Positions 1 to 64,000 of a DNA stretch of 64,000 bases are shown piece after piece. The position numbers were made by a program, and so were the translations under genes. Source of the DNA: Nitrospirota bacterium (GTDB lineage Bacteria; Nitrospirota; UBA9217); assembly GCA_041476485.1 (NCBI GenBank), contig JBGOTO010000001.1, positions 770 to 64,769 on the forward strand. The letters are read 5' to 3'. Position 1 is the stretch's first letter, and each line of letters starts with the position of its first letter. The notes beneath the pieces were generated by a model. It did not search any database, was not told the origin of the DNA, and saw only the letters and a list, made by a program, of their open reading frames with translations.

Positions 1-1364
1 ACGATCCCCGGGAACGGTTTCGTTGCCGAACCGGGCTTGGCGGTAATAGCGCCGGGGAGCCCCGTGATCAGGATGCCGCCGGTCTCGGTCTGCCACCACG
101 TGTCCACGATCGGAACTTTTCCCTTGCCGACATTCTTGTGATACCACATCCAGGCCTCGGGATTGATCGGCTCTCCCACGGTGCCCAGCACCTTGATGGA
201 CGATAAATCCTTGTTGGCCACCCATTTCTCGCCTTCCTTCATGAGGGCGCGGATGGCCGTGGGCGCGGTGTAGAAGATGTTGACCTTATGCTTGTCCACG
301 ATGTCCCAGAACCTTCCGGCATTCGGGTACGTCGGGATGCCCTCGAACATGAGGGACGTGGCGCCCGCGGAGAGCGGCCCGTACACGATGTAACTGTGTC
401 CCGTTACCCAGCCGATGTCGGCGGTGCAGAAGTGGATGTCTTCTTCGTGATAGTCGAAGATCCACTTGAACGTGAGGTTCGTATACAGCAGGTAGCCTGC
501 CGTGGTATGCAGCACACCTTTGGGCTTGCCGGTCGAACCCGAAGTATAAAGGATAAAAAGCGGGTCTTCCGCGTCCATTTTCTCGGGCTCGCAGTAGAGG
601 GCGATGTCGGGAGCGTTCATTTCCTCGTGCCACCAGGTGTCCCTGTTCGACTCGAGGCTGACCTTGTTCGTGCACGCGTGCTGCACCACGATGACGGTCT
701 TGACCTTGGGGCATTCATTGAGGGCCTGGTCCGCGGTAGTTTTCATGGCAACGAAGCGGCCGCCGCGCACGCCTTCGTCGGCGGTAATGAGCAGCGTGGA
801 CTCGCAGTCCTGAATGCGGTCCATGAGCGACTTGGCGGAAAATCCGCCGAATACGATCGAGTGGATCGCGCCGATGCGCGCGCAGGCGAGCATGGCGATC
901 GGGAGCTCGGGTATCATCGGGAGATAGATCGTTACCCGGTCGCCCTTTTTGACGCCTTTTTTCTTCAGCACATTGGCAAACTTGTTGACCTCGTAATACA
1001 TCTGCTGATACGTGTAGGTCCGGTATTCTCCGCCGTCCGCTTCCCAGATGAGGGCCGCCTTGTTGCGCGTGGGTGTATTGATGTACCGGTCAAGGCAGTC
1101 CACCGAGACGTTGAGTTTTCCGCCGGTGAACCACTTGATGTAAGGCTTGTGGAAATCGTAGTCCAGGACCTTGGTCCATTTCTTGTACCACGTGAGGTTT
1201 TTGTCCGCCTGCTCGCCCCAGAACTTGTCCGGGTTGTCGATGGACTGTTTGTAGAGCTGCTCGTACTCCTTCATGCTCTTGATATGGGCCTTCTGGCTGA
1301 ATTCCTTGGACGGGGGAAACGTCCGTTTCTCCGTCGACAGGACTTGAATGCTGTCTTTTGCCAT
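1..1364 (-). CDS. acs: acetyl-CoA synthetase (AMP-forming), C-terminal part cut by window edge
   Basis: Minus-strand frame from ATG at 1364..1362, with GGAGGA 8 nt upstream, translates [22 protein letters not shown]... It contains [11 protein letters not shown] and WWQTETGG. There is no stop before position 1, so it is absent from the ORF track; the + ORF 288..1571 is its antisense shadow. Confidence 0.9.
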
Positions 1365-1395
1365 GATTCATCCTCCTTCATTACATTAGCTGGGG

Positions 1396-1463
1396 GAATA
1401 AAAAAGGTGAATCAGCGACCGGAGAGAGGGGATATCTCCACCTTGTCCTGTCGCCGATTCACC
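1396..1463 (-). terminator. large inverted repeat plus U-run between actP and acs (minus strand)
   Basis: GGTGAATCAGCGAC (1406..1419) and GTCGCCGATTCACC (1450..1463) form a 14-bp inverted repeat around a ~30-nt loop, with an internal GGATATCC palindrome. On the minus strand it is followed by UUUUUUAU (plus-strand 1398..1405). Confidence 0.4.
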
Positions 1464-1491
1464 GTATTGTATTACTACGAGGGGAGCGGCT

Positions 1492-3237
1492 CTACTCCGC
1501 GCCGATACCCGCGTATGATCTTACTTGTTCCGCATCGAACTTCTCTTCTGCCGTCTTCTCCCGGGTCATGAGCGAGACCAGGATGCCGATCAGGAACGCA
1601 GCGGCCATGGAGTAGATGCCGGGGTTTCTGAGCGGGAAAATCGCTTTCGGCATGGCGGCGGATGCCTCCTTCTTCTGCGCCGTCAACTGATCTTTTTCCT
1701 TGACCGCCGCTGCTATCGCGGTTTCGGCGTTCCCGTTCTTTTTGGAGCCGGGGACGATCTGCTTCTGCAGCTCGGCGATCTTGGCGTCAACGGTGCTCGC
1801 TGCTGCGTCGATCGTTTTGATCTGCGTCTCCACCGTCTTCTTGGCGTCCTTCTGTACGATGTCGACCCATACCGTGGGGCTCAGGATGAGGAGCACGACC
1901 GCGACTGCGAGGCCCGAATAGATGCTCGTCACCGCGCCCATCGTGGTGAATCTCTTCCACATGATGGACATGAGCAGCGCCGGGAAGTTGGCGCTTGCTG
2001 CGATTGCGAAAGTCAGACCGACCAGGAACGCGACGTTCTGCCCCTTGAACAGGATTCCCAGGGAAATGGCGGCGATGCCGAGGCCGACGGTCGCTATCTT
2101 CGCGACCTTCACTTCTTCTTTTTCCGCAGCCACACCGCGCCTGATCACGCCCACGTACAGGTCATGCGAGAGCGCGGACGCGCCGGCAAGTGTTAGACCG
2201 GAGACCACGGCCAGGATCGTGGCAAAGGCCACGGCCGACAGGAAGCCGAGGAAGATGTTCCCTCCGAGGGCCTCCGCGAGGAGCGGGCCGGCCATGTTGC
2301 CGCCGGCATCGATGCCCATGATGACTTTCTGGCCCACGAGTACGGCGGCGCCGAAGCCGATGGTCACCGTCAGGATGTAGAAGTAGCCGATGAACCCGGT
2401 CGCGTAGAACACGGACTTGCGCGCCGCTTTCGCGTCCGGCACGGTGTAGAACCGCATCAGGATGTGCGGGAGACCCGCGGTGCCGAACATGAGCGCGAGC
2501 CCCAGCGAGAACGCGTCAAGGGGGCTGCTGACGAGGACGCCCGGTTCGAGGAATTTCTGGCCCAGCGGCGTGGCGGCGGAGGCCTGTTTGAACAACTCCG
2601 CGTAGCTGAACCCGAACTTGTTGAGGGTCAGGATCACGAGAAGGGTTGCGCCGCCCAGAAGCAGGCAGGCCTTGATGATCTGGACCCACGTCGTGGCGAT
2701 CATGCCGCCGAAGATGACGTAGGAGATCATGAGCGTGCCCGTGATCATGATGGCCAGCTCGAACGGCAGGCCGAACATGAGCTTGATCAGGGTGCCGGCG
2801 CCCACCATCTGCGCGATGAGGTAGGTGAGCACGACCACGAGCGAGCCCGCGGCCGCGGCCGCGCGAATGGGACGCTGCCTGAGGCGAAACGCCACGACGT
2901 CGGAAAAGGTGTACTTGCCGAGGTTGCGCAGCGGCTCGGCGATCAGGAACATGATGATCGGCCACCCTACGAGCCAGCCTACCGAGTAGATGAGCCCGTC
3001 ATAGCCCTTGGTGGACACGAGCCCGGCGATGCCGAGGAACGACGCAGCGCTCATGTAATCGCCCGCGAGGGCAAGACCGTTCTGGAACCCGGTGATGCTT
3101 CTGCCGGCAGCATAAAAATCTTTCGTGGTCCTCGTCCGTTTGGCCGCCCAGTAGGTGATCACCAGGGTACTGATGACGAACAGGACGAAGAACAGGATTG
3201 CAACGGGGTTAGCTTGCCCAATGATTGTCTGATGCAT
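1492..3237 (-). CDS. actP: cation/acetate symporter, sodium:solute symporter family
   Basis: 581-aa multi-TM ORF with an SSS-family signature and a long C-terminal hydrophilic insert; sits immediately upstream of acs on the same strand. Confidence 0.85.
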
Positions 3238-3238
3238 G

Positions 3239-3553
3239 TTATCCTCCCACCTTTTCTATGACTTTTTTGACCATCTCGTCATATTTCGTGTTCGCCCACC
3301 AGATGTAAATGCCCGTAAACACCCAGGACAGCAGGATGGTCCCGATGGCGATGGGAATCCCGATCGTGGCTGCGCCGCCTTCGCTCATCTTTTGCGCGAG
3401 AAACGGTTTGTTGTACGCGATCAGAGCGATGAACCCGAAGTACAGGACGAGTTCCAGGACCGTGAGGACCCAGGATATTCTGTCCTTTTTGCGGGACAGT
3501 TCCTTGAAATCCGGGTCTTGCATGATTTCGTGTGCCGTTCTTTTACTGCTCAT
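3239..3553 (-). CDS. DUF485 (YjcH-like) small inner-membrane protein
   Basis: 104 aa, two TM helices, 2-nt gap to actP, AAGGAGG RBS; canonical yjcH-actP pairing. Confidence 0.8.
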
Positions 3554-3615
3554 TAGGTGCCTCCTTTGGAGAGAATGAACGGCGTGCGCATGCGCGCGCC
3601 GTCGCTGCCGGTGCG

Positions 3616-4320
3616 TTAAAAATTACTATACTCATCTGATTGTCTGAAGCGATCACCTCCTTTGAACGGACTCCCGATTTTCAAGAGGTCCCCGATGTCG
3701 GAGACCCCCGCTCCCGAGAGCATCGGGAGAAACCGCTGGAAAAGCTGCGCCGTGGTAAAGGCGTCCATCATGGCGTTATGCGCTCCGATCACGGGAATGC
3801 CGAAGCACGTCGCGATGTCGTACAGCTTGAAGGCCGGCTTGGCTGATGACAAGCCGGGGTGTTCCATCCGCCGCTTCCGCAGCCACTCGTACACACTGAA
3901 GGTGTCCACGGCGGGATTGGAAAGGGGGGCGCCGTGGATCCGCTTCATTTCCCGGTTGATGAACTCGAGGTCTATGGACACGAAGTGACCAACGAGGATG
4001 TCGTTTCCGCAGAACTCGAGGAATTCACGAAGCACGGCGTCGACGTCCGGTTTCGCCATCACCTCCGACGGTGTGATTTCGTGGATGACGACGCTCGAGG
4101 CCGTCAGTTCCGTTGCCGGGCGGATCAGCCGGTAGTAACTGCCCCCGAGCTCTATTTTCCCGCCCGTCACGCGCACGGCGCCGATGGAGACGATGGAGTC
4201 CTTCTTTTCGTCAAGCCCCGTCAGCTCGGTGTCGAGAACGACGTACCGGCCGTTATTTGGGGGCGCGGTCCGATCGAGCCCGAAGGTTTTTTCTCTCGTG
4301 AACTTAAACATGCTGAACAA
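3616..4320 (-). CDS. DnaQ-like DEDDh 3'-5' exonuclease domain protein
   Basis: VVLDTELTGL Exo I motif, a downstream H-x4-D motif, 234 aa. Confidence 0.8.
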   Translation of the reverse strand: MFSMFKFTREKTFGLDRTAPPNNGRYVVLDTELTGLDEKKDSIVSIGAVRVTGGKIELGGSYYRLIRPATELTASSVVIHEITPSEVMAKPDVDAVLREFLEFCGNDILVGHFVSIDLEFINREMKRIHGAPLSNPAVDTFSVYEWLRKRRMEHPGLSSAKPAFKLYDIATCFGIPVIGAHNAMMDAFTTAQLFQRFLPMLSGAGVSDIGDLLKIGSPFKGGDRFRQSDEYSNF

Positions 4321-4341
4321 TGACGCCCGTCTCCCGCGGCC

Positions 4342-6258
4342 TCACCAGATCATCGACTTGTACCGCTCGATGATCTGGTCCTGGATCTTCGAGATGAGCC
4401 CGAAGGCGTCTTTGATCGAGCGTTTCTCGAGGTTACTCAGCCGGTTCGGGTTGATGAAATTATCGGGCCTCTGGCCCGAGCTGAGCTGTTGGTATTGGTG
4501 ATGGATCCGGAGGAGCATGATGAACTCGAAGGCGTTCTCAAAGTCGGCTGCATACTCCTCGACAATCGTGTGCTTGTCCCGCAGCGCCGCGATCCGTTCG
4601 AGGGTCGAGGTCTCCCGGACCCCCTTTTCGAGGGCGAAGAGCCGGATGAGGTCGACGATGGGCGCGATCCCCTTGACCTTCAGGTTCAGCTCGTCTTTAT
4701 GCTCGCCGCTCTTCTCCACGACGAAGGACCTGATGAACCCAACGGGCGGCTTGTTCCTGACCGCCAGGTTCGCCAGAAAGCCGAGAAAGACCTTCTGGTA
4801 CCTGAGGATCGAAACAAGGTGGTTCCGGAGCTCCTCGGCGAGGCCGAGCTCGCCGTGTATGGCGCGGAAATCGAAAAAGGCCACCGAGTTGAGCACCGCG
4901 TCGGGCGCGGGCGCGGACACCCAGGCGGAAAAGTATTTCTTCCAAGTTCCGAGCGGCTGGCACCACTGGGGATTGCTCGCCATGTAGTTCGCCGGGCAAG
5001 GCGGGAACCCGCACTGGCCGAGACTTTCCCGGACGGAGACGGTGAAGGCCGAAAAGTACTCCTTCGCGGCCCGGGCCTCGGCGGGCGTCTCCGGATCGGC
5101 GTAGATTATGGCGTTGTCCTGGTCGGTCTTGAAGGTCTGCTCCTTGCGGCCTTCGCTTCCGAAAAAGATCCAACAGTAGGGGAGCGGGGCGGGGCCGAAC
5201 TGCTTCTCCGTCAATTGGAGCACCATCCGCACGAGCCGTTCGTTGATCTCGGTGATGACCTTGGTGACGTTGCTCGCCTTCGCCCCCTCCTTGAGGAGGA
5301 GCCCGGCGATGCCGTTGATCTTTTTCGAGACCGGCACCAGCCCTTCGATCGTTTGCTGGCTCTCGATGTCCTTCGTGAGCGACAACGGCGAGGTCCCCTG
5401 GAGCATCATGAGGTCATGGTTCGTGATGACGCCCGTGAGCGCCCCGTCCTTGATCACGAGCACGTGATGGATATTATACCGGAGCATCTTGAGGACCGCC
5501 TCGAAGCAATAGTCCGCGGCGTCCACGCGGATGAGCGAGCCGCTCATGATGGCGCGGACCGGCTCCAGCACGTCCCGCCCCTTGGCCACGACTTTTTCCC
5601 GGAGGTCCCGGTCCGTCACGATGCCCGACGGAAGCTGGTTCCGGTCCATGATGACGAGGGAGCTGACCCTTTGCTCGGCCATGAGCTGCGCAGCTTCCTG
5701 GATGGCGGTCTCCTCCGGAGCGAAGACCACTTCCTTTGTGGCGATGTCTCCCACCCGCGTCGTGAACAGCAGACGGTCGCTGCCTCCATAGAAGAGGCTC
5801 TTACTCTGCATTTCCTGGTACGTCCGGTCGATGTATTTCGTTATGTGTGATTTTAGAAAAAATTCCGTAAAGGAAAGGTGAGAGTCGAGGAGCTTCACGA
5901 GCAGCTCCCGCTCCAGGAGATAACAGATCGTGTCCTCGACGGCGATAATATTCGACCGCACCCGGTCTTTCCCGACGAGCGAAAGGAACCCGAAGGTGTC
6001 TCCTTCGCACCGGCAGTCGATCACTACCTCTTCCCCGTCCTCGTCTATCATCGAGACCTTGACGCTGCCCTTCTTAATGATACGCAAGGCCTCGCTGGGC
6101 GACCCGTCCTGTCTCATGATCACCATGTCCTTGGGATAGAACTCCATGGACAGATGGGACGCCACCTCCGCGAGTTCCGGTTCGTCAAGAAACTGGAACG
6201 GAGGCACCATTTTTAGAAAGGTTATAACGTCTTCGAGAATCATAGCCGTCGACATCAT
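4342..6258 (-). CDS. cNMP-binding + tandem CBS + DUF294 (GlnD-like) nucleotidyltransferase + DUF294_C signalling protein
   Basis: N-terminal cyclic-nucleotide-binding fold (FGFLSLVGKDRVRS), two CBS repeats, NTase motif FGSEGRKEQTFKTDQDNAI (G-S-x9-D-x-D), and a C-terminal helical substrate-binding-like domain. Confidence 0.75.
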   Translation of the reverse strand: MMSTAMILEDVITFLKMVPPFQFLDEPELAEVASHLSMEFYPKDMVIMRQDGSPSEALRIIKKGSVKVSMIDEDGEEVVIDCRCEGDTFGFLSLVGKDRVRSNIIAVEDTICYLLERELLVKLLDSHLSFTEFFLKSHITKYIDRTYQEMQSKSLFYGGSDRLLFTTRVGDIATKEVVFAPEETAIQEAAQLMAEQRVSSLVIMDRNQLPSGIVTDRDLREKVVAKGRDVLEPVRAIMSGSLIRVDAADYCFEAVLKMLRYNIHHVLVIKDGALTGVITNHDLMMLQGTSPLSLTKDIESQQTIEGLVPVSKKINGIAGLLLKEGAKASNVTKVITEINERLVRMVLQLTEKQFGPAPLPYCWIFFGSEGRKEQTFKTDQDNAIIYADPETPAEARAAKEYFSAFTVSVRESLGQCGFPPCPANYMASNPQWCQPLGTWKKYFSAWVSAPAPDAVLNSVAFFDFRAIHGELGLAEELRNHLVSILRYQKVFLGFLANLAVRNKPPVGFIRSFVVEKSGEHKDELNLKVKGIAPIVDLIRLFALEKGVRETSTLERIAALRDKHTIVEEYAADFENAFEFIMLLRIHHQYQQLSSGQRPDNFINPNRLSNLEKRSIKDAFGLISKIQDQIIERYKSMIW

Positions 6259-6531
6259 AGTAATCTCTAATATAGCAAAAAGGATACCATTTTACCCGAC
6301 AATCCAACCCGGCTATCTTAGTTGGCAAATTCACTCTACGTTTAGATAAAAAATACTAAAAAATCGGTAACTTACAAGGACAGAAATAGATCGGGAAAGA
6401 ATTGGCGCTCGTGAAAAGAGCTGATCATTGGCAGCAGAAATGGACGGGATGGTTGGTTACAAGGTGTGGCAATGTAACAATAAGTAACGAAGTGCAAACA
6501 ACATCCGGAAGCGTTGCGACGCGGGTCCGGG

Positions 6532-7881
6532 CTACTTTCTGGGGGAATTCCACTTCTTTCGCTTTTCCCATAGGGATTTCCGGGTTATCCCGAGCATGTT
6601 CGCGAGCTGCTGCTCGGTGTAAGCTCCCTGGTGGGTAATGATAAAATTTTTGGCATAGTCTTCAATAGAAAGCTTCCCGGGGAAGGCCTGTTGATCGGGC
6701 TGGTAGGCCTCTTTTTTCATATCCTCCGGCAGGTGGTCCGGACCGATGACGTTGCCGTCCGATATAAGAATGGCCCGTTCGAGCACATTCTGGAGTTCCC
6801 GTATGTTGCCCGGCCAGGCATACTCCCGGATAAAACCGAACGCCTCGTCTGACACTTCCTTCCGCTGTTTTCCCATTTCCTGGGAATACCGCTCCAGGTA
6901 ATAGTTGACGAGGGCGGGGATGTCCTCCCTGCGTTCGCGGAGCGGCGGGATAAGAAGGGTGATCACATTGATCCGGTAGTAGAGGTCTTCCCGGAAGGTC
7001 CCGTTCCGGACGGCGGCTTTGAGGTCCTTGTTCGTGGCGGTGATGAACCGTATTTCGATCTTCGCAGTTTTCGTGCTGCCCACGGGCCTGATCATTTGGT
7101 CCTCGAGGACCCGCAGGAGTTTTACCTGGAAGGAGAGACTGACGTCGCCGATCTCGTCGAGAAACACCGTGCCGCCGTCCGCCTCTTCGAGGAGCCCCTT
7201 TTTGGACAGCACGGCCCCGGTGAAGGCCCCCCGCACGTGGCCGAAGAGCTCGCTTTCGAGCAGGGTCTCGGGGATGGCGGAGCAATTGATCGGCACAAAA
7301 GGCATGGCGCTCCGTGAGCTGTTGTGGTGGATGACCCGCGCGAAGAGTTCCTTGCCCGTTCCGGTCTCTCCGCGAAGAAGGATGTTGCTTTTCGAATCCG
7401 CGATTTTCTTTACTTCGCTGATGATGTCTTTGATCGTCGCGCTCTCGCCTATGATGTTGCGGAAATCATGCGTTTGCGCGATTTCGCGCTTGAGGAGGGC
7501 GTTCTCAGCCTGAAGGCCTTTCTGGCGGAGCGCGTTGCGCACGACCTGCTTGATCTCCTCATGGATGACGGGCTTCATGATATAGTCGTAAGCGCCGGCC
7601 CGCAGGGCTTTGACCGCCGTGTCGAGCGAGGCATAGGCGGTCACAATGATGAACACCTGGTCCGGGATCAGCTCCCGGACGTGCGAGAGCAGTTCGATGC
7701 CGTCCATTCCCGGCAGGATGATATCGGAGATGATCACGTCGTAGGAGCCCGATTCGAGAAGGACCAGTCCCTTTTCGGCGGAATCGGCCAGGTCCACGTT
7801 GAACCCTTCCTTGGCAAAGATCCGCTTGAGAGACTCCTGCAGCGTCTTTTCGTCTTCGATGATCATCAGGTTCTTCGACAT
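6532..7881 (-). CDS. sigma-54-dependent response regulator (REC + AAA+ sigma-54 activator + Fis HTH), NtrC/CbrB type
   Basis: D-box receiver; GETGTGKE Walker A; GAFTGA sigma-54 contact motif; C-terminal HTH. Confidence 0.9.
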   Translation of the reverse strand: MSKNLMIIEDEKTLQESLKRIFAKEGFNVDLADSAEKGLVLLESGSYDVIISDIILPGMDGIELLSHVRELIPDQVFIIVTAYASLDTAVKALRAGAYDYIMKPVIHEEIKQVVRNALRQKGLQAENALLKREIAQTHDFRNIIGESATIKDIISEVKKIADSKSNILLRGETGTGKELFARVIHHNSSRSAMPFVPINCSAIPETLLESELFGHVRGAFTGAVLSKKGLLEEADGGTVFLDEIGDVSLSFQVKLLRVLEDQMIRPVGSTKTAKIEIRFITATNKDLKAAVRNGTFREDLYYRINVITLLIPPLRERREDIPALVNYYLERYSQEMGKQRKEVSDEAFGFIREYAWPGNIRELQNVLERAILISDGNVIGPDHLPEDMKKEAYQPDQQAFPGKLSIEDYAKNFIITHQGAYTEQQLANMLGITRKSLWEKRKKWNSPRK

Positions 7882-7883
7882 GT

Positions 7884-10829
7884 TTATGCCCTCACGGGTA
7901 TCTTGATCAGAAAGGTGGAACCCTTTTCTTTCTCGGAAGTGAGCTCAATGGTACCGCCGTGGTCCTTGATGATGCTGTAGCAGATGCTGAGGCCGAGGCC
8001 CGTGCCCTGCGCCGGACCCTTGGTCGTGAAAAAGGGGTCGAAGACCTTGTCCCTGACCTCGGCGTCCATGCCGCCGCCGGTGTCGGAGAAAGCCAGTTCC
8101 ACCTGTCCGTCCGCGCGGCGCACCGTGATAGACAGTCGGCCGCCCTCGGGCATGGCGTCGCGGGCGTTCAGCACCAGGTTGAGAAACACCTGCTGGATCT
8201 GGTCCGGGTCGATCTTGAGCGGAGGCACGTCTTGGATGTCCGTGACGATCTCGATCTTTCGGAAGTTGCGGTCATACCGGACGAGGTTCAGCGTGTTTTC
8301 GAGAATGCCGTTCAGGCTCGTCGGGACTTTCTGGCGCGGGTAGAGCCGGGCAAAGTCGCCGAGGTTGCGGACGATCCGAGCTATGCGGTCCACGTGCTGG
8401 TTGACGGTCGAAAGAGAGCTTTTTACGAAGTCCGTGGCCTCCTCGGCGAGGAGCTCCTGCACGAGCGATGAGATCGAGGCGAGGGGATTGCCGATCTCGT
8501 GCGACACCCCGGCGGCGAGACGCCCGATGGTCGCGTGCTTGGTCGCCCGAAAGAGCTCTTCCTCGATCTTTTTCTTCTCCGTAATGTCCTCGAACACGAG
8601 GACGTGTCCCTTCCGCGCCCCCGTGAGCAGGCTGATGTACCCCTTCAGGACGAGGGCAGGGTCGAAGTTCCGCGTGCCCGTAAACTCGCCTTCGCGGATA
8701 TCGGGGCCGAACAGGCGCGGATCGAGGCATGTGAGGAGCCGGTCGGCCTCCCTCCCCATGGCGACGGACTTCTGCACGCCCGTGATCATCTCCATGGCCC
8801 GGTTCCAGGAGGTGACGCGGTGCGACTCGTCGAGGGTCGCCACGCCGAGGGGAATGCTCTCAATGATGTTCTCGCTGAACTCCTTGAGCATGGCGAGCTG
8901 GCGGTTCGCTTCAGCGAGCTCCTGCCGGGACAGCCTGAGGCTCTTCGAAATCCGGCCGACCGAGTCGGAAAGCCGCGCTTTTTCTTCGTGCGTGAGCACT
9001 GCCGTGTCCTGGAAGATCAGGGCGCTGATGGAAGGGCCGAGCGCCCCGGAAAGGATCCGCTCCGCCTCTTCGCGGAGCCTGGCGAGCCACTGCCCGGTCA
9101 CGGCCCCGCGGGCAAGGCCGTTTTGCCGCAGAAACCCTTCCACTGCGTCACGCGCCTCGGCCGCCCCGATGTACTGTTCGAGGACCGCCTCGATCTCGGC
9201 AAGGCTCTTCGGCCCGCGCGAGGACGCAAAAGGTTCCGGAAAATAGGAATGGACGAAGATCATGGCCTGACGCATCTCCGTGTCGGACTGTTTCGTGAAG
9301 ATCGAGACGGCCACATAGAAGAACAGGTTCAAAAAGAGCCCCCAGAACAGGGAATGGCTCCAGCGGTCGAGCCCTTCGAGTCCGAAGAGCGCTCTGGGGT
9401 CCAGGAATCTCGAGTTGAAGAGTGCCTCCAAGAAGCCGCTTTTGTGGAGGATGCCGGCCCGTGCAAGCGCGGGGATAAGCAGGGTGTAGATCCAGATGCT
9501 GAACCCCGCCAAAATCCCGGCGATCGCGCCCTTGCGGTTTCCGCCCTTCCAGTACAGGCCGAGCAGGAGCGCCGGGGCGAAGATCGTCACCGCCTCGAAG
9601 GACTTGAGCCCCATATCCACGAGGCTGTAGAACTCGCCGATGTACACGGCAAAGAAGTACCCGAGGAAGACGCACCCCATGATGATGAGACGCTTGATGT
9701 TCAAAATCACCGCGGGGAACCCTTTCACGACGTTCATTCTCCAGAGCGCGGGCATGACGAAGCTGTTCATCACCATGGTGGACAGCGCTATGGACTCGAC
9801 GATGATCATGGCCGTGGCTGCCGAGAAGCCGCCGATGAAGGCGATGAGCGCGAACGTGGGGTGGCCCCAGGAGAGCGGGATGCTCAGGACAAAATAATCG
9901 GCATCCTGCTGCGTCCAGCCCAGAAGCAGCCCGCCGAAGGCGATGGGGAGAACAAAGACGTTGATCAGGAACAGGTAGAGCGGAAAGAGCCACATGGCTT
10001 TCTTGATGTGCTCGGGGCTGTAGTTCTCGACCACGGCAACGTGGAACTGCCGCGGGAGAAACAGGATTGCCATCATGGCAAGGAACGTGAGCGATGTCCA
10101 TTCAAGGAAACTCACCGGGGAACCCGGGCCCATCTTCGTAAGATAGGCATAGGGTGAGCGTTCGATGCCGCTGAGAATGTCGCCGAACCCGTCGAAGAGC
10201 CCGTAGGTCACGAAGCAGCCTACGAGGAGGAAGGCGGCGAGTTTAATCGCCGATTCGAACGCAACGGCGAAAACGAGCCCGCTGTGCCGCTCCGAGGCAT
10301 TGAGCTTCCGCGCGCCGAAGATGACCGCGAACACGCCGAGCATGAGCGAGAGAAACCATCCCGCGAAGTGGCCCCCTTCGGGCTTGCCCGAGAGGAGGGA
10401 GAAGGTGGTCATGACGGCCTTGAGCTGGAGACCGAGGTACGGGGTGATGCCGACGACGGCGACGAGCGTCACGAGGGCCGAGAGGGCGAGGGACTTGCCG
10501 TATCGGGACCCGATGAAGTCGGAAATTGTCGTGATCCGGTGTTCCTTAGAGAGGTAAACGATCTTCCGGAGTACGATCCACCACAGGGCGGCCATGAGCG
10601 TGGGGCCCACATAAATCGTGAGGAAACTCAGGCCCGAGTTCGCCGCCTTGCCCACGCTGCCGTAGAAGGTCCACGAGGTGCAGTATACGGCCAGCGAGAG
10701 GGAATAGACATAGGGGTTTGAGACCAGGCTCCTCCCCTGGAGCTCTTTCCGGTCGGCGAAATAGGCCACGGAGAAAAGCAGGACGAGGTAAGCGAGAAGT
10801 ATGGACAGGAGCACCCAGGTTGAGAACAA
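7884..10829 (-). CDS. hybrid sensor histidine kinase with N-terminal sodium:solute-symporter-like 13-TM domain, PAS, HisKA, HATPase (CbrA/CrbS-type)
   Basis: About 480 aa of SSS-like membrane domain, then a coiled coil, PAS (SIPLGVATLDESHRVTSWNRA), H-box HEIGNPLASI, and N/G1/G2 boxes. TTG/GTG start directly abuts the stop of the upstream small ORF. Confidence 0.85.
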   Translation of the reverse strand: MFSTWVLLSILLAYLVLLFSVAYFADRKELQGRSLVSNPYVYSLSLAVYCTSWTFYGSVGKAANSGLSFLTIYVGPTLMAALWWIVLRKIVYLSKEHRITTISDFIGSRYGKSLALSALVTLVAVVGITPYLGLQLKAVMTTFSLLSGKPEGGHFAGWFLSLMLGVFAVIFGARKLNASERHSGLVFAVAFESAIKLAAFLLVGCFVTYGLFDGFGDILSGIERSPYAYLTKMGPGSPVSFLEWTSLTFLAMMAILFLPRQFHVAVVENYSPEHIKKAMWLFPLYLFLINVFVLPIAFGGLLLGWTQQDADYFVLSIPLSWGHPTFALIAFIGGFSAATAMIIVESIALSTMVMNSFVMPALWRMNVVKGFPAVILNIKRLIIMGCVFLGYFFAVYIGEFYSLVDMGLKSFEAVTIFAPALLLGLYWKGGNRKGAIAGILAGFSIWIYTLLIPALARAGILHKSGFLEALFNSRFLDPRALFGLEGLDRWSHSLFWGLFLNLFFYVAVSIFTKQSDTEMRQAMIFVHSYFPEPFASSRGPKSLAEIEAVLEQYIGAAEARDAVEGFLRQNGLARGAVTGQWLARLREEAERILSGALGPSISALIFQDTAVLTHEEKARLSDSVGRISKSLRLSRQELAEANRQLAMLKEFSENIIESIPLGVATLDESHRVTSWNRAMEMITGVQKSVAMGREADRLLTCLDPRLFGPDIREGEFTGTRNFDPALVLKGYISLLTGARKGHVLVFEDITEKKKIEEELFRATKHATIGRLAAGVSHEIGNPLASISSLVQELLAEEATDFVKSSLSTVNQHVDRIARIVRNLGDFARLYPRQKVPTSLNGILENTLNLVRYDRNFRKIEIVTDIQDVPPLKIDPDQIQQVFLNLVLNARDAMPEGGRLSITVRRADGQVELAFSDTGGGMDAEVRDKVFDPFFTTKGPAQGTGLGLSICYSIIKDHGGTIELTSEKEKGSTFLIKIPVRA

Positions 10830-11066
10830 TTAACCGCCGCCCTCTTCTTTTTCCGAGATAATCGTGGCAAGAAAGGTGAGCACGATGAAACCGAGCCAGG
10901 CGAGAAACAGGTACCAGGTCAGGCTATTCCGGAAGATGCTCATGATGGGCCAGGTGAACAGTGCCCCGCCGAGCGCGAATAGAAATATCCAGATATCTCT
11001 TCTCATGTCTGCCTTCCTGACAAGGGGAGTATGGATGCCGGAACGATGAAAATCATGATAACACAA
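10830..11066 (-). CDS. small 2-TM membrane protein translationally coupled to the symporter-kinase (DUF4212-like, inference)
   Basis: 78-aa ORF with two hydrophobic helices; its TAA stop is immediately followed by the TTG start of the kinase. Confidence 0.5.
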   Translation of the reverse strand: MCYHDFHRSGIHTPLVRKADMRRDIWIFLFALGGALFTWPIMSIFRNSLTWYLFLAWLGFIVLTFLATIISEKEEGGG

Positions 11067-11246
11067 TCAATGCCCGAATTCTACAGCATTTTGATTCAAC
11101 GGCCGGGGACGCCCTTGTCGTGCTGAACAAATAAACTTGGTATTGACCAGCCAATTATGTGAAAATTCCCTCGACTGGGGAAGCCAGGCGTGTGATAATT
11201 TCTCCACAGCATAGGCTTATTGTCATAAACAGGATATAATAGTGAT

Positions 11247-11393
11247 TACTCAGGTCAGCTACTTCGCTTTGCGCAAGGCGCGCCGGATAATTAAGGGAAT
11301 TTCGAAGTCGACCACAAGCCCCACCTTGCTTGATGTCCGTGCATCGGTCGCCGCGCGCTTCATTGCGCCTTTGCTCCGCAGCAGACCTGAGTA
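11247..11393. repeat. MITE-like ~147-bp intergenic repeat, copy 1 (TIR tactcaggtc / gacctgagta)
   Basis: About 95% identical to the copies at 23499..23645, 24915..25062 and 46431..46577. 10-bp perfect terminal inverted repeats; internal imperfect palindrome gcgcaaggcgcgcc ... ggcgcgcttcattgcgcc. Confidence 0.85.
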
Positions 11394-11431
11394 GTTACCT
11401 ATAATAAAATTAAAAAAAAATGGAGGGTCAC

Positions 11432-14314
11432 ATGAAAAAGTTTCTATCGGTTTCTCTTGTCATTATGGTTAGTGTTTTCACAGCCGCGGTCTGTACAGCC
11501 GAGCCGCCCACGGAGCCCATCCTCCGGATCGAGACCGGGATGCACACGGCGAAGATCGGGCGAATCGGCGTGGACGACGAAAACCGTTATCTCGTTACCG
11601 CGTCGGAAGACAAGACCGTGCGGCTCTGGGACCTTTCGACCGGCAGGCTCATCAGGATCTTCCGGCCGCCGGTAGGCGAGGGAAATGAAGGAAAGATTTA
11701 CTCAGTGGCCCTGTCCCCGGACGGGAACACCATTGCCTGCGGCGGATGGACGCAGTATGAAAACGGATCGTTCCAGGCGGTGGATTATTTCATCTACCTC
11801 TTTGACCGTCAGAGCGGCGGCGTCATCCGGAGAATCAGCGGACTGCCGAATGTCATTAACCAGCTCGCTTTTTCCCGGAACGGGGGATTTCTTGTGGCGA
11901 CCATGGGCCGGAGCAACGGCATCCGCGTCTACCGCTCTTCCGATTACCAGCAGGTGGCACTAGACGAGGATTACGGAGATAACAGCTACGGCGCCGACTT
12001 CGACGGGCAGGGGAGGCTGGTAACCGCGTCCTATGACGGCTATGTCCGCCTGTACAGCAGTTCCTTCAAGCTGATTGCAAAGATGAAAGCTCCCGGTGGA
12101 AACAAGCCCTTTGCGGTGCGTTTCAGTCCTGACGGCTCAAAGGCGGCGGTTGGATTCGTTGATTCCACAAAGGTGGATGTTCTCTCGGGGAATGATCTTT
12201 CCTCTCTTTTCTCTCCCGACACCTCGGGGGTGAACAACGGCAGCCTGTTCACCGTTTCCTGGTCTTCGGACGGGCGAAGTCTGTACGCAGGAGGACAGTA
12301 TACGAGCGACGGCACCCCCATCGTCAAATGGTCCGAAGGCGGCAGGGGCGCGCGCCGCAACTTGACGGCGGCAAACTCCACCATCATGCATATCCTGCCT
12401 CTGAAATCAGGCGGCATTGTTTTCAGCTCCTATGATCCCGCCTTCGGAATCATCAACGGCAGCGACCAACGCACACTCTTTAAAGCGCCCTCCACTCCCG
12501 ATTATCGGGACAACCAGCAGGGACTGCTGCTTTCTTACGACGGCTCATCCGTCCAATTCGCCTATGAACTCTGGGGCAAGTCGCCGGCTCGTATTTCCGT
12601 CTCCGAAGGGCTTCTTACCACACAGGTCGAAGCGACGAATTCCCAACTCGCCGCACCCGTCTTCTCTGCTCCGGGGATGGACATCACTAATTGGAAGTAC
12701 ACCTACGGTCCCAAACTCAACGGCGTCGAGCTGAAGCTGAAGCCGTATGAATGGTCGACCAGCATCGCCATCGCCCCGAATGGAGAATCGTTTCTCCACG
12801 GCTCGCTCTGGAACCTGCGCCTTTTTGACCGCGTCGGCGCCGAGAAATGGATCGTCCCCGCTCCGGGCGTGGTTTGGGCAGTGAACATCTCGGGGAACGG
12901 CAAAGTCGCGGTGGCGGCATGCGGCGACGGCACGGTCCGTTGGTACCGGATGACGGACGGGAAGGAACTTCTCGCCTTCTTCCCCCATATCGATAAAAAA
13001 CGCTGGGTCCTCTGGACCCCGTCGGGCTACTACATCGCTTCCCCCGGCGGCGAGGATCTGATCGGCTGGCACATCAACAACGGAAAAGACGCCGCTGCGG
13101 ACTTCTTTCCCGCTTCGCGGTTCCGGGACCGGTTCTACCGGCCCGACGTGACCGCGAAAATTCTCGGAACGTTCGATGAATCCGAAGCGGTCCGTCTGGC
13201 GAATGAAGAGTCGGGAAGGAGGCAGCAGGAGGCGTCGATCAAGCAGGCCCTGCCGCCGGTCGTGAGCATCGTCTCTCCTTCGGACGGCGCCGTTGTCTCA
13301 AATTCGCAGATCACCGTCAAATTCACGGTCCGGACGCCGTCCGGTGAACCGGTGACGTCTATCAAGGCTTTGGTGGACGGCCGTCCGGTCGCAGCGGAGC
13401 GGGGAGTCACCATAACCCCGAAAGACGCCGAACAAAGGGAAATCAGTATAACCGTCCCCGAGCAGAACACGGAGGTCTCGATTATCGCAGAGAACCGGTT
13501 TGCGGCAAGCGAGCCGGCAACGATACGGGTCAAATGGCGCGGGAAAAAGCAGCAGGACGAGTTCATCATCAAGCCGAAGCTCTATGTCCTGTCCGTCGGA
13601 GTGAGCAAGTACCAGAACCCCGATCTCACCCTGGGGCTTGCCGCCAAGGACGCCAAAGACTTCGCCGCCACCATGCAGAAGCAGCAGGGAGGGCTTTACC
13701 GCGAGGTGGTGACAAAGGTCCTGACCGATGAAAAGGCGACCAAGGACGATATTCTCGACGGTCTCGACTGGCTCCAGCGGCAGACCACGAGCAAGGACGT
13801 GGCCATGATCTTTCTGTCCGGCCACGGCGTGAACGACCAGAACGGCATCTACTATTATCTTCCGGTGAACGCGGACATCGAAAAACTCAAGCGGACGGGA
13901 GTGCCGTTCTCGGACGTCAAGAACACGGTGGCGTCACTGGCCGGGAAGACGGTTTTCTTCGTGGACACCTGCCATTCCGGGAGCGTCATGGGCCAGCGGC
14001 GCGGGCTGACCGACATCACCGCGATGGTGAATGAGCTTTCGAGCGCCGAGAACGGGGCGGTGGTCTTCGCCTCGTCCACCGGGGGCCAGTACTCCCTTGA
14101 GAAGTCGGAATGGGGAAACGGCGCTTTTACCAAGGCACTCATTGAGGGCATGAGCGGCAAAGCGGACTATACCGGCAAGGGCAAAATCAGCATCAACATG
14201 CTCGACCTGTATCTTTCCGAGCGGGTGAAGGAATTGACCAAAGGTAAACAGACGCCGACGACCACGAAGCCCAGCACCGTCCCGGACTTCCCCGTGGCGG
14301 TGAAGAGGCAGTAA
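11432..14314 (+). CDS. secreted WD40 beta-propeller / Ig-like / caspase (peptidase C14) multidomain protein
   Basis: Signal peptide MKKFLSVSLVIMVSVFTAAVCTA. WD40 repeats such as TASEDKTVRLWDLSTGRLIRIF and GDGTVRWYRMTDGKEL. Ig-like segment PPVVSIVSPSDGAVV...IRVKW. Caspase His-Cys dyad in FLSGHGV (His codon ~13823) and VDTCHSG (Cys codon 13971..13973). The ORF track start at 11420 lies 12 nt upstream; ATG 11432 has a GGAGGG RBS. Confidence 0.8.
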   Translation: MKKFLSVSLVIMVSVFTAAVCTAEPPTEPILRIETGMHTAKIGRIGVDDENRYLVTASEDKTVRLWDLSTGRLIRIFRPPVGEGNEGKIYSVALSPDGNTIACGGWTQYENGSFQAVDYFIYLFDRQSGGVIRRISGLPNVINQLAFSRNGGFLVATMGRSNGIRVYRSSDYQQVALDEDYGDNSYGADFDGQGRLVTASYDGYVRLYSSSFKLIAKMKAPGGNKPFAVRFSPDGSKAAVGFVDSTKVDVLSGNDLSSLFSPDTSGVNNGSLFTVSWSSDGRSLYAGGQYTSDGTPIVKWSEGGRGARRNLTAANSTIMHILPLKSGGIVFSSYDPAFGIINGSDQRTLFKAPSTPDYRDNQQGLLLSYDGSSVQFAYELWGKSPARISVSEGLLTTQVEATNSQLAAPVFSAPGMDITNWKYTYGPKLNGVELKLKPYEWSTSIAIAPNGESFLHGSLWNLRLFDRVGAEKWIVPAPGVVWAVNISGNGKVAVAACGDGTVRWYRMTDGKELLAFFPHIDKKRWVLWTPSGYYIASPGGEDLIGWHINNGKDAAADFFPASRFRDRFYRPDVTAKILGTFDESEAVRLANEESGRRQQEASIKQALPPVVSIVSPSDGAVVSNSQITVKFTVRTPSGEPVTSIKALVDGRPVAAERGVTITPKDAEQREISITVPEQNTEVSIIAENRFAASEPATIRVKWRGKKQQDEFIIKPKLYVLSVGVSKYQNPDLTLGLAAKDAKDFAATMQKQQGGLYREVVTKVLTDEKATKDDILDGLDWLQRQTTSKDVAMIFLSGHGVNDQNGIYYYLPVNADIEKLKRTGVPFSDVKNTVASLAGKTVFFVDTCHSGSVMGQRRGLTDITAMVNELSSAENGAVVFASSTGGQYSLEKSEWGNGAFTKALIEGMSGKADYTGKGKISINMLDLYLSERVKELTKGKQTPTTTKPSTVPDFPVAVKRQ

Positions 14315-14329
14315 GCGGTTCTTCACGGC

Positions 14330-14950
14330 ATGTGGCGCAAGGCTGAAGGCAGAAAAATGCGGCGGTTTATGAGGAACAGCAGGGGAAACATCTACCTCGA
14401 ATTTGCATTGCTTGCGGCGGTGTTCCTGGTAGCGGGCGCGCTGCTTGTCGGCATCCATCCCGCATTCGGACTGCTGGTGCCCATCGGCGTAGTGATCTTC
14501 TTTGTGCCGAACATCCTGTCGGGAGTGGCGTCATGGCAAGACAGACGGAGCTTCCGCCGGCAGCTCGCGTCGGTGGGAAACGTTGAGCGGAACCCTCCTA
14601 TTATGATTAGAAATGAGTTTCGCTGGTCGAAGGCCCAGGCCCTCTGGCTCGACCCCGCACGAGGCGAGCTGGGACTGCTGAACGCCGCAGACGGCCCGTC
14701 AACCAGGACGCTGGATGCGCTTCGCTCGGTGCGGGCCGTGTTTGCCGAAGCCGCCCAGGTGCGGACCTTTCACCGGCAGTATCGCGTTCCTGCGCGTTAC
14801 GCCCTGGTGTTCGACTTTGAGAACCAACCGTCCCTTGAGCTCGTTACGTACAAGAAGCGCGTAGCGGTCCAATGGATCGAAACACTGCGCCCCCATCTCG
14901 GCGGCCGGCTGAACACGGAAGGACTCGAGGCTAAAACCGGAATTCATTGA
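14330..14950 (+). CDS. hypothetical 2-TM membrane protein downstream of the caspase gene
   Basis: Starts 16 nt after the caspase stop; two N-terminal hydrophobic helices and a ~130-aa soluble domain with no motif I recognise. Confidence 0.5.
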   Translation: MWRKAEGRKMRRFMRNSRGNIYLEFALLAAVFLVAGALLVGIHPAFGLLVPIGVVIFFVPNILSGVASWQDRRSFRRQLASVGNVERNPPIMIRNEFRWSKAQALWLDPARGELGLLNAADGPSTRTLDALRSVRAVFAEAAQVRTFHRQYRVPARYALVFDFENQPSLELVTYKKRVAVQWIETLRPHLGGRLNTEGLEAKTGIH

Positions 14951-15262
14951 AGCGGTCCCGTCCGGTTTGCCGCCAAAATCTTGTATTGGAGGAGGTTCGC
15001 ATGCGTAAATGGTCAGTAGCAGCCTGCAGAACGCGAACGGCCATGATTACGACAAAATGGAAGTCGAGCATAAAAAGACAGGGGAAAAAGCAGTTTTTTA
15101 TTTTAACGTCGATATGCCGTATAGGTGGCTGAACAAGAAACTTCAATAGTATAAGGCCGTCACCGTGAGGAATGCAGGGCTTTTTCCTTTACATTTCGTT
15201 CCCTTTTATTGTATAAACCCAATGTATCTCCTGACCCTGTTTTGTCCTTTCCGAGGTTTTTC

Positions 15263-16039
15263 ATGATTCTCGTAACCAATGACGACGGCGTATACTCCCC
15301 CGGCATCCAGATTCTCGCCAAGCGGCTCCGCGAACTCGACCAGGTAACCATCGTCGCCCCGGACCGCGAACGGAGCGCGGCGGGCCATTCCATGACGCTT
15401 CACCGGCCGCTCCTGATCGAGGAGATCAAGGAATCGATCTACAGCGTGAACGGCACGCCCACGGACTGCGTGAACATCGCCGTCAAGGGTCTGTTGAAGG
15501 AGGAGCCGAAACTCGTGGTCTCGGGCATCAACAAGGGACCGAACCTGGGAGATGACGTCACCTATTCCGGCACGGTCGCCGGCGCCATGGAAGCAACGCT
15601 GCTCGGCGTCCCGTCCATCGCGGTGTCGCTCGTCGCGCGGGAAGAGTTCCGTTTTGCCGAGGCGGCCGAAGTGGCCTTTCGCACGGCGATAAAAATATTC
15701 GAACAGGGGCTTCCGAAGGGTACGCTCCTCAACATCAACGTTCCGAACCTCCCGCTTTCCGAGATCCCGGGCACGCTCATCACCCGGTTGGGCAAGCGCA
15801 TTTACCATCAAATGACCGTGGAGCGCGTCGATCCGCGAGGTAAGAAATACTATTGGATCGGCGGCGGCGAGCCGGACTGGGAGCGGGAAGAGGGCACGGA
15901 CTTCGACGCGGTCGGCCGGAACATGGTTTCGATCACGCCGTTGCATCTCGATTTCACGGACTATTCCTCCTTCGACAAGCTTCGGTCCATGGAAACCATG
16001 ACGTTTGTTCCCGCGGCGCCGCACCGGAGCGGCGAGTGA
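15263..16039 (+). CDS. surE: 5'/3'-nucleotidase SurE
   Basis: [19 protein letters not shown] ... [19 protein letters not shown] are canonical SurE motifs. The ORF track start at 15209 lies upstream of the conserved N-terminus. Confidence 0.9.
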
Positions 16040-16680
16040 TCAATTACGAAGTGGCGCGCGGCCGCATGGTGGACGAGCAGATTACGGCGCGGGGCGTCAA
16101 AGACGAACGGGTCCTTGCGGCGATGCGCACGGTGCCGCGCCACGAGTTCCTGCCCGAGGCCATCCGCGGCATGGCGTACGAGGACAACTCGCTTCCGCTC
16201 GGCGAGAGCCAGACCATGTCCCAGCCTTACATGGTGGCGCTCATGACCGAACTCCTGGAACTCACGGGAACGGAGCGGGTGCTCGAGATCGGGACCGGTT
16301 CCGGGTATCAGGCGGCGGTACTCGCCGAACTGTGCGAAAAGGTGTATTCCGTCGAGCGCATCAAGCCGCTCGCGGACAAAGCCAGGGCCGTGCTCGACCG
16401 GCTTGGCTACCGGACCGTCGCGATCAAGGTCTACGACGGCACGTACGGCTGGAAAGAAATGGCGCCCTTTGACGCTATCATGGTGACGGCGGGCGCTCCC
16501 GACGTTCCCGCGCCGCTCGTTCTGCAGCTCAAGGAAGGCGGACGGATGGTGGTCCCCGTGGGAGACCGGCAGGGGCAGGCGCTCCTGAAAGTCGTCAAGA
16601 CCGCGGAAGGCGTCGTTGCCGAGCGAAGCATCCCCTGCACCTTCGTGCCGCTCATCGGCAGCCACGGGTGGAAAGAGTAA
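16036..16680 (+). CDS. pcm: protein-L-isoaspartate O-methyltransferase
   Basis: [35 protein letters not shown] (SAM motif), classic surE-pcm pairing. The GTG start at 16036 overlaps the surE stop; ATG at 16066 is an alternative. Confidence 0.85.
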
Positions 16681-16734
16681 CGATTTCGGATTGTAGATTA
16701 CCGATTGCGGATTGAAATGGCGAGGGGTAGTGAA

Positions 16735-17328
16735 TTATTCCTTCTGCTTCATGATCTCTTCGTTCCCGAGCACCTGATATAAGATTGACAGAGCCAGCCC
16801 AATAGCCGTTCCCAATATCACTCCCACAAGAACATCCGCAGGATAATGGACCCCAAGATAGAGGCGGGAAAAAGCAATGGCCGATGCGAGCAGTAGGGGA
16901 TAAAATCTCCATATGAGCTCGATATACCAACGGGTAAGGTAAAAGAGGGGCGCGGCAAAGGCAAAAGAGGATATTGCATGGCCTGAAGGCATGGAGAAGG
17001 ACTTCGGGCATGCGACGATGAGCCTCAGCCCCTCGAGAGCGCGGCATGGCCGCGGACGCGCTACGGCCTCTTTGACGATCTGTTCCATCCACCCCGCAAG
17101 GAACACCGAACAGCAGGCAAGCACGAGAGTCACCAGCGCTGCTGCTAAAAAGGTTTTTCCCCGGGTGTTCTTCTGTTTTGCCGACCGCAAGAGCATGGCG
17201 AGGAGAAAGGGAATGATCAGGAGATACCCGCGCTCCGAGAGGGCAGGCATGAGAATATCGAACAGCCCGTTTACGGTCCCGTGATTGATGAGAAGCAGGA
17301 GCTGCGTGTCCAGGGACTGTATGGTCAT
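16735..17328 (-). CDS. PAP2-family phosphatase (undecaprenyl-diphosphatase-like)
   Basis: Motifs KxxxxxxRP (KEAVARPRP), PSGH and SRxxxxxHxxxD (SRLYLGVHYPADV); 6 TM. Confidence 0.75.
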   Translation of the reverse strand: MTIQSLDTQLLLLINHGTVNGLFDILMPALSERGYLLIIPFLLAMLLRSAKQKNTRGKTFLAAALVTLVLACCSVFLAGWMEQIVKEAVARPRPCRALEGLRLIVACPKSFSMPSGHAISSFAFAAPLFYLTRWYIELIWRFYPLLLASAIAFSRLYLGVHYPADVLVGVILGTAIGLALSILYQVLGNEEIMKQKE

Positions 17329-17342
17329 GATTGCCGGCGCTG

Positions 17343-17681
17343 CTAGGCGCTCGTTGCGCCGCACTTGACTACGTGCGTGTCGCTTATTTCAATGAGCCCT
17401 TTTTCAACGATCGATGTAAGCTCCGCCAGGATGACGTTTATCTTTTCCTCCGTGTCCACGACTTCGATCTTGACCGGAAGGGTGGTGGAGAGTTCCAGTA
17501 TCTTCGTGGTGTGGAGCTTGCCTTTGATTCCGTAACCCGCAACTCCGCGGAACACGCTTGCCCCGGCGATTTTCCGCAGCGCCAGGACGTCCAGAACCGC
17601 TTCATACACGGGCTTGCCGTGGAGCTTCTCGGTCTCGTCTACATATATGGTAAGTTTCTTTGCCGGTCCGGGTTTGACCAT
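17343..17681 (-). CDS. DUF190 (PII-like) protein, usual partner of CrcB
   Basis: 112 aa, immediately downstream of crcB on the same strand. Confidence 0.7.
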   Translation of the reverse strand: MVKPGPAKKLTIYVDETEKLHGKPVYEAVLDVLALRKIAGASVFRGVAGYGIKGKLHTTKILELSTTLPVKIEVVDTEEKINVILAELTSIVEKGLIEISDTHVVKCGATSA

Positions 17682-17725
17682 GGTGGATTCCTTTCATAAC
17701 GCGTGCAAGATTGAAAGCCCACGCG

Positions 17726-18097
17726 TTAAATACTCTTCGCTATGACCTCGCCGAGCTTCAGCGCAATGAAGCCGACCAGGACACTGAACACGACGTTCAA
17801 TCCAGCGATCAGTAACTCGCCGTCTTTCAGGAGCGTACCGGTTTCGTATTCGAACGTGGAGAACGTGGTGTAGGCGCCAAGAAATCCGACCACGAGGAGC
17901 AGCCTCCACTGAGGGTTTATCATAAAGCGCTCTGCGAAGAGCGTCATGAGCAGACCGATGAGGAAGCTGCCGCTCACGTTAATGATAAACGTGCCGAGAG
18001 GAAAGCTCCGGCCCCACCGTTCTCCGATCCAGACCGCCAGAATGTAGCGGGCGATTGCGCCAATGAAGCCGCCGACGCCGATAATCAAATAATTCAT
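17726..18097 (-). CDS. crcB: fluoride ion channel CrcB/FluC
   Basis: MNYLIIGVGGFIGAIARY ... GFLGAYTTFSTFEYE; 4 TM, 123 aa. The track ORF 17726..18997 is an artefactual upstream extension. Confidence 0.85.
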   Translation of the reverse strand: MNYLIIGVGGFIGAIARYILAVWIGERWGRSFPLGTFIINVSGSFLIGLLMTLFAERFMINPQWRLLLVVGFLGAYTTFSTFEYETGTLLKDGELLIAGLNVVFSVLVGFIALKLGEVIAKSI

Positions 18098-18283
18098 TGT
18101 GCGAAACCTCGGTAGTAATTTAGCAGATATTGTTCTCGATGACAATAGAATACTGGCATCGGCCGGTATTTCAATGCGTATGATTTCAATCATAGAAATT
18201 TCTGCGAAAGAGGAGTAAAAAAGTGTATAATAAGGGCAGTGGAAATCAGAGAGCCCTGAAAAAAACAAAAAGGAGAATACACC

Positions 18284-18508
18284 ATGAAAGAAAAAGTAAT
18301 CGAGGCCCTCAAAAAAATCAGGCCGATGCTCCAGCGAGACGGCGGCGATATTGAACTCGTGAGCGTGGAAGAGAACGGTGTCGTTAAGGTGCGGCTGAAA
18401 GGCGCGTGCGGCTCCTGCCCCATGTCCACGATGACGCTCAAGATGGGCGTTGAGAAAACGCTGAAGCAGGAAGTCCCGGGTGTCACGGAAGTGGTCCAGG
18501 TAGCGTAA
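18284..18508 (+). CDS. NifU-like (Nfu-type) Fe-S cluster scaffold domain protein
   Basis: 74 aa; [14 protein letters not shown]...GACGSCPMS motif. Confidence 0.8.
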
Positions 18509-18577
18509 CCGGTTCATCCTTTTTTGAAATCCTTCTCTTAATTCGATCCTGTCATCACAACGGAATGAGGGTGGCCT

Positions 18578-18994
18578 ATGGACAGGCTTGTGTCGCGCTG
18601 CATTACGGCTGCGCTGGTCTATTTCGCGCTCGGCGCCGGGCTCGGCGTGGTGATGGTCTTCTGGCCCGAGTGGCCGGCGGTAGTGCGGACTGTCCACACG
18701 CACATCAACCTGTCGGGTTGGCTGACGATGACGGTGTATGCCGCGGGGTACGGAGTGTTGCCGCGCCTCGCGGGAAAGCCGCTCTACAGCCTGCGGCTGG
18801 GAAGCGTTCAATTCTGGCTGGCAAACGCCTCGCTGGTTGCCGTGTCGCTGTTCTGGATCCTCGCGTCCTTTCCGGAACCGGGAACGCTGACGTATGCGTT
18901 GCTTTATTCCGGTGTTGCGATATCCGCCGTGCTGCTGGCCGCGAGTGCGGATTTGTTCGTTTTCAATATGGTCATGACGCTGAAACGAAGGTAG
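18578..18994 (+). CDS. hypothetical 4-TM membrane protein with conserved His cluster (HTHINLSGW)
   Basis: 138-aa hydrophobic ORF with RBS GGGTGG; no family I can name. Confidence 0.45.
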   Translation: MDRLVSRCITAALVYFALGAGLGVVMVFWPEWPAVVRTVHTHINLSGWLTMTVYAAGYGVLPRLAGKPLYSLRLGSVQFWLANASLVAVSLFWILASFPEPGTLTYALLYSGVAISAVLLAASADLFVFNMVMTLKRR

Positions 18995-19056
18995 CATGTT
19001 CTGTTTCCCCCCGTGCGTTCGCGCTCTCTTATCAGCTTACTTCTTGTTAATTCCCG

Positions 19057-19086
19057 CTTGACACATGCGCTCTATTTCTGTTATAA
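19057..19086 (+). promoter_or_regulatory. candidate sigma-70 promoter of the rnf operon
   Basis: TTGACA (19057..19062), 17/18-nt spacer, TATAAA. Confidence 0.35.
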
Positions 19087-19170
19087 ACACCACGGCCCCG
19101 CAGCCTGAAGAAGTTACCGATTTATAAGAAATCATAATGATACTATTAGCTATTGTTCGGGTGATACAGA

Positions 19171-20505
19171 ATGGCGACCACGACAGTAAAACCGCTTGAC
19201 ACGTTCAAGGGAGGTGTCCATCCTCCCGACAACAAGGCCCTCACTGCCCACAAGCCGACCGTTACGGCGGCAGTTCCCAGAAGAGTCGTCATACCCCTAA
19301 GCCAGCACATCGGCGCGCCTACCAAACCGCTTGTCGTTATCGGACAGGAAGTCAAAAAAGGAGAGAAGATCGGCGATCCCGCCGGCTTTGTTTCCGCGCC
19401 GGTCCACGCCTCAATTTCCGGCAAGGTGGCCGCCCTCGGGAACTTTCCCCATCCCCTCGGAATGGATATGCCTTCCGTGGTCATCGAGAGCGACGGCAAG
19501 GACGAGTGGATCGCGGGACTCCGGGAGAACCCCGACTACGGCCTGCTGGGCCCCGAGGAACTCAAGAAGATCGTTCAGGACGCGGGCGTCGTAGGCATGG
19601 GCGGGGCCACGTTCCCCACTCACGTAAAGCTTGCGCCCCCGAAGGAAAAGCCCGTTGACGTGGTGATCCTGAACGGCGCGGAGTGCGAACCCTTTCTGAC
19701 CTCCGACCACCGCCTCATGCTCGAACGGCCGAAGGAAATCATCGAAGGCCTCAAAATCCTCATGCGGATCTTGAACGTTCAGAAGGGATACATCGGCATC
19801 GAATCGAATAAGCCCGACGCGATCGAGGTCATGACCGAAGCCGCGTCCGGTTCTCCGGACATCAAAGTCTGGCCGGTCAAGGTGAAGTATCCCCAGGGCG
19901 CGGAGAAGATGCTGATCAAAGCCATTGTCGGCAGGACCGTTCCCGCCGGCGGCCTTCCCATGGACGTCGGCGCGCTCGTGCAGAACGTCGGCACGGCCGT
20001 GGCCGTTTACCACGCGGTCCGATACGGCAGGCCGCTCATCGAGCGCGAAGTAACGGTCACCGGAAGAGGGGTCAGGGAACCGAAGAACTTTCTCGCCCGG
20101 ATCGGCACGCCGTTCTCCCAACTTATCGAGGAAGCCGGCGGGCTGACCGACGACGCGGCCAAGGTGATCTCCGGCGGCCCCATGATGGGCATGAGCGAGT
20201 ATACGCTCGAGGTGCCGGTGATCAAGGGCACGTCGGGCATTCTCGTTCTCCCGAAGGCCGAAGTCAGCATGAAGTCCTATGGCCCGTGCATCCGCTGCGC
20301 CCGGTGCATCGACGCCTGCCCCATGAAACTCCAGCCGTCTTACATCGGCATCTATATCGAAAAGGGCCGTTACGAAGAGTCCAAAGAGTTCGGCTTGCTG
20401 GACTGCTTCGAGTGCGGGTGCTGCACCTTCGTCTGCCCGGCGAACCGGCCGATGGTCCAGTGGGTGAAAAAGGCGAAGAAGGAACTGGCGAAGAAGAAGG
20501 GTTAG
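19171..20505 (+). CDS. rnfC: Rnf electron transport complex subunit C
   Basis: NADH/FMN-binding fold GAECEPFLTSD and two C-terminal 4Fe-4S motifs (CIRCARCIDACP, CFECGCCTFVCP). Confidence 0.9.
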   Translation: MATTTVKPLDTFKGGVHPPDNKALTAHKPTVTAAVPRRVVIPLSQHIGAPTKPLVVIGQEVKKGEKIGDPAGFVSAPVHASISGKVAALGNFPHPLGMDMPSVVIESDGKDEWIAGLRENPDYGLLGPEELKKIVQDAGVVGMGGATFPTHVKLAPPKEKPVDVVILNGAECEPFLTSDHRLMLERPKEIIEGLKILMRILNVQKGYIGIESNKPDAIEVMTEAASGSPDIKVWPVKVKYPQGAEKMLIKAIVGRTVPAGGLPMDVGALVQNVGTAVAVYHAVRYGRPLIEREVTVTGRGVREPKNFLARIGTPFSQLIEEAGGLTDDAAKVISGGPMMGMSEYTLEVPVIKGTSGILVLPKAEVSMKSYGPCIRCARCIDACPMKLQPSYIGIYIEKGRYEESKEFGLLDCFECGCCTFVCPANRPMVQWVKKAKKELAKKKG

Positions 20506-20571
20506 TTCAGAGTTCAATGTTCGAAGTTCGGAACAGACAGTAAAATATTTTGGCCGAATGAGGTCTCTATA

Positions 20572-21603
20572 ATGGAAGCACCCGCAAAGGCACAGCCGAA
20601 AGAACAACCCAAACTGGTCGTTTCGATCGGGCCCCACCTGCACGACGTGGAGAGCACGGCGAAGATCATGTGGACCGTGAGCGGCGCGCTTCTTCCCGCA
20701 ACGCTCATGTCGGTCTATTTCTTCGGGATGCCGGCCCTGATGGTGATCCTCGTCTGTATCGTCACGTCTCTCCTGTCCGAGGCAGTTGTTCAGCGGATGC
20801 TGAAGAAGCCTGTTACCGTTTCCGACGGGAGCGCGTTCCTGACCGGTTTACTTCTTGCCATGAATCTTCCCGCGAATGCGCCGCTCTATATTCCGGCCGT
20901 CGGTTCATTCGTGGCCGTCGTGATAACGAAGCACCTCTTCGGCGGGCTCGGCTACAACATCTTCAACCCGGCGCTCATCGGCAGGGCCTTTGTCCTCATC
21001 AGCTTTCCCAAATTAATGACCACCTATGTCGCGCCCGCGGCCACTTTTATGGCCATAGACGCAAAGACCACGGCGACCCCGCTGGTCCTTCTGAAAGAAG
21101 AGGGGATGTCGAAGCTTCTCGAAATTTATCATACGAAATGGGCCCTGTACCAGGACCTGTTCCTCGGCAACCGCGCCGGGTCCCTCGGCGAAACATCAGT
21201 GGCCGCGCTTTTGCTCGGCGCCGCATTTCTCATGATGAAACGGTATATCACCTGGCACATCCCCATTACCTTCATCGCCACGGTTGGCGTCCTCACCTGG
21301 ATGTTCGGCGGCAAGGAAGGCCTTTTCTCGGGCGACGCAGTGTTGCATATGATGTCCGGCGGGCTGGTCCTCGGCGCGTTCTACATGGCCACGGACTATG
21401 TGACGGGCCCCTCGGTGCGCAGCGCCCAAGTGGTCTTCGGCATCTGCGCCGGAATTCTTACGACTCTCATACGGCTGAAAGGCGGCTATCCCGAAGGCGT
21501 GATGTTCGCCATCCTCCTGATGAATTGCTTCGCGCCGCTCCTTGACCGGAGCATGAAGAGCCGTATTTTCGGGAAGGCCGAGGCCAAGGTGGTGAAGAAA
21601 TGA
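20572..21603 (+). CDS. rnfD: Rnf complex subunit D
   Basis: NqrB/RnfD-like polytopic membrane protein with the conserved FMN-attachment region SGGLVLGAFYMATDYVTGP. Confidence 0.9.
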   Translation: MEAPAKAQPKEQPKLVVSIGPHLHDVESTAKIMWTVSGALLPATLMSVYFFGMPALMVILVCIVTSLLSEAVVQRMLKKPVTVSDGSAFLTGLLLAMNLPANAPLYIPAVGSFVAVVITKHLFGGLGYNIFNPALIGRAFVLISFPKLMTTYVAPAATFMAIDAKTTATPLVLLKEEGMSKLLEIYHTKWALYQDLFLGNRAGSLGETSVAALLLGAAFLMMKRYITWHIPITFIATVGVLTWMFGGKEGLFSGDAVLHMMSGGLVLGAFYMATDYVTGPSVRSAQVVFGICAGILTTLIRLKGGYPEGVMFAILLMNCFAPLLDRSMKSRIFGKAEAKVVKK

Positions 21604-22187
21604 AGGATATCCTGAAGATAACCCTGCCTCTCGTAGTGATTTTCGTTGTTGCGGGCATCATCATGAGCGTGACCTACCAGCATACCTATCCCGTCCGGTT
21701 TCAGGCGGAGAAGAAGGAAAAGGAAGAGGCGCTGAAAGAGATGGCGCCGGATGCGACCGACCCCATTAAACCGGCGGGGAACTGGACCGTCAATAACAAG
21801 CCCTACGAGTATTATGCGGCGACCTCCGGCAGAAAGCCGGTGGCCTACATCGCGGAAACCGCGGGCAAGGGTTATTCCAGTTTCATCAGGATGCTCGTTT
21901 CGCTCGGTCCCGATCTGAAAATCAGAGATGTCAAGATCCTCGGCCATGAAGAAACTCCCGGTCTCGGGGACCAGGTTGAGGACAAGAGTTTTCTGGACCA
22001 GTTCAAGGGAAAGACCCTTGCTCAGATCGTTCTGGTAAAGAAAGAAACGAAGGAAAACATCCAGGCCATATCCGGCGCGACCTATTCGAGCCGCGGCGTG
22101 ACGAATGGCGTTAAAGACGCGGCGCAGCAACTCATCGACACGTACGGGGCGGGCATCAAGAAGGCGGCGCGGGAGGTGAGGAAGTGA
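21600..22187 (+). CDS. rnfG: Rnf complex subunit G
   Basis: Single N-terminal TM, FMN-binding domain (SGATYSSRGV); overlaps the rnfD stop. Confidence 0.85.
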   Translation: MKDILKITLPLVVIFVVAGIIMSVTYQHTYPVRFQAEKKEKEEALKEMAPDATDPIKPAGNWTVNNKPYEYYAATSGRKPVAYIAETAGKGYSSFIRMLVSLGPDLKIRDVKILGHEETPGLGDQVEDKSFLDQFKGKTLAQIVLVKKETKENIQAISGATYSSRGVTNGVKDAAQQLIDTYGAGIKKAAREVRK

Positions 22188-22813
22188 GCAACCCTGTCAG
22201 TTACTGGACGCTTTTCAAAAACGGCATCTTCGGTGAGAACCCGGTTTTCAGGCTTGCGCTTTCTCTGTGCCCGGCCGTGGCCGTTACGAGCGGCGTGAAA
22301 AACGGGTTTCTGATGGGGGTCGCCGTCATGTTCGTCATGACCATGACGAACGTAACCGTTTCCCTGCTTCGGAACTTTATCAACCCGAAAGTCCGCATCC
22401 CCTCCTATGTGTTCATCACCGCGACCTGGGTCACGGTGATCGACCTGGTGATGTCGGCCTACCAAAGGGCGGTCTACAAGGAGATGGGCCTCTATATCAT
22501 GCTTATTGTCGCCTTTGCCATCATCCTCTCCCGGGCGGAGATGTTCGCGAGCAAGAATACACTCCTGCCGTCCTTCATCGACGGGGTAGGGATGGGGCTG
22601 GGTTTTCTGCTTGCCCTGGTCCTACTCGGCGTGTTCAGGGAGTTCCTCGGCAAAGGAACGCTCTGGGGCGCCCACATCCTGCCGGCAAAACCGCTGCTCA
22701 TCATGATTATGCCGACGGGCGGTTTCTTCGCCATGGGGCTCATCATGGGCGGGCTCAACTGGATCGACCGGAGGTTCTTCGGCGGCACGGGCGGCGGCGG
22801 GGGAGCGCATTAG
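22184..22813 (+). CDS. rnfE: Rnf complex subunit E
   Basis: RnfE/NqrD-family 6-TM protein; GTG start overlaps the rnfG stop. Confidence 0.85.
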   Translation: MSNPVSYWTLFKNGIFGENPVFRLALSLCPAVAVTSGVKNGFLMGVAVMFVMTMTNVTVSLLRNFINPKVRIPSYVFITATWVTVIDLVMSAYQRAVYKEMGLYIMLIVAFAIILSRAEMFASKNTLLPSFIDGVGMGLGFLLALVLLGVFREFLGKGTLWGAHILPAKPLLIMIMPTGGFFAMGLIMGGLNWIDRRFFGGTGGGGGAH

Positions 22814-22898
22814 AATTTCGGATTTCGGATTGTAGATTTCGGATTTTTTTTATTCCGCACTCCGCATTCCGCACTCCGCATTGCTGTAATCCGGAGGA

Positions 22899-23489
22899 AT
22901 GACCATGTGGGAGCATGTCGTAACGATATTCATAGCGTCGGCGCTCATCAATAACTTCGTTTTCTCGCGCTACCTCGGGCTGTGCATCTTTTTCGGCGTC
23001 ACGAAGAAGATGGAGACCGCGGTGGGCATGAGCTTTACCTTCACGGGGGTGATGCTGGTCGGCGCGGCGCTCAACTGGGCCATCTACAACTACGTGATGG
23101 TCCCCTATAGCCTGGGGTTCCTGAAGATCGTGATCTTCATCGGGACGATCGCCGCTTTTGTGCAGGCGGCCGACACGATCATGAAAAAAGTCGCCCCCGC
23201 GCTGTATTATAAGCTGGGCATTTACCTTGCCCTGATCGTGACGAACTGCATCATCCTCGCGGTGCCGCTCATCAACGCCGACGAGCACTACGGCCTGTTC
23301 GAGAGCATGGCCCTGGCCCTCGGTTCCGGCGCGGGGTTCAGCCTCGCCCTCATCATTATGGCGAGCATCCGGGAAAAGCTGGAACTCGCCGAGATCCCGA
23401 AATCGTTCCAGGGCCTGCCGATCTCGTTCATCGTGACCGGGCTCATCGCGCTGGCGTTTTTGGGGTTCTCGGGAATGATCACGTTGTAA
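22899..23489 (+). CDS. rnfA: Rnf complex subunit A
   Basis: RnfA/NqrE-family 6-TM protein. Confidence 0.85.
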   Translation: MTMWEHVVTIFIASALINNFVFSRYLGLCIFFGVTKKMETAVGMSFTFTGVMLVGAALNWAIYNYVMVPYSLGFLKIVIFIGTIAAFVQAADTIMKKVAPALYYKLGIYLALIVTNCIILAVPLINADEHYGLFESMALALGSGAGFSLALIIMASIREKLELAEIPKSFQGLPISFIVTGLIALAFLGFSGMITL

Positions 23490-23498
23490 AAATGTAAC

Positions 23499-23645
23499 TA
23501 CTCAGGTCAGTTGCTTCGCTTTGCGCAAGGCGCGCCGGATAATTAAGGGAATTTCGAAGTCGATCACAAGCCCCGCCTTGCTTGATGTCCGTGCATCGGT
23601 CGCCGCGCGCTTCATTGCGCCCGCGCTCCGCAGCAGACCTGAGTA
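23499..23645. repeat. MITE-like ~147-bp repeat, copy 2 (between rnfA and rnfB)
   Basis: Begins 10 nt after the rnfA stop; same TIRs and core as copy 1. Confidence 0.85.
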
Positions 23646-23729
23646 GTTATGTAAAAATGATAAATTCAAAGTGAAAAATTTACAATAAAGTGGTAGTATA
23701 CTTCTGCTTTAATTTTTTTGTGAAGGTGC

Positions 23730-24902
23730 ATGGCCATGGTTGAACACATAACGGACATTCTGACGCAGGTCTTCTCCTCCGCGCTCTCTCTTATTACGAA
23801 CAACCTGGCGCCGCTCGTCGACACAGGCGTCTCACCGGAGGCGACAGGGACCGTTCCCGCGTCCACGGTGTATATCACGCTGATCGTGCTCGCGGCGCTC
23901 GGCATTGTGTTCGGCGTGGCCCTTGCCCTCATCGCCGCCCGCTTCGTAGTGAAGGCGGATCCCAAGGTTGACAAGGTGCGCGAGTCCCTGCCGGGCGCGA
24001 ACTGCGGCGCCTGCGGTTTCGCGGGCTGCATGGGCTATGCCGAGGCCGTGGTCGGGAACCCCGACGTGGCGGTGAGCCTCTGCGCCCCCGGCAAGGCCGC
24101 CGTGGCAGCGATGATCGCCGACATTACGGGCAAGAAGGCGGAAAAGATGGACCCCAAGATCGCCCGGGTCTTCTGCCAGGGCGGGACGTCCCTCTCCCAG
24201 CGAAAGTTCATCTATACGGGCGTGAAAGACTGCACCGCGGCGGTGCTCGCCGCGGGTGGAGACAAGTCCTGCGACTACGGCTGCCTGGGCTACGGGACGT
24301 GCATGCGCGCCTGTCCTTTCGACGCCATCACGATGAGCACGGACAACCTGCCGATCATCCATCCGGACAAATGCACGGCCTGCGGCAAGTGCGTGGCCGC
24401 CTGCCCCAAGCAGGTGATCGAACTCGCCCGGGCGTCCAAGGCCGTGGTGATCAGCTGCCACAGCAGGGACAAGGGCGCGGACACGAAGAAGAAGTGCCAG
24501 GTGGGCTGCATCGCCTGCGGCATCTGCGTCAGGACCTGCCCGGTGAACGCCATCACGCTCGAGAACAATATCGCCCGGATCGACCATGCCAAGTGCATCA
24601 CCTGCGGCCTGTGCGTGACCAAGTGCCCCATGAACACGATCAAGGATTATATCCCGGTCCGCGCGAAGGCCTTCATCGATTCCACAAAATGCGTCGGCAT
24701 CGACGCGTGCGAAAAGATCTGCCCGGTGAACGCCATCTCGGGAGACGTCGGGTCGCTGCATGTCGTCGATCAGGAGAAGTGCATCGGCTGCGGCATGTGC
24801 GAGCCCCGCTGCCCCAAGAAGGCCATTACCATGGTCGAGGCAGCGTCAACGGCAGCCGTTGCGAAGAAGCGCGAAAAGGAGCAGGAAACGGTCAAGGTGT
24901 AG
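23730..24902 (+). CDS. rnfB: Rnf complex subunit B with extended polyferredoxin C-terminus
   Basis: N-terminal TM anchor, the CGACGFAGC cluster, and then more than five CxxCxxCxxxCP 4Fe-4S motifs. Confidence 0.85.
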   Translation: MAMVEHITDILTQVFSSALSLITNNLAPLVDTGVSPEATGTVPASTVYITLIVLAALGIVFGVALALIAARFVVKADPKVDKVRESLPGANCGACGFAGCMGYAEAVVGNPDVAVSLCAPGKAAVAAMIADITGKKAEKMDPKIARVFCQGGTSLSQRKFIYTGVKDCTAAVLAAGGDKSCDYGCLGYGTCMRACPFDAITMSTDNLPIIHPDKCTACGKCVAACPKQVIELARASKAVVISCHSRDKGADTKKKCQVGCIACGICVRTCPVNAITLENNIARIDHAKCITCGLCVTKCPMNTIKDYIPVRAKAFIDSTKCVGIDACEKICPVNAISGDVGSLHVVDQEKCIGCGMCEPRCPKKAITMVEAASTAAVAKKREKEQETVKV

Positions 24903-24914
24903 TTAGCCGCGAAT

Positions 24915-25062
24915 TACTCAGGTCAGCTACCTCGCTTTGCGCAAGGCGCGCCGGATCATTAAGGGAATTTCTAAGTCGACCCACAAGCCCCGCCTTGCTT
25001 GATGTCGGTGCATCGGTCGCCGCGCGCTTTATTGCGCCTGCGCTCCGCAGCAGACCTGAGTA
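24915..25062. repeat. MITE-like ~147-bp repeat, copy 3 (after rnfB)
   Basis: Begins 12 nt after the rnfB stop; same orientation as the other copies. Confidence 0.85.
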
Positions 25063-25345
25063 GTTACAAGAATTTTTAAAAAGCACGGAGGGGATGTAAA
25101 AAAGCATTCCCTTTTTTATTTCTCCGGCCTGTGCCCCGTCCCCCCGCGGGTCATTCCCCTTGACAATGCCGTATCCCTATGTAAGAATAAAATGGTTCTC
25201 CGCAACGGCGAGGAACATCTTCCGCGCATGCACGGGCGCCGCGAATTTTTTTGGGGAAGCTCCCGCTCTTTTTGCTTGACAAAAATATGCGCTTAGGCTA
25301 AAAACAGAACCATTCTCGATTTGTTCACGCTTCCGGAGGTATCAT

Positions 25346-25735
25346 ATGAATCCCGATGACATCAAATATCACAGAGAGCATGCCTGGGTGCGGGTTGAAG
25401 GAAAGAAGGCGACGATCGGCATCACCGACTACGCGCAACAGCAGCTCGGAGATATCGTCTACGTGGAACTGCCCGAGGCCGATACGGAAATCGACGCCGA
25501 TTCGGAACTGTCCGAGGTCGAATCCACAAAGGCGACATCGCCGGTGGTCAGCCCCGTGTCGGGGACGGTCGTCGAGGTGAATGAAGACCTTGCCGACACG
25601 CCGGAAATCATCAACGAAGATCCCTATGGCAACGGATGGTTCGTTGTCCTTGAAATGACCGATCCTTCCGAGGTGAATGATTTGATGAGCAAGGCGGCGT
25701 ACGAGAAGTTTTTGAAGGAAGAAGAGGGGAAGTAG
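25346..25735 (+). CDS. gcvH: glycine cleavage system H protein (lipoyl carrier)
   Basis: 129 aa; lipoyl-lysine motif ESTKATS (EVESTKATSPVVSPVSG). Confidence 0.85.
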   Translation: MNPDDIKYHREHAWVRVEGKKATIGITDYAQQQLGDIVYVELPEADTEIDADSELSEVESTKATSPVVSPVSGTVVEVNEDLADTPEIINEDPYGNGWFVVLEMTDPSEVNDLMSKAAYEKFLKEEEGK

Positions 25736-25827
25736 AAAGAGGCCGTCAACAGCAAGTACGGAATTGAAAAGACCGAAGGGAGAGTGTTTACTCTCCCTTT
25801 TTTATTCTCTGTTCCAAGGAGCGCGAA

Positions 25828-27228
25828 ATGGCGATAAAACTCACGATCATCGGCGCCGGACCCGGCGGCTACGTGGCCGCGGTCCGCGCGGCGCAGATGG
25901 GCGCGCAAGTGACGGTCATCGAAGACACGGAAGTGGGAGGCGCCTGCCTGAACCGGGGCTGCATCCCGACGAAGACCATCATCGCCTCAGCCGAGACGCT
26001 GGAGCGCATGCGCCGCGCCGCGGACTTCGGCATTGAACCCGCGGGAGCGGTCGGGTATAACCTCGCCAAGATCCGCGAGCGCAAGGACCGGGTCGTTTCG
26101 ATGCAGGCGCAGGGTATCCGAAACCTGTTCAAAAGCTGGGGCGTCAACCTGATCGAGGGCCGCGGCTCATTGCTCTCTCCCGACGCCGTGCGGGTCGTCC
26201 GGAAAGACGGCATGACCATGGATATAAAATCCGACAACGTCATTATCGCAACGGGTTCGAGACCGGCGACGATACCCGGCGTTTCTTTTGACAACGAGCA
26301 GGTCATTTCGAGCGACGATGCGGTCCAGTTGAAGAGCATTCCCAAGAGCCTGCTGATCATCGGCGCCGGGATCATCGGGTGCGAGTTCGCTTTCCTCTAC
26401 CGGACCTTCGGGGCCGAAGTAACGATGGTAGAACTGCTGCCCCGCGCTCTGTCCACCGAAGACGAGGAAATGGCCGACCTCATCGAACGGGAGTTCAAAA
26501 AGTCCAAAATCAAACTCATCACAAACGTGAGGGTCGAGAAGGTCGAAAAAGACGGCGATGGCTTGATGGTCGCCGTACTTTCGGACGGTCGGCAGATAAA
26601 GACGGAAATGGTTCTCGTGTCCATCGGGCGAAAGATGAACTCCGAAGACCTCGGTTTGGAGCCCCTGGGTGTTGCCACGGGCAAACACCGCGAGATCATC
26701 GTGAACGAAAAAATGGAGACGAATGTGCCGGGCGTCTACGCCATAGGCGACGTGACGGGCAAGATGTTGCTCGCCCACGTGGCGTCACACCAGGGACTCG
26801 TCGCCGTGGGAAACGCCCTCGGCGGCGATGAGAAGATGGATTACACCACGGTCCCGTCGGGCATCTTTACCATGCCCGAGATCGGCAGCGTGGGCCTTCG
26901 GGAGAAGCAGGCCGCCGAGCAGGGGATAAAATACCGCGTCGGCAGGTTCGAATACCGGGCGCTCGGCAAGGCGCACGCCATGGGAGAGATCACCGGCATG
27001 GTGAAGGTCATCGCCGACGAGACGACGGACAAGGTGCTCGGCGTGCACATCTGCGGCGCCCATGCGACGGACATGGTCCACGAAGGCGCGCTCGCCGTCC
27101 GAATGGGCGTGACGGCAAAGCAGCTCGGCGGGATGATCCACGCCCATCCGACGCTGTCCGAGGTCGTGATGGAAGCGGCCCTTGACGCGCACAAGACGGC
27201 GATCCACGCACCGAAGGCGGGAGGGTAA
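25828..27228 (+). CDS. lpdA: dihydrolipoyl dehydrogenase
   Basis: GAGPGGY FAD motif, redox-active GGACLNRGCIPTK, C-terminal HAHPTLSE His-Glu dyad. Confidence 0.9.
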   Translation: MAIKLTIIGAGPGGYVAAVRAAQMGAQVTVIEDTEVGGACLNRGCIPTKTIIASAETLERMRRAADFGIEPAGAVGYNLAKIRERKDRVVSMQAQGIRNLFKSWGVNLIEGRGSLLSPDAVRVVRKDGMTMDIKSDNVIIATGSRPATIPGVSFDNEQVISSDDAVQLKSIPKSLLIIGAGIIGCEFAFLYRTFGAEVTMVELLPRALSTEDEEMADLIEREFKKSKIKLITNVRVEKVEKDGDGLMVAVLSDGRQIKTEMVLVSIGRKMNSEDLGLEPLGVATGKHREIIVNEKMETNVPGVYAIGDVTGKMLLAHVASHQGLVAVGNALGGDEKMDYTTVPSGIFTMPEIGSVGLREKQAAEQGIKYRVGRFEYRALGKAHAMGEITGMVKVIADETTDKVLGVHICGAHATDMVHEGALAVRMGVTAKQLGGMIHAHPTLSEVVMEAALDAHKTAIHAPKAGG

Positions 27229-27238
27229 TACTACCTTG

Positions 27239-28057
27239 ATGATTTATCTACGGATAACGGCGCTTGCCCTTGCCCTGCTCTGCTTCGGAAGTAGTCTTGC
27301 CCGTTCAGCTTTTGCCGACGAAAAAGAGATCTACGTGGCGATCGACAGTTTCACCTGGAGGGAGTTCGGAGACGACGGGTCCCGTTTATTGAAAGAATTA
27401 GGCCCCATTGTAGGCATCGGCTTCGCCTATTGGAGTGAGAATGAACATCATGTTACGTTGAGACCGACTGCGGAAATTTTCGTCGGCACCGTGAATTATG
27501 ATGGACATGCCTGCGATAGTTTCGGGAACTGCCAACCTGCAAAAACCCAAGTGGATTATTTCGGCTTCAAACTCGAAGGCGATCTCGGCCGCCGATTCAG
27601 ACCTTATGAGGGCCTCTATCTTGAACCTTTCGGCGGCCTCGGTTATCGCGCGTGGCTCCGGAATATACGCAACGGCACCGCCGCAGACGGCAGCCCTACC
27701 GCGGGATATATGGAAGATTGGAAAACATTCTACGCACGTTTGGGGCTGAGAGGCGGCAGGGAATTCTCGGAAGCTTCCCGATTTTTTGCCGAAGCGGGGA
27801 TGAAACTTCCCCTGTATAACGAGAACACCGCGTACCTGAGCAAGGCAGGTCTGGGGTCCGACGTCACGTTTAATCCCGGGAAAATGGTTTCTTATTTCGC
27901 TGAAGCGGGAGTGAAGATCAACAGGTTCAAGTGGAGCTTGTTTTACGACGGTCTGAGGTTCTCCAAGTCCAATACGGTGCAGAGCGGAATCTATCTTTAC
28001 TGGCAGCCCAAATCCACGATGGATATTTACGGCCTCAAGCTCGGCTATACGTTCTAA
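27239..28057 (+). CDS. outer-membrane beta-barrel protein (hypothetical)
   Basis: Signal peptide MIYLRITALALALLCFGSSLARSAFA, alternating amphipathic strands, C-terminal ...LGYTF (terminal aromatic). Confidence 0.6.
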   Translation: MIYLRITALALALLCFGSSLARSAFADEKEIYVAIDSFTWREFGDDGSRLLKELGPIVGIGFAYWSENEHHVTLRPTAEIFVGTVNYDGHACDSFGNCQPAKTQVDYFGFKLEGDLGRRFRPYEGLYLEPFGGLGYRAWLRNIRNGTAADGSPTAGYMEDWKTFYARLGLRGGREFSEASRFFAEAGMKLPLYNENTAYLSKAGLGSDVTFNPGKMVSYFAEAGVKINRFKWSLFYDGLRFSKSNTVQSGIYLYWQPKSTMDIYGLKLGYTF

Positions 28058-29433
28058 TCCGGTTCGTTCAGCTTCGCGAAGGCCTTCAGCACCACCTCGG
28101 AAAGCGCGGGATGGATATGGATCCCCCTGGCAACGGACCAGAGGTCCCCGTCTGCCGCCATGACATTCACTACCTCCTGGATCAGGACCGATGCCTGGGG
28201 GCCGATGATGTGGTATCCCAGTATCTTCCCGCTTTTGCGGTGCACGACGGCCTTGGTAAACCCCTCGGTCTCCATCATCGCCTCGCCGCGCGCCACGTCC
28301 GTGTACCTTGCCTTGCCCGTAAGCACTTCATGCTTGCCCATGAGCTTCACTGCCTGCTCCTCCGTCAGGCCCACGGACGCTATCTCGGGATAGGAGAAGA
28401 CGGCATGCGGAACTGCGAGGTAATTCATTTTTGATTTTTTCCCGTGGACGGCATTGTGCCAGATGATCTCGGCCTCGTGATTGGCGGTGTGCCGGAACAT
28501 CTTTTTGCCGACGGCGTCGCCGAAGGCCCAGATGTTCTTCTTCCCGGTCTCCAGGTAATCGTCAACCACGATGTACCCTTTTTCGTCCGTCTTGACGCCC
28601 GTATTTTTGACCATCAGGACATCGGCATTTGACTTTCTGCCCGCGGCGATAAGGACGTGCCGCGCCGTGACCTCCCTCTGTTTGCCGCTGTCCAGTTCTT
28701 TTGCCGTGACCGTCGTGACCTTTCCGGTTTGGCGGACTTCAATCGCTTCCGTATTCGTATACACCGTCATGCGGCGGGAAAGGGTGGTCTTGAGCAATTC
28801 CGAGACTTCCGGCTCTTCATCGGGCACGAGCTGCTTGTTGCGCTGAATGATCGTGACCTTCGCGCCCATGGCCTCGAAGAAATGAGCGAACTCGCACGCG
28901 ACATATCCTCCGCCGATGATGACCATGCTCTCGGGTTTCTCGGTGAGCCGGAGGACGCTCTCGTTCGTGAGGTATTCGATACTTTCAATTCCTTTAAGGG
29001 GAGGGATGAGGGGCCGGGCGCCGGTGACGAGAAAAATGGTCTTGCCCTTGATCGTATTGCTGTTTACCTCGAGTGTGTAATCCCCGGTGAAATGCGCCTC
29101 GCCGAAATAAAAATCCAACTCCTCGGTTTTCTCCAATGCTTCCTTGATGCGGTCATGGCCCTGCTTGACGTGCTCCCGCATCCGCTCCATGATCGCGCCG
29201 AAGTCTATGCTCTCGATCTTGGCTGAAATGCCGAGTTTCTTTGTTTCCCGTATTTCGACGATTCTATCCGCCGGATAGACGAGGATCTTCGTCGGGATTC
29301 AACCCATGTTGAGGCAGGTGCCGCCCAAAGGCCCCTTGTCCACGAGGGCCACGGTCATGTTGTGCGACAGCGCGTCTTCGATGAGGTTCGCGCCGGCGCC
29401 GGAGCCGATGATGACGACGTCATATTCTTTCAT
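28054..29433 (-). CDS. class-I pyridine nucleotide-disulfide oxidoreductase (Lpd/glutathione-reductase family) with in-frame TGA at the second active-site Cys position: candidate selenoprotein
   Basis: One continuous minus-strand frame from ATG 29433 to the stop at 28054, interrupted only by TGA at 29301..29299. Translation is MKEYDVVIIGSGAGANLIEDALSHNMTVALVDKGPLGGTCLNMG-[TGA]-IPTKILVYPADRIVEIRETKKLGI..., against the canonical GGTCLNVGCIPTK. Homology (CIPTK-like, NAD GxGxxG IIGGGYVACEF, C-terminal HIHPALSEV) continues on both sides. A hairpin lies 5-45 nt downstream (29256..29294). Confidence 0.7.
29256..29294 (-). promoter_or_regulatory. SECIS-like stem-loop immediately 3' of the in-frame UGA
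   Basis: mRNA after UGA is AUCC[CGACGA]AGAUCCUCG[UCUAUCC]GGC[GGAUAGA]A[UCGUCG]: a 6-bp lower stem, an internal loop, and a 7-bp upper stem with apical GGC, starting 5 nt after UGA. Confidence 0.45.
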
Positions 29434-29613
29434 GGATGATGTCCTTTCCTGAAACGTGCGCCCCCTTTGCCGAAGGACGGACAGGGGAGGATTTTTATTT
29501 GATTGTAGCAGGTTTACGGGAAGAGTCAATTAAACCGATTCTTCGTCTTGACTTATGGAAAAAATAACGCTATAAAACCGTAAGATTAGTAGCAAAGAAC
29601 CGGAGCCGACGCA

Positions 29614-30915
29614 TTGGACGATCAGCTAACGAAATACACACAAAAGCTCCTCCGCGACCGGACCGCGGTTGCGGAAAGCCTCCGCTTCTACCGGCTCGAC
29701 GACGTTTTGACGTCAAACAAACGGGACGAATGGCTTCCGCTCTTCACCGAGGTTTTCAACGGGCTGGACATCACCGCGATACTCTTTGCAAAACCGACGC
29801 TGCCTTTCGCTGACCTGCTTGTGGAACGGACCGATACGAACATTGATCGGCTTGTTCCGAAGGACAGCGAGACCAAAGGGTTCCTGCACGATATCCCCTT
29901 CATACGGGAGTGTGAATGGGCCGGGAGGCCGAAGCACGAGCTCGCAGGCATGATCGTCCGGTGTCTGAAAGAGCGGAAGGCGGCGATTATCCAGGGACTC
30001 GGCATGGTCGCGACGGGCGGCGTGACGGTGGAACAGGCGTACATCGGCTTTTCCACCCTGTTCCACACGACCTTCGTCAAATATCTTCTCGACCTGCTGG
30101 TAGAGGGGTTCAGGCTGCCGGGAGAAAAAGATGCTTTTGCGGCGTTTCGTAAGGATTGGTTGAAGACGCCGGACTTAGGCAGCCTTACCTTCACTCCGGG
30201 ACCGCTTGAAGGCAATGCGGAGTGCGGAATGCGCCCTGCACTCGCGCGAGCACTCGTAAACGCTGGGTGCAGGCGGAATGCGGAATGCGTGAATCGTAGT
30301 CAGGGAACAGACGCAATCTATCGTGAAGTCTGCAGGGTCGGACGCTATACCGTCGAGAAGGGATACGTAGACTCCTTTTTCGGGAACATCAGTTATTTCG
30401 ACGGAAAGACCATCTACATCAGCCAGACTACTTCATCGCTCGACGAGCTTGAAGGCCATATCGACCCTGTACCGCTCGACGGCTCATCCACTGCCGGGCT
30501 TTCGGCCTCATCGGAATTGCCTGCTCACCGGGGGATATACCTGTCTTCGGACTATCATGCCGTCCTTCACGGTCACCCCAAGTTCAGCGTGGTCATGTCC
30601 ATGTACTGCGTGGAGGAAGGCTGCACGATTCCCGACTGCAACCGGTTTTGCGATCGCAAACGTTCCGTGTGCGGCGTGCCGGTCGTGGCCGGAGAGACGG
30701 GCGCCGGCGGGCTGGCAACATCCGTTCCTCTTGCCATCAACAAGACCGGCGTCTGCATCGCCTACGGGCACGGTATTTTTTCTGCAGGGAAGAAAGATTT
30801 TCGGGATGCGTTCATGAACATGGCGGAGGCGGAAGACAAGTGCAGAGACGGGTATTTTGAACTGCTGGAAGGCAGGAAGGTAGAAGGTCACGAAGTTAAG
30901 AAGTTAGGAGAGTAA
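29614..30915 (+). CDS. two-domain protein whose C-terminal half is class II aldolase/adducin-like; the heptamer repeat is embedded in-frame mid-ORF
   Basis: TTG start. The C-terminal half has GNISYFDG, HAVLHGHP and AYGHGIFSAG (class II aldolase Zn/His motifs). Residues encoded by 30214..30292 (NAECGMRPALARALVNAGCRRNAECVNRS) come from the GCGGAAT repeat element that is intergenic at five other loci. Confidence 0.6.
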   Translation: MDDQLTKYTQKLLRDRTAVAESLRFYRLDDVLTSNKRDEWLPLFTEVFNGLDITAILFAKPTLPFADLLVERTDTNIDRLVPKDSETKGFLHDIPFIRECEWAGRPKHELAGMIVRCLKERKAAIIQGLGMVATGGVTVEQAYIGFSTLFHTTFVKYLLDLLVEGFRLPGEKDAFAAFRKDWLKTPDLGSLTFTPGPLEGNAECGMRPALARALVNAGCRRNAECVNRSQGTDAIYREVCRVGRYTVEKGYVDSFFGNISYFDGKTIYISQTTSSLDELEGHIDPVPLDGSSTAGLSASSELPAHRGIYLSSDYHAVLHGHPKFSVVMSMYCVEEGCTIPDCNRFCDRKRSVCGVPVVAGETGAGGLATSVPLAINKTGVCIAYGHGIFSAGKKDFRDAFMNMAEAEDKCRDGYFELLEGRKVEGHEVKKLGE

Positions 30916-30963
30916 GAAGGTAGGAAACACGTTCTTACCCTTTTCCGGTCTTCGCTCCGCCTT

Positions 30964-31182
30964 TCACGCCGCTTTTTTCGGCAGCTTCTCTCGGGCAGCA
31001 CCGAACTCGAACGTATAAATTTTGAAGTCCCCCTCGGGAAACGCCTTTTTCAACCTGTTTACGAACTCCTCATACACGACCTTGTCGTACTGTTGAATAT
31101 CGGTTTCCCTGGTCTTTTCGGTGACCCCCTGGAGTTCCATGTCCAGATAGAAGTCCATTTCCGGAGAAATACGTAACCACAT
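30964..31182 (-). CDS. small hypothetical protein (72 aa)
   Basis: Strong RBS GGAGGTG 7 nt before ATG 31182. The track ORF 30964..31314 is a longer upstream extension. Confidence 0.5.
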   Translation of the reverse strand: MWLRISPEMDFYLDMELQGVTEKTRETDIQQYDKVVYEEFVNRLKKAFPEGDFKIYTFEFGAAREKLPKKAA

Positions 31183-31527
31183 AGTATTCACCTCCCTAGA
31201 GAACGGAGCTATAAACCGGTCTCTTGATATTTCTATTATACCTCTTCCGGAGAAGAACTGTTCTTCATGGAATTTAATGCACCGCAGAAGGCGGCCCCTC
31301 GTTCTGTCGCGCACGCGTGCCGGTCATGCGGTAGTTGCATAAGGCGGTTAAGCTTGTCCCGGCAGCACTTCCGCTTCGCTCGTGCTGCTTTAAGCTGTGT
31401 GTTTGATCGAACTATGATTAGGGAGGCACGCCTAAGCGCGCCTATCGCTCCGGGGCCGCCTTCTTGAACTTTGCACCATAAAACCCGTGAGCCGGAAGAA
31501 CGATGGGGCGGATGAAAAAACGGCGGA

Positions 31528-34500
31528 TTATACTTTAGTTGTCAGTTCGAGCCGGTTGCTGTCGAGGAAGAGAAGATAGCCTTCGACACTCGTGAGGCCG
31601 AACATTTCCTTTACGGCCTCGCAGTAAATCCGGATTTGGGGAAGGTAATGAGCGCTCCACTCCCTGAGCGCCGCGTCGTTTTCTATGCGAATGGCCTTGT
31701 AATCGACGACAGAGCCCGAGTTTCCCTTGATCACCACGCGGTCGATTTTGCCGCTCACGAGCGACCTGCCTTTTTTATACAGGAACGGCAGCTCGGAGTA
31801 AGAATCTTCGCGGCGCTCGAAGATCCAGGCCAAATCGTTCCTGGCCGTGACCGATTGCAAGACAGATCCGATATCGTCGAGGAGCAATCGCTTCGCGTCG
31901 CTCGTGAGCATGGTTATATCGGGATATTCCATAATAATCCGGTCGAGATCGTAGTTCCCCGTTTTTGTAAACTCTTCGAGACATCGATGAAGTATGCTTC
32001 CGCGCGTGAGCGGGGAGGCCCGTCCGGAGTCGGTCTGGGGCGGGAAAATTTCGAGTGGCGCCTCCTTCTTCTGCTCGATGAAGTCGGTCACCCGTTTCCA
32101 TTCAGGCGCTTCGGACAAGGGGAGCGGAGAGAGGTTCTCTATAACAGCAGTTACCTCTATTGCCTCCTCACTCGTCCGTTGCTGAACGGCCTGTTGTTCG
32201 CTTGTTGTATCCACCGTTGTGAACTGCGCCTGCCAGTCAGGATAAGCATAGTGAATGACGGTTGCTCCGTCATCCCCGCTTTTGTTTTGATCAAGCCGCA
32301 GGGCTTGATGCAGAAAGTCCAGCCAGGTGTTCGGCCTTACCGGCGCCTTGCCGCTTGCGAGCGTGCCGAGCATGATGAGATGGTCCCGCGCCCGCGTCAT
32401 GGCCACGTACAAGAGCCGCTGGTGCTCGCGCCTGAGTTCCTCCTGTTCGCCGTGCTCGCCTTTCCACAGGTCTTCATACACGGGATTGTCCGAATCCCTG
32501 ATCGCCATGCGCCTTGTGCCGTTTGTTTCCTCGATCAGCGCTTCCGGGCCCGCGGCCAAAGACCGCGCGGACTGGTTCATGCCCGGCAAAAACATGACGG
32601 GATATTCCAACCCCTTTGCCTTGTGCACGGTCATGATGCTCACGGACCCCTGGAATCCGGGCAAATTCATGTCCGACGTGGCTTCGCGCTGCTCGGTCCG
32701 GCGGATGTTCTTGATCCATTCGACAAAATCCTGGAGCGTGGTGTAACCCCGGCGGTCGAACTCGCGCGCGGTGTCGAGCAGTTTGTCGATATTGAAGATC
32801 GCCTGCGGATTATGTCTGCCGAACCGGACGTACGCGCCGGTTTCTTTCACGATCCGGTGAATGAGGCCGGAAAGCGGCTCAAGCCGTGCGATGCCCCTCC
32901 AGCCTTCCAGCATGTTTCCGATTTGAGGCCTTCGGCTTTTGAGGGCGTCTGCCAGGCTCCTATCGGCCTGGATGAGGTCGAAGAGGTCCTTGTCCGTAAG
33001 GCCGAACAGCCAGGACTTGAGCGCCGAGGCGAGGGCGAGATTATCGTCCTTGTTCCAGAGAAAGAAAAGAATGTTGATGAGCGCCTGAATCTCGTCTTCT
33101 TCGTAAAAGCCGATGCCGCCGACCACGCGATAGGGGATGCCCCGTGCCTGGAGCGCGGTCTCGTACTCTTTGAGCCGCGTGCGAGACTGGATGAGGACGG
33201 CGCAGTCTCCGTATTCCACTGGGCGCGCATGCAGGCCGGATATTGCTTCTCCGGTCCGGTCATACACAACGGTCCCGTTATCGATCAGCGATTGTATCTC
33301 GCGGGCAAGCACATCCGCTTCGCTCGGGCGGGATGACTGCTCCTCTGCGCGGCCCGGCGAAAGTTCGATGAGCCGCACGCTCCCTGTGTGCTGTGTGCGG
33401 TCGACTTCGGAGGGTTGATATGCTTCTTCCCAGAGCGCGGAGAATACCCGGTTCACGGTCTCGATGACCGCGGGTGTCGAACGGAAATTTTTGTCCAGGG
33501 TCAGGACCTCGCGCGATGCGGGTGGAATGTTTTTTTTCATCCGTTCACGGATGCCGTGAATCAAACGATAGTTCGCTTCGCGGAAGCGGTATATGGATTG
33601 CTTTTCATCGCCGACCACGAACAGGGTCGGAGGCATGGGCTTGTCCGCCCCCTGTCCGGAAAAGATCTCTTCGGTCAGTTTCTTCAAAATGGCCCACTGG
33701 ATGTCGCTGGTGTCCTGGAACTCGTCCACGAGGAAGTGGAGGATCTTGCGGTCGAGCCAGTAGAGTATGTCCGGCGATTCCATGCTTTGGAGCAGGCGAT
33801 AGGCATAAATCTCGAGGTCGTCGAAGTCCGCCAGGCCTTCCCTGAGCTTTGATTCCCGGTATCGTTCTTCCGCGCGAAGGTAGAGCCTGAGCAGGCTCAC
33901 GCTCTCAAGGCCTGCGCGGGCGCGCAGATGCGTATTCTTGAGCCGGTACAGCAGTTCTTGAATTTTAAAAAAGAGGGTTTCGTATTCCTTCCGGTTGTTT
34001 TTTGTCTTGAATGCCTTGAGCGTGATCTTCGGACTCTTGCGCGGCGTGCCTTCCACGGTGAAGTAGATCGGGAAGAGCAGGGTTGCTGTTTTGTATGCCG
34101 GGCCGCCGGCTTCTGCTTCCGCGAGGACGAGATGTTTTTGGCCCTTGCTGTCCAAATAGTTGTCTCCCTCGGACTTGAGCAGGTGTTCCATCTGTCGGAA
34201 TGAGGCGACCCATTCAGCGCTTGCGATAAGTGTTTTTATCTCGATTTCCGCGGCATCAATCTCCATGCCGCGACGGATTGATTGTACCAGGCCTTCCGGA
34301 CCGCCCGCGTCGATCTCCATGCGCTTGAGCCGGCTCCTGATTGAGAGCAGGAACTCCGTGATGGATATGAGTCTGTCTACGGGAACGTCTTGAAGCGGCT
34401 GCATGAGCTCCGGCACGCGGTCGGACTCCTCGATCGCGCTTTCAATGGCCAGTTGGATTTTATATGCCTGGTCCCGGGAATCGAGCACCCCGAAGTCCGG

Positions 34501-34863
34501 CGGCAGCCCGGCCTCGAGCGGGTAGCGTTTTAAAAGATTCATGCAGAAGGAGTGGATCGTCGAGATACGCAGGTCCTGCCTGCCGCGGATGATCTTCTTG
34601 AGCATGGCTTCGGGCAGGTCGCGCAAAACGCGCTCTTTGATCTCCGCGGCGGCCTTGTCCGTAAACGTGATGGCCACCGCCTGGTCGATGTTGAGTCCGC
34701 GTTTTTCGAGCGCTTCGAGAAGGGCGAGGTAACGGTCCTTGAGCGCGCGGGTCTTCCCCGATCCTGCCGAGGCCGAAAGATGCACGGACTTGGCGGTGTC
34801 GGCGGCTTTCTGCATGGTTTGGTTTTTGATCATAGGAATTATTGCAGGGGCGTATGGCAACAC
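31528..34863 (-). CDS. addA: ATP-dependent helicase/nuclease subunit A (UvrD-like helicase + C-terminal RecB-family nuclease)
   Basis: Walker A SASAGSGKTRAL, UvrD helicase motifs, and C-terminal nuclease motif GKIDRVV...VDYKA. Confidence 0.85.
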   Translation of the reverse strand: MLPYAPAIIPMIKNQTMQKAADTAKSVHLSASAGSGKTRALKDRYLALLEALEKRGLNIDQAVAITFTDKAAAEIKERVLRDLPEAMLKKIIRGRQDLRISTIHSFCMNLLKRYPLEAGLPPDFGVLDSRDQAYKIQLAIESAIEESDRVPELMQPLQDVPVDRLISITEFLLSIRSRLKRMEIDAGGPEGLVQSIRRGMEIDAAEIEIKTLIASAEWVASFRQMEHLLKSEGDNYLDSKGQKHLVLAEAEAGGPAYKTATLLFPIYFTVEGTPRKSPKITLKAFKTKNNRKEYETLFFKIQELLYRLKNTHLRARAGLESVSLLRLYLRAEERYRESKLREGLADFDDLEIYAYRLLQSMESPDILYWLDRKILHFLVDEFQDTSDIQWAILKKLTEEIFSGQGADKPMPPTLFVVGDEKQSIYRFREANYRLIHGIRERMKKNIPPASREVLTLDKNFRSTPAVIETVNRVFSALWEEAYQPSEVDRTQHTGSVRLIELSPGRAEEQSSRPSEADVLAREIQSLIDNGTVVYDRTGEAISGLHARPVEYGDCAVLIQSRTRLKEYETALQARGIPYRVVGGIGFYEEDEIQALINILFFLWNKDDNLALASALKSWLFGLTDKDLFDLIQADRSLADALKSRRPQIGNMLEGWRGIARLEPLSGLIHRIVKETGAYVRFGRHNPQAIFNIDKLLDTAREFDRRGYTTLQDFVEWIKNIRRTEQREATSDMNLPGFQGSVSIMTVHKAKGLEYPVMFLPGMNQSARSLAAGPEALIEETNGTRRMAIRDSDNPVYEDLWKGEHGEQEELRREHQRLLYVAMTRARDHLIMLGTLASGKAPVRPNTWLDFLHQALRLDQNKSGDDGATVIHYAYPDWQAQFTTVDTTSEQQAVQQRTSEEAIEVTAVIENLSPLPLSEAPEWKRVTDFIEQKKEAPLEIFPPQTDSGRASPLTRGSILHRCLEEFTKTGNYDLDRIIMEYPDITMLTSDAKRLLLDDIGSVLQSVTARNDLAWIFERREDSYSELPFLYKKGRSLVSGKIDRVVIKGNSGSVVDYKAIRIENDAALREWSAHYLPQIRIYCEAVKEMFGLTSVEGYLLFLDSNRLELTTKV

Positions 34864-34867
34864 GCCC

Positions 34868-37800
34868 CTACGGTTCTTCTTTCTCGCACATCATCTCATT
34901 GGGGCAATACCGGCACTTATTTTCATCCTGCGGTTTGGATTTAAAATCTCCCGCACGGATGCCCTCGACTGCCTTCCGGGCCTTGTCCATGCTCTGTTTC
35001 AAAATGGCTTCGAATTCTTCGGCGTTTTTCGGGCTTGCCGAGGGTTTTGACGCGGGCTGTTCTTCCATCTCGTCCTTGTCGTACAGGACAACGTCCCGCG
35101 CCCCTGCCCCTGTTTTTCCCGCCAGGTCATAGTAAGCGAGGCCGATGGATTTACACAGCGCCGGGCCTTTGTCCGATAACGCGGACAATGCCATGACGGC
35201 ATAGACCGGAAGCTGAAAAATATCCTGCACGAGCCCCATCTTCGGTAGCGGATACTTGCCGGTCTTATAATCCACGATGATGAAATTACCGTTCTCGTCC
35301 ACGTCGATGCGATCTATCTTGGCCGAGAGCTCCACTTCCTCCCCAGTGGAAAGGAGGAGCTTGAAGGACCCGATCTTCTGTTCCAGATACGCGGGCCGCA
35401 ATCCCTGCTTCCAGAATTCCTCCTCCGCATCGAGAAAACGCTCTGCCATGACATTTAGGAACAGGTCTTTCTCGCGCCGGTTACGGACCGTATCGGCTTC
35501 TTTGTCAAAAGAAGAGAGCGCGAGTTTCTTGAGCAGCGCCCGTGCTTCGTCGCGGTTCTCTTTGGTCACCGGGATGTTCCTTGCGAGGTAGAAATTGCGC
35601 AGGATCGCGTGGGCCTTGCTGCCGCGGGCGAGCGGGGAGATGTCCTCGGTCGGTTCTTCGAGCAATTCGATTCCGAGAACATGCTTGATATAGTAATCAT
35701 AGGGACAGTTGACATAGTCGTCCAGTTCCGTGACCCAGAACTCCTTCTTCTGCTGCGGTACGCGTGTGGACGTTGCATTCCCCGGCGTGTACTCGATTGC
35801 GGATTTGATCCCGGAGATGCCTTTGAGCTCCGCGCTCATGATCTTTTGTATGCCCGGAATATTCGGCGAAAGGCTGAGGGCCTTTGCCAACTCAGGTATG
35901 CTCCGGCTTTCTGCGACCTTCAGGCTGAACTGAATTCCCGACGTCTTCTCGATTCCCCGGTTCATGAGGCCGGCTTTCTTAAGCGGGGCAAGCTCTTCCA
36001 GGAACGGCGAGGGAACCACGGGCCGGTCTCCATCGTTCTCGGGCCAGGTGAGCGTAACTTTTTCAGTTGACAGCAAAAGACGGTAAAAATGGTATGCCGC
36101 GTTCAGGCGCGCCCGTTCGAGCGTACGCACGCCGAGCAATTCCAGCGTGGCCTCAGGCAGAAAGATGTTTTGCGGCAGGCGCTGCGGGAACGTTCCGTCC
36201 ATAAGCCCGCCGAGATAGACTTCTTTCCACGGGCGACCCATGCTTTCTTCCAGCCCCAGGATTTGCACGCCGCCCTCGTCTTCAGGCGGGACCTGGAACC
36301 GCGTGTGCATGAAGGTCTTCTTTAAGAGGAAGAGCCACTCATGAAAAGTATACCGATATTCGGGGAACAGTTTCCCGGACCGGGCCAGGGACGCAAGGGT
36401 TTCGTTCAGCTTTCGGTACGCCTGGAGGTTGATCTCGAGCGGACCGTGAATAAGCGCGACCCGGGCGCCGAGGCCTGACCAGGCAATGAGGCCGCCCAGA
36501 CGGTCCATCCAGAGGCTGAGCTGGGCGGTTTCCTGAGTTGAAAACGGTCCCAGTGCCGTGAACAGTTCGTTCAGCGGCGCGGAGAGGACGTCTGTTCCGC
36601 TTTCTCCCGCTGTGGAATATTTCAGGGCGGAGAGCAGCTTTTCCCTGCCGCCGGTCACGCGTTTATTGCGCATGAGGCGGTCGAGGGCCGGCGCGAGAGA
36701 CGGTCGATCGCCAAACTTGAGGAAAGGGGAGCTGAAAATCCTGAGAAGCGACGGGCCTGAGAAGCCGTCCTGACACGCGCGCAGCAGCGAGACGATTGAC
36801 GTGGTCACCGGCGACGCGCTGAGTTGCCTGCCGAGGGCGCGGTTGTAGGGAATGCCGTAGTCCGTGAATATTTCCTCCACGAGCGGACCGTACTCGTCGA
36901 GCGCGGGAAAGACGACCAGGATGGATTCGGCGGGGGCGCCCCGCTGCATCGATTTTTTCACCATCCCGGCGATCAGGGACGTCTCCTCGCGGCTGTTAAC
37001 GGCGGAGAGCAGGTTCATTTCCTTCGAGAAGGACGACGGGGCCGGGGCCTGCCGCACGACATCGTCAAAGGGCTTGTCCGAGAACAGCGCCCCGGCAAGG
37101 AACACCTCGTCAGGATGCGCCCCCGCGCCTTCCTGCACAGGCACGAGGCCCAACGATGAAATGAAGTCCTTCGTTATGCTGAGAGGGTGAAAGTCCTTCG
37201 CGCGATTCAGCAGTTCGGGCGAGGTCGCGTCGACCAGGTACGTGCAGTTTCCGCACGCGGCGACCTTTTTGAGGATGTCCGTTTCGAGCTTGCCCGCGTC
37301 CCGGATCCCGTCGATGACGATCTCACGGTACGGCGCGAGCCAGGAGGCGTCAAATTGTTCGCAAACAGAAGCGAGCATCCCGGCGGGATCGAGCAAGCCC
37401 TTTTTTTGCAGCATGGCTTGATACCCGCCGTATACATCAACGAGCAGCCTGACCTGGGGCTTGTCGGAAAATTCGGCGTGTTTGACAAGGGCAAGCAAGT
37501 CCTCGGGCGATACGCCTGCGGCGGAGAGTTGCTCGATCGTTTCTGCGAGCGCCGAGGAGAGCGACGGCGCGAGAAGGTCGGGGCTCTGGTTGAACAGGGC
37601 AGTGCCGGTCAGGCGTCCTTTGACGATGCCTTCGAGAAGGACCAGCCTGCTGTTTTCGTCGATGATCCGCGGGCCGCGCAGCCGCGCGTACAGTTTTTCA
37701 AAAAACTGGTGAAGGGTCTGGATCTCGGGCTGGACGAGGGCCGTCGCTCCGTGCAGCCGCTGGAGGGCCTCCAGAACAAGCCTGCCGTACATCCGCTTCA

Positions 37801-37957
37801 GACGCGAAGAGGGGACAAGGACCAGCACGTCACCGTAGAAAAACGGGGGTCGCGGACGGGAAGCGATAATCCCTTCAACGATGCGGACCTTCTCGTTCCA
37901 GCCCTCGTTTCCGTATGGCAGTGTCGCGCATTTCATGGCATGATGATTATGCCACAA
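34868..37957 (-). CDS. addB: helicase/nuclease subunit B (inactivated helicase-like + PD-(D/E)xK nuclease with 4Cys Fe-S staple)
   Basis: 1029 aa, directly upstream of addA; C-terminal YVNCPYDYY ... IVDYKTGK ... CRYCPNEMMC. Confidence 0.8.
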   Translation of the reverse strand: MWHNHHAMKCATLPYGNEGWNEKVRIVEGIIASRPRPPFFYGDVLVLVPSSRLKRMYGRLVLEALQRLHGATALVQPEIQTLHQFFEKLYARLRGPRIIDENSRLVLLEGIVKGRLTGTALFNQSPDLLAPSLSSALAETIEQLSAAGVSPEDLLALVKHAEFSDKPQVRLLVDVYGGYQAMLQKKGLLDPAGMLASVCEQFDASWLAPYREIVIDGIRDAGKLETDILKKVAACGNCTYLVDATSPELLNRAKDFHPLSITKDFISSLGLVPVQEGAGAHPDEVFLAGALFSDKPFDDVVRQAPAPSSFSKEMNLLSAVNSREETSLIAGMVKKSMQRGAPAESILVVFPALDEYGPLVEEIFTDYGIPYNRALGRQLSASPVTTSIVSLLRACQDGFSGPSLLRIFSSPFLKFGDRPSLAPALDRLMRNKRVTGGREKLLSALKYSTAGESGTDVLSAPLNELFTALGPFSTQETAQLSLWMDRLGGLIAWSGLGARVALIHGPLEINLQAYRKLNETLASLARSGKLFPEYRYTFHEWLFLLKKTFMHTRFQVPPEDEGGVQILGLEESMGRPWKEVYLGGLMDGTFPQRLPQNIFLPEATLELLGVRTLERARLNAAYHFYRLLLSTEKVTLTWPENDGDRPVVPSPFLEELAPLKKAGLMNRGIEKTSGIQFSLKVAESRSIPELAKALSLSPNIPGIQKIMSAELKGISGIKSAIEYTPGNATSTRVPQQKKEFWVTELDDYVNCPYDYYIKHVLGIELLEEPTEDISPLARGSKAHAILRNFYLARNIPVTKENRDEARALLKKLALSSFDKEADTVRNRREKDLFLNVMAERFLDAEEEFWKQGLRPAYLEQKIGSFKLLLSTGEEVELSAKIDRIDVDENGNFIIVDYKTGKYPLPKMGLVQDIFQLPVYAVMALSALSDKGPALCKSIGLAYYDLAGKTGAGARDVVLYDKDEMEEQPASKPSASPKNAEEFEAILKQSMDKARKAVEGIRAGDFKSKPQDENKCRYCPNEMMCEKEEP

Positions 37958-38031
37958 CTGAAAATTATTGACAATGGTTAGTGCATCGTTTATACTTATT
38001 TACAAATGGTGCGTTTTATAAGGAGGATGGA

Positions 38032-38355
38032 ATGGCAGAAGCGGTGACGAGCGCAACATGGGAACAAGAGGTCCTGAAGGCAAACGGCCTCGTGCTGGTG
38101 GATTTTTGGGCCGTCTGGTGCGGGCCCTGCAGGATGGTCGCTCCGATCGTTGACGAGCTATCCAAGGAATACGATGGCAAGCTCAAGGTCCTCAAGCTGA
38201 ACACGGACGAGAACCCCGACGTGGCCGGCAAGTACCGGATCATGGGCATCCCGACCCTTATGTTTTTCAAGGACGGCCAGACCGTAGACCAGGTGGTCGG
38301 CGCCGTGCCCAAGACCCAGCTCAAAGCCAAGGTGGATGCGCTGCTCGTAAAATAG
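38032..38355 (+). CDS. trxA: thioredoxin
   Basis: WCGPC active site; AGGAGGA RBS 5 nt upstream of ATG 38032. Confidence 0.9.
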
Positions 38356-38412
38356 CGGCCTTCACTTCTTCACGAGACGCGCGCTTCGGCGTATCCGTCT
38401 CTCAGCAGATCA

Positions 38413-38441
38413 CCTGCCCGCTTCGGCGGGCGGTTTTGTTT
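38413..38441 (+). terminator. rho-independent terminator after trxA
   Basis: Hairpin GCCCGC-TTCG-GCGGGC followed by TTTTGTTTT. Confidence 0.6.
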
Positions 38442-38512
38442 TCCCCTGTCGTTTTGTTGTGCCCTGTGTCGTTTTGTGGTACTCTGTATTGAAGCGCAAA
38501 GGAGATTTTTTG

Positions 38513-38998
38513 ATGTTCAGAAATATATTGATTGCGTCCGCCCTGGCAATGGCGCTCCTCTTCGGCTGCACTTCAAAGAGCGCCCAGTCCGACGCTGTGG
38601 CGGTTGATTTTACGCTTCAGGATATGAGCGGGAAAAACATCAAACTGTCCGATTATCGGGGCAAGGTGGTGCTCCTCGAATTCTGGGCCACCTGGTGTCC
38701 GCCGTGCCGCGCATCGATTCCGGGTATAGAAAAAATCCATCAATCGTACAAGGGCAAGGGACTGGTGGTGCTTGCGGTCTCCATGGACGAAGGCGAATGG
38801 AGTTCCGTTAAGACTTTTATGAAGGATTACGGCATCACCTATTCCGTGCTCAAAGGAACAGAGGATGTCGCGGTCCAATACCGGGTGCGCACGATCCCCC
38901 TGCTGTTCATTCTGGACAGGGAAGGGAAAATAGCCAAGCGGTATCCTGGGTTCGGCATCGAAGAAGACCTGGAGAACGACATCAAGGCCATCCTGTAG
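38513..38998 (+). CDS. TlpA/ResA-like periplasmic thiol-disulfide oxidoreductase (lipoprotein)
   Basis: Lipobox LLFGC, WCPPC active site, thioredoxin fold. Confidence 0.8.
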   Translation: MFRNILIASALAMALLFGCTSKSAQSDAVAVDFTLQDMSGKNIKLSDYRGKVVLLEFWATWCPPCRASIPGIEKIHQSYKGKGLVVLAVSMDEGEWSSVKTFMKDYGITYSVLKGTEDVAVQYRVRTIPLLFILDREGKIAKRYPGFGIEEDLENDIKAIL

Positions 38999-39049
38999 TG
39001 TAATCTCTTGTTCCAACCGGTTCTTCCGTGTTTTTTGGCGGTTTTTTAA

Positions 39050-39078
39050 TTGACAACCTCCATGCCTGTCGCTATAAT
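39050..39078 (+). promoter_or_regulatory. consensus sigma-70 promoter for tRNA-Gly
   Basis: TTGACA (39050..39055), 17-nt spacer, TATAAT (39073..39078); the tRNA starts 13 nt downstream. Confidence 0.65.
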
Positions 39079-39090
39079 AATCCACGAAAA

Positions 39091-39166
39091 GCGGGCGTAG
39101 CTCAGTTGGTAGAGTACAAGCTTCCCAAGCTTGGGGTCGCGGGTTCGAACCCCGTCGCCCGCTCCA
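39091..39166 (+). tRNA. tRNA-Gly (anticodon CCC), CCA-encoded
   Basis: Manual cloverleaf: acceptor GCGGGCG/CGCCCGC, D-arm GCTC-AGTTGGTA-GAGT, anticodon stem CAAGC/GCTTG with loop TTCCCAA, T-arm GCGGG-TTCGAAC-CCCGT, 3' CCA. Confidence 0.85.
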
Positions 39167-39196
39167 TTCAAACGTGTAACCATTCTGCTCAAACTG

Positions 39197-39226
39197 ACCC
39201 CTCCTGATGAACAGGCGGGGTTTTTT
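39197..39226 (+). terminator. terminator after the tRNA
   Basis: CCCCTCCTG ... CAGGCGGGG stem followed by TTTTTTG. Confidence 0.5.
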
Positions 39227-39242
39227 GTCTGGGAGGTGCAAT

Positions 39243-39905
39243 ATGTCAAAATCGTACGTTGCATTGTTCAACACCGTGATGGTTTCTATTATTCTTCTCG
39301 TTTCTCAGGTTGCCTGGGCCGAGGACAGGTTCGTGGTCGCTGATTTTTCTTCCGCAGCCGTCGGGGGCGGGGTACCGGCGGGTTGGGAACTCAAGGAGAA
39401 GTCCGGCAAGGCTGACTTCGCAATCGTCAAGGATGGCGATATCCCGGCCGCGCGGTTCCGGAGCAACGATACGTCTTTCTCACTCCAAAAAGAAGTAAAG
39501 GTCGACCTCAAACAGTACCCGGTGCTCACCTGGAAGTGGAAGGCGACGAAACTGCCGGTGGGCGGCGATTTTAGAAAATCAAAGACCGACGACCAGGCAG
39601 CACAGTTGTTCGTTGCGTTCACCAAGACCAAGTCGATCGTCTACATTTGGGACACGAGCGCGCCGCAGGACCTCATGGAGAGCACCTCCCCGGTGCCGTT
39701 CATGACGGTCAAGGTTGTCGTAGTACGGTCGGGACCCACGGAAACAGGGAAATGGATAAGCGAGAGCCGGAACGTATACGAGGATTACAAAAAAATGTAC
39801 GGATCGGAGCCGCCGGAAGTATCCGGGATACGTCTCCAGATCAACTCTCAGCACACCGGGACGTCGGCTGAAAGTTACTTTGCGGATGTGGCGTTCAAAA
39901 AATAG
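39243..39905 (+). CDS. DUF3047-family secreted protein
   Basis: Signal peptide MSKSYVALFNTVMVSIILLVSQVAWA and RBS GGGAGGTG. Family assignment is from the overall pattern (inference). Confidence 0.5.
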   Translation: MSKSYVALFNTVMVSIILLVSQVAWAEDRFVVADFSSAAVGGGVPAGWELKEKSGKADFAIVKDGDIPAARFRSNDTSFSLQKEVKVDLKQYPVLTWKWKATKLPVGGDFRKSKTDDQAAQLFVAFTKTKSIVYIWDTSAPQDLMESTSPVPFMTVKVVVVRSGPTETGKWISESRNVYEDYKKMYGSEPPEVSGIRLQINSQHTGTSAESYFADVAFKK

Positions 39906-39927
39906 TAGTCAGGAGTCAGTAGGAAGC

Positions 39928-40449
39928 ATGGGGAATAGAATCTATTTCATCACCGGCGGGGCACGTTCGGGAAAGTCCGCTTTTGCCGAGAAGCTTGCGG
40001 GCGAGCTCCAGGGTAAACGGGCCTACCTTGCAACGGCGCAGGCCCTCGATGCGGAGATGGTCGCACGCATCGAATTGCACCGGAAAAGGCGCGGAGGCGC
40101 ATGGGACACTTACGAGGAACCGCTGGCCATCGCCGAGCTGATGCGGAAACTCTCCGGCCGGTATGAAGTCCTGCTTCTTGACTGTCTTACTCTTTGGCTC
40201 AGCAACGTCATGGCCAGGACCGAGAAGAGCGACGAAATAGCCGGAAAACTCGACGAACTGACCACGGCGCTGAAGGATTTCAATGGGTCGTCTCTTGTGG
40301 TCACGAACGAAGTGGGGCTCGGCATCGTCCCGGACAATCCGCTTGCACGCCGTTTTAGGGATTTAGCCGGCATGATGAACCAGAAAGTGGCGCGAGTAGC
40401 GGATGAAGTGTATTTTACGGCTTCGGGGATACCGATGAGGATAAAATAG
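39928..40449 (+). CDS. cobU: adenosylcobinamide kinase / adenosylcobinamide-phosphate guanylyltransferase
   Basis: IYFITGGARSGKS P-loop, ~175 aa; the neighbours are cobT/cobS/cobC. Confidence 0.85.
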   Translation: MGNRIYFITGGARSGKSAFAEKLAGELQGKRAYLATAQALDAEMVARIELHRKRRGGAWDTYEEPLAIAELMRKLSGRYEVLLLDCLTLWLSNVMARTEKSDEIAGKLDELTTALKDFNGSSLVVTNEVGLGIVPDNPLARRFRDLAGMMNQKVARVADEVYFTASGIPMRIK

Positions 40450-40478
40450 GGTCAGGGGGCAGGGGTCAAGGGGCATGG
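40449..40478. repeat. G-rich left inverted repeat flanking the four-helix-bundle gene
   Basis: GGGTCAGGGGGCAGGGGTCAAGGGGCATGG abuts the start codon. Its reverse-complement partner lies at 40838..40863 (GTGGGTCAGGGGGCATGGGTCAAGGG when reverse-complemented). Confidence 0.7.
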
Positions 40479-40837
40479 AAAAAGATGAAAGGGGTTTCAG
40501 ACAGCTGAATGCCTGGCAAAAGGCCTATGAACTGACCTTGGAAATTTATCAGCTTGCCAAAGCATTTCCAAAGAGCGAAGCATACGGGCTAACCTCACAA
40601 CTGCAGCGTGCCGTTGTGTTCGTACCGGCCAATATTGCAGAAGGTTACGAGCGTAACCACAGAAAGGAATACGTTCAATTTCTGTTCATTGCTAAAGGAT
40701 CGTTAGGTGAGGTTGAAACATACCTTCTGCTTGCAAAAGATTTTGGATACTTATCACAAGACGAATATGCAAGTATAGACGAAAAAAGGAAAACAACATC
40801 AAGGCTCTTAAAGGGTCTTATCAAGTCGTTAACTTGA
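40475..40837 (+). CDS. four-helix-bundle protein (23S rRNA intervening-sequence protein family)
   Basis: 120 aa; AWQKAYELTLEIYQL...LTSQLQRAVVFVPANIAEGYER...KGSLGEVETYLLLAKDFGY is the signature of this family. It is inserted between cobU and cobT. Confidence 0.8.
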   Translation: MEKDERGFRQLNAWQKAYELTLEIYQLAKAFPKSEAYGLTSQLQRAVVFVPANIAEGYERNHRKEYVQFLFIAKGSLGEVETYLLLAKDFGYLSQDEYASIDEKRKTTSRLLKGLIKSLT

Positions 40838-40863
40838 CCCTTGACCCATGCCCCCTGACCCAC
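40838..40863. repeat. G-rich right inverted repeat (C-rich on + strand) flanking the four-helix-bundle gene
   Basis: CCCTTGACCCATGCCCCCTGACCCAC begins 1 nt after the stop codon. Confidence 0.7.
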
Positions 40864-40873
40864 TAAACATAAT

Positions 40874-41968
40874 TTGCAGAAAAAGGAGAAAACAGTGAAC
40901 AAACTCAAGGAAATTCTCGATACTATTCAGCCCGTCGACCAGTCTCGCTCGAACACGGTCCAGGCGCAGCTTGACAACCTAACGAAGCCGCAGGGGAGCC
41001 TCGGCCGCCTGGAGGAGCTTGCGAAAAAATATTGCCTGATCACGGGCAAGGACAAGCCGACGATCAGGAACAAGATCATTTTTACCTTTGCCGGCGACCA
41101 CGGCGTCACGGAAGAGGGCGTGAGCGCATTTCCCAGGGAGGTGACGCCGCAGATGGTGTTCAATTTCCTGCGCGGCGGCGCGGGAGTGAACGTGCTCGCG
41201 AAGCACACGGGCGCCAGGGTGATCGTGGTGGACATGGGCGTTGATTACGAATTCGAGCCAACGGACGGGCTCGAGATCAGAAAAATAGCCCGCGGCACGA
41301 AGAACATGACCAAGGGTCCGGCCATGACCCGCGAAGAAGCGGAGCGCGCGGTTCTCGCCGGGATCGAACTGGTGGAAAAATATAAGAACGGGCTCGACCT
41401 CCTCGGGACCGGGGACATGGGTATCGGGAACACGACGCCGTCCTCGGCGATCGTATCAGTCATCACGGGAACGGACCCGGAAAAAGTGACTGGACGAGGC
41501 ACCGGCATCGACGAGCAGTCATTAAAGAACAAGGTGGCGATCATTAAAAAAGCGATTGCGGTGAACAAGCCTGATCCCAAGGATGCCCTCGACGTGCTTG
41601 CCAAGGTGGGCGGGTATGAGATCGCCGGGATCGCCGGACTCGTGCTCGGGGCGGCGCTCTACAGGATTCCTGTGGTGATCGATGGGTTCATCTCGACCGC
41701 GGGCGCGCTCATCGCTGCGGAATTGAATCCCCTGTGCAAGGGCTACATGATCGCAGCGCACCAGTCGGTCGAGATCGGCCACCGGAAGATGCTCGAACAT
41801 ATGGAGCAGATACCGCTCCTGGACCTCAATCTCCGGCTGGGAGAGGGCACGGGCGCGGCGCTCGGCATGTCGCTCGTCGAGGCGGGCGTGAAGATCCTCG
41901 GCGAGATGGCGACGTTTGCAGCCGCGGGAGTCGCGGAAGGCAACGAGGCTGAGAAAGTGAGAAATTAA
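40874..41968 (+). CDS. cobT: nicotinate-nucleotide--dimethylbenzimidazole phosphoribosyltransferase
   Basis: CobT signature GDMGIGNTT...GLVLGAAL...[10 protein letters not shown]. Confidence 0.9.
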
Positions 41969-42049
41969 GAAGGTGGAAAGGTAGGAGGGCAAGAAGGTAG
42001 GAAAATGGGAAGGTAAGAAGGTAGGCAAAGAGAGGAAAAGACGGCAGGC

Positions 42050-42820
42050 ATGATTCGAAATTTTATCAACGCGCTCCAGTTTCTGACGATCGTGACCGTA
42101 AGCAAAAAGCACAGGATCGAGGAAGGAGACCTGGCGAAATCCATGGTCTATTTCCCGGTGATCGGCTTTCTGATCGGGCTGCTGCTGGTCTATGCGGACA
42201 AGGCGTTTGCGCTGATCGTCCTGCCCCAGACCGTTGCCACGTTCCTGCTCGTCATCATCTCCGTTTTGATAACGCGCGCCCTGCACATCGACGGCCTGGC
42301 AGACACGCTCGACGGATTGATGGGCGGCCATGACCATTCTTCCCGGCTTGCCATCATGAAAGACAGCAGGCTCGGGACCGCGGGAGCGCTCGGCATCGTC
42401 TTTGTCCTGTTCATGAAATACCTTTGCCTCAATACCCTCGCTGAAAGCGACAGGAACGCCGCGCTGTTGACCGCGCCGATGCTCGCCCGCTGGTCGCAGA
42501 CGCTCATGGCGTTCAAGGCGGACTACGGCCGTGACGAGGGAATGGGCAGGGCGTTTGTCGGGCATCTCCGGGTCGGCGGTTTTGCTGCCGCCACCGTTGT
42601 CGCCGTGGCGCTGTTGGGATTCGTGGTCCTGCGGCTGGACCCGCGCTCCGTGGCCCTTTTCTTCGGCCTGCTCCTCGGCATCGCGCTGCTCACGCTCATC
42701 GGACGCTGGCGCCTTGTCCGCAAACTCGGCGGGGTGACCGGCGACGCGATCGGCGCCGTGAGCGAACTGAACGAGGTCCTGGTGCTCCTCATTTTTGTTA
42801 TTTTCTCGGATGGAAGCTAG
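42050..42820 (+). CDS. cobS: adenosylcobinamide-GDP ribazoletransferase (cobalamin synthase)
   Basis: CobS-family 6-TM protein, with HIDGLADTLDG and GVTGDAIGA motifs. Confidence 0.9.
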   Translation: MIRNFINALQFLTIVTVSKKHRIEEGDLAKSMVYFPVIGFLIGLLLVYADKAFALIVLPQTVATFLLVIISVLITRALHIDGLADTLDGLMGGHDHSSRLAIMKDSRLGTAGALGIVFVLFMKYLCLNTLAESDRNAALLTAPMLARWSQTLMAFKADYGRDEGMGRAFVGHLRVGGFAAATVVAVALLGFVVLRLDPRSVALFFGLLLGIALLTLIGRWRLVRKLGGVTGDAIGAVSELNEVLVLLIFVIFSDGS

Positions 42821-42824
42821 TCCT

Positions 42825-43421
42825 ATGCCTACGAGAGTTTATCTCATGCGCCACGGCGAGGTGGCGGATGACGGAAAGAAACGCTACAACGGCCACATCG
42901 ACCTCGACATCACGCAAAACGGGATAGATCAGATGCGACGTCTTGCCGGCATGCTTGCGGGGAAGAACATCACGGCTGTCTATTCGAGCGATCTCATCCG
43001 GTCGGTCAAAGGCGCGGGGATCATTGCGGAACGGATCGGACTTCCCTTTTCGCCCCGGCGCGAGCTGCGGGAGCGGAGCGTGGGGGCGTGGGAAGGGCTC
43101 ACGGCCGAGGAGATCAAGGCCCGCTTTCCGGAGGAATATACGACGTGGCGTACGGATCTGCTCAGCTACCGTCCGCCCGGCGGCGAATGCCTGCTCGACG
43201 TGAGGGACCGGATCCTGCCGGTATTCAAGGGCCTGGTGACCGCGCATTCCGGCGGTGAGCTCGCGATGCTTTTGCACGGCGGCGTGAACAGGCTCATTCT
43301 TGGCGATGCCCTCGGCATGGACCCACTGAACGTTTTTAGGATAGACCAGACGTACGGCGCTCTCAACATTATCGATTACTACGACGACGGAATGGCCGTG
43401 GTCAGGCTTCTGAACGGGTAG
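42825..43421 (+). CDS. cobC: alpha-ribazole phosphatase (histidine phosphatase family)
   Basis: LMRHGE catalytic motif at the N-terminus; cob operon context. Confidence 0.8.
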   Translation: MPTRVYLMRHGEVADDGKKRYNGHIDLDITQNGIDQMRRLAGMLAGKNITAVYSSDLIRSVKGAGIIAERIGLPFSPRRELRERSVGAWEGLTAEEIKARFPEEYTTWRTDLLSYRPPGGECLLDVRDRILPVFKGLVTAHSGGELAMLLHGGVNRLILGDALGMDPLNVFRIDQTYGALNIIDYYDDGMAVVRLLNG

Positions 43422-43479
43422 GACCCGACTTTCCCTGAAACTTCTTGAGTATTCTCATCATATCTGATAGTCTATTGTT

Positions 43480-43683
43480 ATGAAGTCAGTAATGGACATA
43501 GCAAAAGAGGAAGAGCGGAAAGAGTTCCTCAAGCGTTCCCCGCTTGAGAGGATGGAAGTCATGCACGATTTTCTGTTCCAGGTCATCGCCCTAAAAGCGC
43601 GAGGGGAAAGAGTCCCTGAATATGAGATCTATACGAGATACCTTAGAGACAATCCGAGACATTACGAACGCTCTTCCCGTTAA
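43480..43683 (+). CDS. small ORF overlapping (different frame) the downstream NTase gene; possible frameshifted N-terminus
   Basis: 67 aa; overlaps 43622..43683 of the next ORF in another frame. Confidence 0.3.
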   Translation: MKSVMDIAKEEERKEFLKRSPLERMEVMHDFLFQVIALKARGERVPEYEIYTRYLRDNPRHYERSSR

Positions 43684-44230
43684 AGTCACTATCGTTCTTA
43701 CCGGCGGATATGCCGTAATCGCGCACGGCGTCGAACGAACGACCCTTGACCTTGATTTTTGCGTCTACTCCGACCTTATCGAAACCGCCGACACTGCCGC
43801 ATTTTTCGATGTTCTGAAAAAAAATCTCCCCAAAAGATATGAAGCAGAACTGAGGCAAGGCAGCAAAATCCCCGATGATCCTTTCAAGCATGACCTCATC
43901 CGTATTATTGACAATCAAAAAGAGTTTTTGAGAATCGACTTGCTGATAGCCCGCTATAAATGGGAGCTGGAGGGCATGGAGCTGGCCGTGCATCTTAAAG
44001 ACATTCCCTTGCCCGTCCTGAGCAAGCCGTACCTCGTTGCCATGAAGCTGCAAGCCACGGCGTACAAGGACTACCAGGATGTCGTGACCCTGTTTGACCT
44101 CATGACCGAAGAAGAAAAAGCAAAGACGCGGGAGCTTGCAAAGCGGACCCACAGGGACAAAAAGCTTGACCGGATTCTTTCCCCGCCGCCCGAAGAAGAA
44201 GTGCGGGAAATGCCGGAGGAGTATTTATAG
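43622..44230 (+). CDS. Pol-beta-superfamily nucleotidyltransferase (AbiEii/MNT-like)
   Basis: TGGYAVIAHGVERTTLDLDF is a G-G-x13-D-x-D NTase motif, followed by a helical C-terminal region. Confidence 0.55.
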   Translation: MRSIRDTLETIRDITNALPVKVTIVLTGGYAVIAHGVERTTLDLDFCVYSDLIETADTAAFFDVLKKNLPKRYEAELRQGSKIPDDPFKHDLIRIIDNQKEFLRIDLLIARYKWELEGMELAVHLKDIPLPVLSKPYLVAMKLQATAYKDYQDVVTLFDLMTEEEKAKTRELAKRTHRDKKLDRILSPPPEEEVREMPEEYL

Positions 44231-44335
44231 ACGCTCTGCGAGCAGCACAGACTCCACATCATTCGTTTCTTCTTAGTCGTGTTCCACCCCAAAGTATCAT
44301 GGAATATCCTTTCTGACGGCGTCCGGCTTTTTGTC

Positions 44336-44460
44336 ATCAATGGCCTGCACGCACCCTGTGCGCGTCAGTCGCTCAAGGCCGGCGTGCCCGAGTGAGACGA
44401 GCTTTTCGGGAAACTCCTGGCCGGCCTTTTCTTGACGCGCGACGAAAGTTATGATTGAAT
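44336..44460 (+). promoter_or_regulatory. conserved ~125-nt upstream element, copy A (upstream of rtcB)
   Basis: Aligns with 61917..62040: atcaa.tgcct..gcacgc....tgtgcgcgtc...tcgctcaagg.c.g.gtgc...gtgaga...ttt.ggg.aa.tcctggc...cttgac...tatg.t.aat. Confidence 0.55.
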
Positions 44461-44511
44461 TCTAGTAGTAAGAGCAATTTGGCGCGTTCAGACGTATCCG
44501 GAGGGAGAACC

Positions 44512-45996
44512 ATGCCGGCGCCTGCGGGAAAAATAGAGTCAGGGAAGCCCGAATTTATCAAAATTTCGGATGTTATTTGGGATTTGCCCAGGAGCTTCAA
44601 ACACGGCATGAGGGTCCCCGCGCGGATTGTCGCAACGCGGAAGCTGATCGACGCCATGGACCTTCAGGTCTACGACCAGATCTCGAACGTCGCAACCCTG
44701 CCGGGCATACAGAAATTCGCCTTCTGCATGCCCGACGGTCACAGCGGCTACGGCTTTCCGATCGGCGGCGTCGCGGCCTTCGACGTGAACGAAGGCGGCG
44801 TGATATCGCCGGGCGGCATCGGGTTCGACATCAACTGCGGTATGCGGCTGGCGCTCACGAACCTGACCCGTGACGAGGTAATGCCGCAGGTGAAGACGCT
44901 GGTGGACAAGCTCTTCCGCCGGGTCCCGGCGGGCGTCGGCAGCAGGGGCTTCGTTCGATTATCAAAAGAAGAATTCCGGGACGAAGTCGCCGTCGAAGGC
45001 TCCGAGTGGGCGGTCCGGAAAGGCTACGGATGGAAGGAAGATCTGGAGAGGACCGAGCTCTCCGGCAGGGCGGATTGGGCGGACAACACGACGATATCTC
45101 CACGCTCTGTCGAACGGGGATTCAACCAGATCGGCACCCTCGGCTCGGGGAACCATTATCTAGAAATCCAATGGGTCAAACCCGAAAACATCATGGACGA
45201 AAAGCTGGCTGCACGATGGGGCATCTTTCCCGACCAGGTGGTAATCATGTTTCACTGCGGCTCCCGCGGTTTCGGCCATCAGATTGCTACGGACTACCTT
45301 ACCCTGTTCCTGTCCGTCATGGAGCGGAAGTACGGGATCAAGATCCTCGACCAAGAGCTTGCCAGCGCGCCGTTCTTGTCCCGCGAAGGCCAGGACTACT
45401 ACAAGGCCATGGGCTGCGCAGTGAACATGAGCTTTGCCAACCGGCAGGTGATCCTGCACCGGGTCCGGGAAGTCTTCTCCGAGCAGTTCAATAAAAGTCC
45501 CGAAGAACTCGGCATGCACATGGTGTTCGACATAGCCCATAATCGCGGGACCTTCGAAAAGCACGAGGTGGACGGTAAGATCAAAGAGCTGATTGTCCAC
45601 CGCAAAGGCGCCACCGGGTGCTACCATCCCGGCAGGGAAGAAATTCCGGAGCTCTATCGCGCGGACGGCTCGCCGGTCATCATCGGCGGTTCCATGGAAA
45701 CCGGGAGTTACCTGCTCGTCGGCGGACCGAACGCGAAAGACACCTTCTGCTCGACGGCGCACGGAAGCGGCCGGACCATGAGCAGGGCCAAGGCGAAGAG
45801 GATGATCAGGGGCTCGGAGCTCCTGGAAAAGCTCGAGGAGCGGGGCATCTACGTCAAATCCGCGAGCTATTCCGGCGCGGCGGAAGAGGCCGGGTTCGCC
45901 TATAAGGACATCGACGACGTGGTCGAAGCGGCGTCGCAGGCCGGGATCTCGCTGCCGGTGGTGAAGCTCGTTCCGCTCGGGAACGTGAAAGGGTGA
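44512..45996 (+). CDS. rtcB: RNA 3'-phosphate/5'-OH ligase RtcB
   Basis: CMPDGHSGYGFPIGGV, GFDINCGMRL, HNRG, HRKGAT are RtcB metal-binding/His-GMP motifs. RBS GGAGGGA precedes ATG 44512; the track ORF start at 44455 is a TTG inside the upstream element. Confidence 0.9.
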   Translation: MPAPAGKIESGKPEFIKISDVIWDLPRSFKHGMRVPARIVATRKLIDAMDLQVYDQISNVATLPGIQKFAFCMPDGHSGYGFPIGGVAAFDVNEGGVISPGGIGFDINCGMRLALTNLTRDEVMPQVKTLVDKLFRRVPAGVGSRGFVRLSKEEFRDEVAVEGSEWAVRKGYGWKEDLERTELSGRADWADNTTISPRSVERGFNQIGTLGSGNHYLEIQWVKPENIMDEKLAARWGIFPDQVVIMFHCGSRGFGHQIATDYLTLFLSVMERKYGIKILDQELASAPFLSREGQDYYKAMGCAVNMSFANRQVILHRVREVFSEQFNKSPEELGMHMVFDIAHNRGTFEKHEVDGKIKELIVHRKGATGCYHPGREEIPELYRADGSPVIIGGSMETGSYLLVGGPNAKDTFCSTAHGSGRTMSRAKAKRMIRGSELLEKLEERGIYVKSASYSGAAEEAGFAYKDIDDVVEAASQAGISLPVVKLVPLGNVKG

Positions 45997-45997
45997 C

Positions 45998-46429
45998 ATG
46001 CCGTACCGGTTCCTCGAAGATGTCGCTATCGCCGATGTCGCCTTCGAAGCCGAAGGGCGGGTCCTTCCGGAATTGTTCAAGGAGGCGGGCCTTGCGGTGA
46101 CGAACACGATGGTGCAGGACCTTTCGCAGATCGAGCACAAGATCGCAAAGAGGATCAAGGGCGCGGCGGAGAATATCGAGATGCTGCTGTTTCATTTTTT
46201 GCAGGACCTGATTTTCTACAAGGACGCGGACCTGCTTCTCTTTAGCGATTTTCATCTCACGATCGTCCAGCGGGAAGGCGAGTGGCGCCTCCATGGAACG
46301 GCCTATGGCGAAGAGATATCCCCTGACCGGCATGAACTTCTTGTCGACGTAAAGGCGGTGTCTCTCCATAATTATAAAGTCCGGAAAACGGCAAAGGGAT
46401 GGCAGGCGGAAGTCATCCTTGATGTGTGA
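45998..46429 (+). CDS. archease (RtcB activator)
   Basis: 143 aa, 1-nt gap after rtcB; matches the archease family pattern. Confidence 0.75.
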   Translation: MPYRFLEDVAIADVAFEAEGRVLPELFKEAGLAVTNTMVQDLSQIEHKIAKRIKGAAENIEMLLFHFLQDLIFYKDADLLLFSDFHLTIVQREGEWRLHGTAYGEEISPDRHELLVDVKAVSLHNYKVRKTAKGWQAEVILDV

Positions 46430-46430
46430 T

Positions 46431-46577
46431 TACTCAGGTCAGCTACTTCGCTTTGCGCAAGGCGCGCCGGAGAATTAAGGGAATTTCGAAGTTGACCACA
46501 AGCCCCACCTTGCTTGATGTCCGTGTATCGCTCGCCGCGCGCTTCATTGCGCCTGCGCTCCGCAGCAGACCTGAGTA
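46431..46577. repeat. MITE-like ~147-bp repeat, copy 4 (after archease)
   Basis: Starts 2 nt after the archease stop; same TIRs as the other copies. Confidence 0.85.
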
Positions 46578-46659
46578 GTTACCTTGATGTTTAAATCCGC
46601 GCGCGACTTCTCTGCATTGACAGGCAACCGGTGCTCTTATCTCACGCCCGATAAAATAA

Positions 46660-46688
46660 TTGACATTAACGCGATCATGCCGTATGGT
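46660..46688 (+). promoter_or_regulatory. candidate sigma-70 promoter for the thi operon
   Basis: TTGACA (46660..46665), 17-nt spacer, TATGGT. Confidence 0.45.
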
Positions 46689-46695
46689 ATAGGCA

Positions 46696-46800
46696 CATAA
46701 AGCTGGGGGAGCCTATGGCTGAGAGTCCTGTTCACGAGGGACGACCCTTGGAACCTGATCCGGGTAGTGCCGGCGTAGGGAAGGCGAGTATGTACCAGGA
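46696..46800 (+). promoter_or_regulatory. TPP (THI-box) riboswitch
   Basis: CTGGGGGAGCC...GCTGAGAG...ACCCTTGGAACCTGATCCGGGTAGTGCCGGCGTAGGGAAG matches the THI-element core (CUGAGA, ACCUGAUCYGGNUAAUACCNGCGNAGGGA). Confidence 0.85.
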
Positions 46801-46810
46801 TAACCTTTCG

Positions 46811-46838
46811 AGCCACGCCTCCGGCGTGGCTTTTTGTG
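46811..46838 (+). terminator. riboswitch expression-platform terminator
   Basis: GCCACGCC-TCC-GGCGTGGC hairpin followed by TTTTTGTGTT, 20 nt before the thiS start. Confidence 0.6.
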
Positions 46839-46858
46839 TTCATGAGGGGACAGGACAC

Positions 46859-47089
46859 ATGATGATCACACTGAACGGAGAAAAAAAACAGATCGAAGAT
46901 GGTATGAGCGTACAGGGCCTGCTGGAATTACTGAAAATTCAGCAGCAGCGCGTGGCTGTTGAGTTAAATCTTGAGATAGTGAAGAAGGACAAGTACGGTA
47001 TGACTGCCCTCAAGGAAGGCGACAGCCTGGAAGTGGTGAGCTTTATGTCCGGAGGATGTGCATGGAGCGAGCCGACCGTGTCGGCGTAA
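46859..47089 (+). CDS. thiS: thiamine-biosynthesis sulfur carrier ThiS with a 10-aa extension after the Gly-Gly end
   Basis: MMITLNGEKK...EVVSFMSGG is a ThiS/MoaD fold ending in GG, but the frame continues CAWSEPTVSA* into the repeat element at 47062..47118. The track ORF start at 46715 reads through the riboswitch. Confidence 0.7.
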   Translation: MMITLNGEKKQIEDGMSVQGLLELLKIQQQRVAVELNLEIVKKDKYGMTALKEGDSLEVVSFMSGGCAWSEPTVSA

Positions 47090-47118
47090 ATTAACGGCAA
47101 CACGGTTGCCTTGGTCCA
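47062..47118 (+). repeat. 60-nt double-hairpin element, copy 1 (upstream of thiG)
   Basis: atggagcgaGCCGACcgtGTCGGCgtaaattaacGGCAACacgGTTGCCttggtcca: two perfect 6-bp stems with 3-nt loops plus the palindromic TGGTCCA. Near-identical copy at 55087..55146. Confidence 0.7.
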
Positions 47119-47131
47119 GAAGGAGCAGAGT

Positions 47132-47911
47132 ATGGCTGACGACAAGCTGGTAATTGCCGGAATTGAATTCAACTCCCGGCTCTGGGTGGGCACGGGAAAG
47201 TACAAGGACTTCGCGGAGACGAAGCGGGCCATCGAAGCATCGGGTACGGACGTGGTCACCGTGGCCGTGCGGCGCGTGAATATCACGGACAAGAGCAAGG
47301 AGAACTTGCTCGACTATATCGATCCGAAAAAATATAAGATTTTGCCGAACACGGCGGGATGCTACACGGCAAAGGACGCAATACGCACCGCCATGCTCGC
47401 TGCTGAGGCGGGCATTACCAAACTGGTAAAGCTCGAAGTGCTCGGAGACGAGAAGACCCTGTTCCCGGACAACGAGGCAACGCTCGAAGCAGCGAAGGTC
47501 CTCGTGAAGGAAGGCCTCATTGTATTGCCTTATATGAGCGACGACCCGATTATGGCCAAAAAACTCGTGGACATCGGCTGTCCCGCGGTTATGCCGCTTG
47601 CCGCGCCCATCGGCTCCGGCCTCGGCATCAGGAACCCTTACAACATCAGGATCATCATGGAGACCGTGAAAGTCCCCGTTGTCGTGGACGCCGGAGTGGG
47701 CACGGCCTCGGACGTGGCGCTCGCGATGGAGCTCGGTTGCGATGCTGTCCTGCTGAACACGGCGATTGCCGGAGCGAAGGACCCCATTGCCATGGCCGAG
47801 GCCATGAAGTATGGCGTGCTTGCGGGACGACTTGCTTACAAAGCAGGAAGAATTCCGAAGAAACTCTATGCCACGGCCAGCAGCCCGCTGGAGGGAATGA
47901 TTGGGAGTTGA
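47132..47911 (+). CDS. thiG: thiazole synthase
   Basis: [24 protein letters not shown] ... conserved Lys, TIM-barrel ThiG family. Confidence 0.9.
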
Positions 47912-48539
47912 TTTTCGGTTCTATTTGATCACCGACCGGAAGCAGACGAAGGTGCCGGTTGCTGTTGCGGTCAGGCAAGCGCTTGAAGGCGGAGTTCGAT
48001 CTGTTCAGCTTCGTGAAAAAGATTTGCCGATCAGGGAGCTTCTTGCCCTGGCTTTTGAGCTTCGAAAGATTACCAGAGATTTCAACGCCAGGCTGTTCAT
48101 CAACGACCGCGTGGATGTCGCGGTGGCTGTTGACGCCGACGGCGTACACCTCGGTCACGAGAGCATGCCGGTGTCCGCCGTGCGTAAGATCGTAGGCAGG
48201 GATATGATGATCGGCGTGTCGACCCACAACGTGTACGAAGCGCGGGACGCAGAGGCAGGCGGCGCGGATTTCATTACTTTCGGGCCGATATTTTCTGTGC
48301 CGTCGAAAATTAAGCACGGCGCGCCGGTCGGGGTCGAGGCCATCAGGACGGTCAAGAAGCATGTTCGGATTCCTGTTTTCGCTCTCGGCGGTATAAAAAC
48401 TGATACGGTAATGCAGGTCCTGCAGGGCGGGGCCGACGGCATCGCGATGATATCGGCGGTCCTCGCGGCCCCTGATATAAAACAAGCGGCAGCGGATGTT
48501 GTCAGTAAAATCCGCGGTCAATACGAGGTGCAGCCATGA
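47901..48539 (+). CDS. thiE: thiamine-phosphate synthase
   Basis: FYLITD ... QLREK ... DGVHLGQ-like (ADGVHLGHE) ... ThiE motifs; TTG start with GGAGGGA RBS. Confidence 0.85.
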
Positions 48540-49837
48540 CCCAGATCCTTGAAGCGCGAAAAGGAAATATTACTCCCGAGATGGAAGCGGTTGCGCGTTC
48601 CGAAAGCACGAGCGTCGAGCATGTTATCGCAGGTGTGGCTTCGGGCACGATCGTGATCACGCGCAACAGCCGGCATATGTCCATCACGCCGCTCGGCATC
48701 GGCAAGGGACTCAGGACCAAGATCAACGCCAACATCGGGACCTCGAAGGACCGGATGTCCATCGACGATGAGATCGAAAAGCTCAAGGCTGCTGTGTCGG
48801 CCGGCGCGGACGCGGTCATGGACCTCTCGACCGGCGGCCCGATTGTCGGGATACGCAGGGAAATCCTGAAGCATTCCACGGTTGCCATCGGGACGGTGCC
48901 GATTTATCAGGCAGCGGTCGAGACGGTGGAACAGGGGAAATCAATCGTCCAGATGGACCCCGATCTGCTGTTCCGCGTGATCGAGCAGCAGGCGGAAGAG
49001 GGCGTGGACTTCGTGACCGTGCACTGCGGCGTGACCATCGCGAGCGTGGAGCGGCTGAAGAAGCAGGGCAGGATCATGGACGTGGTGAGCCGGGGCGGGG
49101 CGTTCCACCTCGAATGGATAATCTGTAACGAGGCTGAGAACCCGCTCTACGCGCAGTACGACCGCCTGATCGAGATCTGCAAGAAATTCGATGTGACGCT
49201 CTCGCTCGGCGACGGCATGCGGCCGGGGTGCCTCGCCGATGCCACGGACCGGGCCCAGATCGAGGAGTTGATCATTCTGGGCGAGCTGCGCGACGTGGCG
49301 CACGAGGCCGGCGTGCAGGTGATGATCGAGGGGCCGGGCCACGTGCCGATCAACCAGGTCGAGATGAATATCAAAATTCAAAAGGAGCTGTGTAAAGGCG
49401 CTCCGTTCTACGTGCTCGGACCGCTCGTGACCGACGTTGCGCCGGGATACGATCACATCACTTCGGCCATCGGCGGCGCGATAGCGGGCGCGGCAGGGGC
49501 GGACTTTCTCTGCTATGTCACCCCGTCGGAACATTTGCGCCTGCCGGACCTTGAAGACGTGCGCGAGGGTGTCATCGCCTCCCGCATCGCGGCGCATGCC
49601 GCGGACATCGCGAAGGGCGTCCCGGGCGCCATGGACTGGGACAAGGAAATGGCGCGGCGGCGCAAGGCGCTGGACTGGAAGGGCCAGATCGAGCTTTCGA
49701 TCAATCCCGAACGGGCGCGCAAGCTGCGCGAGTCGAGCATGCCCAAGGAATCCGACGTATGCTCCATGTGCGGGGAGTTCTGCTCGATGAAAGGCGTGAG
49801 CCAATACCTGAAGAAAGAAGACAGGAGCGGGAAATAA
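48536..49837 (+). CDS. thiC: phosphomethylpyrimidine synthase (short, anaerobe-type)
   Basis: 433 aa; C-terminal CSMCGEFCSM radical-SAM-like Fe-S motif; overlaps the thiE stop. Confidence 0.9.
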   Translation: MTQILEARKGNITPEMEAVARSESTSVEHVIAGVASGTIVITRNSRHMSITPLGIGKGLRTKINANIGTSKDRMSIDDEIEKLKAAVSAGADAVMDLSTGGPIVGIRREILKHSTVAIGTVPIYQAAVETVEQGKSIVQMDPDLLFRVIEQQAEEGVDFVTVHCGVTIASVERLKKQGRIMDVVSRGGAFHLEWIICNEAENPLYAQYDRLIEICKKFDVTLSLGDGMRPGCLADATDRAQIEELIILGELRDVAHEAGVQVMIEGPGHVPINQVEMNIKIQKELCKGAPFYVLGPLVTDVAPGYDHITSAIGGAIAGAAGADFLCYVTPSEHLRLPDLEDVREGVIASRIAAHAADIAKGVPGAMDWDKEMARRRKALDWKGQIELSINPERARKLRESSMPKESDVCSMCGEFCSMKGVSQYLKKEDRSGK

Positions 49838-50712
49838 TGCGGAATGTGGAATGCGGAGTGCGGAATAAGTTAAGAAACCTCTATTTGTTCAGTATTCTTT
49901 TCTGCTTGCCTTTTCTTGCTTATGCGGGAGAGACGGCTGTTCAGCCGGAGGTAATCCTCTCCCCGAACAAGGTGGGGCCGGGGGACATCCTGCTCATCAC
50001 CGTAAATAATTCCGGCGGGCCGGTTGAAGGAATATTTGACGGCAAAAAACTCTATTTTAATCCAATAAAAAATTATTATGAAGCCGTTGTCGGCATCGAC
50101 CTGTTGACTAAGCCCGGAACGTATGATCTGGAAATCAATTGCAATAACGTCCCAATTCACCGCGTTGTCCGGGTCTCGAAAAAAGCCTATCCGCTCCAGC
50201 GGCTTACGCTTCCGAAGGACATGGTTGAACTCTCTCCCGAGAACGAGGCGCGCGTCGAGCGCGAGCAGAAGAAGACTGCCACTCTCTGGCCGAACGAGAC
50301 CAGCCGGACCTGGTCGGGCAATTTCATCAATCCGCGGGAAGGCAAGATCTCCTCGCTCTTCGGGGTCAGAAGGATCATCAACAATATTCCGAAGAGTCCT
50401 CACAGCGGCGTCGATGTTTCCGCCGACGAGGGAGATGAAGTGATCGCCCCGAACAACGGCGTTGCCGCGTTGGTAGACGACCAGTTCTATTCAGGGAATA
50501 TCGTCGTGCTCGACCACGGCCAGGGCATTTATACCATGTTCTTTCACCTGTCCAAAATAGTCGTCACGCCGGGCCAGATCGTCAAGAAGGGCGACGTAAT
50601 CGGCCTCGTGGGCTCCACGGGCCGCGCAAAAGGCGCGCACCTGCACTGGGGCGTGCGTATGCAGGGCGCTCGCGTCGATCCGCTGGAACTGATTCACTTG
50701 AAGCTGGAGTAA
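49837..50712 (+). CDS. secreted M23-family metallopeptidase
   Basis: HSGVDVSA (HxxxD), HLHWGV (HxH), signal peptide LYLFSILFCLPFLAYA. ATG 49837 overlaps the thiC stop (TAATG). The first 14 codons (MRNVECGVRNKLRN) are encoded by the heptamer repeat. Confidence 0.75.
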   Translation: MRNVECGVRNKLRNLYLFSILFCLPFLAYAGETAVQPEVILSPNKVGPGDILLITVNNSGGPVEGIFDGKKLYFNPIKNYYEAVVGIDLLTKPGTYDLEINCNNVPIHRVVRVSKKAYPLQRLTLPKDMVELSPENEARVEREQKKTATLWPNETSRTWSGNFINPREGKISSLFGVRRIINNIPKSPHSGVDVSADEGDEVIAPNNGVAALVDDQFYSGNIVVLDHGQGIYTMFFHLSKIVVTPGQIVKKGDVIGLVGSTGRAKGAHLHWGVRMQGARVDPLELIHLKLE

Positions 50713-50776
50713 AACGGCAGGGTCAAGGGGCAAGCAGCAAGGGTATGGGTCCAGGGGCAAGGGGCAGGGGTCAGGC

Positions 50777-51598
50777 GTGAGACGAAAGAGATATTTTCAT
50801 TCCGCAATCCGCATTCCGCAATCCGCAATTGGAGTAAAAGTCCTATCCATCGCCGGTTCCGACCCTTCTTCCGGCGCCGGGATCCAGGCCGATCTCAAGA
50901 CCTTCCAGGCGCTCGGCGTATTCGGCATGGCTATACCCGCTGCGCTTACAACGCAGAACAGCAAGGGCGTTTCCGGCGTGTATCCTGTTCCGCCAAAAAC
51001 CCTGTCACAACAGATTGACACGCTTCTTTCGGACATCAAGCCTGACGGGATCAAGACCGGCATGCTGCTCACGAAGCAAGCCGTGGATGCCGTGGCAAAG
51101 GCTGTCCGAAAGTATAAGGTCAGAAACCTCGTCATCGATCCCGTGATCCGGTCCAGTTCCGGCAGGCCGCTTCTCCGGCCCGATGCGCTGAGATCACTCA
51201 AACAAAATCTTTTGCCGCTGGCGCTTGTCGTCACTCCTAACATACCCGAAGCGGAAATGCTGACCGGCATGTCGATCAAGTCAGACGGAGACATGGATTT
51301 TGCCGCCGGTCATATCCTCGATCTGGGACCAACCTATGTGCTCATCAAGGGCGGTCATTGGAAAGGCCCTGCAACAGATACACTCTACGGAGGCAAAACC
51401 GTGGTCAGCCTTTCCACAACCAGGAAGAAAGGCGAGTTTCACGGCACGGGGTGCGTGCTTTCCTCCGCAATCGCGGTGTTCATAGCCCAGGGATTTCCTG
51501 TGGAAAAGGCTGTGGAAAAGGCAAAACAGTTTGTGGATAGGATGTTGAAAACAGCGATGCGAATGGGGAAGGGCAAGACGAAGTACTTTCAATTCTAA
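50777..51598 (+). CDS. thiD: hydroxymethylpyrimidine/phosphomethylpyrimidine kinase
   Basis: VLSIAGSDPSSGAGIQADLKTFQALGVFG canonical ThiD N-terminus. The start is uncertain: GTG 50777 reads through heptamer repeat 50798..50830 as HSAIRIPQSAI. Confidence 0.8.
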   Translation: MRRKRYFHSAIRIPQSAIGVKVLSIAGSDPSSGAGIQADLKTFQALGVFGMAIPAALTTQNSKGVSGVYPVPPKTLSQQIDTLLSDIKPDGIKTGMLLTKQAVDAVAKAVRKYKVRNLVIDPVIRSSSGRPLLRPDALRSLKQNLLPLALVVTPNIPEAEMLTGMSIKSDGDMDFAAGHILDLGPTYVLIKGGHWKGPATDTLYGGKTVVSLSTTRKKGEFHGTGCVLSSAIAVFIAQGFPVEKAVEKAKQFVDRMLKTAMRMGKGKTKYFQF

Positions 51599-51674
51599 CC
51601 GTTTTTTTACCCAGAGATCGCTGAGAAAATGAAGTTGATTCGCTCTGCATCCTGGTTCAGTCACTTGGGAGGTT

Positions 51675-52385
51675 ATGATGCGCGTTGACGGCAGAAGGGC
51701 GGACGAGCTCCGCAAAATCAAGATCACCAGAAACTACATCAAGTCCGCCGAGGGGTCCGTGCTGATCGAGATGGGTGACACGAGGGTCATTTGTACGGCC
51801 ACGGTGGAAAATTCCGTGCCGCCGTTCCTCAGGGGCAAAGGCACGGGCTGGGTGACGGCCGAGTACGCCATGCTTCCGCGCTCTTCCGCGCAGAGGATCC
51901 AGCGGGAGCGAAACAAGGTGGGCGGCCGCACGCATGAGATCCAGCGGCTCATCGGCAGGTCGCTCCGCGCCGTTATGGACATGGCCGCGCTCGGCGAACG
52001 GTCCGTGCTGATCGACTGTGATGTGATCGAGGCTGACGGCGGCACCCGGACGGCATCGATAACCGGAGCGTACATCGCGCTCGTGGCCGCGCTGCAGCAG
52101 GTGCAGAAAAAGGGTATGATCGACACCGTGCCGGTGAAGGACCATCTTGCCGCGGTGAGCGTGGGGATCGTGGACGGGAAACCGATGCTCGATCTCTGCT
52201 ATGTTGAAGATTCGACGGCGGAAACGGACATGAACCTGGTGATGACCGGCTCGGGTAAGATCGTCGAGGTGCAGGGCACGGCAGAGGGCGCGCCGTTCTC
52301 CAAAGCCGAACTCGGTAAACTTCTCGCCCTGGGCGAGAAGGGGATCAGTGCCCTGATAAAAAAACAAAAAGAAGCGCTCAAATGA
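51675..52385 (+). CDS. rph: ribonuclease PH
   Basis: [21 protein letters not shown] ... [19 protein letters not shown]. Confidence 0.9.
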
Positions 52386-52942
52386 CCGCCTTCCTGACGT
52401 CGCTGGCCATCGTGTTTCTTGCCGAGATGGGCGACAAGACCCAGCTTCTGGCCATGGCCTTTGCCGTCCGGTTCCGATGGCAGACCGTCCTCTGGGGAGT
52501 TTTCGCAGCCACCGCTGCGAACCATCTCTTTGCCGTATACGTCGGGAATTATCTCACGAACATTATTCCTCTTGCTTCTATAAAAATTGCCGCATCCGCG
52601 TCCTTCATACTCTTCGGCCTCTGGACCCTGCGCGGCGATGAACTGCATGATGAGGACAAGAGGTTCAAATTCAGTCCTTTTTGGACCATTGCCATTGCCT
52701 TTTTTCTGGCGGAGATGGGAGACAAGACGCAGCTTGCCACCGTGGCGCTTGCGGCCGATTTCAATACCATTGTCCCGGTATGGTTCGGGACGACGGCAGG
52801 GATGCTTGTTGCCGATGCCCTGGGGATCATCGCGGGCATCGTGTTGCACAAAAAGATTCCTGAAAAACAGATCAAGTGGTTTGCCGCAGCGGTCTTCATC
52901 GCGTTCGGCCTGTGGGGACTGTACGGGGAGTTTTTTCGTTGA
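52382..52942 (+). CDS. UPF0016 (GDT1/TMEM165/MneA) family cation transporter
   Basis: Two E-x-G-D-K-T motifs ([10 protein letters not shown] twice), 6 TM. Confidence 0.8.
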
Positions 52943-53011
52943 CGATCTCCCGTTATCCGTGATACAACTATTCTGATTCATCGACTGTTCAACTCGAGGA
53001 GGTGTACGGTT

Positions 53012-54244
53012 ATGAAGAGAATTTTCATCGTTTTTCTGCTGGCGCTCTGCATTGTTCTCCCGATCGGCGCTTTTGCCGCAGACGGGGACCTGACCAGGAA
53101 CGTGAAGCGCCTGGAACGGGTTTCACCCGACTATGAGGCGGACAAGGACATTGATAGGAAATTCATCGAGGTCCTCAACCTGACCGAGAAGTTAAAACAG
53201 CCCTTCGAGATATACGTCGAGGCCAAGCGTATCGCCGGGAACGCCGCGTTGGCGGAGAGCAAGTACATGGATTCGTTCCTTTACTATATGCTCGTAAAGT
53301 CGCTCTCGCAAGCCAAGACCGGCACCGCGGAAATCGATTACTGGCTCGGCCTGCTGAAGGCCAACAACGACAAGAGCCCCCATCTCCTCGCCGCTCAGCT
53401 CATCAGACTTCATCAGCTTCCCAAGGACTCTCCGGACATCCGCCGCGATGCGGAACTCGCCGTTGACTGGGTCAAGGCGCTAAAGCCCGGCCAGAAACTC
53501 CGTGCGCCTGAATATTCGGGGAACATGATCACCGGATACTTGCTGCGCGTCAATTTCGCGGAAGGCGACTATCTCAAGGTCTACACGGCCGCGACCTACA
53601 AGGCCTCGGCCGCGCCGCTTGCGGGGTTCAGGGAGGACGAAACGTACGTGTCGCTCCTTGACCGTATCAAGCCAGGGCGCGAGGACGTCATGAACGAAAT
53701 GCTGGCCATTTACCGAAAAGCGTATAAAAAGAAAGAGGCTGCCGACATCCTATATCAGCTCGCCGAGCTCAAGATCTCGGCCAGGGATTTGACAACGGCC
53801 AAGACGCTTCTGGACGACGCCGTAAAGCTGAACCCTGAACACGCGGCCGCCAAAAAAGAACGGAACCGGGTCAAGCTCGAGCTCACGTACCGGTCCCTTG
53901 CCCCCGTACCGTCCGTACAGCCGGTAACTCCCGCGGTGACTCCGTCGAAACAAGAGGAAGCGCCCATCCCTGCGCACCTCAATGATGTTCAGGGATATCT
54001 GACGCCGATCGACCGGGTGGTCACGGAAGCGGAGCTCCACGGCAAGAGCAAGGCGGAACTCAGGGTCATGAGGAACGAAATTTATGCGCGCCATGGACGG
54101 ACGTTCGAAGCTCCCGACCTCCAGAAGTATTTCTCCGGGAGACCGTGGTACCGGCAGAACCCCTCATATTCCGACAGCCTCTTGACCGAAACGGACAAGG
54201 CGAATGTGAAGGCCATTCAGGATTTTGAAAACGGGATGCAGTAG
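53012..54244 (+). CDS. secreted protein with C-terminal YARHG domain
   Basis: Signal peptide MKRIFIVFLLALCIVLPIGAFA; C-terminal RNEIYARHGRTFEAPDLQKYF. Confidence 0.6.
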   Translation: MKRIFIVFLLALCIVLPIGAFAADGDLTRNVKRLERVSPDYEADKDIDRKFIEVLNLTEKLKQPFEIYVEAKRIAGNAALAESKYMDSFLYYMLVKSLSQAKTGTAEIDYWLGLLKANNDKSPHLLAAQLIRLHQLPKDSPDIRRDAELAVDWVKALKPGQKLRAPEYSGNMITGYLLRVNFAEGDYLKVYTAATYKASAAPLAGFREDETYVSLLDRIKPGREDVMNEMLAIYRKAYKKKEAADILYQLAELKISARDLTTAKTLLDDAVKLNPEHAAAKKERNRVKLELTYRSLAPVPSVQPVTPAVTPSKQEEAPIPAHLNDVQGYLTPIDRVVTEAELHGKSKAELRVMRNEIYARHGRTFEAPDLQKYFSGRPWYRQNPSYSDSLLTETDKANVKAIQDFENGMQ

Positions 54245-54261
54245 TTTATTGACACTCCCGT

Positions 54262-55122
54262 TTGCGCTGTGTTATTATCGCTCAGATGATGATTGAGCAA
54301 AAATGGGACCGCTTGAGGGCGCTGCTTCGGGAGATGAAATCAGCGGTGCTCGCCTATTCAGGCGGTGTTGACAGTTCATTGCTCCTGAAAGCGGCATCCG
54401 AGGTCCTGGGCCCCAACGTCGTGGCCGTCACCGCGGTATCAGAGACCTATACGGCCGCCGAACTTGCCGGCGCGAAGGAGTTTGCCGGCTCTCTCGGCGT
54501 GGCGCTCCGGATACTCCATACGGCGGAGCTTGAGTCAGAGGAGTTTGCCCGGAATTCGCCGGAGCGGTGCTACTTCTGCAAGAAAGAACTATTCGGAAAG
54601 CTCACGCAGCTCGCCGAGGCCGAGGGCATTGCCTTTGTCCTTGACGGGTCCAACACCGACGATCTCAAGGATTACCGACCCGGTTCGAAGGCCGCCCGCG
54701 AGCTTTCCGTCAGAAGCCCGCTCAGGGAAGCGGGGTTTTCCAAGTCCGACGTCCGGGCCTGCGCGCGCATGCTGGGCCTTTCCGTATGGGACAAACCGTC
54801 GGCCGCCTGCCTGTCCTCACGCATTCCCTATGGCACGAGGATCTCTCCCGGGATACTTCATAGGATACAGTCCGCGGAAGACCATCTGCGCGCGCTCGGG
54901 TTCTCGCAGGTGCGCGTGCGGCATCATGGCGAAATCGCGCGGATCGAGATCGACCGCGAAGACTTCGGGCGAATGGTTGCCGACGGTGTCGTTCAGAAGA
55001 TCACCGTCGCGCTCAAGGAAGCCGGCTACACGTATGTCTGCATGGACCTCGAAGGCTACCGCACGGGAAGCATGAATGAGATTTTTATGGAGCGAGCCGA
55101 CCGTGTCGGCGTAAAAAAATAA
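54262..55122 (+). CDS. larE: PP-loop ATP pyrophosphatase, LarE-like (TIGR00268 family)
   Basis: SGGVDSS PP-loop, conserved Cys (AACLSSRIP), ~270 aa. The last 11 codons (MERADRVGVKK) lie in the double-hairpin repeat copy 2. Confidence 0.65.
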   Translation: MRCVIIAQMMIEQKWDRLRALLREMKSAVLAYSGGVDSSLLLKAASEVLGPNVVAVTAVSETYTAAELAGAKEFAGSLGVALRILHTAELESEEFARNSPERCYFCKKELFGKLTQLAEAEGIAFVLDGSNTDDLKDYRPGSKAARELSVRSPLREAGFSKSDVRACARMLGLSVWDKPSAACLSSRIPYGTRISPGILHRIQSAEDHLRALGFSQVRVRHHGEIARIEIDREDFGRMVADGVVQKITVALKEAGYTYVCMDLEGYRTGSMNEIFMERADRVGVKK

Positions 55123-55146
55123 CGGCAACACGGTTGCCTTGGTCCA
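55087..55146 (+). repeat. 60-nt double-hairpin element, copy 2 (upstream of purD)
   Basis: atggagcgaGCCGACcgtGTCGGCgtaaaaaaataacGGCAACacgGTTGCCttggtcca; ends 13 nt before the purD ATG. Confidence 0.7.
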
Positions 55147-55159
55147 AAAGGGGTCACAA

Positions 55160-56437
55160 ATGAAAGTTCTTATCGTCGGCGGTGGGGGCAGGGAACATGC
55201 ACTCGCCTGGAAAATATCGCAGAGCTCGAAAGTCACGAAGATCTACGCGGCGCCGGGAAACGCGGGGATAGCGCAGATTGCTGAATGCGCGCCGATTAAA
55301 GCCGAAGATATCGCCGGGCTCTTATCATTTGCAAAATCCAAGGCCGTCGACCTCACCATCGTGGGGCCCGAAGGTCCGCTTTCGATGGGCATCGTGGACG
55401 AGTTCACGAAAGCGGGGCTTCGCGCCTTCGGGCCGAGCGGAAAGGCCGCCGAGATCGAGGCGAGCAAACGGTTCTCCAAGGACCTCATGAAGAAGTATCG
55501 TATCCCGTCCGCTGATTACGGCGTGTTCACCGACAGGGCGGCAGCCGAAGCCTACATCCGTGAAAAAGGAGCGCCGATCGTCGTTAAGGCCGACGGGCTT
55601 GCCGCGGGCAAGGGCGTGGTGGTCGCCGAGACCCTGGACGAGGCGATCAAGGCGCTTGACATGATCATGACCCAAAAGGCCTTCGGCAAAGCGGGCGAGC
55701 TCGTGGTGGTCGAGGAGTGCCTGAAGGGAGAAGAAGCGTCTTTCATGGCGTTCACCGATGGCAAGACCGTGGTCCCCATGGCATCATCTCAGGACCACAA
55801 ACGGATATTCGACGGCGATAAGGGCCCGAACACCGGCGGCATGGGGGCCTATTCTCCGGCGCCGGTCGTAACGAAAAAGCTGGAACGCCAGGTCATGGAG
55901 AAGATCATGGTCCCCACGGTGCGGGCCATGGAGAAGGAAGGGCGCTTGTTCAAGGGCGTGCTGTATGCGGGGATCATGGTCCAGAACGGCGAGGCCAGGG
56001 TGCTCGAATTCAACGCGCGGTTCGGGGACCCCGAGACGCAGCCGATCATGATGAGGCTGGACACCGACCTTATCGATATCATCGAGGCAATTATCGACGG
56101 GAACCTGTCGAAGATACATGTCAAATGGAAAGCAGGATCGGCGGTATGCGTGGTCATGGCATCGGGCGGGTATCCCGAAAAGTACGAGAAGGGCAAGGAG
56201 ATCAAAGGCCTCGACCATGCGTCGAAGCACGGCGACGTGATGGTCTTTCACGCCGGGACGTCGCTGAAAAACGGCGCGGTCGTGACCGACGGGGGCAGGG
56301 TGCTCGGCGTCACGGGCCTGGGCCCCGTGGTTGCCGCGGCCATCGACAACGCCTACGCGGGCGTACGCGAGATCTCTTTTGACGGCGCGCATTATCGCAG
56401 AGACATCGGCGCCCGGGCCCTCGAGAAGGGGAGCTGA
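55160..56437 (+). CDS. purD: phosphoribosylamine--glycine ligase
   Basis: MKVLIVGGGGREHALAWK ... ATP-grasp motifs. Confidence 0.9.
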   Translation: MKVLIVGGGGREHALAWKISQSSKVTKIYAAPGNAGIAQIAECAPIKAEDIAGLLSFAKSKAVDLTIVGPEGPLSMGIVDEFTKAGLRAFGPSGKAAEIEASKRFSKDLMKKYRIPSADYGVFTDRAAAEAYIREKGAPIVVKADGLAAGKGVVVAETLDEAIKALDMIMTQKAFGKAGELVVVEECLKGEEASFMAFTDGKTVVPMASSQDHKRIFDGDKGPNTGGMGAYSPAPVVTKKLERQVMEKIMVPTVRAMEKEGRLFKGVLYAGIMVQNGEARVLEFNARFGDPETQPIMMRLDTDLIDIIEAIIDGNLSKIHVKWKAGSAVCVVMASGGYPEKYEKGKEIKGLDHASKHGDVMVFHAGTSLKNGAVVTDGGRVLGVTGLGPVVAAAIDNAYAGVREISFDGAHYRRDIGARALEKGS

Positions 56438-56463
56438 CGAAAATTCCAATTGCAAAAAGCACA

Positions 56464-57237
56464 ATGCAAAAAACAGCACGTCCGACAATCAGGAATATCG
56501 CCTCGTTATTGAACGAGACGCTGCGGACCAAAAGAATCAAGGACGCGTCGGTGAACGGCCTGCAGGCGCGGTCGCGCAAACGAGGAGAAATCCAAACAGT
56601 CGGTTTTGCCGTCGATGCCTGCATTTCTACTTTTGAAAAAGCAAAAAAGCTCGAGGTCGAGCTCCTCGTCGTTCATCACGGCTTCATGTGGAGGCCCCAA
56701 AAGGACAGGGACCTGGCGGACCGGAGGGCGGCGTACCTGAAGGCAGGCAACATGGCGCTCTATGCCGCGCATCTGCCGCTTGATCTGCACGAGGAATACG
56801 GGAATAACATCCGGTTGTCGCGTGTCCTGGATTTGCAGGAGCTGCGGAAATTCGGCGAGTATCACGGCGTCAAGATCGGCTATGCCGGTACCTTCAAAAA
56901 CGCAACGAGTCCGGACGCTGTTGCGGCGAGGCTGAAGAAAGAACTGCATTCAGCGTGCCGCGTTCTGCGGTTCGGGAAGAAACGCATCAGGTCGATCGGC
57001 ATCATCTCCGGCGGAGGCGGGAGTATCCTGCGGGAAGCCGTGCAGGAGCGCCTCGACTGTTTCGTCGTCGGGGAGATCGATCTGGCAGTCTACAATGCGG
57101 CGAAGGACTATAACATGAACCTTATTGTCGCCGGGCACTATGCCACGGAAACCGTCGGCGTAAAGGCATTGATGCCGCTTGTCAGGGACACGTTCGGCGT
57201 AAGAGCGGTCTTCATTGCCGATCCGAAGAATCTGTAG
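56464..57237 (+). CDS. Nif3-family dinuclear metal centre protein (YqfO/YbgI-like)
   Basis: VVHHG ... GHYATE motifs of NIF3. Confidence 0.75.
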   Translation: MQKTARPTIRNIASLLNETLRTKRIKDASVNGLQARSRKRGEIQTVGFAVDACISTFEKAKKLEVELLVVHHGFMWRPQKDRDLADRRAAYLKAGNMALYAAHLPLDLHEEYGNNIRLSRVLDLQELRKFGEYHGVKIGYAGTFKNATSPDAVAARLKKELHSACRVLRFGKKRIRSIGIISGGGGSILREAVQERLDCFVVGEIDLAVYNAAKDYNMNLIVAGHYATETVGVKALMPLVRDTFGVRAVFIADPKNL

Positions 57238-57264
57238 CAGGCCGGACCAGGCAACAAACGATTA

Positions 57265-57918
57265 TTGAAGAAGGGAGACATGATGGGTAAACCGATAGTG
57301 GGAATATTGATGGGGAGCGATACCGACCTGCCGATAATGCAGGAGGCGGCGGCCATGCTGCATGAGTTCGGCATAGACTACGAGATGACGATCGCCTCGG
57401 CGCACCGCACGCCGAAGAAAGTGCTCGAATACAGCCAGAGCGCGGAAAAGCGCGGGATCAAGATAATCATTGCGGGCGCGGGCTGGGCTGCGCATCTGGC
57501 GGGCGTGGTGGCGTCGCAGACCACGCTGCCGGTGATAGGCGTGCCGATCGATTCGTCGCCGCTCAAGGGGATGGACGCGCTCCTTGCCACGGTCCAGATG
57601 CCGGGCGGCGTTCCGGTGGCGACGATGGCGCTCGGCAAGGCCGGCGCCAAGAACGCGGGAGTGTTCGCGGCCCAGATCATCGCCACGAGCGACGTAAAGA
57701 TCTCGAACCGCCTGAAGGTCTTCAAGGTGGAAATGGAGCGCGAAGTGGAGGAGAAGGCCAAGCGGCTTTTGGCCATTACCGCCGCTGCGCCCCGGGAACA
57801 GGCAGCCACGAGCGAGGCGGCGCACGGCGAGGCATCCATGGCCAAGAAAAAACCGCGGCGCAGGCGCTGGAAAAAGAAGCCCGGCGGTCCCGCGCCCGCG
57901 GAGGGCCAGGTAGTGTGA
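57265..57918 (+). CDS. purE: N5-carboxyaminoimidazole ribonucleotide mutase with ~50-aa basic C-terminal extension
   Basis: GSDTDLP, AGAGWAAHLAGVVAS PurE core (~165 aa), then ...AKKKPRRRRWKKKPGGPAPAEGQVV. Confidence 0.8.
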   Translation: MKKGDMMGKPIVGILMGSDTDLPIMQEAAAMLHEFGIDYEMTIASAHRTPKKVLEYSQSAEKRGIKIIIAGAGWAAHLAGVVASQTTLPVIGVPIDSSPLKGMDALLATVQMPGGVPVATMALGKAGAKNAGVFAAQIIATSDVKISNRLKVFKVEMEREVEEKAKRLLAITAAAPREQAATSEAAHGEASMAKKKPRRRRWKKKPGGPAPAEGQVV

Positions 57919-58766
57919 AGACCGAGCTCGAATGCCTGCCCTGCTTTTTCGGGCAGATACGCCGAACGCTGCAGTACGCGGGAGTGAACGGCGAGAGGGG
58001 CCGCGCCATAGAACGCAGGGCCGCGTTGATCATAGAACGCTCTTCTCTTGATGAGGTCCCGGCGCGGACCACTACGCTCATTCACCGGCTTTTGCGAGAG
58101 GAAACCGGCGTCGATCCGTATCGGCAGGTGAAGGAGACCTACAACCGCCTTGCGCTCGAGCTGCTTCCCGGGCTGAGACGTATGGCAACTGAAGCGCCTG
58201 ACCGTCTTGAAGCGAGCGTCCGGATCGCGATCGCGGGGAACATCATCGACTTCGGTATTTATGAAAGCATCGATCTGGACCGCTCCCTCGCGGACGCGTT
58301 CCGCCTGCCGCTTCCGACAGAGGGTTACCGTCGTTTCGCCAGGGCAATCGGCAATGCCCGCCGCGTTCTTTACCTCTGCGACAACGCAGGCGAGATCGTG
58401 TTCGACCGGGTGCTGCTCGAAACCCTGCGCGCAATGGGCAAGGACGTGATCGCCGCGGTCAAGGGCGCCCCCGCGATCAACGACGCCACGCTTGCAGACG
58501 CCGCAGCTGCGGGCCTTCAGGAATGCGCAACGGTCATCGACAATGGGAACGACGGCATCGGCACGCTTTTGGAAGCGTGCTCTCCGCGGTTTATGGACGC
58601 ATACCGCTCCGTTGACCTGATCATCAGCAAAGGGCAGGCCAACTACGAAACACTCGCGCAAGCCGGAGACGCGCGGACATTCTTTTTGTTCAAGGTAAAG
58701 TGCCGCGTTGTCGCGGCGTTCCTGGATCGAGAGAACGGGGACATTGTGCTGACGGGGAACGGGTGA
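57915..58766 (+). CDS. DUF89 (ARMT1-like damage-control phosphatase) family protein
   Basis: N-terminal CLPC, DNAGE and KGQANYE motifs. Confidence 0.7.
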   Translation: MKTELECLPCFFGQIRRTLQYAGVNGERGRAIERRAALIIERSSLDEVPARTTTLIHRLLREETGVDPYRQVKETYNRLALELLPGLRRMATEAPDRLEASVRIAIAGNIIDFGIYESIDLDRSLADAFRLPLPTEGYRRFARAIGNARRVLYLCDNAGEIVFDRVLLETLRAMGKDVIAAVKGAPAINDATLADAAAAGLQECATVIDNGNDGIGTLLEACSPRFMDAYRSVDLIISKGQANYETLAQAGDARTFFLFKVKCRVVAAFLDRENGDIVLTGNG

Positions 58767-58844
58767 GAAAAAATGTGGAATGACGAATGCGGAATGTGGA
58801 ATGAAAAATCATGAAAGCACCGCGTCTCGAACTCCGAAAATGAC

Positions 58845-59465
58845 ATGGCGTACATAATCAAATTTGACCTCGCCGGCCCCGAGGCGGCGTTCTCCCGCTG
58901 CAGAGAAGTGATTTTCTCGGGCGGCGTGATCGCCTATCCGACCGACACCTTCTACGGGCTGGGCGCTGATCCGAAAAATCCCGCAGCGGTGAAGAAGCTC
59001 TTCTCCCTCAAGGGCAGGCTGGCCGACCGGCCCATACTGCTGCTGGTCCCTGATCTGGCGGCGGTACAGGACTGGGCGGCTGAGATCACGCCGCAGGCCG
59101 AGGGGCTCATGAAGAAATTCTGGCCCGGCCCGCTCACGCTCGTGTTCACGGCAAAGAAGGGCGTGCTGCCGGAGCTTACAGCTGGTACGGGCACAATCGG
59201 GCTCAGAATTCCGGGCAACGCGCTGACCCGGCAGTTGCTCGCGTATCTCGGCGCCGCGCTCACGGGCACCAGTGCGAACGTCTCCGGCGGGCCGGACGCA
59301 CGGACGGCGGAGGAAGTGGAAGCAGCGTTTGCAGGCAAGGTTGATCTGATTCTCGACATCGGCAGTTTGGCCGGAGGCAAACCGTCGACCGTACTCGATG
59401 TGCGCTCTGACAAGCCGAAGGTGGTCCGTGAGGGGGCAATCCCGTCAGAGGTTTTTCATGAATAA
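58845..59465 (+). CDS. tsaC: L-threonylcarbamoyladenylate synthase (YrdC/TsaC domain)
   Basis: YPTDTFYGLGADP ... K.R....P YrdC signature. Confidence 0.8.
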   Translation: MAYIIKFDLAGPEAAFSRCREVIFSGGVIAYPTDTFYGLGADPKNPAAVKKLFSLKGRLADRPILLLVPDLAAVQDWAAEITPQAEGLMKKFWPGPLTLVFTAKKGVLPELTAGTGTIGLRIPGNALTRQLLAYLGAALTGTSANVSGGPDARTAEEVEAAFAGKVDLILDIGSLAGGKPSTVLDVRSDKPKVVREGAIPSEVFHE

Positions 59466-59489
59466 AAAATTTAACGCAAAGGATACTGC

Positions 59490-60806
59490 ATGAAAAAAAT
59501 ATTCGTCCTCGACACCAATGTTCTGCTGCACGACCCGCAGGCGATTTTCGCCTTCGAGGACAACGACGTGGTGGTCCCCATCGTGGTTATCGAAGAGCTG
59601 GACAAGTTCAAAAAGGGCAGCGAGGAGATCAGCAGGAACGCGCGCCAGGTATCGAGGATACTCGATGAACACCGGCTGAAGGGCAAGCTCTCGCAGGGGG
59701 TAAAACTGGAGGGAGGGGGGTGCCTGCGCGTCGAACTGAACCACCAGTCGCCGCAGCACTTGCCGAGCGAGCTCATTGCGACCAAGGCCGACAACCGGAT
59801 CCTCGCCACGGCGCTCAACCTCAAACACGATGACCTTCCGGTCATCCTCGTCACCAAAGACACGAACCTCCGGATCAAAGCCGACGCCCTGGGGCTTCGC
59901 GCCGAGGACTATGAATCGGACTCAATCACGATAGACGAGCTCTATACCGGCGAGACGGAGCTGTCGGTTGGGCCGGGTGCGATCGATGAATTCTATGTCA
60001 AGGGAGAGATGGCGGCCGGCGACCCCAAACCGTATCCGAACCAGTTTGTCCTTCTCAAGAACAACGCCAACCCTTCCCAGACGGCGCTTGCCCGCTACAG
60101 CCAGCAGAAAAGCGAGCTTGTGCCGATCGCGGGCGCAAAGCACGGCGTGTGGGGCGTTACGGCGCGGAACAAGGAGCAGCAGTTCGCGCTTGACCTGCTG
60201 TTGAACGACGATATCCGTCTTGTGACGCTGGTGGGCAAGGCCGGCACCGGCAAGACGCTCCTGGCGCTCGCCGCGGGCCTCGAAAAGACGATCGAAGCGA
60301 GGGCTTTTCTGCGGCTCGTGGTTTCGCGTCCCGTGTTCCCGCTCGGCAAGGACATCGGATTTCTGCCCGGCGACATCGATGAGAAGCTTCGGCCCTGGAT
60401 GCAGCCCATTCGCGATAATCTCGATTTTCTGATGGGCGCCTCCGCCGTGTCCGGAAAGGTCAAGGGCAAGAAAGACCTCCAGAGCCTCTTCGACCTGGGC
60501 ATGATCGAGGTCGAGCCGCTCACCTACATCCGCGGGCGCAGCATGCCGAACCAGTACCTTATCGTCGACGAGGCGCAGAACCTCACGCCGCACGAGATCA
60601 AGACGATCATCACGCGCGCGGGCGAGGGGACCAAGGTCGTTTTGACGGGCGACCCTTACCAGATAGACAATCCCTACATCGACTCTTCGAGCAACGGTCT
60701 CGCCTACGTGGTAGAGCGGTTCAAAGAAGAGCCGATCGCGGGCCACATCACGCTCGTGAAAGGCGAACGCTCCGACCTCGCAGAACTCGCCGCCACTCTG
60801 CTGTAG
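59490..60806 (+). CDS. PIN-domain + PhoH-like ATPase (YlaK/PhoH2 type)
   Basis: N-terminal PIN (VLDTNVLLHD), Walker A GKAGTGKT, and DEAQN. Confidence 0.8.
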   Translation: MKKIFVLDTNVLLHDPQAIFAFEDNDVVVPIVVIEELDKFKKGSEEISRNARQVSRILDEHRLKGKLSQGVKLEGGGCLRVELNHQSPQHLPSELIATKADNRILATALNLKHDDLPVILVTKDTNLRIKADALGLRAEDYESDSITIDELYTGETELSVGPGAIDEFYVKGEMAAGDPKPYPNQFVLLKNNANPSQTALARYSQQKSELVPIAGAKHGVWGVTARNKEQQFALDLLLNDDIRLVTLVGKAGTGKTLLALAAGLEKTIEARAFLRLVVSRPVFPLGKDIGFLPGDIDEKLRPWMQPIRDNLDFLMGASAVSGKVKGKKDLQSLFDLGMIEVEPLTYIRGRSMPNQYLIVDEAQNLTPHEIKTIITRAGEGTKVVLTGDPYQIDNPYIDSSSNGLAYVVERFKEEPIAGHITLVKGERSDLAELAATLL

Positions 60807-60902
60807 CCGGACCGGGGCGCAGACGAGAGAAACGTTTGTGTGACTGCGGAAAATGGTGTAATATAGAAATCTCAATTTACGATCGGGAGGTCGAGAAGGA
60901 CC

Positions 60903-61790
60903 ATGCAGGAACGGGAACAGCGTTTTCGGAAAATTTTTTCAGCGATAAGCACGCTCGGCGCCGTCTTCGTGCTCGCGGAGCTGGTCCTGCAGTTCTTCGG
61001 CAGGAGCATATGCTCCGCCGTGGGATGCAGCATAGCGATGCAGGCTACGAGATTCGGTGAAGCTCCCTTCCTGATCATCGGTCTCGCGACTTTTTCGGTC
61101 CTTGCCCTGTTCTCGGCCCGGCCCAGGGCCGTGCAAGAGCCCTTCATCAACTTGGTTCTCATTGCGTCGCTGGCGTCTGAAGGCTTCTTCATCGGTTACC
61201 AGGCCTTCGGCATCCATGCCTGGTGTGTTTTTTGCCTCATCGTCTTTGGCCTGGTGGTCACTCTCGGCGCCCTCAGGCTTCTCGCCGGAGAAAAAGCGAT
61301 GATCGCGGGATTTTTGGCCCTCGTTGCCGTGTTCAGCATTCAGTATCTGGCGCTGCCGGCTGAAGTTACGGTGAACTTTCCAGAAAACGAGCGGCTTGTT
61401 CTGTTCTACAGCAAGGACTGCAAACATTGCTCGGAGATCATGAGCGATCTCAAGAAGAGCAACCTGGCGGTGAAGCACGTGGACGTAAACGGGTATATTG
61501 GCCTCCTGAAGAGCATCGGTGTGGAGAAGGTGCCCACGCTCCTGGTAAACGACCCGTATCAGAAAATCTTTCTCACCGGCACGGAAGCGATCAGGCGCTA
61601 CCTGTCCGCCTGCACGCAGGCGAAACAAGCCGATGGAAAACCGGCGGCGAAAAAGAAATCCGGCCAGGCAGGCAAGATGAACAGCTCCGACCTGGCCCTC
61701 GATATTTTCACCCAGCAGAGCATCCTCAGCCGGCCCGGCGACACGGCGACAGTCACGGGGGCGTGCAAAGAAGAAGAAATCTGTAAATAG
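60903..61790 (+). CDS. VKOR (vitamin K epoxide reductase-like) membrane domain fused to a C-terminal thioredoxin-like domain
   Basis: VKOR Cys pairs CSAVGC and CVFC in TM helices; C-terminal CKHC thioredoxin-like motif. Confidence 0.7.
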   Translation: MQEREQRFRKIFSAISTLGAVFVLAELVLQFFGRSICSAVGCSIAMQATRFGEAPFLIIGLATFSVLALFSARPRAVQEPFINLVLIASLASEGFFIGYQAFGIHAWCVFCLIVFGLVVTLGALRLLAGEKAMIAGFLALVAVFSIQYLALPAEVTVNFPENERLVLFYSKDCKHCSEIMSDLKKSNLAVKHVDVNGYIGLLKSIGVEKVPTLLVNDPYQKIFLTGTEAIRRYLSACTQAKQADGKPAAKKKSGQAGKMNSSDLALDIFTQQSILSRPGDTATVTGACKEEEICK

Positions 61791-61916
61791 TCAACCGTGA
61801 CATCAAGCGAGGAGTTTCCCTTTGCGCGCAGCCCCTTCGCTCTACCGCGCAAGCGCGCACGTAGCCGTGTGAGAACAAAACGTTACAAGCGGCTATCTGC
61901 AAAATCAACGGGTTTC

Positions 61917-62040
61917 AATCAACTGCCTTTGGGCACGCTTGTGCGCGTCCTATCGCTCAAGGGCTGTGTGCTGTGAGAATTAAATTTGGGGGAAAGTCCT
62001 GGCATCAAACCCCTTGACACCCTGTAGCGGGGTATGCTAA
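61917..62040 (+). promoter_or_regulatory. conserved ~125-nt upstream element, copy B (upstream of ccsB)
   Basis: See copy A at 44336..44460; ends in cttgac...tatgctaat, a -35/-10-like pair. Confidence 0.55.
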
Positions 62041-63587
62041 TTTACCAGACTGTTGAACTGTTTTTTGCACGGGAGGGCGCGTTGGAAAAGAATAAAGGGG
62101 TCGTCGATGTCGTTGCCGAGAAGGTCTGGAAGTTTTTCTCTTCCGTAAAACTCGCGGTTGTTCTGCTTATCATCCTGGCCATCGTTTCGATCATCGGCAC
62201 GGTGATCCAGCAAAATGAGGCGCCGGAGAAATACCTGCAGGAGTACAGCCAGGCCACGGTCCAGCTGTTCGAGGTGCTCGGTCTTTTCGACATGTACCAC
62301 ACGTGGTGGTTCGTGCTTTTTCTCGTCCTGCTTACCACCAATCTGACGGTCTGTACGCTTGAGCGTTTCCCCCATACCTTAAAGATCATCATGGCGCCGC
62401 TCAAGCCCGTTGACGACGAAGGCCTCAAAGCACTGCCGTTCAAAAGAGAGATAGCTTTCAAGGGCGGGGCGGACAAGGCCGAGGTGCGGGCGGTGAATGC
62501 GTTGAGCGCGCGGCGGTATCGCGTTGTCGAAGCACGGGGGGCCGGAGGCGCCCAATTCATGACGCAGAAGGGCGTCTACAGCCGCCTCGGGGTCTATATC
62601 ACGCACAGCAGCATCATCCTCATTTTTGTCGGGGCGTTGATCGGGTCCTTCTTCGGGTTCAAGGCCTTCCTGAACCTTCCCGAGGGCAGGGCGACGGACG
62701 TCGTCTATCTCCGAAACGAGCCCATGTGGGACCGCATGATGGCGGCGCTCGGGATCGCCGAGAGCCCGGTCATTCCCGATCCGCAGGGCGGCGTGCCCGC
62801 GATGCCGCTGGGATTTTATGTCTACTGTGACAATTTCGACGTGGACTATTACGTGAACCCGGCGGGAATGCCCACGGGCATGCCTTCGGAATATCACAGC
62901 ACGCTGAGCGTCTATGATAAGAACAAACAGAAGATCTTCGATAAGCGCATCCGGGTGAACGACCCGCTCACGTATCGCGGCGTCACGTTCTACCAGGCGA
63001 GCTACGGGGCGATGCCGGAGGTCCGGGGGAAAGTCGTTCTGAACATCCGTCCGAAAAATGAGCCCCTGTCGGCCGGAGAGACGGTGGCCATTGATCCGGG
63101 CGGCGCCGTCTATGTCGCTTCCATCGACCGGACGATCAAGGCACTCGGGTTCGCCCCCTACGGCGTGAGGGACGAGACGGGAAAGGTCGTCCTGTACCAA
63201 TCGGAAAATAACGAGTTCATCAATCCCGCGGTGCAGCTCGAAATCTACAAGGGGAAAAAGCCGGTTTATAAAACGGAGATTTTAAAGATCGACCAGGGCC
63301 AGCCTTACCTGCCGGAAGACTACGTCATCAAGTACGCCGGTTTCTGGGGAGCGCGATACACCGGGCTCCAGGTCACGAAGGACCCCGGCGTCTGGGTGGT
63401 TTATACCGGGTTCATCCTGCTCTGCATCGGCCCGCTCATCGCGTTCTTCGGGTCCCACAAAAAGTTCTGGGTGCGGGTCCAGGACCGAAAGGGCCACACG
63501 GTGATCACCCTGGCGGGCTCGGCGAACCGGAACAGGATCGGCTTCGAGCGCGAGTTCAACACAATCGCTGACGAGATCGCGAAGTAA
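62034..63587 (+). CDS. ccsB: cytochrome c biogenesis protein ResB/Ccs1 (System II)
   Basis: N-terminal TM, large periplasmic domain, C-terminal TM pair. The true start is probably downstream (TTG 62082 after GGGAGGG), because ATG 62034 lies within the conserved promoter-like element. Confidence 0.8.
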   Translation: MLIYQTVELFFAREGALEKNKGVVDVVAEKVWKFFSSVKLAVVLLIILAIVSIIGTVIQQNEAPEKYLQEYSQATVQLFEVLGLFDMYHTWWFVLFLVLLTTNLTVCTLERFPHTLKIIMAPLKPVDDEGLKALPFKREIAFKGGADKAEVRAVNALSARRYRVVEARGAGGAQFMTQKGVYSRLGVYITHSSIILIFVGALIGSFFGFKAFLNLPEGRATDVVYLRNEPMWDRMMAALGIAESPVIPDPQGGVPAMPLGFYVYCDNFDVDYYVNPAGMPTGMPSEYHSTLSVYDKNKQKIFDKRIRVNDPLTYRGVTFYQASYGAMPEVRGKVVLNIRPKNEPLSAGETVAIDPGGAVYVASIDRTIKALGFAPYGVRDETGKVVLYQSENNEFINPAVQLEIYKGKKPVYKTEILKIDQGQPYLPEDYVIKYAGFWGARYTGLQVTKDPGVWVVYTGFILLCIGPLIAFFGSHKKFWVRVQDRKGHTVITLAGSANRNRIGFEREFNTIADEIAK

Positions 63588-63607
63588 TTTCACGGAGGAA
63601 TTAATCA

Positions 63608-64000
63608 ATGAAGAGTTCCTTACTTATCAATATCGCCACGTTGTCCTACCTGGCCGCCATGGTCCTCTACATCAGCTACGTGGCGTTCCGGAAGAAGGGG
63701 CTCGGCCTGGCCGCCTCGGGAGTCACCTATTTCGGTTTCGGCGTCCAGACCATTGCCCTGTTTCTCCGGTGGCGGGAGTCCTACCAGATGGACATCGGCA
63801 GGGTGCCTTTGTCGAACCTGTATGAGTCCCTCATTTTCTATACCTGGAGCACGGTGCTCATCTATATCGTCGTCGAATACAAGTACAAGGCGCGGGTCTT
63901 CGGGGCTTTCGTGATGCCGGTGGCCTTTCTCGCGCTCGCTTTCATCAACGTGGCGGGAATCAGCGCTGACATCACGCCGCTCGTGCCCGCGCTCAAGAGC
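63608..64000 (+). CDS. ccsA: cytochrome c-type biogenesis protein CcsA/ResC, N-terminal part (runs off window)
   Basis: ATG 63608 after GGAGG. Hydrophobic helices: MKSSLLINIATLSYLAAMVLYISYV. No stop before position 64000, so it is absent from the ORF track. Confidence 0.75.
   Translation, partial: MKSSLLINIATLSYLAAMVLYISYVAFRKKGLGLAASGVTYFGFGVQTIALFLRWRESYQMDIGRVPLSNLYESLIFYTWSTVLIYIVVEYKYKARVFGAFVMPVAFLALAFINVAGISADITPLVPALKS

Follow-up and report, generated by a model that had tools for sequence, protein, structure and literature searches.

The DNA analysed here, referred to as the window, is a stretch of 64,000 nucleotides from a contig of a Nitrospirota bacterium. It contains an rnfCDGEAB operon, a gene for a WD40 and caspase-like protein, rtcB with an archease gene downstream and, among these genes, four copies of a short repeat, all on the plus strand (Table 1). 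Copies and orientation agree with the initial annotation, and so do the gene names, as Pfam identifies RnfC, RnfB, archease and the combination of WD40 with Peptidase_C14, and assigns RnfA to Rnf-Nqr.

Table 1 Repeat copies, flanking target-site duplications and neighbouring genes in the window
Feature	Position	Strand	Remarks
Copy 1, duplication	left 11234-11241; right 11399-11406		left ATATAATA, right CTATAATA; 7/8
MITE-like element, copy 1	11242-11398	+	157 bp; left end GTGATTACTCAGGTC, right end GACCTGAGTAGTTAC
WD40 + Peptidase_C14 (caspase-like) gene	11420-14314	+	Pfam; downstream of copy 1
rnfCDGEAB operon	19171-24902	+	Pfam; hosts copy 2, copy 3 follows
rnfC	19171-20505	+	Pfam RnfC
rnfD	20572-21603	+
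rnfG	21600-22187	+
rnfE	22184-22813	+
rnfA	22899-23489	+	Pfam Rnf-Nqr
Copy 2, duplication	left 23486-23493; right 23651-23658		GTAAAAAT on both sides; 8/8; left holds rnfA stop TAA
MITE-like element, copy 2	23494-23650	+	157 bp; rnfA-rnfB spacer; left end canonical GTAACTACTCAGGTC
rnfB	23730-24902	+	Pfam RnfB
MITE-like element, copy 3	24915-25067	+	5'-truncated, without first 5 nt of inverted repeat and without left duplication
Copy 3, duplication	right 25068-25075		AAGAATTT; right only
Terminator-like hairpin with T-run	25087-25114	+	downstream of copy 3
rtcB	44455-45996
Archease gene	45998-46429	+	Pfam; downstream of rtcB
Copy 4, duplication	left 46418-46425; right 46583-46590		CTTGATGT on both sides; 8/8; left = last archease codons
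MITE-like element, copy 4	46426-46582	+	157 bp; at archease gene end

The repeat had been described as about 147 bp long with 10-bp inverted repeats. When the copies are realigned, the inverted repeats hold and prove longer: conservation runs 5 nt beyond the earlier boundary on both sides, and the element comprises 157 bp bounded, like a miniature inverted-repeat transposable element (MITE), by terminal inverted repeats, here of 15 bp (GT(A/G)A(C/T)TACTCAGGTC ... GACCTGAGTAGTTAC). The canonical form of this repeat is GTAACTACTCAGGTC / GACCTGAGTAGTTAC, with the left-end variant GTGATTACTCAGGTC, and the ends of copies 1, 2, and 4 show 0-2 mismatches each to it. The motif TACTCAGGTC and its complement occur eight times in the window without mismatch, one pair per copy, while about two matches are expected at no more than one mismatch and none of 100 shuffles reaches nine. 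Past the inverted repeat, imperfectly symmetric arms extend for about 30 nt per side. Over the full element the copies are 91-96% identical in pairwise comparison (about 95% had been claimed), and homology between them ends exactly at the inverted repeats. Both the 15-bp repeat and the length of 157 bp are conserved in the four window copies and in two metagenome copies of the same subfamily. As in MITEs, the element is small and holds no Pfam-bearing gene; open frames run across it, and a 1-nt insertion in copy 3 shifts the frame, but a coding role was dismissed, since no open frame is preserved among the copies. No family of Rfam 15 matches the element at the gathering score, at which the window gave one tRNA and a TPP riboswitch only.

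Between copy 1 and the ATG of the WD40-caspase gene there are 21 nt, and a promoter-like site (11171-11199) precedes the copy. Its proximity to the caspase gene had been noted correctly; the accompanying statement that copies start 2-12 nt after a stop codon was imprecise, as the rnfA stop codon sits in the duplication of copy 2 and that of archease (46427-46429) inside copy 4. The first bases of copy 4, G-TGA, finish the last archease codon and provide the stop, and the protein ends in ...EVILDV with or without the insertion, which thus left the product unchanged. Two copies had been assigned to the interior of the rnf operon, which applies to copy 2, the only intercistronic one; copy 3 follows the rnfB stop codon and precedes the terminator-like hairpin. 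Because this hairpin is conserved in a relative free of the element, it probably represents the native terminator of rnf, in which case copy 3 belongs to the 3' untranslated region. The host is probably little affected, copy 2 being tolerated inside the rnf transcript.

An exact target-site duplication of 8 bp borders the element; it had escaped the initial annotation, is complete in copies 2 and 4 and matches at seven of eight positions in copy 1. Among 52 non-redundant small related elements from genomes and metagenomes, the 8-bp flanks are identical in 17 and agree at 7/8 in another 13, so that 30/52 agree at 7/8 or better, compared with about 2% in a control with shuffled pairing. Perfect flanking repeats in this sample occur at length 8, with none at 9 and one at 7; the duplication is thus of fixed length, as in MITEs. 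The duplicated octamers have a mean GC content of 25%, compared with 44% in the 50-bp flanks and 53% in the whole loci, and the element thus prefers AT-rich targets. In a genome with a GC content of about 58%, octamers rich in AT are concentrated around stop codons and in promoters and spacers, so that this preference accounts for the location of copies at gene ends.

Sites without insertion are present in two relatives. In locus L194, whose RnfB is 93% identical, the rnfA-rnfB spacer has 77 bp and the site of copy 2 is empty, reading ...ACGCTGTAGAAATGATAAATTC; apart from two substitutions, this spacer equals that of the window minus the element and one copy of the duplication. Copy 3 is absent from L194 as well, and the more distant L200 (82%) has an insertion neither in the rnfA-rnfB spacer nor in the region downstream of rnfB. 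Comparison of copy 3 with the empty site gives a pattern that fits a 17-nt deletion, and this copy, having lost one terminus, is probably no longer able to move.

Unrelated contigs from metagenomes (L155 and L095) carry two more copies of the same subfamily, so that dispersed copies (four in 64 kb and two elsewhere) coincide with insertion polymorphism in L194 and L200. Genome contigs were scanned with a degenerate 18-mer terminus, about half of the listed matches being due to chance; among the matches listed are related subfamilies, which one Nitrospirota metagenome-assembled genome (MAG) carries on more than 20 contigs and several other MAGs contain as well. The terminus scan of viral contigs gave no match. 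Solo termini in L037, L039, and L040, at which adjacent transposases were looked for, are truncated remnants or a 121-bp deletion derivative, and a match at position 5780 of L062, a Nitrospirota MAG contig, near a DruA-like ORF was set aside as a degenerate or chance terminus match. These results bear on the alternative that had been named for the case of only four copies in one region, namely a local segmental duplication. The presence of four copies within 35 kb in a single orientation would suit such an event, but the occurrence of the same subfamily on L155 and L095 and of related ones in MAGs, the exact end of homology at the inverted repeats, and the separate target duplication of each copy refute it, and we regard it as extremely improbable.

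The window encodes no transposase of the IS66 family (tblastn, best E = 0.59), which for this family supports the earlier statement that a transposase is missing from it. In metagenomes, the terminus scan revealed many pairs of termini about 1.5 kb apart, and L107 and L179 are elements of about this size with a single long ORF matching a transposase family. Four scanned elements contain ORFs of 482-511 aa that match the Pfam families DDE_Tnp_IS66, zf-IS66, and DUF6444, with E values for DDE_Tnp_IS66 of 1e-40 to 3e-49 (L107, L179, L163, and L193). In L107, L163, and L179, the NCBIfam model transpos_IS66 (NF033517) scores 286-323 bits at a cutoff of 180; the only other NCBIfam match is IS6, with 20.5 bits at a cutoff of 125. 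An IS66-type transposase gene is carried by 30 of 120 loci, and some related autonomous elements contain a DruA-like or WD40 passenger gene. Perfect 8-bp duplications flank two full-length elements (L084 and L117); several others in metagenomes lack duplications and may represent chimeric assemblies.

Another insertion sequence family with 8-9-bp duplications, such as IS1, could also have been the parent of the repeat, its GGTGAT/GGTAAT-like ends bearing a superficial resemblance to IS1 termini. Derivation from IS1 with a duplication of 9 bp was dropped when more copies set the boundary at GTAAC/GTTAC with an 8-bp duplication and the full-length elements proved to belong to the IS66 family. 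The IS66 scores of L107, L163, and L179 are at odds with this origin, as are ends that start with GTAA and are nearly those of ISDge4 (PMC12898284), and it has next to no probability. Inverted repeats starting with GTAA and the generation of 8-bp direct repeats are features of IS66 elements (PMC11946415). ISDge4, a member of the ISBst12 group from Deinococcus geothermalis that has been observed transposing, has the ends GTGACTACTCAGCA and GTAACTGCTCAGCA and an 8-bp repeat (PMC12898284). The repeat studied here shares both features with IS66/ISBst12 elements (PMC11946415; PMC12898284), and the scanned full-length elements that carry its termini have a DDE_Tnp_IS66 transposase in a single ORF, as is typical of the ISBst12 group. 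The same evidence decides against a host palindrome of the REP/BIME or ERIC type spread by a RAYT-type enzyme or recombination instead of a DDE transposase. An intergenic, GC-rich, imperfect palindrome in a window lacking a transposase had suggested this possibility, but the target duplications have a fixed length of 8 bp, the 15-bp termini are identical to those of elements encoding IS66-family transposases, the ends start with GTAA as in IS66 elements (PMC11946415), and 157 bp far exceeds the size of REP units. We therefore reject this explanation as very improbable.

On the basis of its anatomy, the 8-bp duplications, the empty sites, and termini shared with transposase-encoding elements and ISDge4, we interpret the repeat, with a probability of about 0.9, as a non-autonomous MITE that has ISBst12-group termini, ISBst12 being the IS66 branch with a single ORF, and that is moved in trans by a transposase of this type. 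The earlier proposal of a dispersed MITE-like element mobilised in trans is thereby borne out, while the mover itself we infer from the IS66-type termini. An IS66-family DDE transposase, encoded now or formerly elsewhere in the genome, would bind both ends, cut AT-rich DNA with an 8-bp stagger and insert the element there; the 8 bp would be duplicated upon repair. The window copies may still be mobile, but their divergence of 4-9% gives no sign of recent mobility. Several observations fit this interpretation less well. None of the full-length elements sampled shares more than about 20-30 nt of either end with the MITE, the best end matching it at 12 of 17 subterminal positions, and some lack duplications. 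Relatives of two of the transposases are labelled Chloroflexota, Acidithiobacillus, Planctomycetota, or 'bacterium', and no autonomous partner labelled Nitrospirota was found among them. Finally, the arms of about 45 nt are conserved across the MITE subfamilies and absent from the full-length elements, and this conservation is not explained by transposase recognition alone.

The arms could alternatively be maintained by a function at the RNA level. As suggested previously, each copy can form a long hairpin with imperfect pairing; the RNA of copy 1 has a minimum free energy of -60.3 kcal/mol (z = -3.4 relative to shuffles). A role as terminator or attenuator, which had also been proposed, finds no support in the sequence, because none of the four copies is followed by a T-run (the sequences 3' of them are CTATAATA, GTAAAAAT, AAGAATTT, and CTTGATGT) and none is flagged in terminator scans. 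Correia and ERIC elements affect mRNA processing, and co-option of the hairpin by the host, be it as an attenuator or as a site at which the RNA is processed or stabilised, for example to tune the ratio of rnfB to rnfCDGEA, would be compatible with a MITE origin; RNA function instead of transposition would then preserve the arms. Such a role would agree with the stability of the hairpin, with the orientation of all four copies along the neighbouring genes, with the presence of copies 2 and 3 in the rnf transcription unit, and with two compensatory changes in the arms across subfamilies whose cores differ. The compensatory changes are, however, equally expected if both ends must fit one transposase, and cannot separate selection for a hairpin from this need; the common orientation has a chance probability of 1/8, a close relative functions without copies 2 and 3, and the missing T-runs and scan flags argue against attenuation. 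Co-option is accordingly unlikely, and we consider it similarly doubtful that the MITE lineage persists in Nitrospirota without a resident transposase, with its hairpin recruited by the host to direct processing or stabilisation of RNA in operons. If this were the case, the element would be a regulatory repeat like Correia and ERIC, but of independent IS66-family origin, that might decouple rnfB from rnfCDGEA.

The interpretation as a MITE mobilised in trans changes no concept, as MITEs are routine in bacterial genomes, but it provides a documented family that is linked to the single-ORF ISBst12 elements, an IS66 branch on which few studies exist. A literature search retrieved no account of MITEs from Nitrospirota and none of a MITE derived from IS66. 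For annotation, the family accounts for a recurrent repeat of 157-187 bp that breaks Nitrospirota MAG assemblies and for spurious small ORF calls such as the 37-aa gene called inside copy 2 in L073. Presence or absence of the element in the rnfA-rnfB spacer marks differences at the strain level, and populations with and without a hairpin of -60 kcal/mol in the rnf operon constitute a natural experiment, in which the subunit balance of an energy-conserving complex can be compared.

Among known small repeats, REPs are 20-40 nt long, have no target duplications, and are associated with RAYT transposases; Correia and ERIC elements duplicate TA, and RUP is derived from IS630. REP/BIME elements share with the window element the occurrence of intergenic GC-rich palindromes inside operons, whereas their size, absence of duplication, and link to RAYT do not apply to it. 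The Correia elements of Neisseria, ERIC/IRU of enterobacteria, RUP of Streptococcus, and MITEPsy1 (PMC3189936) are, like the window element, small and non-coding, with inverted repeats, hairpins, dispersed intergenic copies, occasional co-transcription in operons, and mobilisation in trans; the window element differs from them in its IS66-type ends, 8-bp duplication, and parent family. Classical IS66 elements (IS66, IS679; tnpA-tnpB-tnpC) have GTAA ends, an 8-bp repeat, and a transposase of the same DDE family (PMC11946415), but their ends read GTAAGCG... in contrast to GTAACTACTCAGG of the window element, whose autonomous relatives possess one ORF and neither tnpA nor tnpB. The closest counterpart is the ISBst12 group: the termini of ISDge4, GTGACTACTCAG / GTAACTGCTCAG, are nearly identical to GTGATTACTCAG / GTAACTACTCAG of the window (PMC12898284), an 8-bp target duplication is common to both, and the full-length elements with the window termini correspond to this group in their size of about 1.5 kb and in a single DDE_Tnp_IS66 ORF of about 480-510 aa. 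In contrast to that group, the window element has 157 bp, encodes nothing, is unrelated beyond about 20 nt to the full-length elements sampled, and resides in a Nitrospirota host, for which no autonomous copy carrying that label was found. Elements of this kind are ordinary, but the present one adds a new and well-documented example from an uncultured Nitrospirota-like bacterium.

The four repeats in the window, all on the + strand, are most probably (about 0.9) copies of a miniature inverted-repeat transposable element (MITE) with termini of the ISBst12/IS66 type and 8-bp target duplications, which would be mobilised in trans. This supports the MITE reading of the initial annotation and sharpens it as to termini and target duplications. 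The four copies reported there were also borne out; their extent was too short, as alignment of the copies and their flanks with relatives from other genomes showed that conservation reaches 5 bases more on either side. The full element (GTAACTACTCAGGTC ... GACCTGAGTAGTTAC) is 157 bp long and ends in inverted repeats of 15 bp; a left-end variant, GTGATTACTCAGGTC, is present in copies 1 and 4. The 10-mer TACTCAGGTC and its complement have exactly eight perfect matches in the window, one per end per copy; the chance expectation at up to one mismatch is about two. Pairwise identity of the full elements is 91-96%, and this divergence of 4-9% argues against a very recent burst.

Positions in the window of the repeats and of neighbouring features
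Feature	Position	Initial limits	Context	8-bp direct repeats immediately outside the ends	Score
MITE copy 1	11242-11398	11247-11393	upstream of WD40 + Peptidase_C14 (caspase) gene	ATATAATA / CTATAATA	
MITE copy 2	23494-23650	23499-23645	rnfA-rnfB spacer	GTAAAAAT / GTAAAAAT	
MITE copy 3	24915-25067	24915-25062	downstream of rnfB		
MITE copy 4	46426-46582	46431-46577	end of archease gene	CTTGATGT / CTTGATGT	
Promoter-like site	11171-11199		upstream of copy 1		
Terminator-like hairpin + T-run	25087-25114		downstream of copy 3; kept in relative without MITEs		
Purine-rich tract	30860-30927		end of long ORF 29614-30915, into downstream spacer		
tRNA	39091-39163				
Purine-rich tract	41945-42028		end of long ORF 40874-41968, into downstream spacer		
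Promoter-like site	46660-46688		upstream of thiG (47111-47911)		
TPP riboswitch	46695-46799		upstream of thiG		65.4 bits
Terminator-like hairpin	46810-46832		upstream of thiG		

To analyse target duplications, a non-redundant set of 52 small elements (76-297 bp) with the terminus at both ends was drawn from MAGs, from metagenome contigs and from the window itself. Their 8-bp flanks are identical in 17 cases and match at 7/8 positions in 13, whereas random pairing of left with right flanks gives about 2% at 7/8 or better. Repeats that match perfectly are confined to a length of 8 (none at 9, one at 7). Such a pattern is the signature of a transposase's staggered 8-bp cut. The REP/ERIC-like alternative of the initial annotation was rejected on the basis of these duplications and the IS66-type termini.

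Empty sites are available from relatives of the source organism, which is placed among uncultured Nitrospirota because RnfB homologues at 76-82% identity carry that label. In contig L194 (RnfB 93% identical), the rnfA-rnfB spacer of 77 bp reads ...ATCACGCTGTAGAAATGATAAATTC... and equals, except for two substitutions, the window spacer minus the element and one octamer copy; L200 (82% identical) has no insertion in this spacer or downstream of rnfB. Copy 3, which has no flanking 8-bp direct repeat, is also absent from L194; the empty site there is GCCGCGAATTAAAACGAATTTTTCAAAAGC, and the corresponding window sequence is GCCGCGAAT[TACTCAGG...GTTAC]AAGAATTTTTAAAAAGC. Comparison with the empty site fits a history in which insertion would have duplicated A(C/A)GAATTT and a 17-nt deletion would then have taken the left duplication together with the first five terminus bases. 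Such a deletion would explain the lack of a flanking repeat and suggests that copy 3 is no longer able to move.

The mean GC content is 25% for the duplicated octamers, 44% for the 50-bp flanks, 53% for whole loci, and 58% for the genome. In such a genome, stop codons, promoters and spacers are where most AT-rich octamers lie, which accounts for the location of the copies at gene ends. The target of copy 2 includes the rnfA stop codon. Copy 4 interrupts the final archease sense codon, and its first bases, G-TGA, restore the valine codon and supply a stop, so that the protein end ...EVILDV* is unchanged. Copy 1, which lies downstream of a promoter-like site, had as its target a TATAAT-like box, 21 nt before the start codon of the WD40-caspase gene. 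In L195 (1725-1991; also L196-L199; RnfB 87% identical), the rnfA-rnfB spacer contains a different insert of ~190 bp with a CCCTCTCCC/GGGAGAGGG hairpin at 1817-1873. Unrelated elements seem to have landed repeatedly in this spacer. Shortly downstream of copy 4, region 46660-46832 is an ordinary thiamine leader. The two purine-rich tracts, of the GAAGGTAGGAAGG type, form repeat family D3.

The subfamily of the window copies has two further members (89-94% identical) on the unrelated metagenome contigs L155 and L095, the latter with a perfect duplication (AACGACCG); local segmental duplication, an alternative named in the initial annotation, was therefore rejected. The Nitrospirota MAG locus L013 has one copy with ~78% identity, and in the Nitrospirota MAG VAR_43_metabat_96 relatives of 187 bp occur on >20 contigs among the matches listed, sharing ~45 nt with the window element at each end and differing in the core. 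Deletion has also given rise to derivatives of 76 and 121 bp, whose 8-bp flanking repeats match at 7/8 positions in each case. The 15-bp terminus occurs in more than one phylum, since a 280-bp Verrucomicrobia MAG element (L038, 3691-3970; 7/8 duplication) carries it around an unrelated core.

As RNA, copy 1 folds into a long imperfect hairpin (-60.3 kcal/mol, z = -3.4 versus dinucleotide shuffles), and Rfam searched over the whole window gave no match at the repeats, only the tRNA and the TPP riboswitch. The earlier proposal of a terminator function is without sequence support, as no T-run follows any copy and a terminator scan flagged none of the four. An influence of the hairpin on rnf mRNA processing or stability, such as Correia and ERIC elements exert, is putative and appears unlikely. 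Two compensatory changes in the arms distinguish subfamilies; these are equally expected if one transposase must fit both ends. Copy 2 is intercistronic and copy 3 probably lies within the rnf 3' untranslated region, because the conserved terminator-like hairpin is located downstream. The same population is represented by an independent metagenome contig, L073, in which both copies recur, copy 2 being identical; they are thus tolerated. The JGI annotation of L073 contains a 37-aa minus-strand gene (3598-3711) inside copy 2, probably a spurious call due to the repeat.

Ends starting with GTAA and an 8-bp duplication characterise the IS66 family (PMC11946415), and these features pointed to it as the parent. 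Scanning metagenomes for the terminus yielded 120 loci, 30 of which contain an IS66-type transposase gene; in addition to MITE-sized pairs, many terminus pairs are ~1.5 kb and some 2.6-3.5 kb apart. The 1.5-kb elements examined (L107, L179, L193) have one long ORF each (482-511 aa), which in L107 and L179, scanned for shorter ORFs, is overlapped by all remaining ORFs of at least 80 aa. The transposase ORFs of these three and of L163 match Pfam DDE_Tnp_IS66 (E 1e-40 to 3e-49), zf-IS66 and DUF6444, and those scanned against NCBIfam (L107, L163, L179) match transpos_IS66 with 286-323 bits (cutoff 180). Perfect 8-bp duplications flank two transposase-bearing elements, L084 (GTCCTGCG) and L117 (CAAATGTA). 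Elements of this kind are single-ORF IS66 elements, i.e. members of the ISBst12 group.

Several larger elements with the terminus of the window MITE carry passenger genes. IS66/ISBst12-type elements of ~2.6 kb are present in L163 (177-2755), L096 (241-2968) and L143 (8-2576); beside the transposase, L163 encodes a 292-aa protein with a DruA match in Pfam (Druantia protein, PF14236, E 5e-40), to which the DruA-like passengers of L096 and L143 are 70-74% identical. A Nitrospirota MAG contig end (L062, 6760-7356) shows a weak DruA-like match. The 3.5-kb elements L127 (3-3545) and L176 (102-3617) combine an IS66 transposase with a WD40/beta-propeller ORF (586 aa; L127, 139-1899). In L161 (870-4014), a UvrD-like helicase gene (1066-3249) is enclosed by two termini in inverted orientation, along with matching subterminal stretches of ~50 nt; this arrangement may represent two separate small elements or one composite structure.

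Full-length elements and MITEs have only the terminal 15-25 nt in common. A tblastn search of the 64-kb window for such a transposase found none (best E = 0.59), and the window element is thus non-autonomous. Among the matches listed, no autonomous partner occurs in any Nitrospirota assembly, and for two of the transposases the labelled relatives belong to Chloroflexota, Acidithiobacillus and Planctomycetota; as MAGs often miss multi-copy insertion sequences, the missing partner is weak evidence. ISDge4 of Deinococcus geothermalis, a member of the ISBst12 group for which transposition was seen, has the ends GTGACTACTCAGCA / GTAACTGCTCAGCA and an 8-bp repeat (PMC12898284). Its ends, down to the GTGA variant at one of them, are nearly identical to those of the window element.

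Follow-up and report, generated by a model that had tools for sequence, protein, structure and literature searches.

The locus

The window (the whole stretch of 64,000 nucleotides that was analysed) carries on the forward strand a caspase gene at 11432..14314, followed by a gene for a small membrane protein, ORF2, at 14330..14950, and a MITE-like element lies upstream of the caspase gene at 11242-11398. The caspase ORF translates to 960 amino acids, and not to the 961 of the initial annotation, and the identical 960-aa product is already in NCBI. Inspection of the sequence gives a Shine-Dalgarno GGAGG at 11422-11426 on the same strand, 5 nt before the ATG, and both it and the start codon are kept in the 94%-identical sister strain L086. 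In this Nitrospirota-like genome the gene is solitary and is located at a break in synteny.

The upstream element had been described as a MITE copy, and it has the hallmarks of one. It is short (157 bp) and non-coding, it has 19-nt terminal inverted repeats (GTGATTACTCAGGTCAGCT / AGCAGACCTGAGTAGTTAC), there are four copies in the window, the other three being at 46426-46584, 23499-23649 and 24913-25092 with 89-96% identity, and there is insertion polymorphism, as it is missing at the orthologous site in L086. Judged by this comparison it is a strain-specific insertion and an incidental neighbour, outside the functional unit.

ORF2 is predicted to encode a lineage-specific inner-membrane protein, comprising a hairpin of two transmembrane helices and a cytoplasmic C-terminal domain. 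The reading frame and the two hydrophobic helices (residues ~21-41 and ~46-66) are as first described, while the gap to the caspase gene is 15 nt rather than 16. The start is more likely to be the ATG at 14357, because alignments with homologs begin at residue ~11. ORF2 is a real gene, with a dN/dS of 0.215 against L086 and relatives at 37-46% identity, and searches of Pfam, NCBIfam and PADLOC gave no match for it.

Domain organisation of the caspase protein

From N- to C-terminus the protein has a signal peptide, a tandem WD40 propeller of ~530 aa, a helical linker, an Ig-like β-sandwich and a Peptidase_C14 domain. The WD40, Ig-like and C-terminal C14 architecture had been proposed in the initial annotation, with Pfam searches and a full-length structure prediction suggested as checks, and both agree with it: WD40 and Peptidase_C14 score above their Pfam cutoffs and Big_7 just below its own, and the AlphaFold2 model (pLDDT 85.3) has a helix at residues 2-17, propeller strands at 30-560, the helical linker at 561-606, the sandwich at 610-702 and an α/β caspase fold at 716-957.

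The propeller region (11507..13111, forward strand, residues 26-560) is supported by Pfam, AlphaFold2 and Foldseek. Pfam WD40 (PF00400) matches at 77.2 bits, where the cutoff is 27, and many Pfam propeller models match residues 33-290 and ~484-517. In the AlphaFold2 model there are about 11 four-stranded blades, with pLDDT 90-98 over most of residues 30-560, and the best Foldseek matches are the tandem 7-bladed propellers 2ymu and Aip1 (1nr0). The linker that follows (13112..13255, forward strand, residues 561-608) is modelled as helices at 561-568, 571-580, 583-594 and 603-606. The Ig-like β-sandwich (13256..13540, forward strand, residues 609-703) has 7-8 strands in the model, and Big_7 matches residues 609-657 at 21.4 bits, just under its cutoff of 24.1. 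Two relatives, P0003 and P0060, likewise have sub-threshold Big_7 matches (E = 0.0003 and 0.003) at the equivalent position directly before the caspase domain.

Export

The predicted signal peptide (11432..11506, forward strand, residues 1-25) reads MKKFLSVSLVIMVSVFTAAVCTA and is followed by EPP. It was called by hand from its n, h and c regions and its small residues at -3 and -1, together with family comparison: there is an n-region MKK, a 17-residue hydrophobic h-region, and C-T-A before the mature EPP, which starts at E26. AlphaFold2 models the segment as a separate helix with pLDDT 54-68. The cleavable signal peptide of the initial annotation is thus upheld as a prediction, and among the best 120 homologs the same signal-peptidase-I type is found in 87 and a lipobox in 21, with one or the other present in at least 111 of the 120. 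The remainder are mostly truncated gene calls. Export had been thought unusual for this gene, but among these homologs it is a property of the family. Sequence identity across the family is 23% in the signal region, against 59-75% in the mature domains. The only conserved cysteine in the family is Cys847, the Cys content of the mature proteins is 0.39%, and the family occurs in diderm phyla only. The protein is probably Sec-exported with a periplasmic location.

The caspase domain

The Peptidase C14 (metacaspase-like) domain occupies 13574..14314 on the forward strand, that is residues 715-960 and the stop codon. Residues 720-947 match Pfam Peptidase_C14 (PF00656) with 70.5 bits, the cutoff being 21.4, and as the match covers model positions 5-226 of 233, a p10-like part is present. 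Modelled separately the domain has a pLDDT of 84.8, and Foldseek matches this model to MALT1, GSU0716, Yca1, MCA2 and caspase-8 with probability 1.0 and TM 0.6-0.68. At the sequence level solved caspases are only weakly similar, with E = 0.023 for 3bij and 0.09 for MCA2, and 0.02-0.2 for metacaspase structures overall.

The predicted catalytic residues are His798 (codon at 13823-13825) in SGHG and Cys847 (13970-13972) in DTCHSG, with Asp845 (13964-13966) two residues before the cysteine, all on the forward strand. The initial annotation had both His and Cys intact, and indeed H798, D845, C847 and the flanking glycines do not vary in 38/38 relatives. R857 is invariant too, and with 75% identity the domain is better conserved than the rest of the protein. 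In the AlphaFold2 model strands 790-801 and 839-847 end at the two motifs, and the equivalence of the dyad to that of known caspases is based on motif identity and strand position. A conserved RR(G) at 856-858 lies in a loop, and residues 849-860, which include the invariant R857, have pLDDT below 50. We take D740, in an invariant K-D-A motif, to be a possible second acidic residue of the S1 pocket, by comparison with the metacaspase ND motif.

In GSU0716 the catalytic residues are His84, Asp133 and Cys135, and the metacaspase and GSU0716 motifs are YSGHG and SDSCHSG (PMC3881575), which SGHG and DTCHSG match, with D845 corresponding to Asp133. The characterised non-caspase members of C14 are all Arg/Lys-specific (PMC5756287). 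Since Asp845 is invariant, as in the Arg/Lys-specific metacaspases and GSU0716, cleavage is predicted to be after basic residues and not after Asp.

Comparison with known systems

The type I metacaspases (C14B), represented by GSU0716 of Geobacter sulfurreducens (3BIJ), Yca1 (4F6O) and Trypanosoma brucei MCA2 (4AF8), have the same caspase-hemoglobinase fold (TM about 0.6-0.67) and the same (Y/L)SGHG and D-x-CHSG motifs, including the Asp two before the Cys, and the domain aligns with p20+p10 metacaspases over about 255-290 columns. However those structures are single-domain or have an N-terminal prodomain, whereas here the caspase domain is C-terminal in an exported protein, preceded by a WD40 double propeller and then an Ig-like domain. 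Yca1 and MCA2 are intracellular.

The WD40-orthocaspases (Trichodesmium TeMC9, Gloeobacter; Metacaspase-NACHT-WD40) likewise combine C14 with WD40, and no other domain accompanies prokaryotic caspase homologs as often as WD40, which is present in 10.9% of them (PMC3501461). Described orthocaspases have an N-terminal caspase domain with the extra domains C-terminal to it, and lack p10 (PMC5756287). In our protein the order is reversed, there is an export signal, and nearly the whole C14 model is covered. With a p10-like part, and with its extra domains N-terminal, it falls outside the p20-only orthocaspase class.

The best structural match of the domain model is to the MALT1 paracaspase (3UO8, 3V4O; E = 4e-13, TM 0.67), which is Arg-specific and in which, as here, the caspase fold adjoins an Ig-like domain. 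However in MALT1 the Ig follows the caspase domain while in our protein it precedes it, sequence identity is 17-19%, and MALT1, which has a death domain, acts in signalling in the eukaryotic cytoplasm.

The best NCBIfam match is to NF047832 (caspase_w_EACC1), at 83 bits over residues 721-933. This falls short of the curated cutoff, 140, and the protein has neither an EACC1 domain nor an EACC1 partner, so it was not assigned to the EACC1-associated caspases. The described EACC1 systems are NTP-dependent cytoplasmic conflict systems.

The family and its gene neighbourhoods

The gene is a typical member of its family, which is catalogued in the databases only as "caspase family protein" and is uncharacterised. 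The query is matched by more than 4500 database proteins, and we confirmed 444 family loci in species-representative genomes of at least eight phyla. Relatives are 58-67% identical over their full length across phyla, and the dN/dS of the caspase protein is 0.11. In the literature searched we found no experimental work on any family member.

In other genomes a DUF4384 gene is often translationally coupled to the family gene: it is present in 24 of 83 family loci, 15 times at position -1, often with a 4-nt overlap, and all of these DUF4384 proteins have signal peptides. There is a CHASE2-cyclase gene in 7/83 loci and a FecR gene in 4, and a second C14 gene in 14. One sub-clade has a cluster in the order FecR, TPR-CHAT, DUF4384, WD40-caspase and CHASE2-cyclase, which is carried by P0008 (67% identical and the second-closest homolog listed) and by relatives at loci L004, L005 and L007. 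At locus L001 the family gene is among VapBC, HicAB, AbiEii and PIN modules, and the TPR protein there is also a TPR-CHAT protein. The 64-kb window has no DUF4384, CHASE2, FecR, CHAT or extra caspase gene. A DUF4384 or CHASE2 neighbour is absent from about 70% of family loci, and as most loci, including that in the window, are without them, a role in envelope signalling may not apply to the window gene.

Weighing the explanations

The reading that we favour, and consider reasonably probable, is that the protein is a Sec-exported and probably periplasmic cysteine endopeptidase of clan CD, family C14, of metacaspase type, which would act in envelope proteolysis and whose gene neighbours are incidental. 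The initial annotation had proposed instead that the exported protease and ORF2 form a functional pair, with ORF2 as membrane partner, immunity protein or anchor. The two genes share a strand, 15-42 nt apart depending on the ORF2 start and with no terminator-like site between them, they are kept together in L086, and ORF2 is under purifying selection. However ORF2 is not conserved beside homologs of the caspase gene, an outcome that the initial annotation itself had named as counting against the pair. A tblastn search with ORF2 of the 83 caspase-homolog loci gave 0 matches, and its homologs in four independent contexts (79%, 46%, 43% and 41% identity) have no caspase gene nearby. The ORF2 family is small, with 18 matches among 1.84 billion representatives, as against thousands for the caspase protein. 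The positive-inside rule predicts that the ~140-aa soluble domain of ORF2 faces the cytoplasm, across the membrane from the exported protease, and that only ~5 residues are periplasmic. The adjacency, at the synteny break, was observed only in strains of 93% identity or more, and relatives with conserved surE-pcm synteny have neither gene. We regard a functional pair as highly improbable, and ORF2, judged by these comparisons, is a chance neighbour and not a partner.

An inner-membrane-tethered protein with an uncleaved signal anchor, or a cytoplasmic one like the WD40-orthocaspases with a non-functional N-terminal segment, would be in keeping with the frequency with which TMHMM-type predictors call such segments transmembrane helices (PMC3501461), and cleavage was judged by a rule of thumb. 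It is nevertheless very unlikely, given that nearly all relatives have small -3/-1 residues followed at once by an invariant mature N-terminus, that long variants have a lipobox, which requires export, at the position equivalent to the signal-peptide end, and that the mature proteins are Cys-depleted. Conservation likewise speaks against a periplasmic scaffold whose caspase domain would bind without catalysis. Pseudo-orthocaspases are reported from cyanobacteria (PMC6426788), and a full dyad is by itself no proof of activity (PMC5756287), but with His798, Cys847, Asp845 and the flanking glycines invariant in the most conserved domain of the protein we think such a pseudo-protease extremely improbable. 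A conflict or defence effector, either an envelope protease directed at phage, predators or competitors or a suicide protease, is better placed though still unlikely. Caspase-like effectors are common in bacterial conflict systems (PMC7159879), the generic PADLOC caspase model PDLC02987 matches (9e-12), and there are the tandem paralog expansions (14/80 loci) and the position of the L001 copy among VapBC, HicAB, AbiEii and PIN modules. However PADLOC gave no system-specific match or partner genes, there is no NTPase, STAND, vWA-MoxR or EACC1 partner and the EACC1-type model is below its cutoff, and neither a conserved immunity gene nor a secretion-system link was found. Furthermore the full-length identity across phyla and the low dN/dS are unlike those of fast-evolving conflict proteins, and the described conflict systems are cytoplasmic while the family protein is exported.

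Proposed mode of action

For the exported endopeptidase we infer specificity, activation and physiological role from the architecture, fold, dyad, family-wide export signals and neighbourhood statistics that were observed. Signal peptidase I would remove residues 1-25, to give a mature start at the family-invariant EPPxEPILRIETGMHTA. The N-terminal tandem propeller may then dock protein substrates or partners, with the helical linker and Ig-like domain as a spacer between it and the C-terminal caspase-fold domain, in which His798 and Cys847 would be catalytic and Asp845 would direct cleavage after Arg or Lys. Arg857 is in the disordered loop 9-10 residues past Cys847, at the position of the caspase intersubunit linker, and is a plausible site for autoprocessing or activation.

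For the family as a whole, the coupling to DUF4384 and the FecR/TPR-CHAT/CHASE2 clusters suggest that regulated cell-envelope proteolysis is the most likely role, tied in some lineages to transmembrane cNMP signalling. One could go further and see the family as the protease arm of an undescribed periplasmic signalling pathway, in which the propeller would capture the secreted DUF4384 partner or the CHASE2 ectodomain and cleavage of the captured protein after Arg/Lys, possibly in a cascade with a TPR-CHAT protease, would turn the transmembrane adenylate/guanylate cyclase on or off, with stand-alone copies, such as that in the window, acting on other envelope targets. We think this rather unlikely.

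Significance

Bacterial caspase homologs have mostly been discussed as cytoplasmic effectors of death or defence, and here we have a large and conserved family that appears to be built for export, with a domain order the reverse of that in described WD40-orthocaspases and with no member characterised. The window gene itself adds nothing new to the family, and the attractive pair of protease and membrane partner does not, on our analysis, exist. The value is in what emerges for the family as a whole, namely its export, the invariance of the dyad, a loop that is a candidate for activation, and neighbours of the DUF4384, CHASE2 and CHAT kinds, and this gives handles for studies of envelope proteolysis and of bacterial caspases.

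Domain architecture and catalytic site

The caspase gene (11432..14314, plus strand) is an uninterrupted reading frame of 960 codons with a GGAGG Shine-Dalgarno sequence 5 nt upstream of its ATG, and an in-frame ATG at 11420 is unlikely to be the start because it overlaps that sequence. The identical 960-aa product is already deposited in NCBI. The initial annotation had described a signal-bearing protein of 961 aa, one residue too long, with a WD40 propeller, an Ig-like domain and a C-terminal caspase domain in which the catalytic His and Cys are intact, and these sequence-level claims are all confirmed by Pfam, a structural model and structural matches. In Pfam, WD40 scores 77 bits (cutoff 27), with numerous propeller models at residues 33-290 and about 484-517, and Peptidase_C14 scores 70.5 bits (cutoff 21.4) at residues 720-947; the Ig-like Big_7, with 21.4 bits at 609-657, is slightly below its cutoff of 24.1. 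The full-length AlphaFold2 model, made with 38 relatives as input (pLDDT 85.3, pTM 0.68), has an N-terminal helix (residues 2-17), about eleven four-stranded blades (30 to 560), a helical linker (561-606), a β-sandwich of 7-8 strands (610-702) and an α/β domain (716-957), and its top structural matches are the tandem seven-bladed WD40 propellers 2ymu and Aip1 (1nr0). The order of domains is the reverse of that in the WD40-orthocaspases described earlier, which have the p20 domain N-terminal and the repeats C-terminal (PMC5756287).

The caspase domain was also modelled separately (residues 705-960, pLDDT 84.8) and compared by Foldseek with solved structures. It matches MALT1 paracaspase, GSU0716 (3BIJ), the yeast and Candida metacaspases, T. 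brucei MCA2, Arabidopsis MC9 and caspase-8, in every case with probability 1.0 and TM about 0.6-0.68. By sequence only, similarity to true caspases in the PDB is weak (E = 0.02-0.2; 3bij E = 0.023), and the main outcome of PDB searches with the caspase region, as a single sequence or as a profile, was a weak local similarity to the MCR-1/MCR-2 phosphoethanolamine transferases. This match covers about 75 residues (769-846; window about 13736-13969; E = 2e-4 to 5e-3), spans the strand-His region (DVAM..SxHG) and is reproduced in an NCBIfam search. We have set it aside as probably a chance likeness or a convergent local motif, because the fold search points clearly and unambiguously to caspases.

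G797-H798-G799, D845, C847, G850 and R857 are invariant in the 38-sequence family alignment, and the model places His798 and Cys847 at the canonical caspase positions, where strands 790-801 and 839-847 have their C-terminal ends. In GSU0716 and plant metacaspases, His84, Asp133 and Cys135 are surrounded by YSGHG and SDSCHSG motifs (PMC3881575), to which LSGHG and VDTCHSG of the window protein correspond. The characterised non-caspase C14 enzymes all cleave after Arg or Lys, the reason being an acidic S1 pocket (PMC5756287), and from the invariant D-x-C we predict Arg/Lys specificity for the window protein also. The sole low-confidence loop of the caspase domain (residues 849-860, pLDDT <50) directly follows the catalytic Cys and carries R856, which is conserved, and R857, which is invariant; if it is analogous to the intersubunit linker of caspases, it may be a site of autoprocessing.

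Export signal and distribution of the family

The window protein begins with MKK and a hydrophobic core of 17 residues, after which C-T-A precedes EPP. Export signals were classified in the best 120 database homologs of the >4500 proteins that match it. The same signal type, with small residues at its end, is present in 87 of these, and is followed directly by a near-invariant mature end, (A/G)EPPxEPILRIETGMHTA, while at the same position a lipobox (L-x-S/A-C) is present instead in every one of the 21 long variants that could be classified (~1300-1375 aa, 42-50% identical). Of the 12 that were unclassified, most are gene calls truncated to an internal Met; a signal is plainly visible in at least three of the 12. 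Identity across relatives agrees with export, being 23% for the signal region, 59% for the propeller, 58% for the Ig-like domain and 75% for the caspase domain. The mature proteins have a mean of 3.7 cysteines (0.39%), the sole conserved one being Cys847, which is consistent with a catalytic thiol that acts in an oxidising compartment.

The long, paralogous class (P0002-P0007, P0014, P0018 and others) has a tether of about 25 residues rich in Pro, Ser and Thr after the lipobox, then the same conserved beginning of the mature part (KPPQxPIIRIE), and about 400 additional residues ahead of the caspase domain. For one of these, P0003, Pfam reports two C14 stretches.

With regard to occurrence, which likewise agrees with export, there are 444 tblastn-confirmed family loci among species-representative genomes, in the diderm phyla Nitrospirota, Desulfobacterota, Acidobacteriota, Verrucomicrobiota, Spirochaetota, Gammaproteobacteria and Chlorobi-like bacteria. 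The initial annotation had thought an exported caspase-WD40 fusion unusual; the export signal and the intact dyad stand but the rarity does not, as signals are found family-wide in the best 120 homologs and the distribution is wide, so that exported WD40-caspases are real but not rare. Database entries are named "caspase family protein" or "WD40 repeat protein", and our literature searches found no paper describing or testing an exported or periplasmic WD40-caspase. The one related statement is a remark in a 2012 census that, in prokaryotic metacaspases, N-terminal "TM helices" may in fact represent signal peptides (PMC3501461). One full-length member, 57% identical, is on a 5.4-kb contig (L028, JBEKOM010000043.1) binned as Candidatus Bathyarchaeia archaeon; contamination of the bin is the probable explanation, the alternative being a transfer from bacterium to archaeon.

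Gene neighbourhood

The gene for a 2-TM membrane protein that follows (ORF2, 14330..14950, plus strand; ATG 14357 is the likelier start) had been proposed as a partner, immunity or anchor protein for the exported protease. It is a genuine gene, with dN/dS of 0.215 against the sister strain and relatives down to 28% identity. The gap from the caspase gene is 15 nt and not 16 as first given, and co-transcription is possible given this short gap and the lack of a predicted terminator between the two genes. However, examination of the neighbourhood in other genomes argues against a pair. By tblastn there is no ORF2 homolog at any of 83 loci with a family member, and the two genes are kept together only in the 94%-identical sister strain (L086). 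An exhaustive HMMER search found only 18 ORF2 relatives among 1.84 billion representatives, compared with the >4500 proteins that match the caspase protein, and none of four independent homologs has a caspase neighbour. P0122 (79% identical) is flanked by genes for CopD/cytochrome-b5 and for a metallophosphatase, and the DNA of its locus resembles the window within ORF2 only; upstream of P0123 (46%) there is no caspase 3' end, P0124 (43%) is near luxI/luxR and P0126 (41%) is near a Ser/Thr kinase gene. The ORF2 sequence has 8 Lys/Arg within the first 20 residues, two hydrophobic helices linked by IHPAFG, and then QDRRSFRRQ, a charge pattern that by the positive-inside rule would put both termini and the soluble domain of about 140 aa in the cytoplasm, with only about five residues predicted to face the periplasm. 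We thus reject the partner proposal, and co-transcription, if real, would be incidental.

The ORF2 family has no Pfam match; its conserved 2-TM hairpin motif is AGALL.GIH..F.LL.P.G...FF.PN. Distant members (41-43% identical) at L087/L088 (4518-6747) and L089 (351-3390) adjoin a LuxI/LuxR pair in one contig and a Ser/Thr kinase gene in another.

Downstream, at 15209-18997, are surE, pcm, a PAP2 phosphatase gene, a DUF190 gene and crcB, the last named by position, as it directly follows DUF190 in relatives. This synteny is kept in relatives with SurE 86-88% identical, which upstream of surE have HU, MerR and DsbA-like genes, and neither the caspase gene nor ORF2; the window there has a histidine kinase gene, a MITE, the caspase gene and ORF2. 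The two genes are therefore at a synteny break, within a narrow lineage, and the caspase gene is at a rearrangement boundary. The surE to crcB block is syntenic in L093 and L094, running on in L094 into NifU and Rnf genes. SurE proteins with 83-86% identity carry the name Nitrospirota, which makes a Nitrospirota bacterium the probable source of the window. Upstream of the caspase gene, on the minus strand at 6532-11066, are genes for a σ54-dependent response regulator, a PAS histidine kinase (981 aa) with a fused sodium:solute symporter (SSF) domain, and a 78-aa membrane ORF that overlaps the kinase start by one base, an arrangement like that of CbrA/CbrB. Rfam gave no RNA element near the caspase locus.

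The MITE reported upstream of the caspase gene is bona fide (11242-11398, ~157 bp with 19-nt inverted repeats) and is one of four copies in the window with 89-96% identity, the others being at 23499-23649, 24913-25092 and 46426-46584. In the sister strain the sequence at this site is unrelated, while the Shine-Dalgarno and start codon are conserved, so the insertion is recent; at most it could influence the promoter. About 110 nt separate the end of the copy at 46426-46584 from a downstream TPP riboswitch (46695-46799, Rfam).

Elsewhere the family does have recurrent neighbours. ORFs were called and clustered in the 10-kb flanks of the 83 loci, with Pfam on adjacent genes and local profile searches. 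DUF4384 proteins, all with signal peptides, are encoded at 24 loci (position -1 in 15 and -2 in 6), often with a 4-nt overlap with the caspase start. CHASE2-adenylate/guanylate cyclases are at 7 of the 83 loci, mainly at +1, FecR is at 4, and a second C14 gene is at 14 of 80. DUF4384 is also known fused to cyanobacterial orthocaspases. At P0008 (67% identical), second-closest among the listed homologs, the gene order is FecR, TPR-CHAT, DUF4384, WD40-caspase, CHASE2-cyclase. DUF4384, CHASE2, FecR, TPR-CHAT and a second caspase were not found elsewhere in the 64-kb window; a 12-bit CHASE2-profile match (E = 0.0014) was disregarded as the search space was tiny, and ORF2 as a cryptic DUF4384 analogue was ruled out (hmmsearch E = 0.17; hhalign probability 0.4%).

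The P0008 cluster (L001, 2450-12994), in which HicAB may lie between FecR and TPR-CHAT, is seen also in L002, L004, L005 and L007, with stop/start overlaps at the DUF4384-caspase and caspase-cyclase junctions; in L001 it is embedded among VapBC, AbiEii, PIN and DUF433 modules. Tandem paralogous WD40-caspase genes adjoin in L003 (8001-13852, Nitrospira sp. Kam-Ns4a), L064 (with a 4-nt overlap), L069 and L049. In L003 a gene for FGE-sulfatase, which is known from fusions with prokaryotic metacaspases, is about 3 kb upstream.

Proposed role

A defence-system reading was weighed and rejected as the main explanation. Most likely the family carries out regulated proteolysis in the periplasm, putatively specific for Arg/Lys, with docking on the propeller, and in some lineages this is most likely tied to CHASE2, CHAT and FecR signalling modules as well as to DUF4384 proteins that are secreted. 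The window gene, 60-67% identical to many others, is an ordinary member of a widespread, catalogued and experimentally untouched family. It brings nothing unusual to that family, but the family as a whole is worth biochemical study.

Follow-up and report, generated by a model that had tools for sequence, protein, structure and literature searches.

The six dispersed loci with GCGGAAT-like heptamers in the 64,000-nt Nitrospirota stretch analyzed here (the window) are best explained, with a probability of roughly 55%, as copies of a polar heptanucleotide repeat element and not as independent simple repeats. The complete form of the element is an imperfect palindrome, 5'-(GCGGAWT)3-5 - loop - (AWTCCGC)3-5-3', with a loop of 0–275 nt (median about 36). 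Its outer ends adjoin the neighboring genes, so that, whatever the gene direction, a stop codon leads into the G-rich strand and the C-rich strand leads into a start codon; where an array stands alone, the other arm of the element has decayed or is of another heptamer family. The elements are probably neutral or selfish palindromic repeats with heptamer arms, or decayed halves of such repeats, and in our view they are filler with occasional exaptation rather than dedicated regulators.

Heptamer arrays in the window

A period-7 array of GCGGAWT type is present at all six places where the earlier note had described them. A probe of two heptamer units, GCGGAATGCGGAAT, with up to 2 mismatches allowed, has 14 matches in the window against 1.10 expected, a number reached by 0 of 100 shuffles. 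The weakest locus (69% matches) is the degenerate TCGGATT/GCGGATT type array at 16683–16714 (G-rich on the + strand; TTTCGGA TTGTAGA TTACCGA TTGCGGA TTG), which begins 3 nt past the PCMT stop codon (TAA, 16678–80) and lies between convergent genes. In the syntenic relative L210 the PCMT and PAP2 stops are just 2 nt apart, and hence this spacer and its array are lineage-specific. At 49836–49866 (+ strand, G-rich; AATGCGG AATGTGG AATGCGG AGTGCGG AAT) the array overlaps the thiC stop (TAA, 49835–37, in TAATG), and the array at 58772–58803 (+ strand, G-rich; AATGTGG AATGACG AATGCGG AATGTGG AATG) begins 5 nt past the stop of an ARMT1-like gene (TGA, 58764–66) and ends 41 nt before a Sua5/YrdC-like start. 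The array at 50798–50830 (− strand, C-rich on +; (ATTCCGC AATCCGC)x2) adjoins the thiD coding sequence, not a stop codon.

The rnf operon carries a two-armed element. Its left arm (22815–22846, + strand) is about 4.5 units of TCGGATT, G-rich, 2 nt past the rnfE stop (TAG, 22811–13), and its right arm (22852–22882, − strand) is four units of ATTCCGC/ACTCCGC, C-rich on the + strand, ending 16 nt ahead of the rnfA ATG with a GGAGG ribosome-binding site in between. An 8-T run separates the arms, two T of which are the end of the last TCGGATT unit. The earlier note had placed all of 22815–22883 in the reverse-complement orientation, which is correct for the right half, but TCGGATT in the left half is the G-rich orientation. 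Its layout of (TCGGATT)n, T run and (ATTCCGC)n stands, but the stable hairpin does not: the predicted fold is −20.4 kcal/mol against −17.9 for shuffled sequence (z = −0.9), and the arms are of different sub-families with 4 bp of pairing per unit. The flanks of this spacer are kept in relatives L209 and L210, where the spacer carries other repeat arrays; such lineage-specific presence and absence of arrays between conserved flanks supports the element interpretation. Counting both heptamer families of the window (see below), each of the six G-rich arrays follows a stop codon, a placement the earlier note had given for most of its arrays, and C-rich arrays lie ahead of rnfA and thiD.

The GCGGAWT unit is stop-free in all six frames; half of all possible heptamers are likewise open, so this property is permissive and not diagnostic. 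The G-rich strand has ATG, GTG or TTG in all three frames, while the C-rich strand has no start codon and for that reason would be harmless in a leader.

Polarity and pairing in other genomes

In 596 Gb scanned, the GCGGAWT unit occurs at 120 or more loci, against about 7 expected by chance; gene positions at these loci are from ORF heuristics, not curated annotation. The matches listed are mostly from Acidobacteriota, Verrucomicrobiota, Planctomycetota, Chloroflexota, Gemmatimonadota and Nitrospirota, a sample that may be biased. Polarity was counted for 142 arrays from the loci listed, using ORFs of at least 100 codons on the G-rich strand. In 32 cases such an ORF stops no more than 7 nt from the array, whereas on the opposite side 5 of 40 ORF ends lie that close and the distances are flat; the G-rich strand begins 0–7 nt past the stop codon, which is often within a degenerate first unit. 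Gene starts fall within 20 nt of the same boundary in 30 of 65 cases but of the other boundary in 7 of 51, placing the C-rich strand just upstream of gene starts in the listed arrays. A complementary partner is found downstream of 61 of 140 listed arrays (∼44%) and upstream of 2 of 142. About 50 distinct two-armed elements are present among the matches listed, always in the order 5'-(GCGGAWT)n-loop-(AWTCCGC)n-3', and one genome (L084) has three copies of an identical irregular 33-nt arm with unrelated loops. Whole two-armed elements lie in frame within genes for ValRS, a class III aminotransferase, UvrA, homoserine dehydrogenase and PurL, and single arrays within those for a MurD-like ligase, aldehyde dehydrogenase, HypF and a protein kinase.

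The arrays could instead be simple-sequence repeats that arose in place as the polymerase slipped, preferably by 7 nt, nothing being copied between loci; polarity would then reflect selection alone, the start codons of the G-rich strand not being tolerated upstream of genes. Period 7 does prevail among the tandem repeats of these genomes, with 107 arrays where periods 6 and 8 have 6 and 14, a prevalence that counts for the repeat-element reading too; but it extends over about 100 different units, which points to step size rather than sequence. Distant orthologs have arrays at the same sites while the unit switches between AAT and ATT, close relatives keep 1–2 units where the window has 4, and literature cited by PMC4692102 ascribes the bacterial heptamer excess to slippage. 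On the other hand, slippage makes no complementary neighboring array, yet 44% of listed arrays are partnered, in one order only; nor does it account for complete two-armed elements inside conserved enzymes, the recurrence of the GCGGAWT unit in at least six phyla or the identical L084 arms. Slippage as the whole explanation is thus considered unlikely, although it deserves to be taken seriously.

A functional RNA seems a rather doubtful explanation. On this account the paired arrays between cistrons would act as double-stranded sites for RNase III processing or for stabilization, in the manner of 23S rRNA intervening sequences (IVSs), and single arrays would be unstructured tracks affecting Rho loading or ribosome re-initiation. 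Many GCGGAWT pairs do have 25–27 of 28 Watson-Crick pairs, the position of arrays at cistron borders is conserved, and the C-rich strand would face transcription entering a gene from either end, as Rho loading needs. The PF05635 cassette described below has a terminal stem of 23 bp in its fold (z = −6.7), which matches the 28-bp stem for RNase III in the Coxiella IVS (PMC4990558). However, the only two-armed GCGGAWT-type element of the window, that of the rnf operon, pairs poorly, the folds of single arrays are weaker than those of shuffled sequence (z = +1.9), and the arms in the rnf and M23/thiD spacers are from different families and cannot pair. G-U mismatches in paired arms exceed A-C mismatches only 2:1 (42 to 21), with few events and no link to the sense strand; no terminator-like sites were found at the arrays, and none matched an Rfam family. 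If the arrays are repeat elements, as preferred here, some may still have a function, such as processing by RNase III where the arms pair well, or shielding from Rho.

GCGGAWT arrays belong to a known kind of repeat, the heptanucleotide intergenic repeats of bacteria, a link that the earlier note had not made. Mazel and colleagues, cited in PMC4692102, reportedly described in 1990 the short tandemly repeated repetitive (STRR) heptanucleotides of Calothrix and Anabaena. Like those genomes, the window has several tandem heptanucleotide families (at least two or three), dispersed and mostly intergenic, but its units differ and its host is not a cyanobacterium; we know of no description of polarity or pairing for STRRs. 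The GGGAATC repeat of Xanthomonas and the GGGGAYT repeat (STRR) of Nostoc PCC 7120 are G-rich and intergenic, mostly of about 4 units, with hundreds of dispersed copies whose G-rich strand follows a stop codon by up to 50 bp (sense) or lies no more than 50 bp ahead of an ORF (antisense); convergent inverted pairs are frequent and some arrays overlap ORF ends (Rehm et al. 2015, PMC4692102). GCGGAWT has the same unit length, polarity rule, convergent pairs and overlap with ORF ends, and shares with these repeats a GGAAT/GGATT core (CGGGAAT vs GCGGAAT), but it occurs in many phyla rather than one genus; beyond those repeats, it is documented here as residing in frame in conserved proteins and as supplying gene starts. 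A G-quadruplex-forming regulatory role, as proposed for the two published families, is suggested by unit length, polarity and core, and the second family of the window does match the canonical motif (40449–40473 and 50741–50764). The six GCGGAWT arrays of the window, however, have GG runs only and no canonical G≥3 motif, yet they follow the same positional rules; without GGG tracts the quadruplex proposal cannot explain them, and it is very improbable as a general account. The TAACTGA direct repeats of Beggiatoaceae, cyanobacteria and Bacteroidetes (2–6 units, a few nucleotides from start codons) are also common to distant phyla, with no known transfer mechanism; they have stop codons in all frames and are almost always direct, with one inverted case (MacGregor 2015, PMC4679880). 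GCGGAWT resembles TAACTGA in its arrays near start codons and its unit common to distant phyla, but is open in six frames and often paired.

Rickettsia palindromic elements, which Ogata and colleagues reportedly found in 2000 in frame and translated in conserved protein-coding genes, are 100–150 bp long, conserved in sequence and confined to Rickettsia; the GCGGAWT elements, similarly palindromic and in frame in conserved genes, are 50–130 bp, have heptamer arms and occur in many phyla. Inverted arms, a short spacer, location at gene ends and many copies are shared with REPINs, REPs (Bertels and Rainey 2011, PMC3116915) and bacterial MITEs, and singlets are readable as decayed halves, but the arms are tandem heptamers rather than a single imperfect palindrome. 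Also unlike those elements, the loops of different copies are unrelated, no RAYT, transposase or other mobilizing gene was found, and no target-site duplication was evident, so that mobility is something we infer. The elements would have come in by insertion or copying, and their units would later have been gained, lost and homogenized by slipped-strand events, with deletion between direct arrays. With no stop in six frames, and single arrays free of stable structure, they would be cheap to carry.

Arrays within protein-coding sequences

Because they are cheap and open, the elements can occupy protein linkers, as in the conserved enzymes of other phyla above and in the ORF at 29614–30915 (+ strand, 433 aa) of the window. 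This encodes one conserved two-domain, class II aldolase-like Nitrospirota protein (97% query coverage in hundreds of homologs), whose inter-domain linker differs in length between orthologs. Two direct arrays lie in frame in the linker, at 30214–30233 (+; AATGCGG AGTGCGG AATGCG) and 30273–30294 (+; GCGGAAT GCGGAAT GCG), on either side of a 40-nt core (30234–30273, +) with 7-bp terminal inverted repeats (CCTGCAC...GTGCAGG); the core, CCCTGCAC...GTGCAGG, occurs once in the window. When orthologs are aligned, many have in-frame GCGGAAT or GCGGATT arrays at the same linker site (peptides NAEC, IADC, LRIADCGLRI). The nearest (L121, 88% amino-acid identity) has only AATGCGGAATGCG there and lacks the core, and ortholog L122 has a 22-nt core in the same place. 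Compared with L121, the window is longer here by a clean 63 nt, so the in-frame linker insert was correctly recognized before, but it is 21 codons by this comparison, not 26.

Such elements can also capture gene starts. The M23 peptidase gene (49837–50712, +, 291 aa) starts in the public record at ATG 49837, inside the array at 49836–49866, which supplies that ATG and adds 9 in-frame codons (27 nt) to the n-region of the signal peptide; a relative from its own 90%-identity cluster starts MKKIILT... without the array-coded residues. The thiD gene (50777–51598, +) encodes 273 aa from GTG 50777, and residues 8–18 by this count (HSAIRIPQSAI) are the translated array at 50798–50830. Most ThiD orthologs begin with MIKVLSIAGS. 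That ATG is missing from the window and from at least 18 orthologs, which have instead an open in-frame extension, the translated array (HSAIRIPQSAIG and variants), beginning at an upstream ATG or GTG. In a whole clade the usual ThiD start has been lost and the frame runs through the array. Both N-termini had been predicted to include array codons, and these comparisons agree.

The location of these arrays, at 5' ends of two coding sequences and with a unit length that is not a multiple of three, suggests contingency loci in which gain or loss of a unit switches the M23 peptidase or ThiD by frameshift (phase variation). But the arrays are short (3–5 imperfect units), they are identical in the near-identical strain L127, their unit number is the same in an ortholog of 81% identity, and thiD is a housekeeping gene; moreover, slippage would not silence the M23 peptidase, since the G-rich array has a start codon in every frame. 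Phase variation is hardly credible here. The position of the arrays at the M23/thiD cistron borders is conserved among the relatives compared, and orthologs of merely 70–80% amino-acid identity have arrays at the same site in the aldolase linker and thiD leader. With the unit number being the same in the window and in L128, these shared sites fit old vertical inheritance of the repeat elements better than recent transposition.

A second heptamer family and the PF05635 cassette

A second heptamer family, GGGGCAG/GGGTCAA, absent from the earlier note, is present at 40449–40475, 40833–40861 and 50719–50775, as is a purine-rich array after the cobT stop (41966–42030), also absent from that note. 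The array at 50719–50775 (+, G-rich; GGGTCAA/GGGGCAA/GGGGCAG) lies 6 nt past the M23 stop (TAA, 50710–12) and is kept in L126, L127 and L128. The other two form the stem of a cassette. The 5' arm (40449–40475, +, G-rich) overlaps the cobU stop (TAG, 40447–49) and extends into the ATG of a four-helix-bundle gene (40475–40837, +) in the hairpin loop, which encodes a 120-aa PF05635 protein (23S rRNA IVS protein, Avd-like; E = 1e-37), and the 3' arm is the complementary C-rich array that runs from the stop of that gene (40833–40861, −). The 23S rRNA IVSs with an S23p/PF05635 ORF in Coxiella and Leptospira (PMC4990558) similarly have the ORF in the loop of a terminal-inverted-repeat stem of ∼23–28 bp, but the cassette in the window lies in a cobalamin operon, in the cobU/cobT interval rather than in rRNA, and its stem arms are heptamer arrays. 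The PF05635 gene of the window shares this placement inside a heptamer hairpin with about 60 of 70 homologs.

Heptamer arrays of the window and their gene neighbors

The earlier note reported short arrays of a GCGGAAT-like heptamer dispersed at six places in the window, and this description is correct overall and the finding is real. Tandem Repeats Finder and direct reading give a period-7 tandem array of 2.9–4.7 copies at each of the six loci (starting at 16683, 22815, 30214, 49836, 50798 and 58772), and the two-unit probe GCGGAATGCGGAAT, allowed up to two mismatches, has 14 matches in the window against 1.10 expected, with none of 100 shuffles scoring as high. The units are GCGGAAT, GCGGATT, GCGGAGT, GTGGAAT and TCGGATT, and the G+C content of the window is 57.6%. 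Five of the six loci in these 64 kb lie at gene borders; according to Pfam the neighbors are the convergent pair PCMT and PAP2, rnfE and rnfA, the trio thiC, M23 peptidase and thiD, and an ARMT1-like gene with a Sua5/YrdC-like gene, and a class II aldolase-like protein is the host of in-frame arrays. Homologs of the window genes are assigned to Nitrospirota in their source records. Every G-rich-strand array (all six) starts 0–7 nt past the stop codon of a gene on the same strand, and the C-rich arrays immediately precede rnfA and thiD. The window has a second heptamer family, GGGGCAG/GGGTCAA, at 40449–40475, 40833–40861 and 50719–50775.

The rnfE/rnfA spacer contains a convergent inverted pair (22815–22882), which the earlier note had given as reverse-complement and as a hairpin with a U-rich loop. 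The orientation is right for the right half and wrong for the left, and the inverted arrays do surround a T run, but the fold is hardly more stable than that of shuffles (−20.4 vs −17.9 kcal/mol, z = −0.9), because a TCGGATT unit forms no more than four base pairs with ATTCCGC. It is not an intrinsic terminator, in which a GC-rich stem is followed by a T run, as the T run is here in the loop; no terminator-like or promoter-like site overlaps any array in the window. The rnf and PCMT sites were compared in syntenic relatives found through their RnfA homologs. The flanks of the rnfE/rnfA spacer are kept in these relatives and the arrays are different, including inverted 9-mers, and the PCMT/PAP2 spacer is only 2 nt long in a syntenic relative. 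In a relative whose RnfA is 93% identical (L209:1033–1134), the heptamers are replaced by inverted 9-mer arrays (CTGAAGAGT... and ACTCNNNNA...), and the flanks on the stop side and on the ribosome-binding-site side are the same as in the window. Two other relatives (L124 and L125) do not keep synteny around the aldolase gene with respect to the rnf and PCMT sites.

Arrays within protein-coding sequence

The aldolase-like ORF 29614–30915 is a single conserved two-domain protein, and in an alignment of 22 orthologs its linker is the sole internal region of variable length. The in-frame insert proposed for this linker in the earlier note is borne out by comparison with the nearest ortholog (L121): the stretch of array, 40-nt core and array in the window corresponds to AATGCGGAATGCG there, a clean 63-nt difference within ∼90% identical DNA. 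The 40-nt core occurs once in the window. Another ortholog (L122) has array, 22-nt core and array, and a third (L123) an uninterrupted five-unit array; heptamer-coded linker peptides (NAEC, IADC, LRIADCGLRI) are present in several orthologs and were confirmed at the DNA level. Four orthologs (protein records P0078, P0086, P0095 and P0096) carry another widespread palindromic repeat type, CCCTCCC..GGGAGGG (GGGGTGAGGGGG; translated as SPHPSPLPQGER-like peptides), in frame in the linker, and in a close relative (L126:1787–1887) this repeat type occupies the thiC/M23 spacer. Thus, these sites collect several kinds of repeat.

The pyridine-nucleotide disulfide oxidoreductase at 28054–29529 (− strand) is found in two ORFs, split by a TGA at ∼29296–29298. 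In the alignment, the TGA falls on the redox motif at its second Cys (GGTCLNMG-U-IPTK in the window vs GGTCLNLG-C-IPTK in L124 and L122), L125 has a TGA at the same position, and from this alignment it is probably a selenocysteine codon.

The array at the N-terminus of the M23 peptidase, also recognized earlier, contains the start codon of the public record (ATG 49837, inside the TAATG of the thiC stop) and lengthens the gene by exactly 27 nt, or 9 codons. In one relative from the same 90%-identity cluster the protein begins MKKIILT; the spacer there contains different palindromic repeats, but TAATGCGGAA is retained. A near-identical M23 gene with its array (L127) follows a different upstream gene, and alignment of L127:1–100 with window 49790–49840 shows that the breakpoint coincides exactly with the array's left edge. 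Most ThiD orthologs have 255 amino acids and start MIKVLSIAGS. That ATG is missing from the window gene and at least 18 others, in which the translated C-rich array (HSAIRIPQSAIG, HSAFRIPHSALG and further variants) stands behind an ATG or GTG farther upstream; this agrees with the array-coded thiD N-terminus of the earlier note. An ortholog of 81% identity (L128) keeps the whole spacer layout, namely M23 stop, G-rich array of the second family, GTG, four C-rich units and thiD. Because the array replaces the normal start, ThiD (50777–51598) is annotated in the public record of this contig (P0121) as a 223-amino acid protein with an internal Met start that is missing the conserved N-terminal VLSIAGSDPSSGAGIQ, and this annotation error is thereby accounted for. 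The three genes illustrate how a repeat can turn into protein sequence, by adding to a linker, extending a signal peptide or replacing a gene start. A reading of the arrays as phase-variable contingency loci has little in its favor; in two comparisons, the array is identical in the near-identical L127, and L128 has four units, as does the window.

Distribution, kinship and origin of the arrays

A scan for three units of GCGGADT, with one genome per species, gave at least 120 loci where chance predicts ∼7 (27 variants × 2 strands × 5.96e11 bases / 4^21); those listed are mostly from Acidobacteriota, Verrucomicrobiota, Planctomycetota, Chloroflexota, Gemmatimonadota and Nitrospirota. Polarity was counted for 142 arrays among the loci listed, with symmetric tests of the distances to ORF ends and ORF starts. 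Long ORFs in sense, on the G-rich strand, end no more than 7 nt from the array in 32 of 54 cases, against 5 of 40 in antisense; ORF ends on the opposite side have a flat distance distribution. A degenerate first unit frequently contains the stop (TAAtt|GCGGATT, TGAtt|, TAGgagt|). Genes reading away start within 20 nt of the same boundary in 30 of 65 cases, as compared with 7 of 51 for the other boundary. A complementary partner, defined by at least 70% pairing within 300 nt, lies downstream of 61 of 140 arrays and upstream of only 2 of 142. There are thus ∼50 distinct two-armed elements among these loci, all G-rich then C-rich, with loops of 0–275 nt; the copies are ∼50–130 bp long and their arms (21–28 nt) are 70–100% complementary. 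Ten arrays or whole two-armed elements among the loci listed lie in frame within conserved enzymes confirmed by Pfam (ValRS, class III aminotransferase, nitrogenase-like oxidoreductase, PurL, MurD-like ligase, aldehyde dehydrogenase, HypF, protein kinase, UvrA and homoserine dehydrogenase). When CGGAWT-type arrays are removed from the listed loci, period 7 still accounts for 107 arrays of ∼100 different units, as opposed to 6 arrays of period 6 and 14 of period 8.

Heptamer repeats with such habits are known. Rehm et al. (PMC4692102) described GGGAATC in Xanthomonas and GGGGAYT in Nostoc as dispersed arrays of about four units that follow a stop codon in sense orientation or precede an ORF in antisense orientation, in both cases by up to 50 bp, many of them in convergent pairs, and MacGregor (PMC4679880) described TAACTGA arrays that adjoin start codons and are common to distant phyla. 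Like the repeats of Rehm et al. and the cyanobacterial STRR class, the present arrays consist of two or more head-to-tail 7-nt units, are dispersed and mostly intergenic, have the G-rich strand past a stop in sense and upstream of an ORF in antisense, and frequently form convergent inverted pairs (the 61 of 140 arrays with a downstream partner among the loci listed). They are therefore a further member of this published kind. They differ from the published repeats in their broader range of phyla and documented coding use, and no paper with the unit in this context came up when the literature library was searched for one-unit and two-unit strings. This kind of repeat, known from single genera, thus extends with one common unit to Acidobacteriota, the PVC group, Chloroflexota, Gemmatimonadota and Nitrospirota. 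The GCGGAWT unit also differs in its lack of canonical G-quadruplex capacity; by regular expression (at least four tracts of three or more G, loops of 1–7 nt), no motif is present in the six GCGGAWT arrays and only the second family has any. A quadruplex reading of these arrays accordingly has little weight, and since the polarity rules published for G4-capable heptamers hold also for this unit, quadruplexes are not the general explanation of them.

Other known elements fit less well. In contrast to REPIN/REP elements, the arms are tandem heptamers and not short imperfect palindromes, and single arrays fold equal to or mostly worse than shuffles (z −0.3 to +1.95). The two-armed copies resemble MITEs in their terminal inverted repeats and small size, but their loops are unrelated, even in three copies within one genome (L084). 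No transposase, such as the RAYT (IS200/IS605-like Y1 transposase) that goes with REPIN/REP elements, was found among the 20 of about 58 window ORFs scanned with Pfam, and no target-site duplication is evident at the junctions, whose reading is ambiguous because the arms are themselves repeats.

The overall reading that we favor, at somewhat better than even odds (roughly 0.55), is origin as a two-armed element, later decay, and tolerance. The anatomy and polarity of the arrays, their presence or absence by lineage, the way they persist at orthologous sites and their location in reading frames are directly observed. Such an element would have been inserted or copied, and slippage, homogenization, deletion between direct arrays and arm decay would have followed. 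The stop, start and partner-order rules all follow from a symmetric two-armed element with genes abutting its outer ends, as does the tight fit of single arrays on just one side. Pure slippage in situ, by which arrays would have grown where they now stand, seems unlikely. Tolerance of the two-armed element may reflect a unit that is open in all six frames, a C-rich strand free of starts, and a G-rich strand with a start in every frame; six-frame openness is common to 50% of all heptamers, so it does not distinguish this unit and is only permissive.

A dedicated function of the arrays as RNA strikes us as quite improbable. As a probe of selection at the RNA level, mismatches in paired arms were compared; G-U outnumber A-C 42 to 21 (2:1), in few events that are unconnected to the sense strand. 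CsrA-type binding to GGA was set aside because the strand adjoining start codons is C-rich and has no GGA. A search of the whole window with Rfam at gathering thresholds found only a tRNA gene (39091–39163) and a TPP riboswitch (46695–46799, 65 bits) ahead of the thiamine gene cluster.

A PF05635 cassette between cobU and cobT

A gene for a 120-amino acid PF05635 protein (23S rRNA IVS protein, Avd-like; E = 1e−37) lies between cobU and cobT (40449–40861). G-rich heptamers run into its ATG and complementary C-rich heptamers begin at its stop, so that the start codon is in the last G-rich unit and the stop codon in the first C-rich unit; the cassette RNA has a 23-bp terminal stem in both the minimum-energy and the centroid folds (z = −6.7). 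Among 70 metagenomic homologs, G exceeds C upstream in 68 and C exceeds G downstream in 60, 62 have flanks that pair at 15 or more of 21 nt (4 of 70 controls), and about 60 have the layout seen in the window. The homologs occur in at least 25 different flank contexts, and a Bacteroidota homolog is flanked by a different heptamer, GAGTTGC. PF05635 genes do not generally accompany GCGGAWT arrays; tblastn found one among the at least 120 loci, with its own different heptamer family.

The Coxiella 23S IVS has an RNase III stem with a PF05635-type ORF inside (PMC4990558). The window cassette is similar in that terminal inverted repeats predicted to pair over 20 bp or more enclose a PF05635 ORF, but it lies in the cobU/cobT interval and not in helix 25 or 45 of 23S rRNA, the sites of the intervening sequences that RNase III excises. 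The presence of a PF05635 gene inside heptamer hairpins is the basis of a bolder reading, which we regard as a long shot: the heptamer arrays would be the terminal inverted repeats of one large cross-phylum hairpin family in which members with cargo encode PF05635 and the GCGGAWT arrays, cyanobacterial STRR and Xanthomonas GGGAATC are empty or decayed copies, and the PF05635 four-helix-bundle protein would recognize heptamer-repeat nucleic acid and aid its spread or maintenance. If true, this would supply a function for PF05635 and rRNA intervening sequences and explain the long-noted excess of heptamers in bacteria. The link to PF05635 is a testable lead on both heptamer over-representation and the role of the 23S IVS protein, and of all the findings it most deserves follow-up.

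The next spacer, cobT/cobS (41966–42050), is filled from the cobT stop on by a purine-rich imperfect repeat (AAGAAGGTAGG...) of period 8/24, and a AAGAAGGTAG-rich stretch resembling it lies ahead of the M23 gene in L128. An imperfect 20-nt tandem repeat (GTTTTGTTGTGCCCTCTGTC, 2.3 copies) at 38433–38487 has a GC-rich hairpin upstream and an AhpC/TSA-like gene downstream, and a 15-nt palindrome, GGCAACACGGTTGCC (+ strand), occurs twice (47096–47110 and 55124–55138), each time in a short gap between + strand ORFs.
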